DNA of 64,000 bases from Psammoneis japonica (GCA_008632985.1 QPGO01000036.1:520182-584181); one strand, 5' to 3'. Positions 1 to 64,000 are shown, numbered from the stretch's first letter. The notes: generated from the sequence alone by a model not told the origin. Translations and numbers: made by a program.

Positions 1-2368
1 ATTGGGAGGGCAGATGGGGCCAGTCTCGGATCATCGTCTGCCAAGGTCTTGCCAATTGGTGCTGGAAGGAATTGGCGCTGGATCGCGCTCTCCACTTCTG
101 CAAAGGATTCGCCGCAGTCCTTTGCCACCCATTGGATGCATTGCCACTGGTGTTGTGGGGACTTTTGAAGACCGGCACAGGCGGTCTGCGGGTGATGAAT
201 CACTGCATTTGCAAGTCCTTGGACGACCGAGGTCCACGACTTGGCTTTCTCTGCTGGCCATCGGTCGCGTGCGTCCGTCTCTCCGACGAAGCCTCCGAGG
301 TGGCGGCCACCTGAGCAGACAGTGAAGCCGAGGTCTCCAAAGCACGCCCTGGTGCTTTCCAGGTTGCGTTCTGGGACTGCCAGGATGTTCTTTTCGTCAG
401 CGGCAGGGTGGCAACCATGCTTGAGTCCTTCGACTTGAAGAGCCAAGAAAAATTCCCAAAGGATGTTGAATTTCCCAGCTGCAGCAGAGTCGTCGGCGCA
501 CCATGGCGTGAAAGCATCTTGACAGATGTCATTCAACTTGTGGACCAGCGGGAGAATGCCCAGTCCACAGGCCACCATGCCAAGTGGGTCACCCTGCGTG
601 ACACCTTCCTTGCTGAACAGTGCGAAGGCGGTGCCAAAGTGTCCGTGGAGAATTGGGATGCTCCAATGCTTGCAGCTGTTGAAAGTGAACCTGGCGCCGG
701 ATGGCCAGAGGTGTCCAACGTTGCACAACATTGGCACTCTGTTCTCTTCGTTGAATCCATTGGAGGCATCGACGAAGAGGAAGCTGCAGTCATCCTCAAA
801 CTCATGCTGTTCCCAGAGGAGATTCATCGCATGAATCGCACCTTCAATGCCTGCTTCTAGACCTGCACATGGCTGATCCATTCCACAGGCCTCTTTGGCC
901 TCTGCTCCAGCAACTGGGAGAACGGCTTTGGCCATGGCTCATTGCCATGCCTCTCCCATGCCAGCCGGGCGTGCTCCCGGGTTTTTGTCTAGCGCGATGA
1001 GTCGCTTTGCCATGATTGCACGGCAGGCGGCCCATGGGGGCGATTCGTTGGCCAGCCAGTTTGTGAATGTGCATGACGCCTCACGCAGCAATCCACTGGC
1101 TTCTCCGCAGCGGAGTGGCCACTGCGACACTGCATTGGCATCGGATCCACCAAGGCCTGCGCTCCCGGATGGTCGTCGCGCGACGGTCTCGACAGCACTG
1201 TCAGTGATCATGATGTCCTGGAGTTCAGGTGGTTCGTCGAATTTGTGAAACAGGTCTTCTTCCGGAATTCTCGGGTCCGGATGTTTCGATTCTGGTGCCT
1301 CAAACACGGTGTCCTTGGTCTTTTTGTCGATGTCATCGGGTGCGAGTGCTCCACCTTTTTCACGTTCCGAAATGCACCTGACTGCTCCTCTCAGGTTTCC
1401 TCGCAGCACCATTCTGTTGAATGTCTTGGCACGCTGCTCTGGCGTCTCCTCCTTCTGAACGGTCTTCAGATTGCTCTCAAGCAGCAGTTCGGTTGCTTGG
1501 ACCAACATCTTGTGCTTGTCTGTGTCCCAGTCATCCACGCGCCTGGTGAGCAGGGTTCCAATGTCCTTGGCTCGTTTTGCGTTGCGGCCCCACTGCAAAA
1601 TTGCTGCCTGGAACACCACGAACCTCTCCGAGTTCCACTTTTGCATCTTGACTCCATGTGGCAACTCTGCTGATGTTCTGATGAACCGTTTTCCTGCGGA
1701 ACCGTTCGGAACATCGCATCGTTGTGATGGACAGGGCATCAGCCGGTGCCAATGCTCTTGCCAAATTTTGTCATCCGATGTTCCACCATCCAGATGGGAG
1801 CCATCATTGAGGTGACAGGTCTCGCCGTGTGCCTCATGTGTGATTCGTTCCGCATCCAAATTGAAGTCGTTGGGTGCATTGTCGGGGTCGTCATGTGACG
1901 GAATTTTTGCTCCCTCCAAGCTCTCCTTGTCTTCCGGCTGCTCTCTTCCCCTTGAGGCAGTGTCAACCTCCTCACCATCGCTGCCCTCATCAGCATCCTT
2001 CGCTTGATCATTGGGCATGGTGTTTTCTTTGTTGGCTTCGGTGTTGGCCTTGGGTTTGTTCTGTTTGTTGGTGTCATCAGGTCATCCGCACAAATGCCAC
2101 ATTTGCCCCAAATGTGGCACGAACATGGCGTTTTGATCCCAAACGCCACCACTGTTTTTCCAATGCTCCCCAATTGTTTTTCCGTTGACAGCAAAGCTTC
2201 AAACACCACTGGGCACAGGGGCGCATGAAACACACAAGGGAAAATCAATTGGAAGTGGCATTCCAAGGCTTCTGTGTGCACAAGAAATGAGTTTGTCGCA
2301 GTCGGGGGCCACGAATCAATCGCCGGCACGCTTTTTTCGCGCGCAAAACATGGCATTTTATGTGGCAT
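1..2368 (-). mobile_element. Degenerate non-LTR retrotransposon (CRE-like LINE) reverse transcriptase ORF, frameshifted, runs off the window start
   Basis: Minus-strand translation shows RLIALDKNPGARPAGMGE, FVDASNGFN, EGVTQGDPLGM and the catalytic motif as WCADDS (489-503, expected WYADD). Several frameshifts. Only 2 TpA seen in 1-2350. Confidence 0.85.
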
Positions 2369-2445
2369 TACGCAGAATCAGCACCAGTTTCGCCGCAGAA
2401 AGAAATGCCACACATGGCATTGTGGCATTTGCACGGACAACCAAC

Positions 2446-2627
2446 TGAATGAGACAGGCACATGTGCTTTATGACCAAGTGTGCCCTCTCTGACACATGT
2501 GTGTTAACTGGCGCATTGGACATTCAGGAAGCCGTTAGAAGTCAGCTCCGATCAGCAAATGCGCTGATCGGGTCTCTTCTTGGTTCTCCCACAACTTTCA
2601 TCAAGTCATCTCAAGCTAGATCTTGCA
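2446..2627 (+). repeat. Gypsy 5' LTR
   Basis: TGAATGAGAC...GATCTTGCA, near-identical to the split 3' LTR. Confidence 0.95.
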
Positions 2628-2933
2628 CTGTAATTACAGTCACTGTCACAGCTTGTTCATTGCATTGTCAACTTCATGACAACGCGAAGAGTGTTGTCGA
2701 GAAGAGAGAACATTTATTTGCGAGCTCGTGCAGAAAATTTCATCGAAGTCGATCAGAACCGCAGCGCAATTGTGCTCGTGAAATTGGCGATTCGGAGCAG
2801 CATTTGTTCAAACTCGAATCTCGCACTGCTGCTCTTGAATTCGTCATTGTTTGGTTGTTGATTGTTCTTGTTGTGTGGATCAATTGGGGACGTTTTATTT
2901 TGTTTGTCATGTGGATTGTTGATTGTTTGATCA

Positions 2934-4199
2934 TTGAAATTGTTCATCGCCATGTGTCAAGAAGCCTTGGAGAAAGCGTGCACTGAGTGTAAAACCAAAT
3001 TCGTGGATTCTGAGCTGCAGGAAGTGAAGCTCACTCAAACCTTTGATGATGGCACCAAACTTTCAAAAGTGTGTCCCATTTTCACAGGAGAGCATGGAAT
3101 TGAATCATTGTTGCACGTGGAGGATGGGTTCCGGAAGGTGGCAAGACAGCCAGATTGTGACACCGGAACAGAGTTGTTTGGTGCTTTCGAGGATTGTCTC
3201 CAAGGAACTGCAGAGGCAAAATGGCAGAATGTTGCCGCGGGCATTCCACAAAATCAACGGACGGCAGCTCAATTTGATCAGGCTGTTTCATCCTGTTGTC
3301 TGCGCTGCGTGAAACCGACAGCTCGCGACATGATGAAGATGTGTTTGCCCACTTGCAAAAAGCCTTGCTCAGCGGAATCTGAAACTCACATTGATCGCAT
3401 GGAGACGTTGTTTCATTGCACCAACCGTTTGCCTGGTGCCATTCCTGCACTTGCAGAGCAGGAGCAGAAAAATGTCATCTTTTGTGCCTTCCCTTTGACC
3501 TGGCAACAGCCCCACATTCGTGCGGGCAAGAACCTTGTTGCGGATTCCATGGTTGACATCCAAGCCTGCATGAGCAACAAGAAGGTGTTTGCCGATGGTC
3601 AAGATGACAAGAAACGCAAGTCCAGCAATGGCAATGGAGGGAACTCCAGCAACAAAAAGGGCAACCATGACAAGAAGGATGATGAGGGCCAACCGAAGGC
3701 AGGTGATCCATGTCCAGTCCCGTGGCACCATGGAAGGCATGCGTGGGGCCAATGTTGTGACAATCCAAACAACCCCAACTTTCGTGGGCCTCAGAACCGT
3801 GGCGGTCAAGGAGGAGGCCGTGGCGGTGGAGGTCAAGGCGGAGGTCGTTTCCAAGGAGGCCCTGGTCAAGGCCGTGGAGGCGGTGGATGCTTTGGTGGTC
3901 GTGGCAACCAGAACCAAGGAGGTCGTGGTGCCTGTCACAACAACAACAACAACGGAAATCAAAATGACAATGGCAACCAAGGTGGTGGTCAACATTGTCA
4001 CAATGAAAACAACAACCGTGGAGGCCAAGGACAGGCCGACGGATGTGCTGCTCAAGCAGACAACATGAACAATGACAACCAGGCTCGAGAAGCTCCTCGT
4101 GGTGATGTGCACCATTTCGATGTGATCGGACGAGGCCCTCCACGATGCGGAGGTGTGGCGAGGTTTCAGCCGGATGGGCAGTTTCCTCGGCAGTTCTGA
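2934..4199 (+). pseudogene. gag: Gypsy gag (zinc-knuckle-like CP..HH..H.W..C followed by a Gly/Asn-rich tail)
   Basis: 421-aa ORF directly downstream of the LTR, with no Tyr and excess Cys/His. The true start is probably further upstream (~2677) behind a frameshift. Confidence 0.75.
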
Positions 4200-4337
4200 G
4201 AAGAAGGAGCTGAGTGCTCTGGAGCTGAGTGCTCCCAATTGCCTGTGAGAGAAGCATTTGTTGAAGAAAATGATTGTGTTTTGCCTGAATGAAATGATGA
4301 ATGTTTTGCTTTTGATTGTTTTGAAAATCCTGACGAA

Positions 4338-7300
4338 TTGTCACCTGTTGAATTTGAAAACACTGCAGAAAATTGCATGAATGAAGAGGGGGATGTGTTT
4401 GATCAAGATGCATTTGAACATGACACTCCTCTCCCCAAAATGAGTTCGCAAGTCTCGCACACCGCATTGGTCCCATCTACACTGCTTGTTGCAAAATCAA
4501 TGCAACGGCATGAGTCAAATCGTGTGATGTGTGTTTTGTTCGATTCAGGTGGTTCTCACACTGTGATTTCATCCCAAGTTTTGCCTCGAGGAGCCGCACC
4601 ATCCATTGACGAGCATGGAGTCTGAGCTTTTCAAACCATGGCAGGTCCTTTCCAATCGGGTCGTTGGGTGGCCTTGAGCGACATCGTGTTGCCAGAATTC
4701 AACAAAACTGGAAGGATTGATGGATGTGTGGCTCACGCATTCGATGCTCCGTGTGCATGTGACATCATTTTGGGTCGAGATTTCTTGGACAAGATTGGTC
4801 TCAACCTGAGCTATGACACGAGGACACTGCGATGGCCAGACCGTGTGATCCCAATGAAGGAACCTCGTCATTGGTCCAAATCCCACAATTGGTGTGTGGC
4901 TTTAGATCGAATGGATGAATTTGATGAAGATTGTGAAGATGAGTCGGACTGTGGATGCAATGATGGGTGTGACAACTGTGTGCTCGACGCCAAGCATGAA
5001 GCAACGGATCCAGCGGAGGTGGTTCGGAACTTGGATCATCTCACGGAGGAGCAAAAGAAGAAGCCACCAGCGGCATTGGAAAAATGTTTGACCTTGTTTG
5101 ACGGAACTTTGGGGCACCATCCTCATGAAAAGGAAACGGTTTTGAGCGATGTGGAGCGGCATTTTTATCCACTTCGAGGTGCACCTTTTCATGAGGACAG
5201 TGGACCTGCGGAATGGGCAGCCGGTGCCTTCATCACTCCGAAGAAGGACGGCCGAGTGCGATGGGTGTCCGATTTTTGGGAGCTCAACAAGGTCCTCAAA
5301 TGAAAAGCACATCCTCCACCAGTTGTTCAAGATGTGCTGCAGCGGAGAGCGGGCTACAAATTCTTCACGAAATTGGATCTCACTGTGCCCTGCTGCAATT
5401 TGGAACTGGACAATGAAAGCAAGGAGCTCGCTACAATTGCAACTCCGCATGGGAAGTTCCAGCATTGTCGCATGGCTGTGGGATTGAAGCCAGCTCCAGA
5501 CATTGCTCAGTCCATCATTGAAAAGATCCCACATGGTTTGGATGTTGAAACTTACATTGATGATGTTGGTGCATTTGACGCTGACTTTGATTGCCATCTC
5601 TCTTGTCTTGACAAGGTGCCACATCGTCTCGAGAAGAATGGTTTGAAAGTTGACCCATTGAAGCGCGAATGGTGTGTCCAAGAAACCGATTTCCCAGGGC
5701 ATTGGCTCACTCCAACTGGAATTAAACCGTGGAAAAAGAAGGTTGAGGCAATCCCACGAATGTAACCTCCGTGGGACACTGCTCAGCTCTGGTCGTTTCT
5801 TGGTGCAGCAACCCACCATCGCAATGTGTGGCCTTGCCGTTCTCACCTGCTTGCACCTCTGACTGAATTGACAGGCAAGAGTCAGTTCCAATGGACAGAA
5901 TCATGCCAGAAAGCGTTCAAGGAGATGAAGGCAGCAATCACGGCGGAAGCGTTGATGGCCCACCCCAACCACAACCTGCCATTCCATGTCTGCACCGATG
6001 CATCAGACTGCCAGATGGGTGCCGCCATTGTTCAAGATGGTGAACCTGTGGCGCATTGGTCTAAGAAGCTCTCGGCAGCTCAACGAAATTGCTCAACAAT
6101 GGAAAAAGAACTCCTGGCTGTCGTCATGTGCTTCAAGGAATTTCGCTCAATGTTGCTCAGTGCTGATGTCACTGTTCATGCTGATCACAAAAATCTCACC
6201 TTTCGCACTTTGAATGCACAGCGCATCCTTCATTGGCGACTGTTTCTCGAAGATTTTGCGCCTGCCTTTAAGTGTGTCGAAGGCAAGGACAACGTGCTTG
6301 CCGATTGTTTTTCTCGACTCCCACGCATGGATCCACCTTCGGAGGGGAAGAGCCTTGGGCCAAGCAGTGAACGCAAAGGAAAAATCATTCATTTTGAAAA
6401 GTTGGATTCCAAGGAACTGAGCAAAGCCGAGGAAGAGGAAGATTTGGAGTTGGGCGCTTGCAGGTTCAAGTGTTGCCGTGCTCCGGTTGATCTTCTGATG
6501 AGTCTCACGCCACCTTTTCCTCTCCACTTGATGAGCCTGAATTGTTTGAATGCTTTTTGAATCACCCGACGCTGGACGAAATGCCGAATCCTGCTGAGAC
6601 ACCAAGGACACAACAGCTCCAGTTCGAAGATCTCCAACTGAATCAGCAAAGACAACAAAATCCGCAGCAGTTCGTGGTCAAGATTGTGAATCATTGCCCC
6701 CTGATTTGTCATCGTTTGCATCTGAATGATCCGCCTGGAGCCTGGAAAATTTGCATTCCTGCTGCGTTGTTGCCAGATGCCATTGCATGGCGCCATCGTG
6801 CATTGGGCCATTGTGGAGTCGTGCGATTGCACGAAAGTGTTTGGACTCACACGTGTCATCCTGCATTGCGTCGATGTTGCAATGAATTTGTTTGCGATGC
6901 GTGTCAACAATTTAAACAGCTGGGTCCTGGACATGGAGAATTGCCTCAACGTCAAGCACCTTTGGCTCCGTTGACGGAAGCAGCGGTTGATCTCATTGGA
7001 CCGTGGAAAACACCAATTCAAGACCAAGAGATTGAATTCAGCGCTCTCACTTGCACTGACACTGTCACTGGATTGACTGAACTCGTGCGCGTTGACAACA
7101 AAACTTCTCAGCATGTGACTGACAAGTTTCGCAACCTTTGGTTGGCTCGTCATCCCAGACCGAATCGATGCATCCATGACAATGGTGGAGAATTCATTGG
7201 CTGGGAGTTCCAGATGCTGCTAAATCAAGCGGGCATTGCTGATGTGCCGACGACGTCTCGAAATCCTGCAGCCAACTCCATTTGTGAATGAATGCACCAA

Positions 7301-7807
7301 ATGGCAGCTGACATCGTGCGCACTGTGGTTGTTGCTGACCCACCTTTAAATGTTCAACAGGCCGAGCAGATTGTGGACGATGCCCTTGCTGCAGCCTCTT
7401 GTGCTTTGCGATGCTCCCACTCAAGGTCCATGGGTGTTTCAAGTGGGGCTCCAGTGTTTCAACGTGATGTGATTTTGGACTTGCCAGTTGTCTCCCACCT
7501 TGCTGCGACACAAGCCAACCAACAAGTGTTGATCGACAAAAACCTGCGACAACAGAATGCGAAGCGCCATTCCTGCGATCATCCAGTTGGTCAAGATGCA
7601 CTGATCAAGTCGGTGGATCCTTCAAAGTTGGAAGAACGAGCCTGTGGTCCGTTTCGAATTGTGCAAGTCCATGCCAACGGGGCTGTTTCGGTGCTGCGAG
7701 CACTGCACGTCATTGAGCGAATTAACATTCGCCGCGTGGGTGCCGCATCGGAGTTGAGGGTTTCTTCCCAACGTCTGGGTTCCCTTCTCCGTGGGTGCTG
7801 GGTTTGA
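4338..7807 (+). pseudogene. pol: Gypsy pol (protease, RT, RNase H, integrase), disrupted
   Basis: Protease LFDSGGSHT (~4537). RT PKKDGRVRWVSDF and YIDD (5553-5564). RNase [27 protein letters not shown]. Integrase H..GH..CDAC, VDLIGP, HDNGGEF, NSICE. In-frame stops at 4623, 5301, 5763 and 7289, plus frameshifts. Confidence 0.95.
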
Positions 7808-8214
7808 ATTTTAGTCAAGTGGTTCCAATGGTGCGCGTGTTCCTTGCACCATGGAGGGGAAGAGTGAATGAGTGACAGAAATTGAAGGCAAATGGCAAGA
7901 ATTCAAACAATGACTCCTTGCTGCTGTCTAAATGGCAGATGAGTCTCCGCTCAGAGACCGTTGCAGGAGCCGAAAGACGTGCAAGTCGGTGCAATCGGGC
8001 CACTGTCATTGTTCTTGTGAGCCTTGTGGCTCAAAAGCAAACTGCATCGCACGCGAACGCGCGGAACTAAAGCACACAAAACTGTGCGCGGCAAACTAAA
8101 CAGCGCACGATGTTTCGCGCACACCCAAATCCTGTTCAAATCCTGTCACTCCCCAGTTTGCTTGAGGAGTCACAGAAACAGATTCGACTTCGGATTGACT
8201 AAAGAACTTTGGAG

Positions 8215-10221
8215 TCAAAGCACCAAAACATGCGGAGACAAGAAAGGATCAAGATCCAAGAGCAACGTTGCATTCTCCAAGTGGGTCATCTTGAGATGAG
8301 CTGCATCTCCCCAATTGCAGATGCCGTTGTGCTTTTCAAAGCTCAAGGCACACTTGGGATCTTGTGGGATTCCACATCCGCATTTGCAATGGAAGGAGCA
8401 AAGCTTGGTCTGGTTGACAATGTTGAACGGCGGGGCAACATTGCAGGCGGCATGGCGTTTGCACGACTCGGGGAACAGAGCAAGCATGAGTTCAAAGGCA
8501 CAAGCGGTGGTCTTGTGTTCCACCAATCTGATTGCAAGCTCAGCTGCATCTCCTGAGAGACTGATCCAATTGGAGAAACGAGTCTCAAGGTGCAAGCCTT
8601 CGGGGATCGGATTGGAGCAAGACATCTTGTGGTGCAAGGCTGCAGATGTCTGATTGGGGCAACCAGCCCTGTGCTGCAAGACTTCTGGGATCCAAAAGGA
8701 CTTGCCAGTCTTGTGACACGAGTCTTCGGGGATCCAATCAGGAGGCCAAGTCTTGAGGTGCGAGACTTGGGGGATCCAATGAGGAGGCCAAGTCTCGTGG
8801 CGCAAGACTTGAGGGATCCAATCCGGAGGCCGAGTCTTGAGGCATGAGACATGGAGGATCCAATTGGGAGGCCCGGTCTTGAGGCACGAGACGTGGAGAG
8901 TCCAGTTGGGAGGCCTGGTCTCAAGGCACCAGACTTGGGGCATCCGATCAGGAGGCCCAGTCTCGATGCACGGCACTTGGGGCATCCAATCAGGAGGCCC
9001 AGTCTCGAGGCACGAGACTTGAGGCATCCAATCAGGAGGCCCAGTCTCGAGGTGCGAGACTTGGGACATCCAATCAGGAGACCTGGTCTCGAGGTACGAG
9101 ACTTGGGGCATCCAATCAGGAGGCCCAGTCTCGAGGTACGAGACTTGGGGCATCCAATCAGGAGGCCTGGTCTCGAGGTACGACACTTGGGGCATCCAAT
9201 CAGGAGGCCCAGTCTCGAGGCACGAGACGTGGAGAGTCCAGTTGGGAGGCCTGGTCTCAAGGCACGAGACTTGAGGCATCCAATCAGGAGGCCTGGTCTC
9301 GAGGTGCGAGACTTGAGGCATCCAATCAGGAGGCCTGGTCTCGAGGTGCGAGACTTGGAGCATCCAGTCAGGAGGCCTGGTCTCATGGTGCGATGCTTGG
9401 AGGATCCGAAGACAACGAAGCTGCTTGGATGTCCTGAACTCCCCATCTGATGAACCGGTTGAACTGTTGTGAACAGATTCAATGACGGGAAAAGGAGGCT
9501 CCCCATCAGGAGATGCGAGAAGCAAGTTGTCATCTCCATCACTTCCCAAACGAAGACTGTGAAGGGTGACAGCAGTCGACACGTGGAGGTTGGCAGCACA
9601 TGGTTTGCGGGGTGCAAAGACTGCAGCTTTGGAAGCCATGGGTGGAGTGTCCCAACTGGTCTCGAAGTGCGGGCCTGTGCAAGGGCTGCAATCCTGCACT
9701 GGGCCGAGGTTGCTTGCAGGCAGGTTGGTCAAGACATGCGGGGCGCGACTGACACCACTTCCAGGGGACACCTGAGTGGTGGCACAGTGCAAGGCTGGTG
9801 TCAAAATGGCACTGGGTTCACCTGGTTTGGATGGCAAGGGACTCGGCACAGGTGCGGAGGGTGCTGCGCCAGTGGCCAGAGAGGTCAAACAGTCCGGACC
9901 AAGGCGGCAGTTGCGAAATTCGTTGGGTGTGAGTGACTGGGGTTCATTGGTCACATCATCACCGTTGCAAACTTTGACAAAGTAGAAGCTGATCAAAGCT
10001 GCCAGGAGGTTTCTGTGGGTCCATGGCAAAGGCACTGCATTGGCGCCGTCTCTGCAAGTGAGGGCGTCAATTTGGGTGGGTGAGAACGTGAACAATTCCT
10101 CGCACGATTCAACCCCATTGATGGACAGGGCAGAACGAAGAGGGCTGTCATCGTCTTGATTGAGCACAGTGCCTGGAATGCATTTGAAGCTTTCGGTTTG
10201 TTGCTGTTGCGTGAGAACCAT
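8215..10221 (-). CDS. Copia-like gag N-terminus fused to a 14-aa repeat array and a short pol-like remnant (~668 aa, probably non-functional)
   Basis: MVLTQQQQTESFKCIPGTVLNQDDDSPLRSAL resembles diatom Copia gag starts. The C-terminal DPKCALSFEKHNGICNWGDA resembles the pre-RT segment of Copia pol. Confidence 0.55.
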   Translation of the reverse strand: MVLTQQQQTESFKCIPGTVLNQDDDSPLRSALSINGVESCEELFTFSPTQIDALTCRDGANAVPLPWTHRNLLAALISFYFVKVCNGDDVTNEPQSLTPNEFRNCRLGPDCLTSLATGAAPSAPVPSPLPSKPGEPSAILTPALHCATTQVSPGSGVSRAPHVLTNLPASNLGPVQDCSPCTGPHFETSWDTPPMASKAAVFAPRKPCAANLHVSTAVTLHSLRLGSDGDDNLLLASPDGEPPFPVIESVHNSSTGSSDGEFRTSKQLRCLRILQASHHETRPPDWMLQVSHLETRPPDWMPQVSHLETRPPDWMPQVSCLETRPPNWTLHVSCLETGPPDWMPQVSYLETRPPDWMPQVSYLETGPPDWMPQVSYLETRSPDWMSQVSHLETGPPDWMPQVSCLETGPPDWMPQVPCIETGPPDRMPQVWCLETRPPNWTLHVSCLKTGPPNWILHVSCLKTRPPDWIPQVLRHETWPPHWIPQVSHLKTWPPDWIPEDSCHKTGKSFWIPEVLQHRAGCPNQTSAALHHKMSCSNPIPEGLHLETRFSNWISLSGDAAELAIRLVEHKTTACAFELMLALFPESCKRHAACNVAPPFNIVNQTKLCSFHCKCGCGIPQDPKCALSFEKHNGICNWGDAAHLKMTHLENATLLLDLDPFLSPHVLVL
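8690..9385. repeat. 42-bp tandem repeat, ~16-17 units
   Basis: Unit GGCATCCAATCAGGAGGCCTGGTCTCGAGGTACGAGACTTGG, encoding ETRPPDWMPQVS(Y/H/C)L on the minus strand. Confidence 0.95.
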
Positions 10222-11458
10222 GACGGAGGACGGTGCAGTAGAAACAAAAGACAGGAACCAATCTAGAGCACGATCTTGACTCGGAGTTTTGACTTGGAAC
10301 TTGGCTTGAAAAAGACTTGACTTGAGCCAGACTTGACTTGAAATCTTGGACTGTCTTAAAATCAGAAGTCGCCGGGTTGTGCCATCCCGTTCGTTGTCAA
10401 GTGCTAAACTTCCCATCCGGTCCGTAGAGTTGTGCCGGCACGTCTGAACCCGCAGCCAGCGGCGCTTTGGGTTGCTTGCGAGTGGAGCAGCGGGTTGCAA
10501 ACCCCTGCAGGTGAGCTGACTGGAGGTGGACAAGACCCCCGAACAGTTCTCATTTTATGTCGGTTGGATTTCCCGATCAGGCTGGCCAGTTGACGCAGGC
10601 GTCAGGCGCTGTGGACGAACGAACAAACGCGGGAAAACACCCTCGCCCCAACGCAGGCTGTAATCACGGCTGCTTGCTCTCACAGTCGTCCTCGTGGACC
10701 TGGCAGAACTGTGGAGCACCAGCAGTCCGGGGCAGATCAGGTGCAATGGACTCGGCGTGCTTGCAGAGTGGCAGCAAAGCCGCAGTCCAAAGAGTGGGTT
10801 CAAGTCCTTGGCTGTGAAGATGTGTGTGTGTGCACATGTCTTGAGCGACGGAGATCCTTGAACATGCAGGGTTCTTGACCGTTGACCGTTGAATGGGCAC
10901 ATCAAGGGATGAGGATCAAGGACAGACTTGGATGTGACCGTTGAATGCATGTCTTCAGCGATCAAAGGCAGCACAATCAATCCAGATGTCCAGCAGCAAG
11001 GAGACTTGACGGTGACGTTAACTTCCTGCCGATGTCCTGGTGTTGAATGCGCGCAGACTTGCCGATGTATGTAGAACACACACGGAGGTCCACACAGAAT
11101 TGAAATGGCATCGTCGGCAAATCAACGACGACGATGGCGGTTGCTCAATGGGTTGACAATGAGCAAGACTGTCAATCTGACAGAAATTGAAGGCAAATGG
11201 CAAGAATTCAAACAACAACTCCTTGCTGCTGTCTAAACAGCAGATGAGTCTCCGCTCAGAGACCGTTGCAGGAGCCGAAAGATGTGCAAGTCGGCACAAT
11301 CGGGCCACTGTCATCATTCTTGTGAGCCTTGTGGCTCGAAAGCAAACTACATCGCGCGCGAACGCGTGGAACTAAAGCACACAAAACTGTGCGCGGTAAA
11401 CTAAACAGCGCGCGATGTTTCGCGCGCAACCAAATCCTGTTCAAATCCTGTCAATGAG

Positions 11459-11632
11459 ACAGGCACATGTGCTTTATGACCAAGTGTGCCCTCTCTGACA
11501 CACGCATGTTAACTGACGCATTGGATGTTCAGGAAGCCGTCAGAAGTCAGCTCCGATCAGCGATTGCGCTGATCGGGTCTCTTCTCGGTTCTCCCACAAC
11601 TTTTATCAAGTCATCTCAAGCTAGATCTTGCA
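11459..11632 (+). repeat. Gypsy 3' LTR (distal part, after the nested insertion)
   Basis: Matches 2454-2627 and is followed by TSD CCAAC. Confidence 0.95.
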
Positions 11633-12190
11633 CCAACTAGCCAGCTCTAGGAAACTGGTGTCTGACACCTGTTCATTCCGTCCGTAGAAGGGCGGATAGA
11701 CTGACAATAATTATTTCTGGTTCTCTTCTACACAATTTCTACGTAATGACTCTGAGAGCAAAACGTGCACTGTAAAGATTCTACGGACGTTCATAATGTA
11801 TCATAAGTAATTTTGGCACTTTCCGTCAGAGGTCATTTTCGAAAGATTCCCATTGATATGATCTTTTTCAATATCTAAGAAAAAGTCGCGGGAAACACGC
11901 GGTCGGCATGACCGTTATCAGAACAGATATTTTATTTAGGGTGCGACTTAATTTTTGACCGATGCACACACGAGACATGCTTTGTAGGCACGTGTTCAGC
12001 TTGTGTAGTGTACAGTACTGCACAGTAGGCTCCACGTGATGAAGGCCAGGTACTGTAATGACAAGTGTCTTGCACACCGCCCCCTTCTCGAAGCTCAAAG
12101 CCATCATCTAGGTACACTGCTACTAGCTACTTCTAGTAGCGAATCATCACATCACACAAAAAAGAAAGTAGCGTTCGCATATCCGCGATC

Positions 12191-14338
12191 ATGATAAAGC
12201 TCCTGCGTTGTGTCCTCCTTGGGGTGACCCTAGTCGGTCTTACTACTTGCATCAGTGCCGAAGATGCCGACGTCGACAGGTCGGGGGCCCTCCGAGGCGA
12301 GACCATAACGGGAAAGGCAAAGGCGGAAGAAGTAGCCACGGTTGCGACGTCTCAGACGGCGAGACGGGCCAAACCCGAACCCAAATCTAATCCACCCTCC
12401 TGTGATACGACAGCAACGTCGGGAGATTTTGGCAGCCTTACCAATCCATACGATGTAGTCGTGGTGGGCCTGGGATGGGCCGGGATCCATGTACTCAAGG
12501 AGCTTCAGAACTACAAGGATTTTCTTGCGGCGAATGGTGGTACGAACTGCGACTTCAAGTTTGTAGGCCTCGAGTATGAAGCCGATGCTGGCGGACGTGC
12601 ACGAGCTGCCGAGCTCAGTTCGGGTGGCGGAAATCCCATCGACGAGTACATCTGGAAGTTCTTCAAGAACGATTTGGTCGTGACTGCACAAAAGTGGAGC
12701 GATGTAGCATATCATATGCCCGATGGTACGGAGATTGAGAGCAAGATTTTGAACGAACAGTTGAATGCGTGGGCCACTGCGTATGAATGTCTACAAGAGA
12801 AGGCCGAGGATGGCGCATTCCGGTCTGCTGACATGGATACTATTCTGAAAAACGAGTGTTCGTGGGATGTGACGGCCGCTTCTTCGAGTCTATCAGACAA
12901 AACGGCAGCGGCCCTGAAGAAAACTCTTGCATGGTACGAGCAGCAATATGAGTTCCTTCAATCGCATGGCAACTCAAACGCATTTGGGAATGTCCCCCTC
13001 CTCACTTATACCGGGGAGTACATAGACAGAGACTACTTCATTACTGCCGAGAGGAACAGCGCCACGATCGCTGAGGCCGTGTTCAACAAGTATGTCATTT
13101 CTCAAGGTGGATACAGCCCAAATGATGTTCAAAGGTTGAATACATTGGTCACGCAGATTGATTGGACGAACGATCCTATTGAAGTAGTCAGTGTCAGCAC
13201 CATCACACCAAGCGTCCCGAATACATATTATGCGCGCAACGTAAGTAGACCTGTGAAGACGTGAGGGCGAAGATTGAAATTGCGTCGAGTCGGAGTCTAA
13301 CTTTCTTGTTGCCTCTGCTGTACATGATTGTAGGTTGTCGTTACGGCAAGTACTGGTATGATGAAAAAGTACTTGGACGTGTCAGATCCCTTTGTCAACG
13401 GAGCCTTTTTTGAACCCAAACTTCCACCTGAGAAGCTGACGAGCATCAAGAATCTCTTCTTTAAGCAAGATAGCGGATTTCGCGACGACCTAGGCTTGTA
13501 CAAGAAGCTCTGGGTGCGATTCAATCAGACTACGTGGACAAATGACATCAAACCGAATACTCCAAATACGGAGTTCACTTTTGTGGTTCCGGTCGAGGGT
13601 CAGATTGATTATTCGAATCCCAACATCCAGGACTCCGAAGTGTTCTGTAGCATTTGGCAGCATCTCGATACTGGATTCAAGAAGGGGTTTTTCGAAGACA
13701 GTAAGGCATTTGTATGTACCCTTGTTTCGAAGGAGTTTGACAGTGCGTGGGATGCAACGACAAAGATGATCCCGGACGCCACGTTGAAGGAGATTATCAA
13801 GCTGAGCCTTCTAAAGGGAGTTTTGGGTTTCACTGATTCAAAGGCGACTGTTTTGGCGAATAAGTGCCAACGTAAGACGGGCGACCCAGGACTATTCCCT
13901 CCTACAACCGTTCAAGATGAATGTGAGTTTTACATCTTTGATGGCCCCGAGCTCGCAGACACCCTTAACGCCTCCGACCCCACGGTTGATCGTCTTTGGA
14001 ATGGTGGATGGCCTCATTTCTCCCCGGGATGGACCGAGGATGAGTTTGCATGCGCACGGGCGAATTTGCAGAATGAGACAAGCTGCGTCGATGGTGGCGA
14101 TAACGCCAGGTTGTGGTTTGCTAGCGATGCGCTCTGCCGTCGCTTCCACGGTTTCCAACACGGAGCTGTACAGTATGGTACCCAGATCGGGAACGCAATC
14201 GCTAGGGCAGAATTGTCCTCACCGTCAGATGCTACATTCCTTGATTTGTGGAAGAACGAATACGAAAATCCCGAGTTCTGTGACGACATTCCTGTTGGCG
14301 GCCCAGGCAACTATCGGAAGTCAAAGACATCGGCCTAG
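12191..14338 (+). CDS. Secreted flavin-containing amine oxidase-like protein (2 exons: 12191-13240, 13334-14338)
   Basis: Signal peptide. Rossmann motif DVVVVGLGWAG..E....GGR. C-terminal LWFASDA..HGFQHGA. A phase-0 GTAAGT..TAG intron joins the two ORFs in frame. Confidence 0.8.
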
Positions 14339-14784
14339 CATGACAGTGCAGTGTGTGTGTTCGCAACTTACAAGGGGCGGTGATTTCATATTATGCACTA
14401 CTCTATTTCCTTCACGAAATTGGTGGTTCTAGCGTTGCACGTTGAAACGAACTAACTAACGTATAACATTTATGCATCGACAGCATGTAACTTGATGTGG
14501 ATGTCAACGATAGCAAATGATTTGTGACAACACTATACACCAACAAGCAATTACCATTCACCCCAAATGGAGGGCAGACAACCTGCCATGCGCCATCTAC
14601 AATACACTACGCGCTGCGATCGAATAAATCCCACACTTGATCCGAACCCTAGTGTCAGAAAACCAATCGTAAGAAGAAATGCTTGACATGACCCCGTTGC
14701 GTCCTGGTTCACTCGGTTAGGACAGGAGCGAATGACTCTTGAATTCAAAAACATCATGAACACAGACCCAGCAGGTAGATAAAC

Positions 14785-17310
14785 CACCCTTCTTGATTGC
14801 TTCTCAGAGGTGGGAAGATGAGTCTTGAGACTCCATGCTGGACCTGGGCTGTTGGGACACGAAATCATCCATTTTGCCACAACCTGAATGCCTTAACCAC
14901 CAACTCCTCATGGGTGGCTTCAGCCATGGTTGTGTCCAAGGGAGGTGCCTCTGCAGATGATCCAGCAGGGGCTGACATTGTGATTTTTCTTTTTCTGCAG
15001 AGAACAAACTCTGTCTCAGGAGCCAGAGCAGCCAACTGTTCCTCTGGAATGTTTTGGAGTTGTTGTGCAAGGGCCATGACTTGCTGCTGATTCTCACATC
15101 ATGGCTTCTCCTGTGGCACTTCCATTGCCTGCCAGCACTGCTGTTTGATCCAGCCCATGTGGCAGCCATGATCACATTGCATCTTTGGCACCTTCCAGCT
15201 CAACACACCAACACACTTCAGAGTGGAAAGTCACATCAAATGCAGTGGCAATTCCTGGTGGGGCACTGAGCCGGGATGCAGAGAGCCTGTACACAGGTTT
15301 GAAAGCCACCACAAATTCCAGCAATTTTTGGAACTGGCGGCACTCAGAAGGTTGAATTGGATGTCTTGAGCTGGAAAGAGAAATGCCCGACAATGCAAAG
15401 AAACACCAGCTGTGGAGGCTGGCAGTTTCAGTTGATTGAGCAGCATCAGACATGTCATTGGTCATCTCAGGATCCTGAGATTGGGGTTGGGGCATGACCT
15501 GCCAAAGGAGCCACATCAGCTGACAGCAGTTGAGAAGAGGGGCATGTCTTCTTGTTGGAGATGCTGGTGTTGTTGGATGACATTTTGGTGGGGATTGAGC
15601 AGCAGGTTCAACCATTGTTTTCACCCACCCAACATGCAAGGAATCTGACTTGTGCGCATTTTTGAGACTGGAGGTGAGAATGTCTGGGGAGGTCAGACAA
15701 TGGAGTTTGTGACAGTTGTTCAGAGCTGGCAGAACTGACACACAGTTCTTGCTGCAAGGGCTGGTCATTGCAGGAGTGCTGCAGTTTGTTTCACTTTTCT
15801 TGTGTGCATGAGTGGACAAGGCTTTTTGGGCTCCACAACCTGCAGTGCCTTGGTTCTGTCTGGGGTCAACATCAGGGTTTCAAGCTGCCTGGCACAGGAG
15901 ATGTTGAAGCTGTTGGGTCACATGTGGCACACTCCATTGCCATTCATTGGAGCACTTTTGATGTGCTGTGGCCCCAGGGCACCAAGAGAGCAACTTGCAG
16001 CTTCTCCAAGTGCTCTGAGAACTGGAGTGCCCCATCAAATGGCATGTCACCACCAGCGCTCTTTTTGCTCAGAAGGTCATCACTGGCATTGCACACACTG
16101 ACTCTTGCTGGGGAGCAAGTTGATGTTCTGCCTTGGAAGCAATGCAGAGGCCACCTGTCTCACTGCCATCTTCCTGCCAGCATGCATCATCCACAAAAAA
16201 GTCTCTGCAATGTCAGATGGTGGCAGAGAAGTTTTGTGTTTGCAGCTGAGCTAAGAGCGCTCCATGCCAGCAGTTGGAGGAATCTTGCCATTGTTCTCTC
16301 CTTCAAACATTGAAAACTTGGCTCTGCAACAAGCCATGTGCACTTGCACAAAAATCATGCTGAATTTTTACACAGAAAAAATCACAAAAAACAGGGTGTT
16401 TGGGCTGGCATTTTTCTCGTGCTTCTGCCGCACTTTTCTGCTCAGCCCAGTCCTCAAGGAATCATTTCCCCCTGAAGCTGTTAACAGCTCACATGATGAC
16501 TTTCTCACAAGCAACATGACTCCATGCATGAACAATTGAAAATTCCATTTTCAGAATTTTGGTCAACACTTCGTTGTGGGCCCACTGCAGCAAACATTTT
16601 CCAAGGTGCGTGGAGCTTTGCTGCATTGCAGACATCATCAAGTTTGATGTTAAAAAGCAAGTGCACAAAGTGCCAGCCATTGTGGCTGAAATTGGTTCCT
16701 TGAGGTTGTGGCCTTCTTTTTCACAAAGCATGGGAAAAGCACAACAAGAAACAAGGTGTTCTGTGTGAATTTTCTACGTAAGTTTTGCACCAGAAATCAG
16801 CCCAAACTCTGTTTTTTTGGGACTCACAACCCCTGCACATGGCCCATCTTGACAGTGCAACATGCACTGCAACAAAGACAGTTGAACAGGTGTTAGTGCA
16901 AAGACAGGTGATGCCACAAAAGTGCGTGCCTGCAGGCTTCACAATCCCCGTGCTTTTCCAAGCACTGTTTCCCAAAAGGAGTCAAAAACAGTCAGGCAAC
17001 TTCCTCCACTGCAATCATTTTTTCCACACACCAAAAGAGCACCTGTGATGTTGACACACTGTGAGATTGTGAAATGCCAGTGCCAGAAATCTCTGTGAAG
17101 CTGGGGCCATTTGGGTCATCGACTGTGAGGAGGGTGTGCCAGCATCTGCTTTGCCGCTTTGAGGACAATCTGCACCTGCAGGACACTGAACACTTTTGAG
17201 ATGAATTGACATCAAGCACATCAACAACAGCAGCCAGGTGCTGCCACTGCAAAAGTCTCACTCCTGACTTCGGCCAATGCTGTTGTGCACCTTGCTGTTT
17301 GACCTCACAG
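14785..17310. repeat. Unclassified decayed repeat/TE block, depleted of TpA and CpG
   Basis: Very few TA or CG dinucleotides, TG/CA-rich, and only Cys/His-rich spurious ORFs. Confidence 0.6.
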
Positions 17311-17394
17311 CTTGGATAAATGTCCGATAAAGCGGCCCTGCCTCAGCTGCTTCATTGCTTGTTTGTTACATTTGATGGAGAATCTTCTGCACCG

Positions 17395-17476
17395 ATTCGT
17401 TCGTTCGTTCGTTCGTTCGTTCGTTTGTTCCTTCGTTCCAGAGAGACAGAGAGAGAGAGAGAGAGAGACAGAGAGA
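17395..17476. repeat. Microsatellites (TTCG)n then (GA)n
   Basis: Directly visible. Confidence 0.9.
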
Positions 17477-17696
17477 ACGGCTCGCGTAGTGTCGACATGC
17501 TGAAAAACTCAAGAAAACCCATCAAGTTGTTATAACGATCTCTAGACAAGGCTTCATCAGGCTTATGAATCCTTGCTCTAGGGTAGCTGTCGTTTCATAG
17601 TCACTGAAAGCAGGTCTAAATTTTGAGAAGAATGGTAGATCATGATTTTTTTGGCGCACTTTTCTCTCAGTAGCGCACCATACAATACTGTCTAGA

Positions 17697-18737
17697 TTAC
17701 TTGTCGTTCCTCCACATTTTGTAAACACTATGCATAAGTTGAGTTGTACGGTCCCAAGTTTTGCCAAAGTTCCCAACCACTCGCGTGCCCGACTCATAGG
17801 TTCGTTCCAGAAAGTGGTCGGACAGTTCGTTTCTGACAAAGTTTAGATTTTGCTGCATACAGCCTAGCACCTTGACTGAAGCCTTGGAGAAACGTTCCGT
17901 GAACATTTCTTGACCTTTTCTGGAAGTCTGTTGCTTTCGTACCGTGCTCTTGTCCTTCCTGTCGATTGATTCAGAGGATTCAATGTTCATCACGTTCCTG
18001 TCCTTGTTGTCGCCTTCAGAGACTGTGTTACGCTTGTTTTGCATAACTTGTTCTTCGTCTTCATCATCGCCATTGTAGTAATCACCAACGAGATTGACTT
18101 CGAGTGGACCAGCTCGAATCGTTCCAATTACACCTCCGCCGTGTTCTTTTGTACCAACATCACGAATGGAAACTCCCAAACGACAATCGGGTGCCACTCC
18201 GGCAATTGTTTCTTTCTGAGAACTGTTTGTTTCACGTAATACCAATAATTGTACTTGGGTCGATCCATAGCACGACCACTCATGCCACTCCTCTTCACCT
18301 TCAGGTGACGTACGGCGTTGTTTCTCAGGCATATTATCCTTTTCTTCCTTGTAAATGAGTGCTTGATTCTGCAAAAGCAACGTCAGTTTCTCTACATGAG
18401 CCGTATCATTATTGGTACCAGGTTGGCTCCTTCCATTTGCGTTACTGTATCCGGCTTGATCCATGACGACTCGTTCAAAAGCGTCGGTTGCCTCCTGTCT
18501 CGAACACGTGGGCATGTCGCGCACGTGCTCCAGTCGCGACTGAATTCCAAAGCAAGTGCCAGGACTCCCAACCTCTTGAGACGAAACTCCCAATGCACCT
18601 CGACATGTATATTGGAAAATACTGGGATAGTAGAGCGGCTCTTCCTTTCTTCGCTTCTGGTGAAGCTGCTTTGCTACCAAAATACTGTTTTTGGAAAAGT
18701 TGTTTGCGGACGGCGGTGTTTTCGGGGCGTCTTTCAT
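17697..18737 (-). CDS. Hypothetical protein (346 aa)
   Basis: Long single ATG-initiated ORF of normal composition, including Tyr, in TA-normal DNA. Confidence 0.65.
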   Translation of the reverse strand: MKDAPKTPPSANNFSKNSILVAKQLHQKRRKEEPLYYPSIFQYTCRGALGVSSQEVGSPGTCFGIQSRLEHVRDMPTCSRQEATDAFERVVMDQAGYSNANGRSQPGTNNDTAHVEKLTLLLQNQALIYKEEKDNMPEKQRRTSPEGEEEWHEWSCYGSTQVQLLVLRETNSSQKETIAGVAPDCRLGVSIRDVGTKEHGGGVIGTIRAGPLEVNLVGDYYNGDDEDEEQVMQNKRNTVSEGDNKDRNVMNIESSESIDRKDKSTVRKQQTSRKGQEMFTERFSKASVKVLGCMQQNLNFVRNELSDHFLERTYESGTRVVGNFGKTWDRTTQLMHSVYKMWRNDK

Positions 18738-18962
18738 GTTTTCTGTCAGGCGAGTTTCTCAGATAGATAAGTCAAACGACGCAAAGTTGCAAGAGACTAA
18801 GAAAAGAGATGCAGGTACCGTACCGGTACAACAGAATAACCTTCTGCTGGGCAATCGAAGAGCTGTTATTGTTTCAAAGGTGCTTCGTTGTTGTGCATTC
18901 AGCGAAAGCGAAGAAGCGAGAACGCCGAAGAGGGACGACTGCGTACGGTTCAGTACACTTTC

Positions 18963-20015
18963 TACGTAAAATTGAATTTCTCTGTCGACGGTCGGACGTC
19001 GGAGGGAGAAAATCGAAATCAAAAAATCGAAAACACACTTATCGGACGTGTTGGTTGCTGTTGCTGTCCAACCAACAACATCGCTATTAGAATAGAGGTT
19101 ATCGCTGTTTTATGGGCCTGTAAAAAGAAAAGAAAGCAACAATGAAGGAGCACGAGCTTGAAGTTGGTTCTTTAGTTCGTGTTCAGGGTCGCTTCTAAAA
19201 AGGTGAGAAAAGACGCCGCCGACCGCCGACTGCCGACTGACTGGTCAAGCCACCGTTGCAACCGTTGAATAGGCAAAGGGCGAAACAACCTGCTGCGTCT
19301 TGATGCAAGATTCAGCACCTCGACTACTCTTAGAGAGCCAGCCAGCAGTCGTCCTTTATAATCTTTCCAAATTCCGAGTCGCGGCGAGATGATAAAGAAG
19401 AAGAAAAAACATTGTCGGGTCTGTGCTGGAGTTTGAAGACCAAATTAAAGTATCATTGTCAGGCTCATACTGTGCGTTCAAAGAATGAGACGACTCCTTG
19501 TTCCAGCTGGATGATGCCATCATGGCTGCGTCTTGGTGCGAAGCTGCTCTGGCAACATCCAGGGACTTGACTGTCGGCAGTGTTATCGCAGCAAAGTTGA
19601 CGCAATACAAGAGCATTCAAATTTACGAAGTTGGCTGTTGTCAGGAGGATTCTGTGGATGAGATTTCGTGTCAAACCAATGAAGAAGTAACTATAGCACA
19701 TTACAAGTACTTCTGTTTTGCTAATTGACAAGGAAAACACCCAAGAACGAATTTTGCACAATCTCTCACGGAGCATGAAGCAACTCACTGGACTGCTCCA
19801 CAAGTCTGCACAGAACCTTCTTTTTGAATACCGATAGGTGGCAGCCTGGGTTTGTACGTTGGCATTGGAAATGCTGACGTACAACAAACAAGAACACGAA
19901 ACATCGTCACAGCCACTGCAAGAAACCGCACCCCTGATGCGAGCCAAGGCCTTGGCTGAATTGCAAAATGGATATTGGCACGTGATTCAATTCGACGACT
20001 ACTTGTATTGCATCC
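18963..20015 (+). repeat. ~1-kb dispersed direct duplication, copy 1 (pseudogene-like)
   Basis: Colinear with 23797-24870, e.g. TGAATTTCTCTGTCGACGGTCGGACGTCGGAGGGAGAAAATCGAA and ATGAAGGAGCACGAGCTTGAAGTTGG. ORFs are broken. Confidence 0.9.
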
Positions 20016-21291
20016 AAGATAGGCCAATACACGAAGTCGAATTTCATGGAAAACAACTACAATAGGTCGGAACCAGGATTTGGTAACTACAAATCAATGG
20101 GAAGCGAAGCAAAGCGAATTTGTGACCTTGGATATTACCAGAATGCGGATAATGAGCCAATGCGAAGCTGGAACAGTGGAGTTTGGGTGTTTGCAAATCG
20201 TGCTTTCCCGGCCCTCCAGCAGTGCCTCCCTAATGCTGAAATGGGGATCGACGCGGGAGGACCATACAACGGGAATTCAGACAAACCTATCCATCTGAAT
20301 GAAGCTACCGTAAGTGGAAGCGTGAAGAAGCATCGTTGGACTGTTGTTGAATTGAAGTGCTTGTTGTCTAATTCTCGTGTCCTCGACCCCAAGCTTACAT
20401 GCAGTGGTCTGACCAAGAACCCTACCGTCGTGAACGTTTGTTTGGTGGTCAACAGCGCGGACCAAGATTTCTCCCGAAGCTGTACGACTGTTACCATTGG
20501 AACCGCAGTGGCTGGCAAGTTCCCCCCGAAATTCAAGGCGGTTACCTGTGGTACATCTCGCGCCTTCGTCAAGTTCTCGAAAGGTTTGATAGGCGCACCA
20601 CATTCAAGAGAGGCCAGATTGGCTACGAGACATCGAAACGAAAAGCATCTGCTTCCTTGGTAGCCATAAAGAATCAATGTGCTAGGATCTCTCATTAAGC
20701 TCACTCTGTCAATGGAATCCATTGAGAATCTCCGAATGGCTGCTCCCGGGTTCTCAGATGACATTGGTAGAAAAGCAAGTACCACCTGTGCTATCGCTCT
20801 TGTTGTCAACATCATCAACACATACAAGGGCAGGGGTATCCTAGGTGGTGGGTTGCTTGGTCAATTGAGAAAGACAAATTTGGCTTCAGCTCGGTCCAAG
20901 AGGGAGGCGAAACAAGGGAAGAAAAGCATTGTCAAATGCCAGGTTGTCATTGGAAGGATTATGAACGAATTAGGGGAAGAGATTGTTCCCCCTTGCAATA
21001 GTTAGGAAAGAGGCGTATCTATCCCCCCCCCCTTTCCCCCGTAACCCTTAGAGATTAGTAACTTGTAACTACTCGGTCTTTACCGTGCAGTGATTACAGA
21101 ATAACCTCTAGCTAGAGCTTGATAGTTTTCCTTCCGTCCGCTGTCCTCACCGTTGCTGCGGCATTCACTGGCTGTCATGCACACTAGCTAGACGCGGGGT
21201 ATCGAGTTGAGACCATAGGCATTGCTTACTCTTAACTTGAATTGATACACCGTAAATTGCACAATCGATACGATGGATGCTGTTGATGCCC

Positions 21292-22638
21292 TCAAATCAT
21301 GACGGATGCAACAGCCAACACGATTCCAAAGGCCACACGCCATGACGCATTGTAAGCCGCCGTGCTTGGCGGTTTTGTGGTGACAATGGTGGGAGCGGGG
21401 GAGACGGTGGCCACGAGAGGATTGGACACGGCCACGACGGCATCGGATTGCGATAGGTCCGAAGTCGTATAGGCCACGTAAATGCGATTTTCAGCTGTAT
21501 TGACGGACACTTGACCCAAGCCTAAGACGCTCGAGATTGACACGGGATTTACCACCGAGGCTCCGGTCAGAGCATCGTAGAAGACAAGCGCATATTTGGC
21601 TTGGATGGTGCTCTCAACAAAAATGAGCAAACTACCATCCTTGCTGAGATACGGAGTCGTGTAGGTTTTGTCTGTCATGTTGATTTGGAACACGAAAGTT
21701 GCCGTGGGAGGCGTGCTTACATCAAAGCAGACAATGGACGAAACGTCAAAAATATAAACGTACTTGCCGTCGGGGGATACGGCGGGATTGCCTCCGGAAC
21801 TCTTCAACGTTTCTGGCAAGACGAAATCGACACGCTCCAACAAATTATTGGTTCGAAAGCGGGCCAAATAATACGTGGCACCACCGGGAGCGGAGGAATT
21901 CGTAACCGAGGCTGAAACATAGAGAAATCCATTGTTATCATCCAAACCGGGTCCGGCATTGACAACACCGAGTGGAGTGGTACTGTTACCACCCACCATG
22001 CGACCGTCTGCAGTGTTGCGTGCTTGCATCAAGACTTGATTGGTATCTTGATCCTTCGCCAAATAATACGTAACAGTGCCGTCCGACGACACAACGGGGC
22101 AGGACACAATGTTAGAATCGGATGAGGGTACCGTAAACTTGACAGTGCCACTTGAACCCTCCATAGCTCCCAAGGAAACGCCGCTGCTGTCGTTGGGGTC
22201 GGCATTTTCTTTGCTGTAAACCAAATCCGTTTCCGCCGCAGAAACCAGGAGACAATTGGCATTTTCCGACATGGCCGTGTTGGCATTCAGGGTGGATTCC
22301 AAACTTCCGGCAGAAAAGGCCGTGGCATTGATTTGAAAGTCGTTCAAGCGATCTTGAGAAAGCGTGACAAAGCCATTCTTGTACGGCTGAGACAGTCCAC
22401 GAGGAAAGGCCGTTTGATTTTGAGTTTTGGCACTAGTCAAGAGCATGCCAGCGAGATTAAGCTGGTAAATCTCACCAGTTCCGGCGTCATTGGCTGTCAC
22501 AAAGACGGCACCCTCGTTTTCTGTCACGCCCACCAACTGGATGTCGGGTCCACGCTTCGGGAGACGGTACTCCCACAGAACATCTTGAGCGTGACTGCTT
22601 GCAATCAAGAACAGCAACGTAGAAACAAAAACAATCAT
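21292..22638 (-). CDS. Secreted/cell-surface protein, probable beta-propeller with a GPI-anchor-like C-terminus (448 aa)
   Basis: Signal peptide MIVFVSTLLFLIASSHA. Repeated P.VS.DG..Y motifs (PVVSSDG, PAVSPDG, PYLSKDG). S/T/P linker and hydrophobic tail. Confidence 0.75.
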   Translation of the reverse strand: MIVFVSTLLFLIASSHAQDVLWEYRLPKRGPDIQLVGVTENEGAVFVTANDAGTGEIYQLNLAGMLLTSAKTQNQTAFPRGLSQPYKNGFVTLSQDRLNDFQINATAFSAGSLESTLNANTAMSENANCLLVSAAETDLVYSKENADPNDSSGVSLGAMEGSSGTVKFTVPSSDSNIVSCPVVSSDGTVTYYLAKDQDTNQVLMQARNTADGRMVGGNSTTPLGVVNAGPGLDDNNGFLYVSASVTNSSAPGGATYYLARFRTNNLLERVDFVLPETLKSSGGNPAVSPDGKYVYIFDVSSIVCFDVSTPPTATFVFQINMTDKTYTTPYLSKDGSLLIFVESTIQAKYALVFYDALTGASVVNPVSISSVLGLGQVSVNTAENRIYVAYTTSDLSQSDAVVAVSNPLVATVSPAPTIVTTKPPSTAAYNASWRVAFGIVLAVASVMI

Positions 22639-22799
22639 TTTCAATGGACAACAATAAAAGAGCCTCCTTGCGATAGTCAAGGGCGCAAATTGTGTTGGGG
22701 ATCGTGGCAGCCGAGAAGAATCTTTTTCTCGGACTTCTCTGCTTTCTGCAAGAAATATCTTTGGACCTTTCCGGGTCTCTTTTAAGGTGGTGTTAGTTT

Positions 22800-23795
22800 G
22801 TCGGTCAAACGAGATGATCGGGTCTTCATTTTTTCTTCCGAAACGCTTCGTGGGGGGGTGACGATGAGAAGGCGCAAGATTCTTCCGATGCCACCTTTTG
22901 TTTCCCCAACTCTTGTTCCCCAAAACAGTCACTCCATGGTGATGAATGGCTGAAATTCATCAAGACGTGTGTTGGCGCTTTGGAATGTGAGACGCACAAC
23001 TCTGCAAACAATTTCAGCACATTTGCTCTTGGCCAGTCTTCACCAGCCGCACAAAAAAGTCAACGCTGCAGAACCCCTGCTTCAAGGCACCGTTGAAGTT
23101 CCATCAGCAGCCACTCTACAAGATTGTCTGCTTTGTCATTGAGGGCAAGTGCAGCATCCATGCAGTGCCTGCACTGCCCCTCCAGAGCTGAAAGAAAAGC
23201 TGCCTCTTTTGCAGCGGCATTTTTGACAAAGGGGCCCTCACATTGATGACAGCCTCCATGCTGGACAGCTGATTTCCTGGGTCAGCATTGCAGAAATCAC
23301 AAGACATGACCAGACCCTGAGCTTTCCACCTGAAGTTGCAGCCAATCTTCAAAGGCTGGTGCTTTGTGGTTGGCAGCAAAAAAAGGGCGTCCCTCGTTGC
23401 CCTCCTCACACTGCTGGAGAGCCGTGTTGGTTCAAATTGTTGGTGCTGCACCAAAGCTTCCAAGGAGACAGATGCAAGAGAGGGTGGGCAACAACTGAAA
23501 ACATGGGGAACAATGCTGTTGATTTGACTGTGTGGCATGGTGCTCTCTGTGGGGCAACAACAGCAATGGCCGTGTTGAGCTGGGAGAGCACTGATGAGTC
23601 CAGGTGTGCGCTGGCCAAAGGTCGCTCAGCGCAGCTCAGTTGAAGATTGTGAGATGCACTCAGTGCGCACTGGCGAGTGTGCATCTAAGAGCCCTTGTGT
23701 TGTCCTGATGTTGAAAAACACCCATGCAAAAATGCACTGAGGTCAGAACAAAATCTCAGGCACAAAAGAGAGGAGGTCCTCAAAATGGCCCGGGA
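22800..23795. repeat. Decayed TpA-depleted repeat fragment
   Basis: About 2 TA in 1 kb, ending abruptly where duplication copy 2 starts. Confidence 0.55.
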
Positions 23796-23796
23796 G

Positions 23797-24870
23797 TACG
23801 TAAATCTGAATTTCTCTGTCGACGGTCGGACGTCGGAGGGAGAAAATCGAATGCGAAAATCGAAAATCGAAAATTTCAGGAAGTCTTGGTGTTCTGTTGC
23901 TGGGCAGGGCCCATTGCTGTCGAAGAATCAACAACATCGCTTTTAGAATAAAGGTTATCACTTGTTTATAGGCCTATATAAAGGAAAGGAAGCAACAATG
24001 AAGGAGCACGAGCTTGAAGTTGGTTCTTTAAATCGTGTTGTCGCTTCTAAAAAAGTGAGAAAAGACGCCGCCGACTGCCGACTGACTGGTCAAGCCACCA
24101 TTGCAACCGTTGAATAGGCAGAGGATGAAACAACCTGCTGTGTCTTGATGCACGATTCAGCACCTCGACTATTCTTAGAGAGCCAGCCAGCAGTCGTCCT
24201 TTATAATCTTTCCAAAGTCCGAGTCGCGGCGAGATGATAAAGAAGAAGAAAAAACATTTTCGAGTCAGGAGTTACTTTTGTTGCTGGAGTTTGAGGACCC
24301 AATTAAAAGTATCATCATCAGACTCATACTATACGTCCAAAGAAATAGGCGACTCCTTGTTCCAGCTGGGTGATGCTATCACGGCTCCGTCTTGTTGGTA
24401 CGAAGTTGCTCTGGCAACATCCAGTGACTTGACTGTCGGCAGTGTCGCTGCAGCAAAGTTGGCGCCACACAAGAGCATTCAGATTTACGAAGTCGAGGGG
24501 AACCTGTGGATGCGATTTCGTGTCAAACCAATGAAGAAGTAACTACACCAAAATAACAAGTACTTCTGAGTTTGCTAGTTGACAAGGACAACATCCAAGA
24601 ACGAATCTTTCTGTATCTGTCACGGTGCATGATGCAACTAGCTGGACTGCCCGACAACTCTGCACAGAACAATCCCTTTGAATTCCGCAAGGTGGCTGCC
24701 TGGGCTTGTATGTTTTTATTGGAAATGTTGACGTACAAGAAACAAGAGCACGAAACATCGCCGTACACACTGCAAGAAACCGCACTCCAGTTCCGAGCCA
24801 AGGTATTGGCTGAATTGCGGAAATGGAAATTGGCCCGTGATTCGAATCGACGGTTACTTGCGTTGCACCC
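23797..24870 (+). repeat. ~1-kb dispersed direct duplication, copy 2
   Basis: Colinear with 18963-20015. Confidence 0.9.
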
Positions 24871-25468
24871 CAACCATAGAGAGGGTCTTCAGGTTGAACG
24901 AAAAATAAACAATGTCCAAGCACTGCAGCTTAAATCCAACAAGAAACTCGCAGAGAAGCGATACCAACAGGCACAATGATGAAATGCGTGGTGAGTCGAC
25001 TCAGCTGCAAAGGAATCCTTTACCAAAGAGCAAGCCCAACTCAAAACACAGCGACCTGAGCGAAACAACAGCAACGACAACAAGTTCTGCTACTCACAAC
25101 GGACTGTTTGTTGATTTCCTTGGATTCTTGTGCTTTCTTGCACGAATGTCCTTCTGTCTTCAGCGGCACCTTTCTCTTGGCTCTGCACAAGAGCGTTGAG
25201 AAGAGATTTTTAGCTATTGTTGGTTGTACAAGTCAAACTGCTGCAGCTACCGGGTGATATCATCATGTTCGACTTGTTTCAAAAGAGTTTCTTCGCTACA
25301 AATTACCCTTGAGTTTCTAATGCGGAAGTTGCATGCCATTTCAGTCTTTCTGCCGACAAGGATATCTATTGTCTCAAACTTTCACCAAAGAGTCTGCATC
25401 TCCAAACAAAGATTGCGTAGCGCGGAGTGTTGGGGGGTGTCCTTGAGCAGTTCCAACAACAAACGCGC

Positions 25469-26205
25469 TATCTCCCATTATTCGCTCATGCTTCGAAAGT
25501 CTATTTCTCTCACACTAGAGAAGCCGAGAATGTATTGTTGTAATTGCACGCATTTAGACACACTGCGACTATTCCCCACGGCTATTCCCCATTAGTCGCT
25601 TATATTTCGAAAGTCTATATCTCTCACACTAATTATAAAGTGTGGCAGAGAATGTATTGCTATAATTGCAAGCATTTAGACACACTGTAACTATCTCCCA
25701 CCAGTGGCTTATGTTTCGAAAGTCTATATCTCTCACGCTAGCTACCCGTAGAGTCGCCGAGAATGCATTGTCAATTGCAAGCCTTTAGACACACCATGAC
25801 TATCTCCCATTAGTCGCTCATGTCTCGAAAGTCTATTTCTCTCACACTAGTTAGAGTAGCCGAGAATGTATTGTCTCACACTAGTTAGAGCAGCCGAGAA
25901 TGTATTGTTAATTGCAAGCATTTAGATACACTACAACTATCTCCCATGTTTCGAAAGTTCATTTCTCTCACACTAATTAAAGTAGCCGAGAATGTATTGT
26001 TGATTGCAAGGACACACTACGACTATCTCCCATTAGGAACCGCTAGGGCTAGTTGCTTATGTTTCGAAAGTCTATGTCTCTCACACTAGTTACTCGTATA
26101 GAGTTCTCTCACACTAGTTGGATTAGCCGAGAATGTATCTTGAATTGCACGCATTCACACATACTACAGCATGGCTATCTCCCATTAGTCGCTCATGTTT
26201 CGAAA
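25469..26205. repeat. Degenerate tandem repeat, ~110-120-bp unit, ~6 copies
   Basis: Recurring TATCTCCCATTAGTCGCT..TGTTTCGAAAGTCTAT.TCTCTCACACTAG..GCCGAGAATGTATTG..AATTGCAAGCATTTAGACACAC. Confidence 0.9.
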
Positions 26206-26323
26206 GTACCGTACTGTAGCAATCATGCGATGCCGCCATACTCTGAACATACAACATGTACTTCTACGCGGTTGAGTGTCGTTCAACTACAAAATGCCTA
26301 ATACAAACAGCCGTGACGCTGCG

Positions 26324-26873
26324 TTAGTCCTCTCCAAAGTCATTGACGTTTCTCGCCGTCACCCGCGTTTCGCCTTGTGCTGATGAACCCATTTGATAAA
26401 TGTACATGCCGGCTGTCATTGAACCGGTATAAACCGCCGAACTTCCCAAAGTCGTACTTCTAATAATGTTTACGCTTCCAAAGCCATCGACTTGCTCTCC
26501 GTATAAATAGTTTTCCTGCAAGCGATGTTGAAGAACAAAGAATTAGCACAGCATAACAGAAATCGCAGAAGCGCCAAGCTCGCAAAAGTACCGCATTTAT
26601 TGCATAGAACACAATTCATACCCTTGCTGATTTGACGTCGAACGAGATAGGGGGTTGCCCTGATTTGGGTGGCGGAATATAGGCGACCGATCTGACGCTG
26701 GAGAAAGGAGGTATTGTATTCTCCTTGTCATCGTATGTTACAGTGACGGGAACTGTGACTCCGCTAGCCTGATAATCGACTCCGTCTTCCTGCTGCGCTG
26801 TAATCGTCATCTTGATGGCAGATGCCATGCTCACCGTCAATGCAAGAGTCAATATAGAAGCAACGAGGCGCAT
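26324..26873 (-). CDS. Small secreted hypothetical protein (exons 26873-26622, 26515-26324; 147 aa)
   Basis: Signal peptide MRLVASILTLALTVSMASA. An in-frame GT..AG intron joins two ORFs. Confidence 0.7.
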
Positions 26874-27458
26874 ATTTCTATAGTTCTAAGGCGGTACAAA
26901 GTGAGGTTGCTGGTTATTGCCACTGTAGAGTGAAGACGGCTTCCCTGACTATTGAATTGTTCTCTCTGCGCTTCTCGTGTCGTGTGTCGTGTTTTGTGAT
27001 CGTGATACGTGCGATCGATCACTGGCTGATCGATCGCGTGCAACGCTCGCGAGCCACCTGATCATCAGACACGAACTGAAGCCAATGCAAAACCCCCTTG
27101 GAGGACCATGCACCTCAAGGGCAGTTCCTAAAGCTACTTAGAGACGAAATCCTAACTCGAAATGAAATGCGCGCCATATGACGTAGATTATTCTCCTTTT
27201 TGGAACCGCCTACTGTACGGTGTTGTTTGGGTCTATGATGTCGACTGTACCAATGGAATCTCTGCTCTATTGTAGGTCTATCAAAAGCATCAACATTTTG
27301 CTGTGACTACCTTGCACTGGAAAAGTCACATCACCTTTACGAGTGCGCCAGAAAAATGATTAGTTCGTGAGTACCACCAAGCTGAAAGCAATGTCAGCTA
27401 GTAATAATAATGTAAACAGCTATATTGTAGGATCAAGGCAATGAATGCCTCGACTTTT

Positions 27459-28882
27459 CTATGATTCTTTCTTCAGATCCTTGCTTCTAGGGACATCCTC
27501 AAGCGACTTGTAATACTGAATGCCTTTGGTATCGTCAACGTAGTGGCATGTACGAGCAATCCTCCACATGGCAATGTACCACGGTGTTGGATCGTAATTG
27601 TACAATCCCTTGGGTTCCAAAAATGCCTTGATGTGTGCGGTTGCCTCCTTGGCATGGTACGCAGGCATTTCATGGAACAAGTGGTGAGCAACATGAGTGG
27701 AGCCAATTCTGTGATGGAAAAAGTCAAAGATTCCATAGGGACGGTCAATGGTGCTGAGCGCGCCCTTGACCCACGTCCACTCTTCGGCACCATACTGCGG
27801 GACTGAGGGGTCCGTGTGCTGCAGCCAAGTGTACAAGACCAGCCATGCATTGACTACCATGTAGGGAAAGCCGTACCAGAGAAGCACAGGGAGAGTACCG
27901 TATTCGAAACAAAGGTATCCGAGGAAACCGAGCGTTGCAAAGAGTGTGGCGGTGGAGAAGAAAATCTTGGCACGAATCTTGGGTGGGAACATGGGTGATC
28001 CGGGACGAAAGTGATCCGCAATGCCCTCCAACTCTTCTCCGTTGTATGCAAGTCGCCCGGTCGACGCCAACCCCATGAGGTACAGTGGCCATCCAATCAC
28101 CAAGTGAGTAAAGATCTGAAAGATAGCAAAGGCACCATCTCCCATGGCCTCGTGCCAAGCAGCATAAAAGGAAAGACGCTCTCCGTGTTCACTAAGGCCG
28201 TTCTCAACTCCTGTCGAGGGCACGTGTGATTCGCCATCAGTCAAATGGTTGGTACGACGGTGATGTTTCGCGTGCGTGTATTGCCACGCAAAGTACGGGA
28301 CCAAGAGAGCTTGGTGCAGAATGAATCCGACAATGTCATTGAATGTCTGAGAGGAAGAGAAAGCCTTTGAAATTCAAAAAGAAGGAAAGCGAGAGAAAAA
28401 GAGAAACGATAACACGAAGGTGTTAGTTGTTCGTTTTTCAATACAAACGAGATTAGGAAAAATCACAAGTCTCGCTGCTGCACTCCTCGCTTAGTCTTTC
28501 TGTTTGTTGTACTTACCCCATGTCCACATTCGTGGCCAAGTACCCAAGGACCGGTGAGAACAGTGCCCATCCAAAAGGCATAAAAGGACCAACCGGAAAC
28601 CCACTTGAGAATCTCGAGCGGCTCTTCCACTGAAGGCACGTCGGTCGACAGTACAAGAGATGTCCCGTAAGCAAGTGCTGCCGTCATTGACAAATCACGA
28701 ACCACGTACATCATGGATGTCACCGCCGACCGGTTAAAGCAGTGCTTGGGAATCACAGCCTTGATCTCTCCCTTGGTGGGAAGCTCTGGAGCATTAGGAT
28801 CCAATGGCTTGTATTGACTCTGCCACACGCCACTGTCGACTTGCTGTGACTTGCTATTGATTGTACGTCCACCCTTTCCCAT
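27459..28882 (-). CDS. FAD2: Delta-12 (omega-6) fatty acid desaturase (exons 28882-28517, 28364-27459)
   Basis: MGKGG start, His boxes HECGH, HAKHH and HVAHH, TWLQHTDP, phase-0 intron. Confidence 0.95.
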
Positions 28883-29261
28883 CTTTCAATACTTTTTTAT
28901 CCAAGATACTGTTGTTTCTTCTTCTCAAAAGAAAAAATGAATGCGTGGTAGAGCGGAAGCTGTCTTCGTCCTTGTTGGCGTCTGTTGCAAGGATTCAATT
29001 TTGTGAGTGGCTTGTTTGCCACGTCGGCAGTTGCGTTGTGGTACAAAACTACGTAGAATTCTACGGAGGTAGGTGGCGGAAGTTCGCGTTTTGTGTCGTG
29101 TTTTTCATGCCGACACGCACACGCGATTTTCGGTTCGTCATCGCATCATACGATGGACTGACGGGCAGACTAAACCGCCTGTCCATTCACCCGGCCATCG
29201 TCTTTGCGTCAGCAAAAAATTCAGTGCAAAAAACAAGGACGAAGGCCAAAGCAAAATCACC

Positions 29262-30133
29262 ATGGCGTCGTCGTGTTTGTTCCGATTGGCCGGGAGATCT
29301 CTCGTCACTCCGTCTGTGTCATCTCGAGTACCAGCTAGCTTTACTGCATGTCGTTTTTTCTCTTCTGATTCTCATGACGATTTTGCTCCAAAGCGAAAAC
29401 AAGTCGACGACGAAGGGGAAGCACTTCGCCTCATCAAGGTACTTCTATGTTAGACCTAAAGGGTGCTATCATGGATGCACCTGTTGATAGTCTTCCCGTG
29501 CTTTTCGCTTTCTCACCTTGACCATCATTTGATTTCTTGCTTGTTGCTCATAGGAACACGTTGAATCCAATCACGTTTTGCTCTACATGAAGGGAAATCC
29601 GTCCATGGTGAGGCTATATGAGGCTTTTTTTTTCACGTTCTTTTCGTGTTGTAGTTTTCCGCACCTGTTGCTACTTCTGATGCACTGTACTGCTACAGTA
29701 CACGAGAAGAAGTTTGTTGCTATTTCTTACGTCTCCTCTTGCCACATTTTTTGTTTTTCTTAAAATGCACAGCCAATGTGTGGGTTTTCGGCGCGTGTGG
29801 TTGATGTGCTTCAGAAAGAGGGAGTTGATTTTGGTAGCATCAATGTCTTGGACTACCCTGCGATTCGAGAGGGAGTCAAGAAATATTCGTGAGTGCAGTA
29901 TCGTTGATTCTATCTTTTGCTGTTACTTGCGCATTTGTAAACATAGCTAACAACACTCAATCAATTCTCCTTCGTACTCTTGCGGTCCACAATTTCTTCG
30001 CCGTCACGCCCAACGTAGTGATTGGCCGACCATTCCTCAACTCTACGTCAATGGCGAGTTTATTGGAGGCTGTGACATTGTGACCGGTATGCATGAAAGC
30101 GGAGAACTCTCGGAGGTGTTAAAGAAGGATTGA
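29262..30133 (+). CDS. Monothiol CGFS glutaredoxin, Grx5-like, probably mitochondrial (exons 29262-29438, 29554-29607, 29773-29888, 30019-30133)
   Basis: LYMKG.P..PMCGFS and [21 protein letters not shown] assembled over GT-AG introns. Arg/Ser-rich presequence. Confidence 0.92.
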
Positions 30134-30999
30134 GAAAGATATCTTGGTAATAGATGTAGATTTCTGGAGATGTGTACCTACCATAGTATTTTGATTGGAA
30201 TAGTGAGACGGTATTGACAATTCTTAATTCGCAGATTATTCTTTTTCTGTTGTCTATCAGTCCCACACATGGTGTTTTCGTTTATGCCGTCTAATTTCGT
30301 CCAAAAAGTCTACACCATACCTGTTACGGAGTCGTTACTGTGGCTACAAGTGGAACCGCAAACAATCTTCCACTTCCTTGAGTTGCTATCGGTAGTCTAA
30401 TGTAGGTAGAGTAGTTGGACTGTGTGGCATGCTGTTTCAAAATAATCAAGTCACGACAACAGCAGTGCCTGCATTCCGAGCCTTGGATCGGTGTCACCAT
30501 TTCTTTGGGACTCGTGTTGGAGAACAGATCGGCTGGAAAGAACTAGGATGCCCGTTCAAAGAGACCTGATGCTCAGCCTTTTTGAGGTACTCCTACGCAA
30601 ACTTTACAGCAGCTGCCTCTCCTCTCTCTACGGTACTAGAGAGAGAGTAGACAACGGACAGAACAGGATGCAACGCGACGAACCGTGCCGCGTGCCGTGT
30701 AGGCCCTTGTGTGCGAAGCACAAGGACCTCCAACTTTTTAAAATTACGCTTCAGAGTGTGAATCTTCTTTTGAAGCTACTTTGAATTACAGTGAATCCTT
30801 CCACAAGCTACACACGTGTCCCCTTTCATCATAGGAAACCAACAAAGAACCCCGCCATAACAGACGCCCTGACATTCTCGACTGCTGGTGGCTCGCCCGT
30901 CCGTGGCACTCGCACCAACGATGTCACTTTCACCCCCGCTATTTCAAGAAAACAACCCCCGAAATAGCCCATCAGTTGCTTACGATGAGGTTTCAATGT

Positions 31000-32254
31000 C
31001 TATTGATCCTCATCGAAAGAATCTACCACCTCAACACCCTCCTCCAACTTCTTCTCTGCCTTCTTATATTTCCAATGTGAGCTTCGTAATGCTGCCTCCT
31101 TGCTTTCCTTTTCCTGGCGCTTTGCATAATACTGCTTCCGTTCGTACTCTTTCACAACCGCATCATCCTCTTCTGTGGCATCACCGCTGAAAGCAACGTA
31201 CAAGCATAAATCAAGTCAGCATCGAACGCATAAACCAAAGAAATCATAAGAGAGTACTCCGGTTTGAAGTACTTACAAGACGAGTCCAACTCCACAACAA
31301 TGCAAAAGACTAGGTGTATCTTCGCCGACGGCGAGACTCTTTTTTGCTTTGCGCCTGCGTTTTCGATTTCTCATTTGGGCCGTGCTCTTTCCTTCGCGTT
31401 CGAGCTCATCCATTACCTTGTTGCGTCGATATATCGACTGAACCTTGACGGCAGCAGCAGTTTCCTAAAAACACGACATGAAAGAAAACGAAATGAGTTC
31501 GGCCCTAATCCGAAGTGCGCGTTCATTCAAAGGCGCACGCAATTCTAAATTTGAAAAAAGGGGACAAGGGCCTTGATGCGTTTTGGCGGGAAATGGAGAA
31601 ATTTGGCGACGAACATTATATAACAAATGAAAATTTGGATACATAGGGCGACAGTTTTCCGTTCAACGTCCTTGAAGAAATACAATGGCCATCATGATCA
31701 CAAATCGCGATAGTCAATCGAAACCGTTAAATCAACGCACGCAATCACGGTACAAACCAAGACTCCGACTGCCGACTGGTCCGAGAGATGAGGCCGCCAT
31801 GGCCAAGAAGACGACCCTCAGCGGCGCCAAGCAAGGTCTATCGCGGCATCAATTTGAATACTAGTACAATCTGCTCCAATACGTTGCAAAATGAACTTAC
31901 AATATCGATCCAATCATAACGAGGAGGCCCAGCAAATGCCGAATCACGGGCTTTGGGATGGTGGTGAGGCGACGAGGGATCGCGGTGTCCTTTTCTTGCT
32001 TCATTTGGCATTTGAACGTCTGAAGGCTGCACGCCATTTGTATTGAAGGAAGTCACAACAAGGCGTCCATCCTTTGTAAAGTGTTTTTTGGAAGATGGCT
32101 CCGACGATGTTGTTGAGACTGGACTTGGTGTGTCACGTCCTTGTTTCTCCTCGCCTTTTTTGTTCTTTCGGAATCTTGAGAAGACTCCCTTTTTTCGTTG
32201 CTTTGTAGTCTCCACATCTTTGGTGGAGCTCTGGGTTTCGATATCTACTACCAT
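31000..32254 (-). CDS. Hypothetical protein with an IQ-like motif (exons 32254-31901, 31464-31277, 31186-31000; 242 aa)
   Basis: Splices in frame: ..PPRYDWIDI|ETAAAVKVQSIYRRNKVMDELE..VF|GDATEEDD... Both donors are GTAAGT. Confidence 0.75.
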
Positions 32255-32499
32255 GGTCGTCTCGCTGTTGTTGATTGATTGTGTTCTCGTTTCACATTCC
32301 GGTCGGTACATACATACTACAATAATTTGCCTATGATACTCTGCTGCTCTCTCGGCTCCGCACGCTCAACCGCTCAACGCACTGACTGTTCGGGATGGCG
32401 ATTTAATCTGTATTCATACCTATATAATATGATAATTTTTACAAGTGTCACCGAAAAACTCAAACCGACATCGCAGGACGGGTGCATGGGGATGATCAC

Positions 32500-34135
32500 G
32501 TGTTCATGCCACAGGAGAAAAGCAGAAAGAGCACCAGCATCTTTGGCTGTTTGTCACCAAAGTTCTCTTTGAGGGCATTGAAGATCCCAAGGGGAAGCCA
32601 GGGAACACTGAGAACAGTGGTTGAGAGTTGTGAGACTTGCCCAGTGCAGCTGCGCCAGACAAAGCCACCAGCGAAAGACCACCCTGACCCAACCAACCAG
32701 CTGCAGGCTGAGGGCATTGAAGGTCTCCAGCAGAACCCAACAAACACTTTGAGAAGGGGGGGGGGGGGGGGTGTTGAAGGGGTCATCTGGTGCACTTGCA
32801 TCCCCCAGTCACTTGGTCCACGCCATGAAGAGAGCTGAAGCCCCGAACTCCACAGTGAAAGAACACCCTGATGCAGCCACCCATCCAAACAACTGCATGC
32901 TGAGAGCAATGAAGTTCTTCAGAGGCACCCAATGAACATTTTGAGAAGGGTGGTGGAGCAATGCAAGGCCCATCTGGTGCATTTGCAGCCACCTGGCCCT
33001 CAATGCATGTCACAGTTTGAGCAGAAAAACTCCTGATTCCTCACAGAAAGAACACCCTGATGCAAACAATCAACATGACAACTGCATGCTGAGGGCATTG
33101 AAGGTCTTCAAAGGGCCCAGAAAACACTTTGAGAACAGTGGTGGAAGGTTGCAAGGCCCATCTGGTGCATTTGCAGCAACCAGTTGCTGAATGCATGCCA
33201 GAGTGAGAGGAGCAGAAAAGCCCCTGCTTTCTCAGAGAAAGAACATCCCAATGAAACCAACCCACCCAACAACTGCAGGATCATGGCATTGAAGGTCTCC
33301 AGTGGAACCCAGGGAACACTTTGAGAACAGCGGTGGAGTGTTGAAGGGCTCATCTTGTGCAGGTGCACCCCCGTCCAGTTGCTTGCTCCATTGCATGGTG
33401 AGAGCAGAAACTCCCACATCCACAGTGAAAGAACACCCAGGTGCAACCAACCAACCCAACAATTGCATGCAGAGGGCATTGAAGTTCTTCAAAAAAGTCA
33501 GGGAACACTTTGAGAATGGTGGTGGAGTGTTGCAAGGCCCGCCTGGTGCAATTGCAGCCACCAGTCACTCAATCCATGACATGATGGTGAGAGAGCGGAA
33601 GCCAATCCACAGTGAAAGAACACCCCCTGATGCAAACAAACAACCCAACAACTGCATGCTGAGGGCATTGAAGGTCTCAAGCAAAACCCAGGGAACACTT
33701 GGAGAACAGTGGTGGAGTGTTGCAAGGCTCATCTGGTGCATTTGCAGCCACCAGTCACTGAGTGCATGCCAGAGTGAGAGCAGAAAAGCTCCTGACTTCT
33801 CAGCGAAAGATCATCCACATGAAACCAACCATCCTGACAGCTCTGCATGCTGAGGGCACTGAAGGTCTTCAAAGGAACCCAGGAAATGCTTTGACAATGG
33901 CGATTGAGTTTTGCAAGAAGGCTCATCTGGCACAGTTGCAGTCACCTGTCACTTGGTCCATGACATGGTGTGAGCAGAAACTTGCCCCAAATCATCTGCA
34001 GTGAAAGAACACCCAGATGCAACCAACCAACCCATCAATTGCATGCTGAGGGCATTGAAGTTCTTCTGCCCAATCCAGGAAACACTTTGAGAATGGCGGT
34101 GGAGTGTTGCAAGGCTCATCTGGTGCATTTGCAGC
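32500..34135. repeat. ~190-bp satellite array, left part
   Basis: GGCATTGAAG..CCCAGGGAACACTTTGAGAA..CATCTGGTGCA..GAAAGAACACCC recurs every ~190 bp. Confidence 0.92.
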
Positions 34136-34512
34136 AGAGTGTTCTTGCCGACCCGTGCGGGACCCTTTTTTCCGGGTCTCTTTTTGCATGACGTCATCGT
34201 GCGAATACAACAGCGCCACCTGACGTCACCGCACCTGTGAGTCGCCATGAGAACCCACAGAAAACGCCATGTCTTACAGCTGCAGGGGGGAAACATAACC
34301 TGCTGTGTCTGTGAGCAGAATGATTTCCGCTCGCACAAATTCTACATGATTTCCCCGTGCACCGTCGCTTGCGGGTCGAATCAGAACTCCGAAGAAATGA
34401 TGTGTGAGAAGCAAATCCCGTGACACCTCTCTTGCGACAAAAAACACACATCAATGCATTCTCACGACACTCCAGTCACAACAAGTCATGGCATCCATGC
34501 AACACATCTGTC

Positions 34513-35571
34513 ATGCCTGGCGGACAGCCACAGAGTCATGAGTTGTCATGGGCATTGAAAGAGTTGAAAAAGAAGGAGAGATCTGGCGGCTCCGGTGGCG
34601 CTGACGGGGAAAAAAACACAAGCGGTGCTGGTGGCATTTCTGCGCTCGATGTTGACAGGCCAGCCCCGCATTTGACCATGGATGGAAAAGAATCAACTCT
34701 TGTGGAAATGACAAATCTCCCAATCGATCTTACGGAGGATGAAAAAGTTGACATCATCAACAAGGAGAAGGGAGTCACGAAAAAGCCGAAGCTTCCAAAC
34801 TTGCTGGCTCCTGAGAACAAGGCCTTGTTGCATGATCTGCTGCAAATCATGCAAGCAGCAAAGGCAAATCGGCATGTCAAGCACACATCCAAAAATGCAA
34901 CCACATCTTCAATCTGGCAGCCAATCATGGACGAGTTCTGTGACCCACCTGACGGCCCTGCACGTGGCTGCGCCAAGCCAGATGGTGAGCATGCGGCGCG
35001 CACCTTCAAAGAAAAGTGCTGGAGCATCATGAAATCATTGGCGAATTTTGCCAAACAGAAGAAGGAAGAGGATTGCTCCCCGTGTGAGGTGTCTGCATTG
35101 TTCATGTGGAACGAGCAGCAGGAACTGGTCAACAAAGACAAAGAGACCAAGTCGGAAGCAATGGCCTTGCAGAAGGAGAGGGCAGCTGCAAATGCTTCAT
35201 GTGAAGCAAAACTAAAGCTTGAGCCCCCACCTCCATTCACAAAGAAGCGCCCAGTCCCAAGTGTGGCTGTCAATCCATCTGAGAGGCCTGATGGAAAAGT
35301 GCCGGGGGAGCCGAGGTCAAAGGACCGTGTGCTGGATTTGGAAAAAACTCAAGACAAGGCAGACGAAGTCTTGAGCGGCATCAAAGCTTTTTTGCCATCC
35401 AAGGAAGAGATTGGAGAACTCAACAAGCGCAAGAAGAGGAAGCTTCAGCTTGATGCAATGGCGTCTGTGGCAACAATGACCATGCAGGGCAGGGATGCGG
35501 GTCTCGACGTTTCAAGGTTTGAAAAGCATTTCAAGCACCTGCAAGACGAGTTCTTCGAAGACCAAGCTTGA
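34513..35571 (+). CDS. Transposon accessory (probable DNA-binding) protein, hypermutated
   Basis: Long charged ORF inside the TIRs, convergent with the transposase as in two-gene Harbinger elements. It contains no Tyr. Confidence 0.6.
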   Translation: MPGGQPQSHELSWALKELKKKERSGGSGGADGEKNTSGAGGISALDVDRPAPHLTMDGKESTLVEMTNLPIDLTEDEKVDIINKEKGVTKKPKLPNLLAPENKALLHDLLQIMQAAKANRHVKHTSKNATTSSIWQPIMDEFCDPPDGPARGCAKPDGEHAARTFKEKCWSIMKSLANFAKQKKEEDCSPCEVSALFMWNEQQELVNKDKETKSEAMALQKERAAANASCEAKLKLEPPPPFTKKRPVPSVAVNPSERPDGKVPGEPRSKDRVLDLEKTQDKADEVLSGIKAFLPSKEEIGELNKRKKRKLQLDAMASVATMTMQGRDAGLDVSRFEKHFKHLQDEFFEDQA

Positions 35572-35683
35572 AAGAGATGAGGCTTTGCTTGGCATAAATT
35601 AGGATGCATGTTGCATGTCGCCACAACAACTTCAGAGCCATTTAGAAAAAAATCCATGGCCTCTCACAGTGCATGCCAAGCAT

Positions 35684-36410
35684 GACGACCCCGCAAAGTT
35701 GCGCGCCAAATTCCCAGTGCGTTAAAATGAGCTAGGCGTTGCTCCAGAAGCAATGGGAATTTTGCAACAATGAACAGTGTTAACGTCATCTAAAGAACGA
35801 GAGCTTTCTAAATGGTGTCTTTTTTATTTCTGCACCCCTGTCAGATCCGAATCGGCGTCGAGATGTCCAGACGACCCCGCAGTTGCGCGCCAAAATCCTG
35901 GCACGTTTTGCTTAAATGGGCGTTGCTTTAGAAGCACTTAGAATTATGGGACAATCAATGGCAGCAACATCATCTACAGAACAAGAGCTTTCTAATGGTG
36001 TCTTTTTTATTTCTGTGCCCCTGTCAGATCCGAATCAGCGTTGAGACATCCAGACGACCCCGCAGTTGTGCGCCAAAATCCTGGTGCGTTTTGCTTAAAC
36101 ATGCATGGCTTTAGAAGTGCTCAGAATTATGGGACAATCAATGGCAGTGACATCATCTACAGAACGAGAGCTTTCTAATGGTGTCTTTTTTATTTCTACA
36201 CCCCTGTCAGATCCGAATCAGCGTTGAGATGTCCAGACGACCCCGCAGTTGCTCGCCAAAATCCTGGTGCGTTTTGCTGAAATGGGCGTGGCTTTAGAAG
36301 TGCTTAGAATTATGGGACAATCAATGGCAGTGACATTTTCTACAGAACAAGAGCTTTCTAATGGTGTCTTTTTTATTTCTGTGCCCCAATCAGATCCGAA
36401 TCGGCGTCGT
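35684..36410. repeat. Internal ~183-bp tandem repeat x4 between the transposon ORFs
   Basis: GACGACCCCGCAGTT..GCCAAAATCCTGG..GAGCTTTCTAATGGTGTCTTTTTTATTTC..TCAGATCCGAATC at ~35684, 35870, 36053 and 36236. Confidence 0.92.
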
Positions 36411-36475
36411 TCAGGAAATAGAAGCGCCAAGAGTTTCGCAACAATGTGTGACATGAAGACAAAAGAAGCTGCATT

Positions 36476-38127
36476 CTATGCTGAGTTTGTAATGACACAG
36501 ATCCAATGTAAATTTAAGCAGTTTTGAATTGATGGTGGATCGACACCAAATGTGCCGATTGCACCAATCTGGTTGTGGTTGAAGCACGTGTGACAATTTG
36601 TGAGCAAGAAAGACACGCGAAGCTGCTCACAAGCATGCGGTGTTTCACAGCATAGCTTGAAAGGACAAAACGTCCTACAAATTCGAAAGACATTGGATGC
36701 AATGCCACAGCTCCACTCTACCGTGATGCGCACTACCTTGAGCCGACAATTTTCGAGCACCTGAATGGGCGTGAGTGGAGCTAGCCCGTTGTGGCCGGGG
36801 CGATGCGCATGAATGACGCGTTGTTGTTGAGCAAATCCCCGGTCCGCACACACAGCATGCACCATGCCATTTGGAAAGTGGCCTTGCTGAATGTCCAGCA
36901 AGTGTTGGTTCACGGCTGACAAGTGCTGCAAATCGGTGTCAGCTCTGGCAAACTCGAATGACACAAAGAGCAATGAGAGTGTGGCGGGCAGCCACGTTTT
37001 ACAGGAAATGCAAAGCACATCGGCAATGCACAACTGTGTGCTTGCCTGCGAGCTGAAGTGGGACCCCATGTGATGCTCAAGCCGTTTGGAAAAGTTGTTG
37101 CAAGCATCTTTGTGCCGTGAATGTGCTTGTGCCCCGTGTGCACCGATCGCTGGGTGTTGTCTGCGTCAGGGCAACGCGGTGCATCTGCCCAGTCCTCAAC
37201 TGGCCCTGTCCCTGGAGCATTTGTTTCAAATGTTGAACAATCCATAAAGCCAAAAATGTTGAATTCCCCTGGTGGACAAACAAGACCGGGGACGTTGTAC
37301 ACTTGAGCAGTGTCCGGGTCAGTCCAAGCAGCCCGTTGCTTCAGTTTTCGCTCCGTTGCTCTTGCAAACAAGGGAAAGTCATCAATCCACCTTTCAAGAC
37401 CTTGTTGCCCAAGCACAGGAGCACATCTGTCATCAAGACACATCAAAAACCACCGGCATCCATACGACCACTGAGTCAAATCCCTGCCTCCAAAGTGCTT
37501 GTCCACCAACACGGCATTGTCGAGTCCAAGCGCCACCTTGGTCAAGGAAAACAAAAACAATTCCTCGCCAGTGAATTGGCAATGATGCCCATGAGCACAT
37601 GGCACAAGAACCAAATCGGGCAGGTCAAACAAAACATGCAATTGTCGCAACTGATCCACATTGAATCGTGTCGTCCGCTCGGCGTAGTTGTCAGAGCATC
37701 CATCAATTCGTCGGTCATGAGGCAAGACAAAATCAGCAGCACGATGCTCTTCCTCGCATGTCATGTCACCAATTGCTGCGTTGCAATCTGCCCAAATGTG
37801 AGCCACATGATGACATGCAAAAATGCCACCCAATGTGTGCACAAGAGCAACGCCAAACGGATCGTCCGCATTGCCAACTTGTTCTGGATCCAACAAATGA
37901 CCATTGTCCTGGTTGAAAACATCAACTCTGGACACAATTGAAAGTAGAGTGAGAGTTGCAGACCATTGAACAAGTGATTGAACAGAACGCGTCCAGAACA
38001 CCTCTGTTCTCCTCAGCGCTGACACTCCTCGAGCGTTGAGAGACCTGTCCCTCATGTTTCTGTTGGTGAGCCGCCGCGGCAATTTGCGGCGGTGTCCATG
38101 GTGAAACAGACGTGGTTGTCTTGGCAT
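36476..38127 (-). pseudogene. Harbinger-type DDE transposase, frameshifted near 37050
   Basis: IFGFMDCS, VHTGHKHIHG (expected YTGYK..HG), FPNG, CADRGF, RITVEWSCG. Confidence 0.85.
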
Positions 38128-38351
38128 GATGCACATCAAGAGTGCAACAACAATGCGACTGCAAAAGTGTTTCTTTGCCTTGGTGGATGAGAACCCGCAA
38201 CCCCATCGTCAAAGCATCAAAGCCGCACCCGTGCAGGTTGAGCTGATCGGCTGCAGCACCGGGCAGGCGAATCGTGATTGAGTCAAGTGGTGAAACACGA
38301 ACGGATCAGAGCCCGAGACCCATGACCCGTGCGGGTCGGCAAGAACACTCT

Positions 38352-40870
38352 AGTGACCAGTCACTGAATGCATGCCAGAGTGAGAGGAGCAGAAAAGCTG
38401 CTGCTTTCTCAGAGAAAGAACATCCCAGTGAAACCAACCCACCCAACAACTGCAGGCTTGCAGCATTGAAGGTCTCCAGTGGAACCCAAGGAACACTTTG
38501 AGAACAGCCGTGGAGTGTTGAAGGGCCCAGGCATTGAAGGTCTCAGGCAAAACCCAGGGAACACTTTGAGAACAGTGGGGGAGCATTGCAAGGCCCATCT
38601 GGTGCATTTGCAGCCGCCAGTCATGGAATGCATGCCAGAGTGAGAGCAGAAAAACTCCTGCTTTCTCAGAGAAAGAACATCCTCATGAAACTGACCCATC
38701 CAACAACTGCAGACTCATGGCATTGAAGGCCTCCAATGGAGCCCAGGGAACACTTTGAGGACAGTGGTGGAGCGTTGAAGGGCTCATCTGGTGCACCAGG
38801 TGCAGCCCCCAGTCACTTTGTCCATGACATGGTGAGAGCAGAAACTCCTGCATCATCCACAGTGAAAGAACACCCAGATGCAACCAACCAACCCAACAAT
38901 TGCCTGCAGATGGCATTGAAGTTCTTCAAAGGAACTCAGGGAAGACTTTGAGAACAGCAGTGGAGTGTCGTTGCAAGGCCTGTCTGGTGCAGTTGCAGCC
39001 ACCAGTCACTTGATCCATGACATGGTGAGAGCAGAAGCTCCCAAATCCACAATGAAAAGAACACACTGATGCAAACAAACAAACTCAACAGCTGCGCGCT
39101 AATGGCATTGAAGTTTGGAACCCAGGGAACACTTTGAGGGCAGTGGCGGAGTGTTGAAGGGCTCATCTGGTGCAGGTGCACCCCCCAGTCACTCAATCCA
39201 TGACACGGTGAGAGCAGAAACTCCCACATTCACAGTGAAAGATCACCCAGATGCAGCCAACCAACCCAACAATTGCGTGCAGAGGGCATGTTGAAGAAGT
39301 TCCTTAGAGGAACCCAGGGGACACTTTTAGAATGGTGGTGGAGTGTTGCAAGGCCCATCTGGCACAGTTGCAGCCACCAGCCACTTGATCCATGACATGG
39401 TGAGAGCAGAAAAACTCCTGACTTCTCAGAGAAAGGACACCCTGATGCAAACAACCAACACAACAACTGCATGCTGAGGGCATTGAAGGTCTTTGGAGGA
39501 GCCCAGGGAACACTTTGAGATTTGAGAGAACAGTGGTGGAGTGTTGCGAGGCCCATCTGGTGCATTTGCAACCACCATGCACTGAATGCATGCCAGAGTG
39601 AGAGCAAAAAAAAAACTCCTGACTCCTCAGAGAAAGAACACCCTGATGCAACCAACCAACCATCCTGACAGTTGCACGCTGAGGGCACCAAAGGTCTTCA
39701 AAGGAACCCAGGAAATGCTTTGAGAATGGTGATGGAGTTTTGCAAAAAGGCTCATCTGGTGCAGTTGCAGCCACCTGTCACTCCTTCATCCCCACACCAG
39801 ATTGAGAGCTGAAACTCCTGACTCCAGAGTGAAAGGACACCCTCGCGCAACAAACCAATGAAACAACTGGAAACTCAGAGCACTGACGATCTCAGCTGGA
39901 ATCCCCAGGGAACACATTGAGGTTGATGGCAGAGTGTTGCAACAAGAACACACATGTGGTGCAGATGCAGCCCCCACTCACTGAGTGCATGTCAGAGTGA
40001 GACCTGAAATTCCAACTGCTGCAGAGTGAAAGGACACACACTGGTGCAACCAACCAACCAACCAAACAAATGCAGTTCAAGGGCATCAAAGGTCCCCAGG
40101 GTTGTCTGGGGAGCAACAAGAGAACAGTGGTTGAGAGTTGCGTGGCTCATTGGCTGCAGTTGCTGCACACCAAGCCACTTCATCCATGCAAGAGTGAGCT
40201 GAAATTCCTGACTGCAGAGTGATGGGATGGGACACCCTGATGCAACCAACCAACCCAACAACTGCAGGAGGCTGAGAGACTTTGTGGTCTCTTCCAGGGA
40301 AGAAACACTTTGAGAAATGTGGTTGAGCATTGCACTTGTCTTGCGCAGCAGCAGCCAGCAATTGTTTCATTCATGCCACAGCCAGCAAGAAAGGGCACCC
40401 GGACATGCAATCAATCAGCACAACAACTGCAGGATGAGGACAATGAGGATGGTCTCTGGCAAAGCCCAGGGAACACTTTGAGAAATGTGGCTGAGTGCTG
40501 CAATGCCCATCACTTGGCCCATCACAGAGCTGGGGCTCTCCCAACTCCAGAGAGTGAAAGCAAACAATGATGCAACCAACAAAGACATCATCTGCAGACT
40601 GAGAATGTTGATGGACTCTGGTGGAACACATGGAACACTGTGAGAGCTGTGTGGCTGAGCACTGTGAGCGGCCCATCTGGCGCAGTTGTGTGTGGCTGAA
40701 GCCAAGTTTCTTTGTCACCCAGCCAGAAAAGAGAGCAAGACTTCAAGCTCTCCCATCTCCAGAGTGAAAGGACAAACTGGCATGGCCTGCCAACACACCA
40801 GCTGCAGACTGATGGCAGTGTTGGGGGTCTTTGATGGAACCCAGGGAACATTGAGAGAACTGTGGTGACA
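38352..40870. repeat. ~190-bp satellite array, right part, increasingly diverged rightwards
   Basis: Same unit as 32500-34135, ~13 copies. Confidence 0.9.
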
Positions 40871-43800
40871 AAAAAATGATTCACACATGCACACAGCAGA
40901 CTTCTTTTTCCTTGTCCTTTTTCACAAAGCATGAACACCTCAGAATCATCCATTGCACAGCAGCACAAAAACACGCATGGATTCTGTGTGTGTTGTTCCC
41001 CCTCCACTTGGAAGCTTCTTGAGTTGGAACGAATTGTCACGTTGCCAGCAATTTGCACAAAAAGCAGTGACAACATGGAGCAAGCTCTGTTCTTCACAGG
41101 CCCCACATCCTCATTGGCGCATGTGACCACAACAGTTTTTCTTGCACAAGGAGCTCATTTTTTACAGTCAAATGAGCAGATTTTAGGTGAGGAGTGGAAG
41201 TGGATCAAGCAGATTTCAAGCTCTTCAACAAGAAAACGTCATGGTGTTGGCAGTTGATTTCTTTGACAACACTTGAGCAGTGCGGTCTTGATGCCAGTGG
41301 GGCCCCTGATGGATGAGATTGCCTGCAATGACCAGCGTTGGGTGTGAAAAAGATGTTTGGATGTGTCGTTCAAATGCCCAACTAAAAATGTGAAGGCACA
41401 CAATGTTGTCCACACCAAAGAGCCACCTCCCCGCTCTCTTGCTCTTGTTGTTGGCACAACCCACCATCTGACACAATGCAGCAGTGTCTGCCAGCTGTTC
41501 CAGCATTTGTGTGCACAGGGGAAATGGCAAGTCCTTTGCAAAAAACAGTTCCTCTTGTCCAGAAAAGAGCACTGCTGCCAAATGCAAAATCCCAGCGCTG
41601 TTGCTTGTGCAGGCACAATCTTCTGCCCATCTCAGCACACCACACATGGCCCGCAAACATGGCAGGCTGTTTTCTCTGGATGTGCTTGTGCCTTTTGCCC
41701 AGCTTTTCTCTGTCAGGTTGAAGCCTGAGTTGGCTCTTTGAACTTTTCACCTTGACTTCTGCCATTTTCCTGTGATGTGTTTTCAGTGGGGTGGCTGAGC
41801 CTGCCTCGAGATTGTGCTGTGGAATGACTTTTTGCTCTCAGAGTTTCCACAGCCATCATCCCAAAAAACAACAAAAGATGTGCTGGTGTGGGGTGCAAAG
41901 CAATGCTGGGCCTTCAGAATTCTGTGCACAAACCATGCAGCAATGCTGCCAAGCAATGAACAAATCAATGATCAGCAACAGAAAAAGCAGCAACTTTGTG
42001 GCAATCAACTTAAAGCACCTGCAGTGCTTGAGGTGTGTCATCTCTTGCATTTTGTCAAAACATCACTGGCACAATGCTGGGCTGCTGAAGAGGCAGCCAG
42101 CATTTGTGACAGAAGAGGGGGGGGGGCTGCAGACACAGCTGATGCCAAGAGAAAGCTGCTTGAAGCAGAAGAGAAAGTTTCCCCAGACTCAGCACTTTTT
42201 GCACCTCTTGGCACTCTCCAGTGATCATTCAGAGAGAAGTGCGCAAGTTGGCTGATGGAGATTGTTTTGCTCAGGGCTGCCCTCTTTCTGGCCCAACTGT
42301 GTTTGAGTGCGTGAGAACCACCGCAAGCACAGCTGGTGTTGCCCAGCGCTTGTTGCTTGGCATGCTGCTGGCTGCCAGCTCCTGCTGTCATGATGTTGGC
42401 TGCCCCAGCTGTCTCTGCTTGGTGTTGTCAGCTGCCAGCATGCACTGGGCTGGTTGCATGCTTCATGCTTGGCCCCTGAGTTTGCACCAAATTTGTGCAA
42501 GAAAACAGAGCTCCAACACAAAAAGGCATTTTTTCATGTCTCACATCACAACTTTTCCGCACATGCTCAAAATGACACTGTGTTGCTGTCTGCAAGAAAT
42601 TGCCCACTCACAAGAAGTGCCCCAACTGCTGCTTGGATTTTGAAGGCAAGAGCACAACGATGTGGGCAAATGAGGTTGCAATTGTCACAATGATGTCTTT
42701 AGAAAGTTGACCACTTTGCTGTGTGAGGGGGCTGCTCTCAACATTTTTCACTCGTGTGTCATTTTTGACTGTGCACACACAACTTGCATGCAAAGAGACA
42801 GCCCCCCTCCTCCCCACCTGTTTTTGCAAAAAAGAAGCATGAGCACCACTCTTTTTCAGTGCAAGCTCTTTGTGTTGTGCTGTGAGAAGAGTGCGGGCAT
42901 TCATTGAAAATGGTCAGACAGAAAAACAGAAAAACAACAGCTCAAAGGTTGGCAAAGCAGCTGTGCTCAGTGCACAGTTTCCAGCTGCTTTCTTGGGAAA
43001 AAATGTCCAACAAAACACTCTCTTTTGTTGCCTCCTGCACTGCACCTCCAAGCAACAACAGTGGTTTGAACACCAGTGCAGAAGAAGACCTTTCACCCCA
43101 GTTTTCACACTTGTTCATTCTCAACACCAGGGTCATCATGAAACACATGCTGTTGGGAGGGAGCACATGGCAGGGACAGGCAGGAGGGCAGCAGGAAGAG
43201 AGCAAGACTTCTGGGGGGCTTGCAATTTTTCACTCTTCATGTGCCAAAAGTGCCTGCCAGCTTGCAAGCACAAGTGGTGCTGGTGCTGTGTTTGCAAAGG
43301 GTGGCTGCTCTTGTTCAAAGCTGAAATCAACTTCAATGGTCAACCAAGTTGGCAAAGCAGGAAACCAAACTCAACAAATTTGGTCTCACAGAGCATGAGC
43401 TCTTCACAAGATTCATTTTGAGCTGCCCCACAGCACAACAGCTGTGCACGTTAGAGTGCCAGCCATTGGCCAAGTTGGGAAAGCAGGAGACAACCACAAA
43501 TGAAACATGGTCCAGGGCCCAAAGTCAATTGCTTTGATTGTTGTTGTTTGCTGGTGGGAGCACACCATCAATTTGATTTGTTCATTTGTCAACTGGCCTG
43601 GCCTGCATTGTGCAATTTTGGTTTCTGACAATGTTTGCTTTTCACCCTGGCACAATGTGACAATTGACACATGCTCTCATTTTCCATGCCCTCATTTCAT
43701 TGACTTTGCTCCCTCTGTTCCTCAAGCCACTGCCCCATTCCTTGATGTCTGCCCTGTTGTCTCCCACAGTCTGTCTCACATCTTGGTGTTCTGTTGCTGC

Positions 43801-46020
43801 GCTGGCATCACGTCATGCTCCAATCTTTTGTGGATTAAAGAGAGCCAGGTTTTTAGACAGCTTTTCATTGCGAGACATCATGACAGCAATCCCTGGCAGA
43901 AGACAGCAGCGAAGTTGTCAGTTTGGCATGTTTTCTTTGGCAAGCAAGGCACAATGCCACTGTCTCTGCTCACCTGTGTGTGGCATCACAGCCCTTTGTT
44001 TGGCTGTTTTTGTCAACTTGCCTGAGTTTCAAGAAAAGAAGAAAGCATGAAAGGTGCAAATCATCTGTTTGTTGTTTGCTACAAGCTGCCTGCTCCCGCA
44101 CCACACTTTTGACCCCTGCTCTTTGCACCTTTCCCATGTTTTTTTTGTGTTGGTGTGTGTGCAGAGCCCCCCTGCAGGTTTTGTTGCTTCCTTCTTGTGC
44201 TGGTGTCATCATTCTTGTTTGTGCGCTGCTTGGGCACACCCTTTTTTCTGTCAGCAGCATCAGCCTTGAATTCCAAACTCTGCCAGAGCGACTCACCCAA
44301 AGGGTTGATTGTTGCTGAGTTGTGGCGTGCAAGCAAAATTTCAAAAAGCAAGGAGCCGGGAATGCCAGAGACTTGGAATTGTTTGGAGGTGGAAAAATGT
44401 CTTGAGGAGAATGGACAAGTTTGCAGCAGCATTTTTGAAACAAACTTCTCTTTGTTGGAATCAATGAAGAGCTCCTGCTGTGAATGGGCTGTCTTCCATT
44501 TTGTCCTGTTCCAAAGCTCTTTGAAAGCAAGAGTGGATCTCATGTGGGAGGGTCTGTTGGGGAATGTGAGACAGAACAAATGTGATGTTGAGCTTTCTTG
44601 ATTGTGTGCCACACAAATTTTGAAGGCTCGCAGCCTTGTCAAGAAGCTCTCCTGCTGTGAGATGTCAAGCAAGTCTTTGTGGCCAATCATGTCCATGACA
44701 CAGTGTTGTTGCAATGTGGTCTTGATCATCTTTGCTGACCTTTGCACAAAGTCTTGTTGTCAAAGGGTTTTCTGGCATTCTCACAAAGCAACAAGGAAGA
44801 GCTGGTGGTGCCCAGATGTTGGACACACACAATTTGAAGCTCGCTGACAGAAGTCCTCTGCTGCCACAGCTGAGCAGAGTGGCGCAAGATGGTTCAAGCA
44901 CAGACCACAACAAAACCACAAAATCCAATTGCAGCCACATTGGCCCTGACAACTTGGCACCCTGAAAAGTGTTTTTTTTGTGGCGTGTTTGTTGTGAGTC
45001 AACAACCTCAAAGCAGTGCTGAGTGAATGGCAAATTGACGCGCCCTGCAATCTGGGTTGACATTGGAGTTTTTCAAATGTTGTGGTGCAGTGGAGAGATC
45101 AAGCCAGTTGAAGAAGAAGCACTCATGGCAACAGAAAGCACAAATGGCACTGTGCATTTTGCAACATTGTTGGACATGGAAGAAAGAACCCCCAAGCAAG
45201 TTTGCAGCTGTGTTGTCTGTTAAAAGGGGGTTGGTTTAATGAGAAGTTCATTTTGAAAGGAGAGATTTTTCATTGTTGTCAAGCATGCAGCAAGGTTGCA
45301 GCAGGTTGTGGCAAGGGGACATGTCATTTGTTCAGCAAATGACGGAGATTGGTGGCTGTGTTGTGCAGTGCCAGATGTGTGAGAAAACACAAAAAACAAG
45401 AAACAGGCAAAACTGCTGGGTTGAAGAGCTCTTCCCAACAAACAAACTGACTCTTGGCAAGATGCTGTGGCACAAAACAGAGAACATTGCAAATCCATGG
45501 CCGCTGGAAAAGCCAGCTGTCAGCCCAAAGAATGGAGGCTCTTGTGGTGTGCCAGATTGTTTGACGCCGGAAACACGAACCAGTCGTGTCACAAAAACAT
45601 TGTTCAGAATTGCGGTTGCAGTCAGCACCCTGGTTGGTTCTCAAGAAATTGTGACACCTTTAAAGAGCGCAATCTCGCAGGCAAAATTTTTGTCTCTTGT
45701 CAGCTCACCTTCTTGTCAAGGTTGAAAACATGTTGTGCAGGGCAGAGATGCACCTCCCACCATGCCGCTGCCAGCAGCCAAAGACCGAGGAGGGGAGCTC
45801 CCATCACAAACTGACAGAGTGACATGGTTCAAACCTTTCATTGCCACCACAGCTCACAGCTGCCTCTTGCAATGATTGAGAGGTGGAAGGTGCTCCTTCC
45901 TCCCTCATTCTCGAAGACACTTGTTTGTGACTCCCCAAGCAAGAAGGGAATTGGGCGGGTGTGGTGTGAACGTGTGGTGGTGTCTTGGACATCCCGCGGT
46001 CGTCGTTCAAAATGAACATC
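40870..46020. repeat. Unclassified heavily decayed block (probably an old TE), depleted of TpA and CpG
   Basis: About 5 kb with very few TA and few CG, and no recognisable domain. Confidence 0.55.
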
Positions 46021-46458
46021 TACGATCCCATTATAACATTAAATACGGTCATTCAGTTGTGAAAACGGCACTGATTTGCAATTTTTATATTGATTTAAAG
46101 TTAGAAAGACATTTAGGGAAATCGTTATATGTTTCAAATTACTTAGGGAAGAAGTGACCCTGGGTTCATTTGATGACCGTATCGATCCAAGATTTATTGC
46201 ATGAAATGTCTATTGCAATATCAATAATGACTTGATCAGCAACGGAAAATCTTGTTTAACCTTCTGGCATAGAGCTGGCATGCCCAAAGTCATTTTTTTT
46301 ATGGTATGATATTAGACTAGGCCCATACGTATAAAAGTCATCGTACCCGCGAAGCAACAAAGGCGCAAGGAACAATCACCGAGTGGGAATCAAATCTTGT
46401 CACAAAAAGCGAAACAAACAGCACATACCTGAGAACTGCTTCCAAGACCAATTTCGAC

Positions 46459-47403
46459 ATGAACCCGCTCTCTTTCGATGGACCTCCCTCTCTTAGGCGT
46501 AGTCAACAGGCGACCATCCCTATGATTCAAAATCCAGGCGCCATCCTGAGTACCCCTACAACATCAACGCTCGTGGGGAGGCAACGTCAACACTCGAACA
46601 TGAACAGCACGGACTCTGAAGACGTATCTCGACGTGTTATGATTCTCCAAGCACTAGCTCTTGACAAAAGAAGGCGAGAAGAACAAATTGGAAATATGGC
46701 TTCTGTTGATGATAAAGATGAACGCTGTGGACCTCCCCCACTCAAGAAACGGCGTCAAGAAGAACCAAGGAAAGTTGCTGACCCCGCACCTGTCAAAGCA
46801 AGCGACGAGGGAATTGCGACTTTTCAAGACAACGACGTTTTGAGTGGTCGAGGAGGAGGAACAAATATCCACCCGGGAAACCGATACTTCCGCGATCTGA
46901 TCAATCGCAGTCGTTGTGTCTACCTAAAGGCCCGCAAGAACGACAAGCCGGCTATCTCACGTGAAATCGTGAAAAAAGTGCGCCAGCGGGGCGGGCGTTT
47001 TCTGAAGAAAAGGGAAGGGTCGAAGTTGTGGCTTGAGATTGGGGATGATGCAGCTAGAGAGAAAGCGTCGCAAGCGCTCCGCCAACGTGCACCTGAGATG
47101 AGGAAAGTGTTGTTTGAGTCCGAAGTGCGAAAGGCACGAGAACAAGCCGAACAACTTCGACAAAGCCAACATCGCTATCTCTCATCCAGTTTCTCTCTGG
47201 GTATCTCTCAACCGCGTTTGCCACCTGGTCCTACGAACATTTTGAGCCCTTATGCTCCCAGTCACGTTTCCAACAAGATTCCATTCTCATCAATTTCATC
47301 AAATGTACCCAATTCGGAAGCATACGCACAGCTGAGACAAGAACTCATTACGGCGACGCTGCTTGGGGGCGGTATCAACCGAATTTCCCCTCGTGGTGCA
47401 TAG
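46459..47403 (+). CDS. DUF6824-domain protein (diatom-expanded family)
   Basis: DVLSGRGGGTNIHPGNRYFRDLI...GGRFL...W.E.....AREKASQALR. Confidence 0.88.
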   Translation: MNPLSFDGPPSLRRSQQATIPMIQNPGAILSTPTTSTLVGRQRQHSNMNSTDSEDVSRRVMILQALALDKRRREEQIGNMASVDDKDERCGPPPLKKRRQEEPRKVADPAPVKASDEGIATFQDNDVLSGRGGGTNIHPGNRYFRDLINRSRCVYLKARKNDKPAISREIVKKVRQRGGRFLKKREGSKLWLEIGDDAAREKASQALRQRAPEMRKVLFESEVRKAREQAEQLRQSQHRYLSSSFSLGISQPRLPPGPTNILSPYAPSHVSNKIPFSSISSNVPNSEAYAQLRQELITATLLGGGINRISPRGA

Positions 47404-47484
47404 ACATTTCGTAAATCATGTATGTTTAGATTGAAATTCTTTTATGCAACGTCAGCCACTACGGTAATTCAATTAGTGGTGTTG

Positions 47485-47945
47485 CGCAGTCTACTACTTC
47501 GACTTGATGTTGAAGGAGTTGCGAAACTCGTTCGCTGCTTTCGCGAAAGCATGTTTCTGGATGCGGTATCACAGCTTAATGGGAAACTACTACGAGTAGG
47601 GGCTAGGTCAGAGAGCTTGCATTCCGATTGAAACATTTTTCAAGCAACGTGCTCATATACATCAACAGTGGTGGGTGGTGGGCGGTCTACGACATGGTGT
47701 AGTTGCGAATTTCGTTTGCTGTTCTCGCTAGAGCACGTTTCTCGATGATGTGTCATAGCTTTGTGTGTATCTAGAGTCTAGTTCAGAGAGTTTACATTCC
47801 GATTGAAAGACTTTTGAAGTCATTCGTAATGGTATAGGAAGTCTACGACATGATGCAGTGTCGAATTTCTTTCGTTGTCGTCGAGAGAGCACGTTTCTCG
47901 ATATGGTAAGGCATCACGGATTTGTTGGAATATCTAGAGCCTGGA
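47485..47945. repeat. Three short diverged direct repeats (~150-195-bp spacing)
   Basis: Recurring GTCTAC(G/T)AC..GCGAA..AGCA(C/T)GTTTCT.GAT, with CATTCCGATTGAAA twice. Confidence 0.6.
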
Positions 47946-48181
47946 TCTGAGAACACGTGTTGTTCAATGCAAGAGCAGGTGAGTTCCCTCTACCGATTAA
48001 TGTAATCTCAACAAAATGTGTATATATTTCGTATCAAAGTTGAGAACAAATTCGATTGAGGAAAAGATTTGCTATAAAGATTCAAGATGAAATGTTATGT
48101 AACCTAATTGGGCTGTTCTCTGACTACTCCAATGCTGCAGCTACTCGAATACTGTAGCTAGAGTGGACGTTGCCTTTTTAC

Positions 48182-48757
48182 TCAGTAGCCGCTGAAATGC
48201 ATGTAGAGGTACTCTGCGGCTTCAGGAGTAAACCGGAGCCTGTTTACAGCAAGCGGTGAATATTCCGGAGAATCAGGAGCAAACATAAAGTTCATCGACA
48301 AACGGCGAGAGAGGACCATTTTGCGGTTGCTATGCTGTCGCCTGCGCTCAGCAGCGGCAGCTTTCTTCTCGCTTTTGGTTTCCTCCTTTGCGATGACGCG
48401 ACCGACTTCTTCGGAGGACGGCTCAGAATCGTCATCTGAATCATCAGGGTCTTCATCGGAGGAATCACAAAAGTAGCGGAAGAGCTCATCTGCACCGCTA
48501 CCGTTGCCATGATTGGTGTCGCTAACAGTGTCTTCGGAGGTGTTTCGTTTCTTCTCTGACACGCTCGCTTCCGAGATTGATTCAAAGTCTTCAAAATTCT
48601 TCCTCTTCTTCTTTAGACTCTGTTCCCTCTCGTCATAGATCTTGAAGCTAGAGCGGCTCAACGACTTGAACTCATATTCAGATTCTTCGAGAGTCTTCAA
48701 ATCCTGTTGGATCTTGGTCTCCGCCTTGGCAGCAGCAGCGCGTTTGCTTCGAGGCAT
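48182..48757 (-). CDS. Hypothetical charged low-complexity protein (191 aa)
   Basis: ATG-initiated ORF with basic and acidic tracts and normal composition. Confidence 0.6.
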   Translation of the reverse strand: MPRSKRAAAAKAETKIQQDLKTLEESEYEFKSLSRSSFKIYDEREQSLKKKRKNFEDFESISEASVSEKKRNTSEDTVSDTNHGNGSGADELFRYFCDSSDEDPDDSDDDSEPSSEEVGRVIAKEETKSEKKAAAAERRRQHSNRKMVLSRRLSMNFMFAPDSPEYSPLAVNRLRFTPEAAEYLYMHFSGY

Positions 48758-49437
48758 GTTGAAAGATACTCTTGAACCCTGATTCTTGGTAGTATGATGG
48801 CGGGAAACGATATGGTAAGGTCAATCGACGACTGCCGATTGAGGACTGACTGAGTATCCCGGCGTTGTTCTGTTGTTTCGTCGTTGGTTTGATCGATTGT
48901 TCGTTGGTTTGAAACGAGGGAGAACTGGAGTGTCATCACCGGGATTTGGAATAATTTTTGATTTTTTGGTGGCGGATCCAGGAAACCGCTTTTAAGTACT
49001 CGTACGTAAGCTTGATGTCAGAATGACGCGTATATAACCAAATACATGTGAATACTTTATTATTACATCTGCATACCAGGGTACTGTATCGCTAAATGAG
49101 GATCGCTAATATTTAATTGTTTCTACCGTTCTTTCAATGTACACTCCACGAAAGTATATAAAACATTTACCAACAAACATGGATAATTATTTTGCCTTTA
49201 ATATTAATAAATAATTACTATTGCTCAGTAAGAGTTTCTGCCTTTTTTCTTGCTCACATAATCGCCCATCTTCAGCATGTGTTCAATGGCGAAATGCACT
49301 TCATGGACGGTATCTTTATGCTAGCTCACTAGAACGAGGAGAACAACATTGACTAAGAGACTCAAGGTGTTCTTAAGAGGCCACAACCGAAAGCTTTGTC
49401 ATTTGTCGAGACGTGATCAGTGATACATTTCACAAAC

Positions 49438-52153
49438 ATGGATGAAGAGCAAGAAGATGAGTTTCCAGATTACTCAGCGGTGCGTATTTGTTCTTGTATA
49501 TACGAATAGTTTCATAGAGCTGATATGAGATCCTTACAACATGACCGTCTCCCGCATTTGTTTGCCAGCCAAAGATCGTGAGGGGAATTCACAACTTCTT
49601 GTCCAAACCGAGGAACTTCAACACGAATGAATTTTCCGACCTGGTTTCACCAGATTCAAAAGATCAAAAAGAATATTACTACGGACTGATTTTCGTTTCT
49701 GTGCTCGTTCTGTCAGTTTTCATGGTATGGGGAAGCATTTTGGTTATTCTTAAATTCATGGGGCACTCTGTTGGGTGCGCGTCAGGGAACTCGGTTGGTA
49801 GCATCAAGAACGACGTTGGCTATTCCGAGGAAACTGGTAGCGTGCAATCAGATTTGTCTGGCAGCGACGAATTTTTTGATGACATTGTTGAAGAGAATGC
49901 TGTGATTATAGCAAAAAGACAACGGCGAGAACGACGCATTAGGATTGCTTTTGGTTTAGCTGCAATTGTAACTGTTACATGTTCCATCATGGCGTTGGTG
50001 TGGGCATACACACCACTAAAGAATTCATTGGAGCAATCAGACGAAACCATTACTGTGAGTGAGCGTTACCCTATTTGCTTTGTGGACTTTTCGTGATTAT
50101 AGAGGATGCTTACAGTTTTTATGGCAAATGAAAACAGGTTTCACAAGACATTATAGATGACGTAGTTCTGGCCCTCGGACGTGTGACACTTGAAATCGAC
50201 AACTTGAATAATACCTTCATGGCGGATTCAATGAACGCAACCTCCTTTTGTCCAAATGTAGATACAAGTACGGTTGAGGGTCTTGACATTGAATCTTTTG
50301 GAGGCTTGATTGAGGAGCAGTATCTCGGAATTGAGTCGGCTCTGAAGAATATCACCCAAGCCAATCATACTGTCGACAAGATTCAAGACATTCTAAATGC
50401 CATACAGCGCTATATGGATCGTGCTGATGACTCGCTCTGGGTTGTTCCTGGACTTCTTGCTGCGGTGTGTGTTACCACTGCCATTGCCTTTTTTGGATTG
50501 GTACTTGCTTGGAAAGGAAAGTCCGGAGTTCGAACTCAACGTGGTATGGCGTATGTCATCCTTCCTCTCCTCATCGTGTTTACCGTTGCATGTTGGGTTC
50601 TTACAATTGGAGCAGGAGTTGGGGCTATGACTATTGGAGGTATGTGTCAAGTAAAAAGAAATGTGTCTTCCTGATGCACTTTTTTACACTAACACTGCTC
50701 GGTATTGACACAGACGCATGCGTCGGGAACGGCAACCCAGACCAAGCTGTTCTAATGATCATGCAAGAATATAATGTCAGTTCCAACGATACTCTTCATG
50801 ATTTTGTATCAAACTACACAAACGTGAGTATCTTTCCCGAATACGAACGCAGAGCCCGGTCTTATTCTCACAATTTGGTCTGCGCAATATTTTACGGAAC
50901 AGGGCTGCATTGGAGAAAGCCCTACGGCTATGATAACAGATATTGGGCAGGAGATGAAAGACACAACCAATCTGATTTGGCGTCATATTTCAGTGGTAGA
51001 CTCAGTGGGTAAAGACGTGGTCTCCCAGTCTTGTGGTAGAGATATCGAAGACCTGCTAACCATCGCAAAATCTATTGCATATAGTCTGTTGCTGATCCGA
51101 AAAGGTCTTTCTAGCTTGGCTTCAGCATTGGAATGCGATCGAATCAATGCCATATACGTGCGTGCGGTTCATGAATCGGCGTGCACGGATGCAGCCAGTG
51201 GTGCTTCCTGGGGTTTTGTGCTGTTTTTCCTATTATCAATGTCCACTATGGTAAGCATTACCCTCCGGGCAGCCTTCTATCAAAAAGGGAAAGAAGAGAA
51301 TATGTACGAAGAAGAAGAGGTTGCAGAAAACATGGTGCTAGACGAGCATGAAGAATATCTCAACTACATCTCAAAGTACAAACACGAGTGGCAGGAGTAC
51401 AATGGCATTAATGCTACATCTATTGATGTACAGAATGAAAGTGACGACGGTTCAGAAGAAAGCTTTGACGATGAGGATGATCTTTTAAACATGGACTCTA
51501 ACGATTATTCCGATGCAGAATATGACTCTGACAGCCGAGCTCAGACTCCTTTCTCATATAGCTCCGACGACATCTCGTTTCCATCATTACAAGGCGGGAG
51601 CGATGGCTCGCAACAAGGTGAGGCGAGTGGTCCCTGGATCCCTCCGCTATTACCACCAATGAGCATCGCCGCGCATCCGAACCAAGACGATGAAACCGTT
51701 GATTCCACTCAGATAAATCTGCCAGTTGTTGTTCAGGATAAAAATGCATCAGGATTGCGAAAAAATGAAGCAGATAAAACGAACATTTCCATCGCAAAAG
51801 ATCATGATAATGTTGAGGTATCATTGCAAGCATCAATAGCGACTAATGAAGAGCGGGAAGAGCCACCACTGCCTAGAGCTTACAGTCAACGTGAATGGAG
51901 ATCTCCACCATCAGATGACGGACGACCAAGCAACAACACCCATTTTGACGAGGTGGAAAATATGGCGACATCTATTGCGTCAAAACCAAGAGGAAGAGCC
52001 ATTTCGTTTGCTATGGACGACGCAGCACAATCACCAGATACAAACGTTAATCAGAAAGTTGATTTGTTCTCAAAGCTCAACGCGCCCGCGAAACCACCAA
52101 CTCCCGGGCGAAATCCTCGAATAAAGCCAAATGAGTCGGCGTTTTTTGGCTGA
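49438..52153 (+). CDS. Multi-pass membrane protein with tweety-like topology and an acidic disordered tail (exons 49438-49479, 49569-50054, 50138-50639, 50714-50823, 50903-52153)
   Basis: Four GT-AG introns splice in frame. About 5 hydrophobic helices, a DAC motif after TM4 and a Cys-containing loop before TM5. The family assignment is inferred. Confidence 0.75.
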
Positions 52154-52489
52154 TTGAAAACTTAAGATGACTTCGTTTGCGGTGTGCGAAACGGTTCGGC
52201 GTTTCGCATCCATGTTCTTTCTCCGGTGAGATTCCTTAATTTAGTTCATAACCTTTTTAAAAATTCTTTAGATCACAATGTATCTCTAGTTTGGACAGGA
52301 CGTGACAAGTTTCGTGTTGGGACGAACAATTTAAGATCTTAACATCATGATCTTTGGTCTCGTAATAGCTGATTTACCGGGAATGTTCCGTGCTATCCAT
52401 CATGGCACGTTTGAGTCAAGATGAGGAGCCCGCTTATGATCTACTTCTACCGTTATCCTTCTAGTCTATTTCAGAGCGAGGTGTATAAT

Positions 52490-52870
52490 TAGACGAATCT
52501 CTCTACTCTATAGTACTTGCTCTAGAGGTATGACTACAGTACGCGCAGCTGTTGAGAAGCCATGAAGAGCTACAGCAGTAAGGACTGTCTAGCTAGCACC
52601 GGCAGCAGAGGCAGCAGGGATGGCGGGAAGTTTAGAGGAAGGCACTTGTCTTGTAGAGTAATATCTAATACGATGCATGCTCTACTCCAGTGGGGTCCTC
52701 TCCACTCTAGAGAGAGAGAGAGAGCTAGCTCTAGAGCTGGAGTGCAGGTTCCATAGTGGAGCGGGCTCTACTTACTCGCAGTGGTCTTTCTCTCTCTAGA
52801 GAGAAGCTCTCTAGCTAGAGCAGAGCTACTCTAGCTAGACTAGCCTCCACTAGCTAGAGTAGAGAGCATT
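52490..52870. repeat. CTAG/TAG/GA-rich low-complexity tract
   Basis: e.g. CTCTAGAGAGAGAGAGAGAGCTAGCTCTAGAGC and CTCTAGCTAGACTAGC. Confidence 0.75.
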
Positions 52871-52939
52871 CATAGAGCATGGGGCCATGCTATTTGCGCT
52901 GTCAAAACAGGGAATGAGGAATTTGGGTTCTGCAGTCGA

Positions 52940-54365
52940 AAACGTTGCGAGGTTGACGAATGAATGAATCGATGAGCTCCGCAGCAGAAAGGTAGAATCG
53001 CGTGTTGCAAAATGCCAAACGATGGCATGATTGTTGAGATGCGTGTGAATTTTTTGCAAGAACAGAGACACAACTGCTGTGATTGGTGCCGGCACCACTG
53101 TGTCGGTTGAGAAGTTGGCCCAGTCATTGGAACAATGTGATGAGACTGTTTGTTCTCATGTTGTCAAGCATGCAAAACCAGATTTGTTTCTGAAGGAAAC
53201 CATCAAAAATCTCTACCACGAATCACTCAAGCAAAAGCGAGCTCAGCATTGTCTGAAGCTGTGCAAAAAGCAACAGCTGATGATGAGCTTTTCTTGGTGC
53301 AAAATGACGAGGTGCCACTTTCTGCATGGAAGAGTTCACGCAGATTGTGGCAACACCCATCCTGCCACCCAGGCAGTGGCAAAATGACAAGCTGCACACA
53401 CACATGAAACAAGCCCATGACATGAGGACCGGTGTTCCAGACAATGTTTTGGCCAGATGCCGCGATGTTGCAATGGTCGCAACACGCAACTTGGATGACA
53501 CCAAGGTGTTGCTGAAGGATGCATGGAACAAAAAGATGTGGTGCCCATCCAATGACAGCAAGGGCACTGAGAATCCTGCTGTCCCACTCAGAAGTCATGC
53601 CTTGTTGCGCTGACACCTGGAAGCAAAGTGAAGTTTTCCAATTTGATTTCCAAGCTGAAACTCAAGGGTGTGCCAAGCTCTCCATGCCGGAAGAGCATGG
53701 CAGCAATTCTGTTTTGTGCCGTGTTCTCCAAGACGGCCTGGATGACTCTGCCTGGCATCATCAATGACACCAGCGCTGATGCTGCCGTGCAAGAGGCAAG
53801 GTTGCTGGCTGGTTGGTGGTGTGGGCTGGTCTTGGCATTGATGAGTTGTCATGTCTTTCCACACCATTGCTCATGTTTGTCGCTTGCACACTGCAAAGGC
53901 AAAACAATGAAGTCTTTTTCATTTTGTGGCCGTCGTGCTCTTGCTTCAGCCCGCTCGCTTCTTTTTTTTTGGCTCCCTCCTTGATCCAAGAACACTTGGT
54001 CTTCATTTTCAAGGCACTGAGCTTGTTCTTGCATGCCTTTGGAGCCTCTGTGTGAGCTTGTTTCTCATGAAGACACTGCAGGCTTGTTTGACGAAAGATT
54101 CCTTGGAGGGGGTGGCAACATGGCTTTCCAAGACAGCAGCAGCTGTGGAGTTTTTGGTGTTCAGCAATTTCTTCCCCTGCCTTTGCAAGTTCACTTTTCA
54201 CTTCATCTTGGTCCTCTGGACTCACTCTCACTCCTTCAGTGGCCTGAGATGAGGCGAGCATTGAGCAATGACAGCGACAGCTTTCTGTTGCATCATGCAG
54301 TGTGAGATTAGCGCGAGGCACTCTCCATCGTTTTGCTCTGATTTTTTGGCACAGGCCTGGCACAA
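52940..54365. repeat. Decayed TpA-depleted block
   Basis: About 3 TA in 1.4 kb and Cys/His-rich spurious ORFs. Confidence 0.55.
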
Positions 54366-54689
54366 GCCGTAACAGACTATGCGATGTTAAAACAAAAAAC
54401 GGCACAAGCTGTATCATCACGTGCTTCATACAATACAGTGCGACCGATGGGGAGTGCTACATCGCGGGAAGGTTCGCGGAAGAACCGGTTCTGAGCCACA
54501 TTCAAACCCGCCAATCCGAAAATGGCGCGCGAGGTCCAGATGCGAGGTCCAGAGTCCGCAGATGCATGACGAGTCGTCGTTTCGCACAAGAAGGACATCC
54601 ATGGAGAAGCAGAGCGGCACGGCAAAGCAACACCAATGCTTCATGTCAACTGAACCTCGCTGTAAACGTGAAGACGATTGTACCATATC

Positions 54690-57600
54690 ATGGCTCAGCA
54701 AAGCATAGAAGCAGTGGATCCTTCAGTTGCAGCTCTAGCGGCTGTTACAGCGTCGGAACCTACCTCGTCGACTCAAGGGCTCCATCCAACGTCGATTCGT
54801 GCTGAGACGTTGCGAGAACTGAAGCGAGGAGACCTCGTTCGGGTTGTAGATGGGTACGTGAAGCAATACGTTGTGATACTGGGATATGAAAGCCTTATTC
54901 TCACTTTCCCCACTTCAATTTAAAAAAAAAACTACTTGCTCTCTCAGAAAACAATCAGGCGGTCGAGGCCTCGGTCGAATCATTTCTGTATCGACTCCTC
55001 AACCAGACTCTCCCGTACGATTCAATGTGGAGTTTGTGCTTGGCGGACGTCTCTCGAGTGTTGAACGGAATCAATTGATCTACACGACAGCTGATGCAGA
55101 AGGCCTGACGCAAGAATCGAGGGGACAGCGCCGTACCGCAAAGAAACCGGCAGAGGAGTCTCTCGAACCAAAGTCAGCAGCAGTGCCACCCAAGAAGAAA
55201 GCGAAGAAACGTAAGAAGGCCGCTACAACAAAGCCTAAAAAAGTAAAGGCGACAACGAAGACAAAAAAGAAGCAAACTACCAAAAAGACAACGGCTTCTG
55301 CGAAACGGGGCAAGTCGAAAAAGAACGCCCCTCCACAACCGCCACCAACGACTGAGGCAAGCACTACCATACCAACCAAGTCAATTTATCAACGGCACTT
55401 GAGAGAGTTCGAGAAAATTCTAACCAGATTGGAAAAGATTGATCGTTTTGGATTCTTTTTGAGTTTGTCGTCAGCCGACGATCTTGGTGTTAGTATGGAA
55501 GAAAGCCCTGGTGTAGACACGACGCCGATGGTGAATTGGAAGACGATACGAGAACGAATGCAAAAGGATCGATACGTCTTAGACCTTCAGGAACAAGAGC
55601 AACAAGAATCGTCCAAGGCATCGTCAGTGACTTTGCAGCATCCAAAAGCAGTTCATTGGGACCTTTTTCGAAACGATGTGATTGACATGTGTAACGCTGC
55701 CATTCGACGAGATCCCATGGGCGATACCGGTGGGTCAGGGACACTGGGATATGCTGCGAGAAAAATCAAAGATGTGAGTGTCAAGAGAATGCATAATGTT
55801 TATTGTTCAAATATGTCGTTTAGACGTACAACGAGCTGACTCTCCCCTTGCGATCTTTTTCCATTTCTAGGCCACGGAACAAGCGTACGAACGCACTGGA
55901 CGTCGACACCTGAATGAAATTAATCTTGCCAATGCACGTCAGAAGTACTCGGCGGCATTGCATGCTTCAGAGAACAACGAGGCTGCCTTTCAGGGAGAAT
56001 GGAGACGAGATCCGTTTGCCGAACGAAAATACGAACGTCTCTACGACCAAAACGTGATTTGCGCCGGACTCTCCGAGTTGGATCAACGCAGTGCCATTTA
56101 TGAGCTACAAACTTCTATTCCCGACAGCTTTGTAGGACTGTCTTACAAATTTGATGACGTAGGACAGAGCGAAGGATGGATGAAATCTGTGGTCGACAAC
56201 ACCGCTAGAAAGCGGAAGAGAAAAGACGAAATAGAGGAGCGAGAGCGTGCTGCCGCCGCCTTAGCGGCAGACAATGGCGTTGTCCGAGCACAGGTTCAAG
56301 CCAGCATGCAAACTATGCTGATTGCGGTACACGACAGAGTCATGACGGATAAAGGCGTTTTGAACGATGCAGAGCTACGAAGCGCCAACTGGGAAAAAGC
56401 TAGAGATGCGGAGACGAAAAGCGGAGAGGGTATTCCTAACTCGTCTATTGTATCATCCGAGCTGGACAATGTGGACGAGAATCCTTCGGGATGCGAGCTA
56501 GTGGAACAGCCAGTCTGGGGGTTGGACTGCTATACACGACGCAACATCACAATGTGTCTCGAGTCAGAGTTCTCTCCTGAGGTCGCCTACGAATTCGTTG
56601 AAAAGTGGTTACTGCCGGCAATAAATGCCTGCCCGGTTGAGATTGCTCACAATATTTCTTATGCTACTCGAATTCTAGAGGGCCTGCCTCTTGAGGAGGG
56701 TTCAATAAACGACGTCGACGACAATAGCACTGCTAGCTACCGGGGCGAATTCAAGGGTCAGTGGAGCAACTCATTGTTGGGGAAGGCGCTTTTGGACAAG
56801 ATTGAAACGTCCGGACCGAAATGGTTAAAGTCGGCGGCACGAGAGCTTCGGCTCGCATACGAGGCCATGGGGGCTGACTTTTTTCGTGCCCACCCAAAAG
56901 GACACGGTTCGCTTGTTCTTCGACACGACGGAATCCCGGCAAACACCCTTGTCACTTTCTACCGAGGGGAAGTCTACCCGCCGTGGCGATGGTCAGAAAA
57001 GATGGATGCTATTGAAATGACCCAGACAGCACTTGGACGGACACCAGTCCTTCCTGATTTCTACAATATGGTACTAGAGCGACCTCAGGTTGACCCTCGT
57101 GGTTACGGTATGCTTTTCGTGGACGCATCTCGAAAGGCTGGCCATGGGTCGTCATTATCGCATAGCTGTGAACCCACCTGCGAGGTCAGAGTGTCAGCCG
57201 TAAATGGGCAGCTTTGCTTGGCAATGACGACGCTCCGAGAGGTAGAGCAAGGCGAGGAGTTGACGTTCGACTATAACGCTGTGACGGAGTCGTTGAATGA
57301 ATACAGGGCCGCTGTCTGTCTTTGTGGCTACCGGAAATGTCGGGGTTCATTTCTTCATTTCGCTACTGCCGATTGCTACCAACAGGTCCTCAGCCGGAAT
57401 TGCCCTATCGCAGTGCGTTTCGCCAATCTTATCAAAGGGTGTATGAAAATGGTCATGTCGGGAGAAGATGAGAAAGTCTTGAGTAGGCACGGCTTTGGAA
57501 CCGCTGCCTTTGGAGCGGTTGGCTTCAATCGCCACACACAAGGGAAAGATCCTCTTGATTCGATGGAGTATGTCCCAGTTTGGCTTCGTACATATGTTGC

Positions 57601-60600
57601 TGACACGCTGAGGTACATTGAATATGAACGAAGGGCTCTTCCGATCGCTCTTTTGTGTGACCACCTTTCTACCACTGGCGCAGAGCAATCCCCAAGGCAA
57701 GCGAAGAAAAGGATGAAAACGTCTCTTGAACCGAAACTGGACTGCGAGGCAACAAGTATCTCATCGGTAGCCGGTAACGAATCGTCCAAGCGCATCCAAG
57801 GGTCAAAACCGATGCCAGTGTTCTTGTTCTTTGCCGGGAAACAGCAGGGTTATTTTCTTAAATTGTTGCGAGAGCAAGGAGGTGCCGATTTGAAAGGAGC
57901 AGCATTGAAACGAGCACTTCAAAAAGTTGCAGCAAGTAGCTGGAAGGCGCTGGGGGAAGATAGAAAACAGTATTGGAAGGATCGGGCTGTGGAAGAATGG
58001 GAGCGTAGTGGCGGGAAAGAAAAAGCAAAGCTCGAGGAAGAACGGAGCAAATGTCATCAGTCAGCGGACACGAGCGAGAGCACAAATTCTAATGCGGATT
58101 CTACTATAGAGAGCGTGCCGGAGCAATCGAATCCCAGCCGAAAAGGCTCAGAAGCTAGTAAAGATTCTGGTAAAGTGAAGAAGAAAGGCTCAAGATCAAA
58201 AAGGAAAGACTTTGTTTGTCCCAGCAAGATCTCATTTGAAGCCGCTGATGCCGAAGGTGTGGCAGCTATGGAACAGCGAGTTCAGCAGCTGACACAGACA
58301 TTGAGTCGTGTCGGCCGAGTATTGGACAGGCATCGCGAAAGTACATTCGGCAACTCTGAATCGTCATGTCCTAATGTGGTCTCACCAGCGTTGTTGAGGG
58401 GTAGGATACATTCTCCGATCTCGATAATGTCCGATCTGGAGGTTGTAGGATGGATATGGAATCACCATGACGGAGTGGTACAATCGCTTTCCCGGATCAT
58501 CGACACAGAAAAATGCGTCAGTCCTTCTCTCCGCAAGTCACTTCACGACACTGCGGACAAGTACAAAACGCTCAGAGCGATTGAGAACCCAGCGGAAAAG
58601 CCTACTGCGATTGCTCCCTGTACGATGTCTGGAGCAGAGGCGAGGAAAGCGCTGAAAGCAGCTCTTCTGGAGTTTCGGGAAGTACTGCTGAAGGGTCTAG
58701 CGGACATGGAGGCGGATCGGAAGAGGCACGCCAGGGCCATGGCGCGAAAGAGGGCTCACGCAAGACGGGAGCGGCTTAAAAAATTGAAGCAAGAAGCTTC
58801 TGAGGCAGGTCCGGATGTTGGCACAAACATGCAGAATCGGCCGGAGGGGCCCCTGCCCATTGCAGGCAGCAATGTCGATGCTTTGGCCAGCTCTGTTTCA
58901 ATAAATAATGTAGTCGATTCTGTCGTGGCGAATAAAGAGGAAACGACGACCGGGACAGCGATCCAGGCAGACCATAGTGCTCGAGGTGATGTCGAATCAC
59001 AACAGGCTTCTTCGATCGTGTCTCAAGTGCTACATGGCATTGTAGAGACTATCGTTTCCACCCATTCCAGCGAACAACGTTCAAAAATTGTGGACAATAG
59101 ATCAAAGCCCGAGCCCGAAGTCCCAAAGCTCGGCAAGTGGATGAAGCATTACAGTGAAAGGGGGGTTCTTTTTGCCGCGGCTGACCTCCTTCTGATTTAT
59201 GCCCATACAAGCACTTTCTTTGTTGTGAAGCCGTACCTGGCGTTTGAGTCTACTCCAATTGAAGTCTACGCCAGAGAATTGGGAAGCGCTATCCCAAAAT
59301 CTGTGATGGACGCCGCGAAAGTGGTGAGTGATTGTGCACCTGACGGAGATGGAGTAAGTGGAGGCGATGGAAACGAAGAAACGCCACTTTGCCACGAGAA
59401 TGGTCCCGGCGATCCTGCACCACGAGGTTCAAATACGCATTCATCGAGCGTCGATGACCGCCAACGCTTCACGGATTCCCCAAATGGAACGGACACAGAT
59501 ACAGATTCACCCGAAATACAAAATGCAGACATAAGTTCCAGGAGTGCTGATCTACCAGACGAGATGGACAACGGAAACGGAGACTCGTCGAAGACGTGCA
59601 ACTCCCTGATCGACAAGAGCGAATTTGTCGCCGGAGGTATGTCTTGCTCGTAGTGCGGATTTTGTTGCTTCAGTTTTCATCGTCTCACCTCTTCCTTTTC
59701 TAGCCCGATTCGATGTCCTTCGGAAAGGAAAAGACAAGCCCTGTCCCGGTGTAGTCACCGAGACTGAATTCACACCACAGGTTGAAAGAATAAAGTTTCA
59801 CTTCCCGCGAATGAAGACGAAGTTTGATGAGTGGGTTGAGCTGGGCTCCAATCGGATATCTCGCATTGCGAAAAATCCTTTGAAAAGGAAGGAAATCAAC
59901 GCGAAACGGGGACCCGTAGCCGAGACGACGAAGGCAGAAAATTCCAGTTATTGCGAACCTGATGATATTATCACAAACGTTGTTGTAAAATATCATGGCG
60001 ACTATGTGCTATCCCAGCTCTTGCAGTGGTACAACGGGGGAATAGGTCAAAAGCCTGGTATGCCCGACCTTATGGGGTGTGCGTTGCTACCCCCTTTGTC
60101 GTCCTGCGTTTCGCACTTCGAACGGAAGGACGAAAAGTCAGAAACTGTCCCCAAGAAAAAATCAAGTGAACAAACCTACTACGAAACTGAAGTTCGCAGA
60201 CTATTGAAAGAATGGTTCGAAGATGCCAGCAAGCGCGGCAATCCTTGGCCCGACGAGCTCAGAAGAGCCTTCTGTACGCCGCATTGCCAGCATAGTCCAA
60301 CAACTGCTTGCAATGATTTCATGCCCTTCGGATCTCCGGTTTTCGACTTACTGGTGACCGGGGATGACGCAAATCTTAACCAGATTGTGCTAGCGTTGAC
60401 GGAGCAGTTGACCACAGGCGAAAGTGACGAGGTACCTGGTGTAGGTGGCAAACGAAGGGCCAAGTCTGCCACAGAAAAGCTGCAGTCGTCAGTTGATTAT
60501 GGTAGGCCAGCTCAGGCTGTTGCAAATTGGGTTCAGTGTGAAAATCCCCATTGCTTGAAATGGAGAAAACTTCCTTGGTTCGTCGACGTTGATGTGCTCC

Positions 60601-61995
60601 CTGAAGCGTTTTTCTGCAAAGACAATATTTGGAATCCAGACGCATGTAGTTGCGAGGCACCAGAGGATGCATGGGACGAAAACGAGGACCCTCAACTCGG
60701 AAGCAGCCCACAAAAATCCGGAACAGGGCAGAAAAGGAAGCGGATCCAATCTTGCCCACCAAACAAGAAAGCCAAGTCAGGGGAAAAGAGGGACGGCGCG
60801 CCACTATGTCCCCCGGGAAACAACAAGATTGACAAGAGAAGTTTCGTACGTGGTGGTAAGTACGAAAATTTTCTTTCCGATATGCATTTTCGCTTCTTAC
60901 ACTGAGAGGTTGTGCTCATTATGATTCATAGCACGTTTCACAGTATCACGATATGGTTATAGGGACAAGGTTGTGCGCAGCGAAGCTGTTGTGATCGAAA
61001 CAGCAAGCGAGGGTGGTGTTCTGAAGGTCAAGTTCCATTTTTTGAGAAGGCAGGCGAAGTTTGACGAATGGTTGAGAGCAGATTCCAATCGCATATCGCC
61101 GCTTGAAAACATAAAAGACGATGGATTGGTTCGTGAAAGTCGAGCCAGCACTGAAATATCGAAAGACTCCGGCGAAAATGAAAAAGCGAACCAGCCTCCG
61201 GCGACGAAATTAGCGGCTGTTGAAAGGCGAAGCTTTGTCGAAAAGAGCTCGAATAGCGATCGACCAATGTCAATTTCCAGTGAAGATCCCGTGGCATCAG
61301 TGCCTCATGGTAGCTTCAGCGCAAATGCTGCGGAGCACTCAAATTCCTTTGTCCCCCCTCCTCTAGCGGCTCCAGTGCTTCCACAGAAAAACATTCAAGG
61401 AGTTGTGTCACCCACTACCACAAGTGGTACAGCACTCCCAAGGGAATGCATGCAGCCGTCGCTAACGCCTCCAGTTATTCCACAGATTAGCAATCAAGCA
61501 GGGATGGCTCGATCTAACAAAAGTGCTTCAGATCAAGCAAATGCCTGCATTCCGCCGTCTTTTGCCCCTCCGACATTTCCACAGAATAATCATCAAGGAG
61601 TACTGGATACACACACTCGTCAAAATGCGGCAGCAACAGGAACGGGAAACAGAGAGGTCTTGCCGTCGGGGAATCCCCATGCTTACCCGCCGCCGGGTCC
61701 TCAAGGATTTGGAGGATTGACTCCTTGGCAACCAGAGGTAGCTTCGGGGAACTTCAACCGGGAGATTCTGTTCAAGCTGAATCCACAAGCACTAACGTCG
61801 ACTGTGGGCATGCCGATGCCGACAAATTCACTCCAACCAGTGCCCTCATTTCGCCATGAGATGAGTTGTGACGGTTCTATAGCAGGCAATGGAAATGCTG
61901 CATCAATGATCCCTTATCAGTACGGCAACTCGGTGGGAACAATCCCGCACGCGAATATTTCTAGTCTTTCAGCTGAAAAGCGTCGTTTTCACTGA
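54690..61995 (+). CDS. Large SET-domain histone methyltransferase of ATXR3/SDG2 type with bromo-like, HMG-like, zf-CW and chromo-barrel/Tudor-like modules (exons 54690-54853, 54948-55773, 55871-59636, 59704-60855, 60932-61995; ~2323 aa)
   Basis: GEVYPPWRWSEK, PDFYNMVLERP, SHSCEPTC, ELTFDY and post-SET CLCG...CRG. zf-CW NWVQCENPHCLKWRKLP..C...WN....C. Two KFHF.....KFDEW modules. All introns are GT-AG and in frame. Confidence 0.9.
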
Positions 61996-62099
61996 TGCGG
62001 TACCATCATCTGGAAACCTCAATAAAAAATAATAACTTTCAGAAGAGCACCAGCATCATACTATACCGCCATCGTGTTGCACTCGCTCGCTCCGCTCCG

Positions 62100-62235
62100 G
62101 TTACAGTAGAGCGAGAGCATACCATACGGTAGATAGCTGGGCCTACTCTCTCTACTCTAGTAGCTACTGCTACTCTCTAGAGTAGAGCTTGTACTGTAGA
62201 GAGTAGGACCGTAGCTGCTAGAGTAGCAGCAGCTC
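62100..62235. repeat. CTAG/TAG-rich low-complexity tract
   Basis: CTACTCTCTCTACTCTAGTAGCTACTGCTACTCTCTAGAGTAGAGC. Confidence 0.7.
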
Positions 62236-62239
62236 TGCG

Positions 62240-64000
62240 TGATGGCACTTCTTCATGGAGCGGGCGGGCGCCAGGGGCTGCAGAGCTTCTCTGCCGACTG
62301 GGCATCTTGTGCAGGAAACCAAGGGACATCACCATCATAGGATCTTGGGGCCAATGTCACAATGGCCTGTTGAAAGTGAGCGTGTGCCAAGTCTTTCCCC
62401 ATTGACAGATGAAGATTGTCGAGCGGGGTGAGCAACATGGGGGCAGCTGCAGAGGCATTCACACAACTCAAGAGCTTGCTGTCACAGGACCAGACAACCC
62501 ACTCCAGCCAAAGGCAGGGCTCCATGTGATGTGGTCCCACAGATTCCATGTGCAAGCTCTGCAGCTTGCAGCCCAGTCAATGGATGCATTCATCATTTTT
62601 GACACACTCAAGTGAAGAACAACCAACAAGGCACCACTTCACAGCTCACAGATGTTGAAGAGTGGCTTTGCATGCAAAAATGTGCCAAAAGTTGTTGAGT
62701 GGACAGCCCAACAACTGTGCTGCAAGGTGGCACAAAATTCCACCAAAGTCAAGCAGAAATGCAAGTACACGACATGTGGCACATGCTGATGGGGCAAAAA
62801 AAAACACCAACATGTCACAGACCAGCAGCACAGGCCATCCCACCCAGAGCTGGAGCTTGTTGAAAATGAAGCCAAGAGATGGAGGGCATTTTTGTTGAGC
62901 CACTGTTGTTGCAGTGAGAAAGTTTGGATGAGGGTTCTTGCACACTGTCAACAACATGTGGAAAGGTCAATGGACACTTCTTGTGATGGTTTTCAAGTGG
63001 ACGTGGTGCTGCTGTGGTCAGTGCACAAAAGAGCCAGAGCTGATTGCTCTGTTTGGGTTTGCCCATGTGTCTTGCAAGCTGTGCAGCAGGCACCATGGGT
63101 TTGTGTGAGTGCATCTTGCCATCATTTTTTCTCAAGTTTTAGTGCAAAAATGTGCGGTGGAGTGCATTGACTCCCATGGCAATGACAGCTCTTGCACTCT
63201 TTGTGCACGCAGAACCCGCCACATGGCACATGGCAAGCACCAATTCCATCTGAAGTGGCAGGTTGAAAATTCACAAAACCATGCCAACTTCAATGAAAGC
63301 CACTGTTAAGTTGGCTGATGCATGATGGAATTGGCATGTCAGCAGTGCTGTCAAAAAAGCAGCAAGAAAAGTCCAACATGACAGAGAGCTGGTGTGTGTC
63401 ACTCACTCAACTTGTGCACCAATCTCTTTCTTCTCTGGCCAATCCTCTCCATCATCTCATGTGCTGGGGGGTGCATTCCAGACACAGGTGGGAATCAATC
63501 TGTGTGACATTGGGCCAGCAGAATTCCATGTGCAAGCTCTGCAGCAAAATTGTTGGGCAATGAATGTGTCAACGACAGACCATTTTGCATGGAAGAAGGC
63601 CAGACAAAGTGGGGTGCGTGGAAGATTTTGGCCTCAAACTGCACCACGGGGACACAAAGCCACAAAGGACAGAACATTTGCATTGTCATGGGAGTTCATA
63701 GTTTGCCACACCCCTGCTGCCATGTGGAAGGTTCAACAACTTTCTCAAGAGAAGCCACGAGCTTGGTCTTCAAGGAAAAGTGACTGGCTTTGACGTTGCC
63801 AGACTTTTGCACATGTGTGCCCGACAACGCATGCATGCATGCACAAATGGAGACTGCGGCCCTTTGTTGCAGGACTTTTCTTTGACATTGAATTGTCTCA
63901 CCAGAATGTGTGGTCTTGGTGATGAGCTCTTTGTGGCTTTCAATGGAAGAGACTCTGAATGGAAGAGGCACGAACGTGCCACAAGAGACAATGCCAACTC
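62240..64000. repeat. Decayed TpA/CpG-depleted block running off the window end
   Basis: About 5 TA in 1.75 kb. Confidence 0.55.

Follow-up and report, generated by a model that had tools for sequence, protein, structure and literature searches.

TpA>TpG/CpA hypermutation of integrated viral DNA has been reported in Bigelowiella natans (Mettrop et al., bioRxiv 10.64898/2026.01.13.699255). According to the accessible text of that preprint, two integrated viral regions received 231 of 302 de novo mutations; A>G and T>C changes made up almost all of these and fell without exception on TpA, and the local de novo rate in mutation-accumulation lines was ~1000-fold above the genome baseline (10.64898/2026.01.13.699255). 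Fungal RIP changes C to T, mostly at CpA, and creates TpA (e.g. PMC2621366, accessible text). In dinoflagellates, 5hmU is concentrated in repeat elements and has a silencing effect on transposons, as described in the accessible text of PMC11572971. CpG decay by 5mC deamination leaves TpG or CpA as product, and animals subject mobile elements to context-dependent, deaminase-type hypermutation by APOBEC3 and ADAR. Both work on the cDNA or RNA intermediates of retrotransposition, with strand asymmetry.

Here we analysed one 64-kb window (the whole stretch of 64,000 bp) of the diatom Psammoneis japonica, reading history from the sequence, with no de novo events. A two-state segmentation of TA positions identified seven TA-poor blocks (1-11347, 14781-17316, 22795-23943, 32441-35594, 36783-46020, 52892-54308 and 62225-64000), together 30,617 bp with 96 TA (3.1 per kb); the remaining 33,383 bp contain 1,424 TA (42.7 per kb). 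At the density of the remaining DNA about 1,306 TA are expected in the blocks, and the binomial probability of the observed number computes as 0. A previous sequence-only reading had described TpA as nearly absent from transposon and satellite blocks, with only two TA in 1-2350; both statements hold, the two TA lying at 858 and 990. Its block coordinates are close to the segmentation, except that its block 32470-46020 contains a 1.2-kb island of near-normal TA content. TA o/e is 0.02-0.07 in the blocks and 0.43-0.68 in host DNA of the window, hence near saturation in comparison with the 0.45 given for the B. natans NCLDV region in the accessible text of the preprint.

The depletion in the blocks is confined to TA and CG (block/normal o/e ratios of 0.08 and 0.45) and the enrichment to CA and TG (1.46 and 1.44), while the other 12 dinucleotides show ratios of 0.90-1.11, neither AA (1.09) nor TC (0.92) being depleted. 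By arithmetic from dinucleotide counts, a TA plus CG deficit of ~2,110 stands against a TG plus CA surplus of ~1,970. Every block has TG and CA in balance (skew at most 0.112), and G+C is 0.486-0.521 in the blocks versus 0.446-0.499 in normal DNA. These figures support the claim of a mutational, TpA-specific depletion that yields TpG/CpA equally on both strands. Like RIP in outcome, the diatom process hypermutates specific dinucleotides by irreversible transitions, which kills mobile DNA in the genome; unlike RIP, it destroys TpA and raises G+C. It shares the TpG/CpA product with CpG decay, which is present in the same blocks, but CpG decay does not remove TpA, and block 1-11347 lost 93% of its TA with CpG largely intact (o/e 0.68). 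That neither RIP nor CpG decay can produce TpA loss had been stated correctly. Block edges are abrupt steps, the flanks being free of any depletion gradient. Integrated giant-virus or virophage DNA is a target in B. natans; Pfam searches recognised no viral insertion in the 64-kb window. The surviving TAs show a context bias (TTAA 17 versus 52, ATAT 0 versus 92), which could be due to selection and not enzyme preference.

The first block begins with an RT-bearing retroelement fragment on the minus strand (1-2447; frame 3-2081 with one internal stop, cut at the window edge), which is TA-poor and has no Tyr among 693 residues. Among its 285 homologs (best E 8.8e-200), PF00078 occurs in some, and there are named hits in Fragilaria crotonensis and Cyclotella atomus. 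Its ten conserved Tyr columns read Cys (7), His (2) or Phe (1), and TA->TG/CA can explain 24 of 61 replaced conserved residues. The element had been called a LINE, a class that stays unproven because the five intact homologs scanned have no endonuclease domain and show RVT_1 at most. Beyond it lies the plus-strand gag-pol internal region of a Ty3/Gypsy element (2629-7872; Pfam RVT_1 5.8e-11, RT_RNaseH_2 3.7e-29, rve 2.4e-6), with RT at 5304-5762, RNase H at 5766-6557 and integrase at 6491-7288. This copy is dead, carrying five in-frame stops and at least one frameshift. Its 18 conserved Tyr columns became 7 Cys, 8 His and 1 Phe, with 2 kept; TA->TG/CA can explain 33 of 64 replaced conserved residues. 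Leu>Pro changes use a CCA codon in 6/6 cases and Val>Ala changes a GCA codon in 3/3, and all Met>Val (3/3) and Thr>Ala (3/3) changes are preceded by T.

A complete PIF/Harbinger DNA transposon of 4,216 bp (34136-38351, minus strand; DDE_Tnp_4) sits within a satellite and is bounded by 26-nt TIRs, 92% complementary (34136-34161 and 38326-38351). It carries transposase frames at 36913-38208 and 36479-37165 (minus strand) and a second long ORF at 34408-35568 (plus strand). The six conserved Tyr columns have without exception become Cys (4) or His (2), Tyr content is 0.7% versus a homolog median of 4.8%, and TA->TG/CA can explain 8 of 22 replaced conserved residues. The Cys/His motifs quoted in the sequence-only reading are all present: WCADD (489-500, minus strand) in the retroelement; DASDC (5997-6011) and RNCST (6084-6098), both on the plus strand, with VHADH and KCVEG, in the Gypsy pol; and HTGHK (37126-37140) and EWSCG (36704-36715) on the minus strand of Harbinger. 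Of the element types it listed, we recovered Ty3/Gypsy, the DNA transposon, an RT-bearing retroelement and a 189-bp satellite, while Copia had no Pfam match in the window. The satellite array is TA-free and CpG-poor in its left part (32441-34135) and resumes on the other side of Harbinger as the same array (38356-40511), 38356-38529 and 33179-33352 being 92.5% identical.

To learn about the ancestral state, we pooled the three unrelated elements. Of 34 conserved Tyr columns, 18 read Cys, 12 His and 2 Phe, and 2 are kept, whereas conserved Lys is kept in 32 of 33 columns; replaced conserved residues outside both the TA and the CpG rules number 23 to 29 per retroelement. Median Tyr content among homologs is 3.55%; P0121 and P0122 keep Tyr at 22/23 and 23/23 columns, respectively, and one public protein (P0202) shows the same Tyr>Cys/His pattern as the window elements. 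All 78 environmental relatives retrieved are TA-normal (o/e 0.42-1.08), two of which, L070 and L075, are CpG-poor (0.11 and 0.27). Thus the family is not itself TA-free. The metagenome survey gave no second TA-depleted locus among these 78, which are top-scoring matches only and therefore the most intact copies. Among 40 of 1,090 paralogous rows, copies have TA where the window has TG (7 rows) or CA (1 row), and the reverse, a window TA with a changed paralog, occurs in 1 row.

Copies within the window record the same direction. A complete plus-strand LTR (11178-11633) at the edge of the first block is only partly depleted and retains shared TAs. Two plus-strand fragments of its family flank the Gypsy internal region: the 3' part upstream (2448-2628), 94% identical to 11453-11633, differs mostly by TG/CA doubles, TA/CA singles and CpG-type changes, and the 5' part (7873-8148), 94% identical to 11178-11453 and of very high summed depth, shows four TG/CA double differences. 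The dinucleotide states of the two pairs are TA/TA at 6 sites, TA/TG at 1, TA/CA at 3 and TG/CA at 6, versus ~0.4 TG/CA sites expected had these been CpG. Changes affect about 16 of 32 recognisable TA copy-sites, 9 of 60 CpG ones and, as background, 3 of 224 sites, so that TA sites change ~4 times faster than CpG sites and, by an indirect estimate, ~100 times faster than background. The unclassified TA-poor repeat at 8149-11177 (no Pfam family) contains a 42-bp minisatellite (8717-9384; TRF, 15.9 copies) with one column of TA3/TG3/CA8/CG1 and another of CG10/TG3/CA2, and satellite monomers alternate between TG and CA at four columns. The central Harbinger island (35595-36782; 38 TA, o/e 0.43) holds a 183-bp tandem repeat (35684-36407) whose four copies differ at one dinucleotide (TA/CA/TG/TG) and at a second site (TGCA/TGTG/TACA/TGTG). 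This island is an unsaturated state of the TpA process, and the patchy depletion of the element is unexplained by a simple model of whole-element targeting. The occurrence of TA, TG and CA at one site among tandem and LTR copies indicates a change of genomic DNA from ancestral TA. The change is specific, proceeds from TA, acts in place on DNA and is independent of CpG decay.

The other blocks are unclassified: 14781-17316 (TA o/e 0.05, CG o/e 0.11), TA- and CpG-poor; 22795-23943 (4 TA in 1,149 bp; no Pfam family); 40512-46020, heavily decayed and TA- and CpG-poor (CG o/e 0.03-0.45 per 500 bp; no Pfam family); 52892-54308 (2 TA in 1,417 bp); and 62225-64000, TA- and CpG-poor and cut at the window edge (5 TA in 1,776 bp; CG o/e 0.21). 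The process is confined to mobile or satellite DNA. The sequence-only reading had called it repeat-targeted, which is not supported: TA content is normal where a 1.1-kb duplicate of 82% identity (18963-20015 and 23797-24870) and a tandem repeat (25467-26207) are found, the duplicate showing a broad spectrum with 35 transversions in 141 differences, while the stretch from ~14781 to 16008, single-copy at >=85% likeness, is TA-poor nonetheless. The target looks like transposon or satellite status and not repetition as such. In this the process again differs from RIP, duplication as such not being the trigger, the flanks showing no leakage and the host not being a fungus.

We consider it very probable that a host process converts T:A to C:G at TpA in chromosomal transposon and satellite DNA. 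Such a conversion would affect both strands about equally, turning each ancestral TA into TG or CA, and would end sharply at element boundaries. Older copies would approach saturation, with Tyr codons lost to Cys or His, CTA (Leu) becoming CCA (Pro), GTA (Val) becoming GCA (Ala), and TAA and TAG stops removed. In kind it would match the TpA hypermutation of B. natans, where de novo mutations were measured. We infer that the process is enzymatic and serves genome defence, with targeting through a silent-chromatin or 'foreign DNA' mark in place of sequence repetition. The TpA activity in the diatom could be ancient and now extinct. As candidate chemistry, TadA/ADAT-like deamination of the adenine after T is the single most likely, if a little short of probable. 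The earlier wording that A is converted to G is too narrow, as altering T on one strand ends in the same dinucleotides: TpA being its own reverse complement, the base that is hit cannot be read from the sequence, and adenine deamination and thymine oxidation leave indistinguishable traces.

The alternative that thymine is hit, with a TET/JBP-type dioxygenase forming 5hmU or 5-formyl-U by oxidation of the T of TpA in silenced repeats, thus fits all sequence results equally well, yet we hold it to be improbable. Oxidised thymine mispairs with G, and at replication this would give T>C, namely TpA>CpA, and on the other strand TpA>TpG. In most settings, however, 5hmU pairs normally with A. Dinoflagellates, also of the SAR lineage, make 5hmU by TET/JBP homologs, and it preferentially replaces T in TA and TC (PMC11572971), a likeness in TA preference and repeat association. 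The accessible text of that paper describes an epigenetic mark and reports neither mutational erosion nor another mutagenic outcome, and the mark also favours TpC (PMC11572971), which is unaffected in the diatom.

A very unlikely explanation is error-prone patch repair, in which deamination of methylated CpG in transposons recruits mismatch repair and, in the resynthesis step, a Pol-eta-like polymerase errs A>G at WA motifs. A TA>TG hotspot of Pol eta is established from somatic hypermutation, and CpG and TA losses coincide in several blocks. But WA includes ApA, and the AA ratio and the retention of Lys disfavour the Pol-eta-type repair that had been proposed; moreover, TA loss with retained CpG in block 1-11347, the faster change of TA than CpG sites in LTRs and the CpG-poor but TA-normal L070 and L075 speak against it.

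Still less likely is a sequencing or assembly artefact, in which miscalled modified bases (e.g. 6mA, 5mC) make the replacement of TA and CG only apparent. Older nanopore base-calling produced systematic A>G miscalls at methylated motifs, and the runs found to contain the locus all come from the probable source sample. In read run X1, 100% of 1,043 sampled 31-mers are present, including every one sampled from 46021-56000, in which block 52892-54308 lies; the word depth is about 61, unlike error-prone raw long reads. A 5,018-bp contig of depth 61 (record 4) covers 11730-16746 with 1 other letter and a second (record 5) covers 16814-17272 with none, so that contigs from accurate reads reproduce a TA-poor block, which argues against the polishing artefact that had been raised. 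In addition, paralogs in the same run differ as TA versus TG/CA, Harbinger tandem copies keep TA beside TG and CA, and the separate public protein P0202 shows the Tyr replacements.

RNA-level, ADAR-like A-to-I editing fixed by reverse transcription, or intrinsic TA-freedom of the elements, is the least credible reading and is refuted for the DNA transposon and satellites: ADAR prefers a 5' U (accessible text of 10.64898/2026.01.13.699255) and retroelements make up two of the three coding elements, but a cut-and-paste transposon with intact TIRs, its internal tandem copies and two tandem arrays are affected, as the sequence-only reading had rightly argued against RT error and RNA editing, the strands are equally hit, LTR copies diverged by TG/CA after duplication, and relatives are TA- and Tyr-normal. 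The likeness to APOBEC3/ADAR ends here, since both strands of the DNA transposon and the satellites were altered in place (over the three coding elements, Tyr>Cys 18 versus Tyr>His 12).

The sequence-only reading had known of no description of such a host process, but the same hypermutation, TpA->TpG/CpA, was measured de novo in B. natans by the 2026 preprint, though not in diatoms, and we found no literature report of TpA-erasing hypermutation in a diatom. The diatom case is very probably of the same kind. By the accessible text of 10.64898/2026.01.13.699255, both show an exclusive TpA>TpG/CpA outcome on both strands, restriction to foreign or mobile DNA in an otherwise normal genome, possible targeting of a single-copy region, and TpA-depleted, CpA- and TpG-enriched clusters, the B. 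natans coding sequences there being enriched for DDE endonuclease and reverse-transcriptase domains. Unlike B. natans, a member of Rhizaria, the host is a diatom (Stramenopiles); the signature was followed element by element, ancestral states included, in three classes of transposon and in two tandem arrays; and it is accompanied by strong CpG loss, while the accessible text of the preprint mentions no CpG, satellite or diatom.

Tentatively, and with considerable doubt, diatoms and chlorarachniophytes may share an old, dedicated defence enzyme system that rewrites T:A to C:G at TpA in place on dsDNA, recognises silenced or foreign chromosomal DNA and is possibly the mutagenic side of a TpA base-modification mark that would span SAR and be akin to dinoflagellate 5hmU. 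If true, nature would have a context-specific editor that turns A:T into G:C in genomic DNA, a counterpart of RIP outside the fungi whose chemistry runs the opposite way; it would be testable in diatoms, which are genetically manipulable.

The window has an overall G+C content of ~49% and a TpA (TA) observed/expected (o/e) ratio of 0.36, a deficit that is unevenly distributed. Two-state segmentation on TA positions across the whole window delimited seven TA-poor blocks, at 1-11347, 14781-17316, 22795-23943, 32441-35594, 36783-46020, 52892-54308 and 62225-64000. The blocks contain 96 TA in 30,617 bp vs 1,424 in the other 33,383 bp (normal DNA); at the density of normal DNA ~1,306 TA would be expected in them. 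These borders agree with those drawn in a reading of the sequence only, apart from a near-normal-TA island, 35595-36782, inside its largest block; a recount of 1-2350, where that reading had counted two TA, gave exactly two. As the segmentation sets block edges at TA positions, part of the step at each edge follows from the method itself. No such caveat applies to the flanks, which hold a mean of 6.6 TA in the first 100 bp next to a block and show no gradient farther out. These first 100 bp are TA-richer (6.6 per 100 bp) than the DNA beyond (~3.2-5.5), and such flanks may reflect insertion preference for TA-rich sites.

Comparison of dinucleotide o/e in the blocks vs the rest gave ratios of 0.08 for TA, 0.45 for CG, 1.46 for CA and 1.44 for TG, and the remaining twelve dinucleotides, AA included, stayed within 0.90-1.11. 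TpA-specific loss, as originally claimed, is thus borne out: only TA and CG are depleted and only TG and CA enriched. Arithmetic from the o/e values puts the missing dinucleotides at ~1,046 TA and ~1,064 CG and the surplus at ~995 CA and ~974 TG, which is near balance. The TG/CA skew is at most 0.112 in each block, indicating that both strands are affected about equally. The G+C of the blocks lies between 0.486 and 0.521, because TA loss and CpG loss cancel out, so that scans based on G+C are expected to miss them. Stop triplets in the blocks are distorted as well (38 TAA and 25 TAG, 63 in all, vs 781 TGA), and the loss of TAA and TAG leads to long spurious overlapping ORFs on both strands, which annotation is likely to mistake for genes. 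An ORF of this type without a family match, 779 aa long, lies at 8218-10554 on the minus strand. The 96 surviving TA are biased in context, with TTAA 17 in the blocks vs 52 in normal DNA, CTAA 24 vs 120, ATAT 0 vs 92 and ATAC 3 vs 196; we regard this as a lead only, since selection on LTR signals is possible.

Pfam scans of 142 ORFs of at least 90 aa (E up to 0.01) and of 131 ORFs of at least 45 aa (E up to 0.5) detected, in the TA-poor DNA of the window, Gypsy and Harbinger domains alone. The Ty3/Gypsy pol is on the plus strand, with RVT_1 at 5304-5762, RNase H at 5766-6557 and integrase at 6491-7288. A DDE_Tnp_4 transposase at 36479-37165 on the minus strand belongs to a complete PIF/Harbinger element of 4,216 bp, bounded by 26-nt TIRs (34136-34161 and 38326-38351, 92% complementary). 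The element sits exactly at the interruption of a 189-bp satellite array (about 32612-34135 and 38356-40511); its ends gave no unambiguous reading of a target-site duplication. Domains, TIRs and array together confirm the Gypsy element, cut-and-paste DNA transposon and satellite of the sequence-only reading. Its Copia call fails, as neither ORF scan found a Copia domain. Its LINE is a retroelement protein encoded in the minus-strand frame 3-2081, which has 285 homologs (best E 8.8e-200), some with RVT_1, the named ones being from Fragilaria crotonensis and Cyclotella atomus. Both ORF scans were without a Pfam RT domain in 1-2447, and a PDB sequence search with 3-938 (minus strand) returned nothing above chance. 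Five intact homologs scanned showed RVT_1 in three, no family in two and an endonuclease domain in none, and hence we call it the RT element rather than a LINE. LTR pieces at 2448-2628 and 7873-8148 are 94% identical to a full LTR at 11178-11633, and a 42-bp minisatellite occupies 8717-9384. In the CpG-poor blocks both ORF scans gave no family and chance-level Pfam matches at most. Hypermutated transposons evade Pfam, leaving most blocks without a family.

The repeats within these elements record the change itself. A 183-bp tandem repeat of the Harbinger element has four copies, which read TA/CA/TG/TG at one dinucleotide and TGCA/TGTG/TACA/TGTG at a neighbouring pair; since this is a tandem duplication within a cut-and-paste element, neither RNA nor reverse transcription enters into it, and TA can be recognised as the ancestral state. 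In the 42-bp array, one column holds three TA, three TG, eight CA and one CG, and another ten CG, three TG and two CA, so that survivors of the ancestral state in separate columns distinguish TA decay from CpG decay. The 189-bp satellite is uninformative on ancestral TA vs CG because both are gone. Two LTR pairs gave, at YR sites of TA type, TA/TA 6, TA/TG 1, TA/CA 3 and TG/CA 6, and at sites of CG type, CG/CG 21, CG/TG 4 and CG/CA 5, with three differences at 224 other sites. The six TG/CA sites compare with ~0.4 expected if they were CpG-derived, at the observed CpG decay. Counting recognisable changes only, ~16 of 32 TA copy-sites and nine of 60 CpG copy-sites have changed, against a background of ~0.7% per copy; the TA rate is roughly 100 times background and four times that of CpG, a rough estimate that ignores concordant sites. 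A control duplicate in normal DNA (18963-20015 and 23797-24870) has 141 differences, with 35 isolated transversions and one CA/TG among 21 doubles. Three independent lines, the 183-bp copies, the 42-bp array and the LTRs, indicate that the TpA change took place in situ on DNA.

To recover ancestral states we aligned each coding element with public homologous proteins and scored the columns where the homologs agree. The Gypsy alignment comprised 59 homologs (the first 60 of 120 minus the Tyr-poor P0202) at 70% occupancy and 70% consensus, giving 325 columns; the Harbinger alignment 59 homologs (from the top 70 of 150, at least 250 aa and not Tyr-poor) at 60% thresholds, giving 86 columns; and the RT element alignment the first 60 of 120 homologs, giving 270 columns. 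Conserved Tyr is replaced by seven Cys, eight His and one Phe in 16 of 18 Gypsy columns (two kept), by four Cys and two His in all six Harbinger columns, and by seven Cys, two His and one Phe in all ten RT element columns; the RT element has no Tyr in its 693-residue frame. Pooled over the three, the 34 Tyr columns read 18 Cys, 12 His, two Phe and two kept, so that the proposed Tyr to Cys/His conversion holds at 30 of 34. Other conserved Gypsy residues are retained (Lys 22/22, Gly 22/24). Further Gypsy replacements carry the same mark: Pro stands in place of Leu six times, each time as CCA, from an original CTA; Ala stands in place of Val three times, each time as GCA, from an original GTA; and a T precedes each of the three Met>Val and three Thr>Ala changes. 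Among 64 replaced conserved Gypsy residues, leaving out columns past residue 1185 where the frame is lost, 33 are derivable via TA>TG/CA alone, eight via CG>TG/CA and 23 via neither; the corresponding figures are 24, eight and 29 for the 61 of the RT element and eight, two and 12 for the 22 of Harbinger. At 15 Gypsy Tyr sites the Cys and His outcomes fall into seven runs vs ~8.5 expected, hence no strand clustering.

Homologs themselves have ordinary Tyr content (median 3.55% for Gypsy, 4.8% for Harbinger and 2.0% for the RT element), and among Gypsy relatives the two nearest (P0121 and P0122, 71% identity) retain Tyr at 22/23 and 23/23 columns. Metagenome matches of the same Gypsy clade, 78 loci, have TA o/e of 0.42-1.08 vs 0.02-0.07 in the TA-poor blocks of the window; none of the 78 is TA-depleted, among the best 80 of 470 confirmed matches, a sample that favours intact copies and is no measure of prevalence. 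Normal Tyr in the homologs and normal TA in these loci speak against the possibility, considered in the sequence-only reading, that TA is lacking from active or consensus copies too. The excluded public Gypsy protein P0202 (57% identical) reads nine Cys, four His, three Tyr and two Phe at 18 Tyr columns; with this same signature, the window is probably not its sole case. Two Tyr-poor Harbinger homologs, P0300 and P0303, offer three conserved Tyr columns each, too few for judging. Another candidate carrier, P0497 from F. crotonensis (Tyr 0.8%), was rejected, as its conserved Tyr columns are six Tyr and four Leu.

The process had been described as repeat-targeted, a term that does not fit. The 82%-identical 1.1-kb duplicate (18963-20015 and 23797-24870), which probably represents two paralogous host genes, lies in normal-TA DNA, the repeat at 25467-26207 is not hypermutated, and part of one TA-poor block (about 14781-16008) has no second copy at a likeness of 85% or above; mere repetition does not account for TA loss. 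The repeat at 25467-26207, a tandem repeat of ~109 bp, lies where the window is richest in TA (TA o/e ~1.0), and the duplicate is direct, with an ordinary broad spectrum. Depletion is also patchy within one element, as seen in the Harbinger island 35595-36782. TA and CpG loss are separable. In 1-11347, TA o/e is 0.07 while CG o/e is 0.68, TA being lost with CpG fairly intact, and CG o/e falls to 0.03 per 500 bp in the CpG-poor blocks; blocks that lost CpG too are presumably older. Conversely, two environmental Gypsy relatives, L070 and L075, have CG o/e of 0.11 and 0.27 and normal TA (0.76 and 0.81). These two show decay of the ordinary methylation type and no TpA process, and CpG decay therefore does not entail TA loss.

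Host genes lie in the normal DNA. They include a DUF6824-domain gene at 46459-47403 (E 1.2e-30) and a fatty-acid desaturase-domain gene at 27459-28304 (E 8.2e-14), both with normal TA. Three consecutive long plus-strand ORFs occupy 55958-61995: the first (55958-59653) encodes a SET domain followed by a C-terminal region of SDG2 type, the second (59625-60905) a CW-type zinc finger, and the third is 340 aa long. Relatives carry zf-CW, SET and SDG2_C in a single protein of 1,300-2,100 aa, and a single gene, interrupted by a frame change or by short introns, probably accounts for all three. The best named relatives of the SET/SDG2-type protein are from Cylindrotheca, Attheya, Nitzschia, Thalassiosira and Skeletonema (at most 66% identity), identifying the host as a diatom.

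Public sequencing reads were compared with the window. The matching runs returned were three, all from one sample, its probable source, with no RNA run among the matches listed. Run X1 contains all 1,043 sampled 31-mers of 46021-56000, one TA-poor block included, and its contigs have a word depth of ~61 over unique DNA. One 5,018-bp X1 contig runs from host DNA through a TA-poor block to 16746 with one other letter, and a second spans 16814-17272 with none. Exact 31-mers and near-identical contigs are not what raw error-prone long reads would yield, and they make the base-calling or polishing artefact allowed for in the sequence-only reading unlikely; X1 reproduces the TA-poor sequence as the probable source sample, not an independent individual. 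Differences from paralogous copies are transitions at 946 of 1,058 places. Among 40 of 1,090 rows, the paralog has TA where the window has TG in seven and where it has CA in one, CA>TG doubles occur in two more pairs, and one row runs in the opposite direction. Unique DNA has a depth of 61, whereas the summed contig depth over 7338-11339 is 50,000-120,000; very many genome copies of the LTR family and adjoining repeat appear to exist, though summed depth is not copy number. A second run, X2, listed as 'DNA?', covers the duplicate copy 18963-20015; over most TA-poor blocks it gives no cover, from which we draw no inference on expression. One X2 contig joins 13240 to 13334, skipping 93 bases (13241-13333) with GT..AG ends within a host gene of ORFs 12191-13264 and 13358-14338; this looks like a spliced intron, X2 being RNA-like here.

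Judged from these comparisons of sequence, the data demonstrate a T:A>C:G change that is specific to TpA, affects both strands of chromosomal DNA, stays within mobile and satellite sequences, and is faster than CpG decay and much faster than background. The process would be enzymatic and targeted via a chromatin or foreign-DNA mark. We rank first adenine deamination by a TadA/ADAT-like enzyme. The natural substrate of TadA/ADAT is A34 of tRNA, preceded by the conserved U33, so that a 5'-T preference would be inherited. TpA is self-reverse-complementary, and sequence does not distinguish a hit on A from one on T; of the original proposal, A to G at TpA on either strand, the TpA and the two strands stand, but the struck base is not readable. 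Thymine oxidation at TpA by a TET/JBP enzyme is accordingly a real rival: dinoflagellate 5hmU prefers TA and TC, is repeat-enriched and silences transposons (PMC11572971), although TC is undepleted in the TA-poor blocks. Pol-eta-type WA mutagenesis, an initial candidate, is disfavoured, as AA is untouched in the blocks and the three elements retain Lys at 32 of 33 conserved columns. For the DNA transposon and the arrays, RNA editing can be dismissed, and their changed tandem copies uphold the initial view that neither it nor reverse transcriptase error is responsible.

The sequence-only reading knew of no description of adenine-targeted change at TpA, but a preprint (Mettrop et al., bioRxiv 10.64898/2026.01.13.699255, 2026-04-14) reports the same kind of process in Bigelowiella natans. 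There, 231 of 302 de novo single-nucleotide mutations fell in two integrated viral regions, at ~6e-7 per site per generation, almost all being A>G or T>C and these all on TpA; an ADAT2 homolog is named as a candidate, untested in that work. Diatoms, CpG and satellites go unmentioned in the preprint. Our literature search, whose coverage leaves out most subscription journals, brought up no diatom case of TpA hypermutation, and the main text of a P. tricornutum mutation-accumulation paper (PMC6604790) is without 'hypermut', 'TpA' or 'transposable'. The window, one 64-kb stretch, is a further case of a kind described only very recently, here in a diatom. What it adds is a new lineage, near-saturation, proof given separately for each element together with ancestral states, satellites as targets and a separation from CpG decay.

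The process has so far been known from that single 2026 preprint on a distant alga, and with a second SAR lineage it ceases to be an oddity of one species and becomes a candidate for a widespread defence. The finding also narrows the enzyme search, deaminase vs TET/JBP, by phylogenetic profiling, and suggests a natural activity that converts A:T to G:C specifically at TpA in genomic DNA. If the pattern is genome-wide, diatoms, major and genetically tractable primary producers, would carry a transposon-killing hypermutation with a chemistry opposite to that of RIP.
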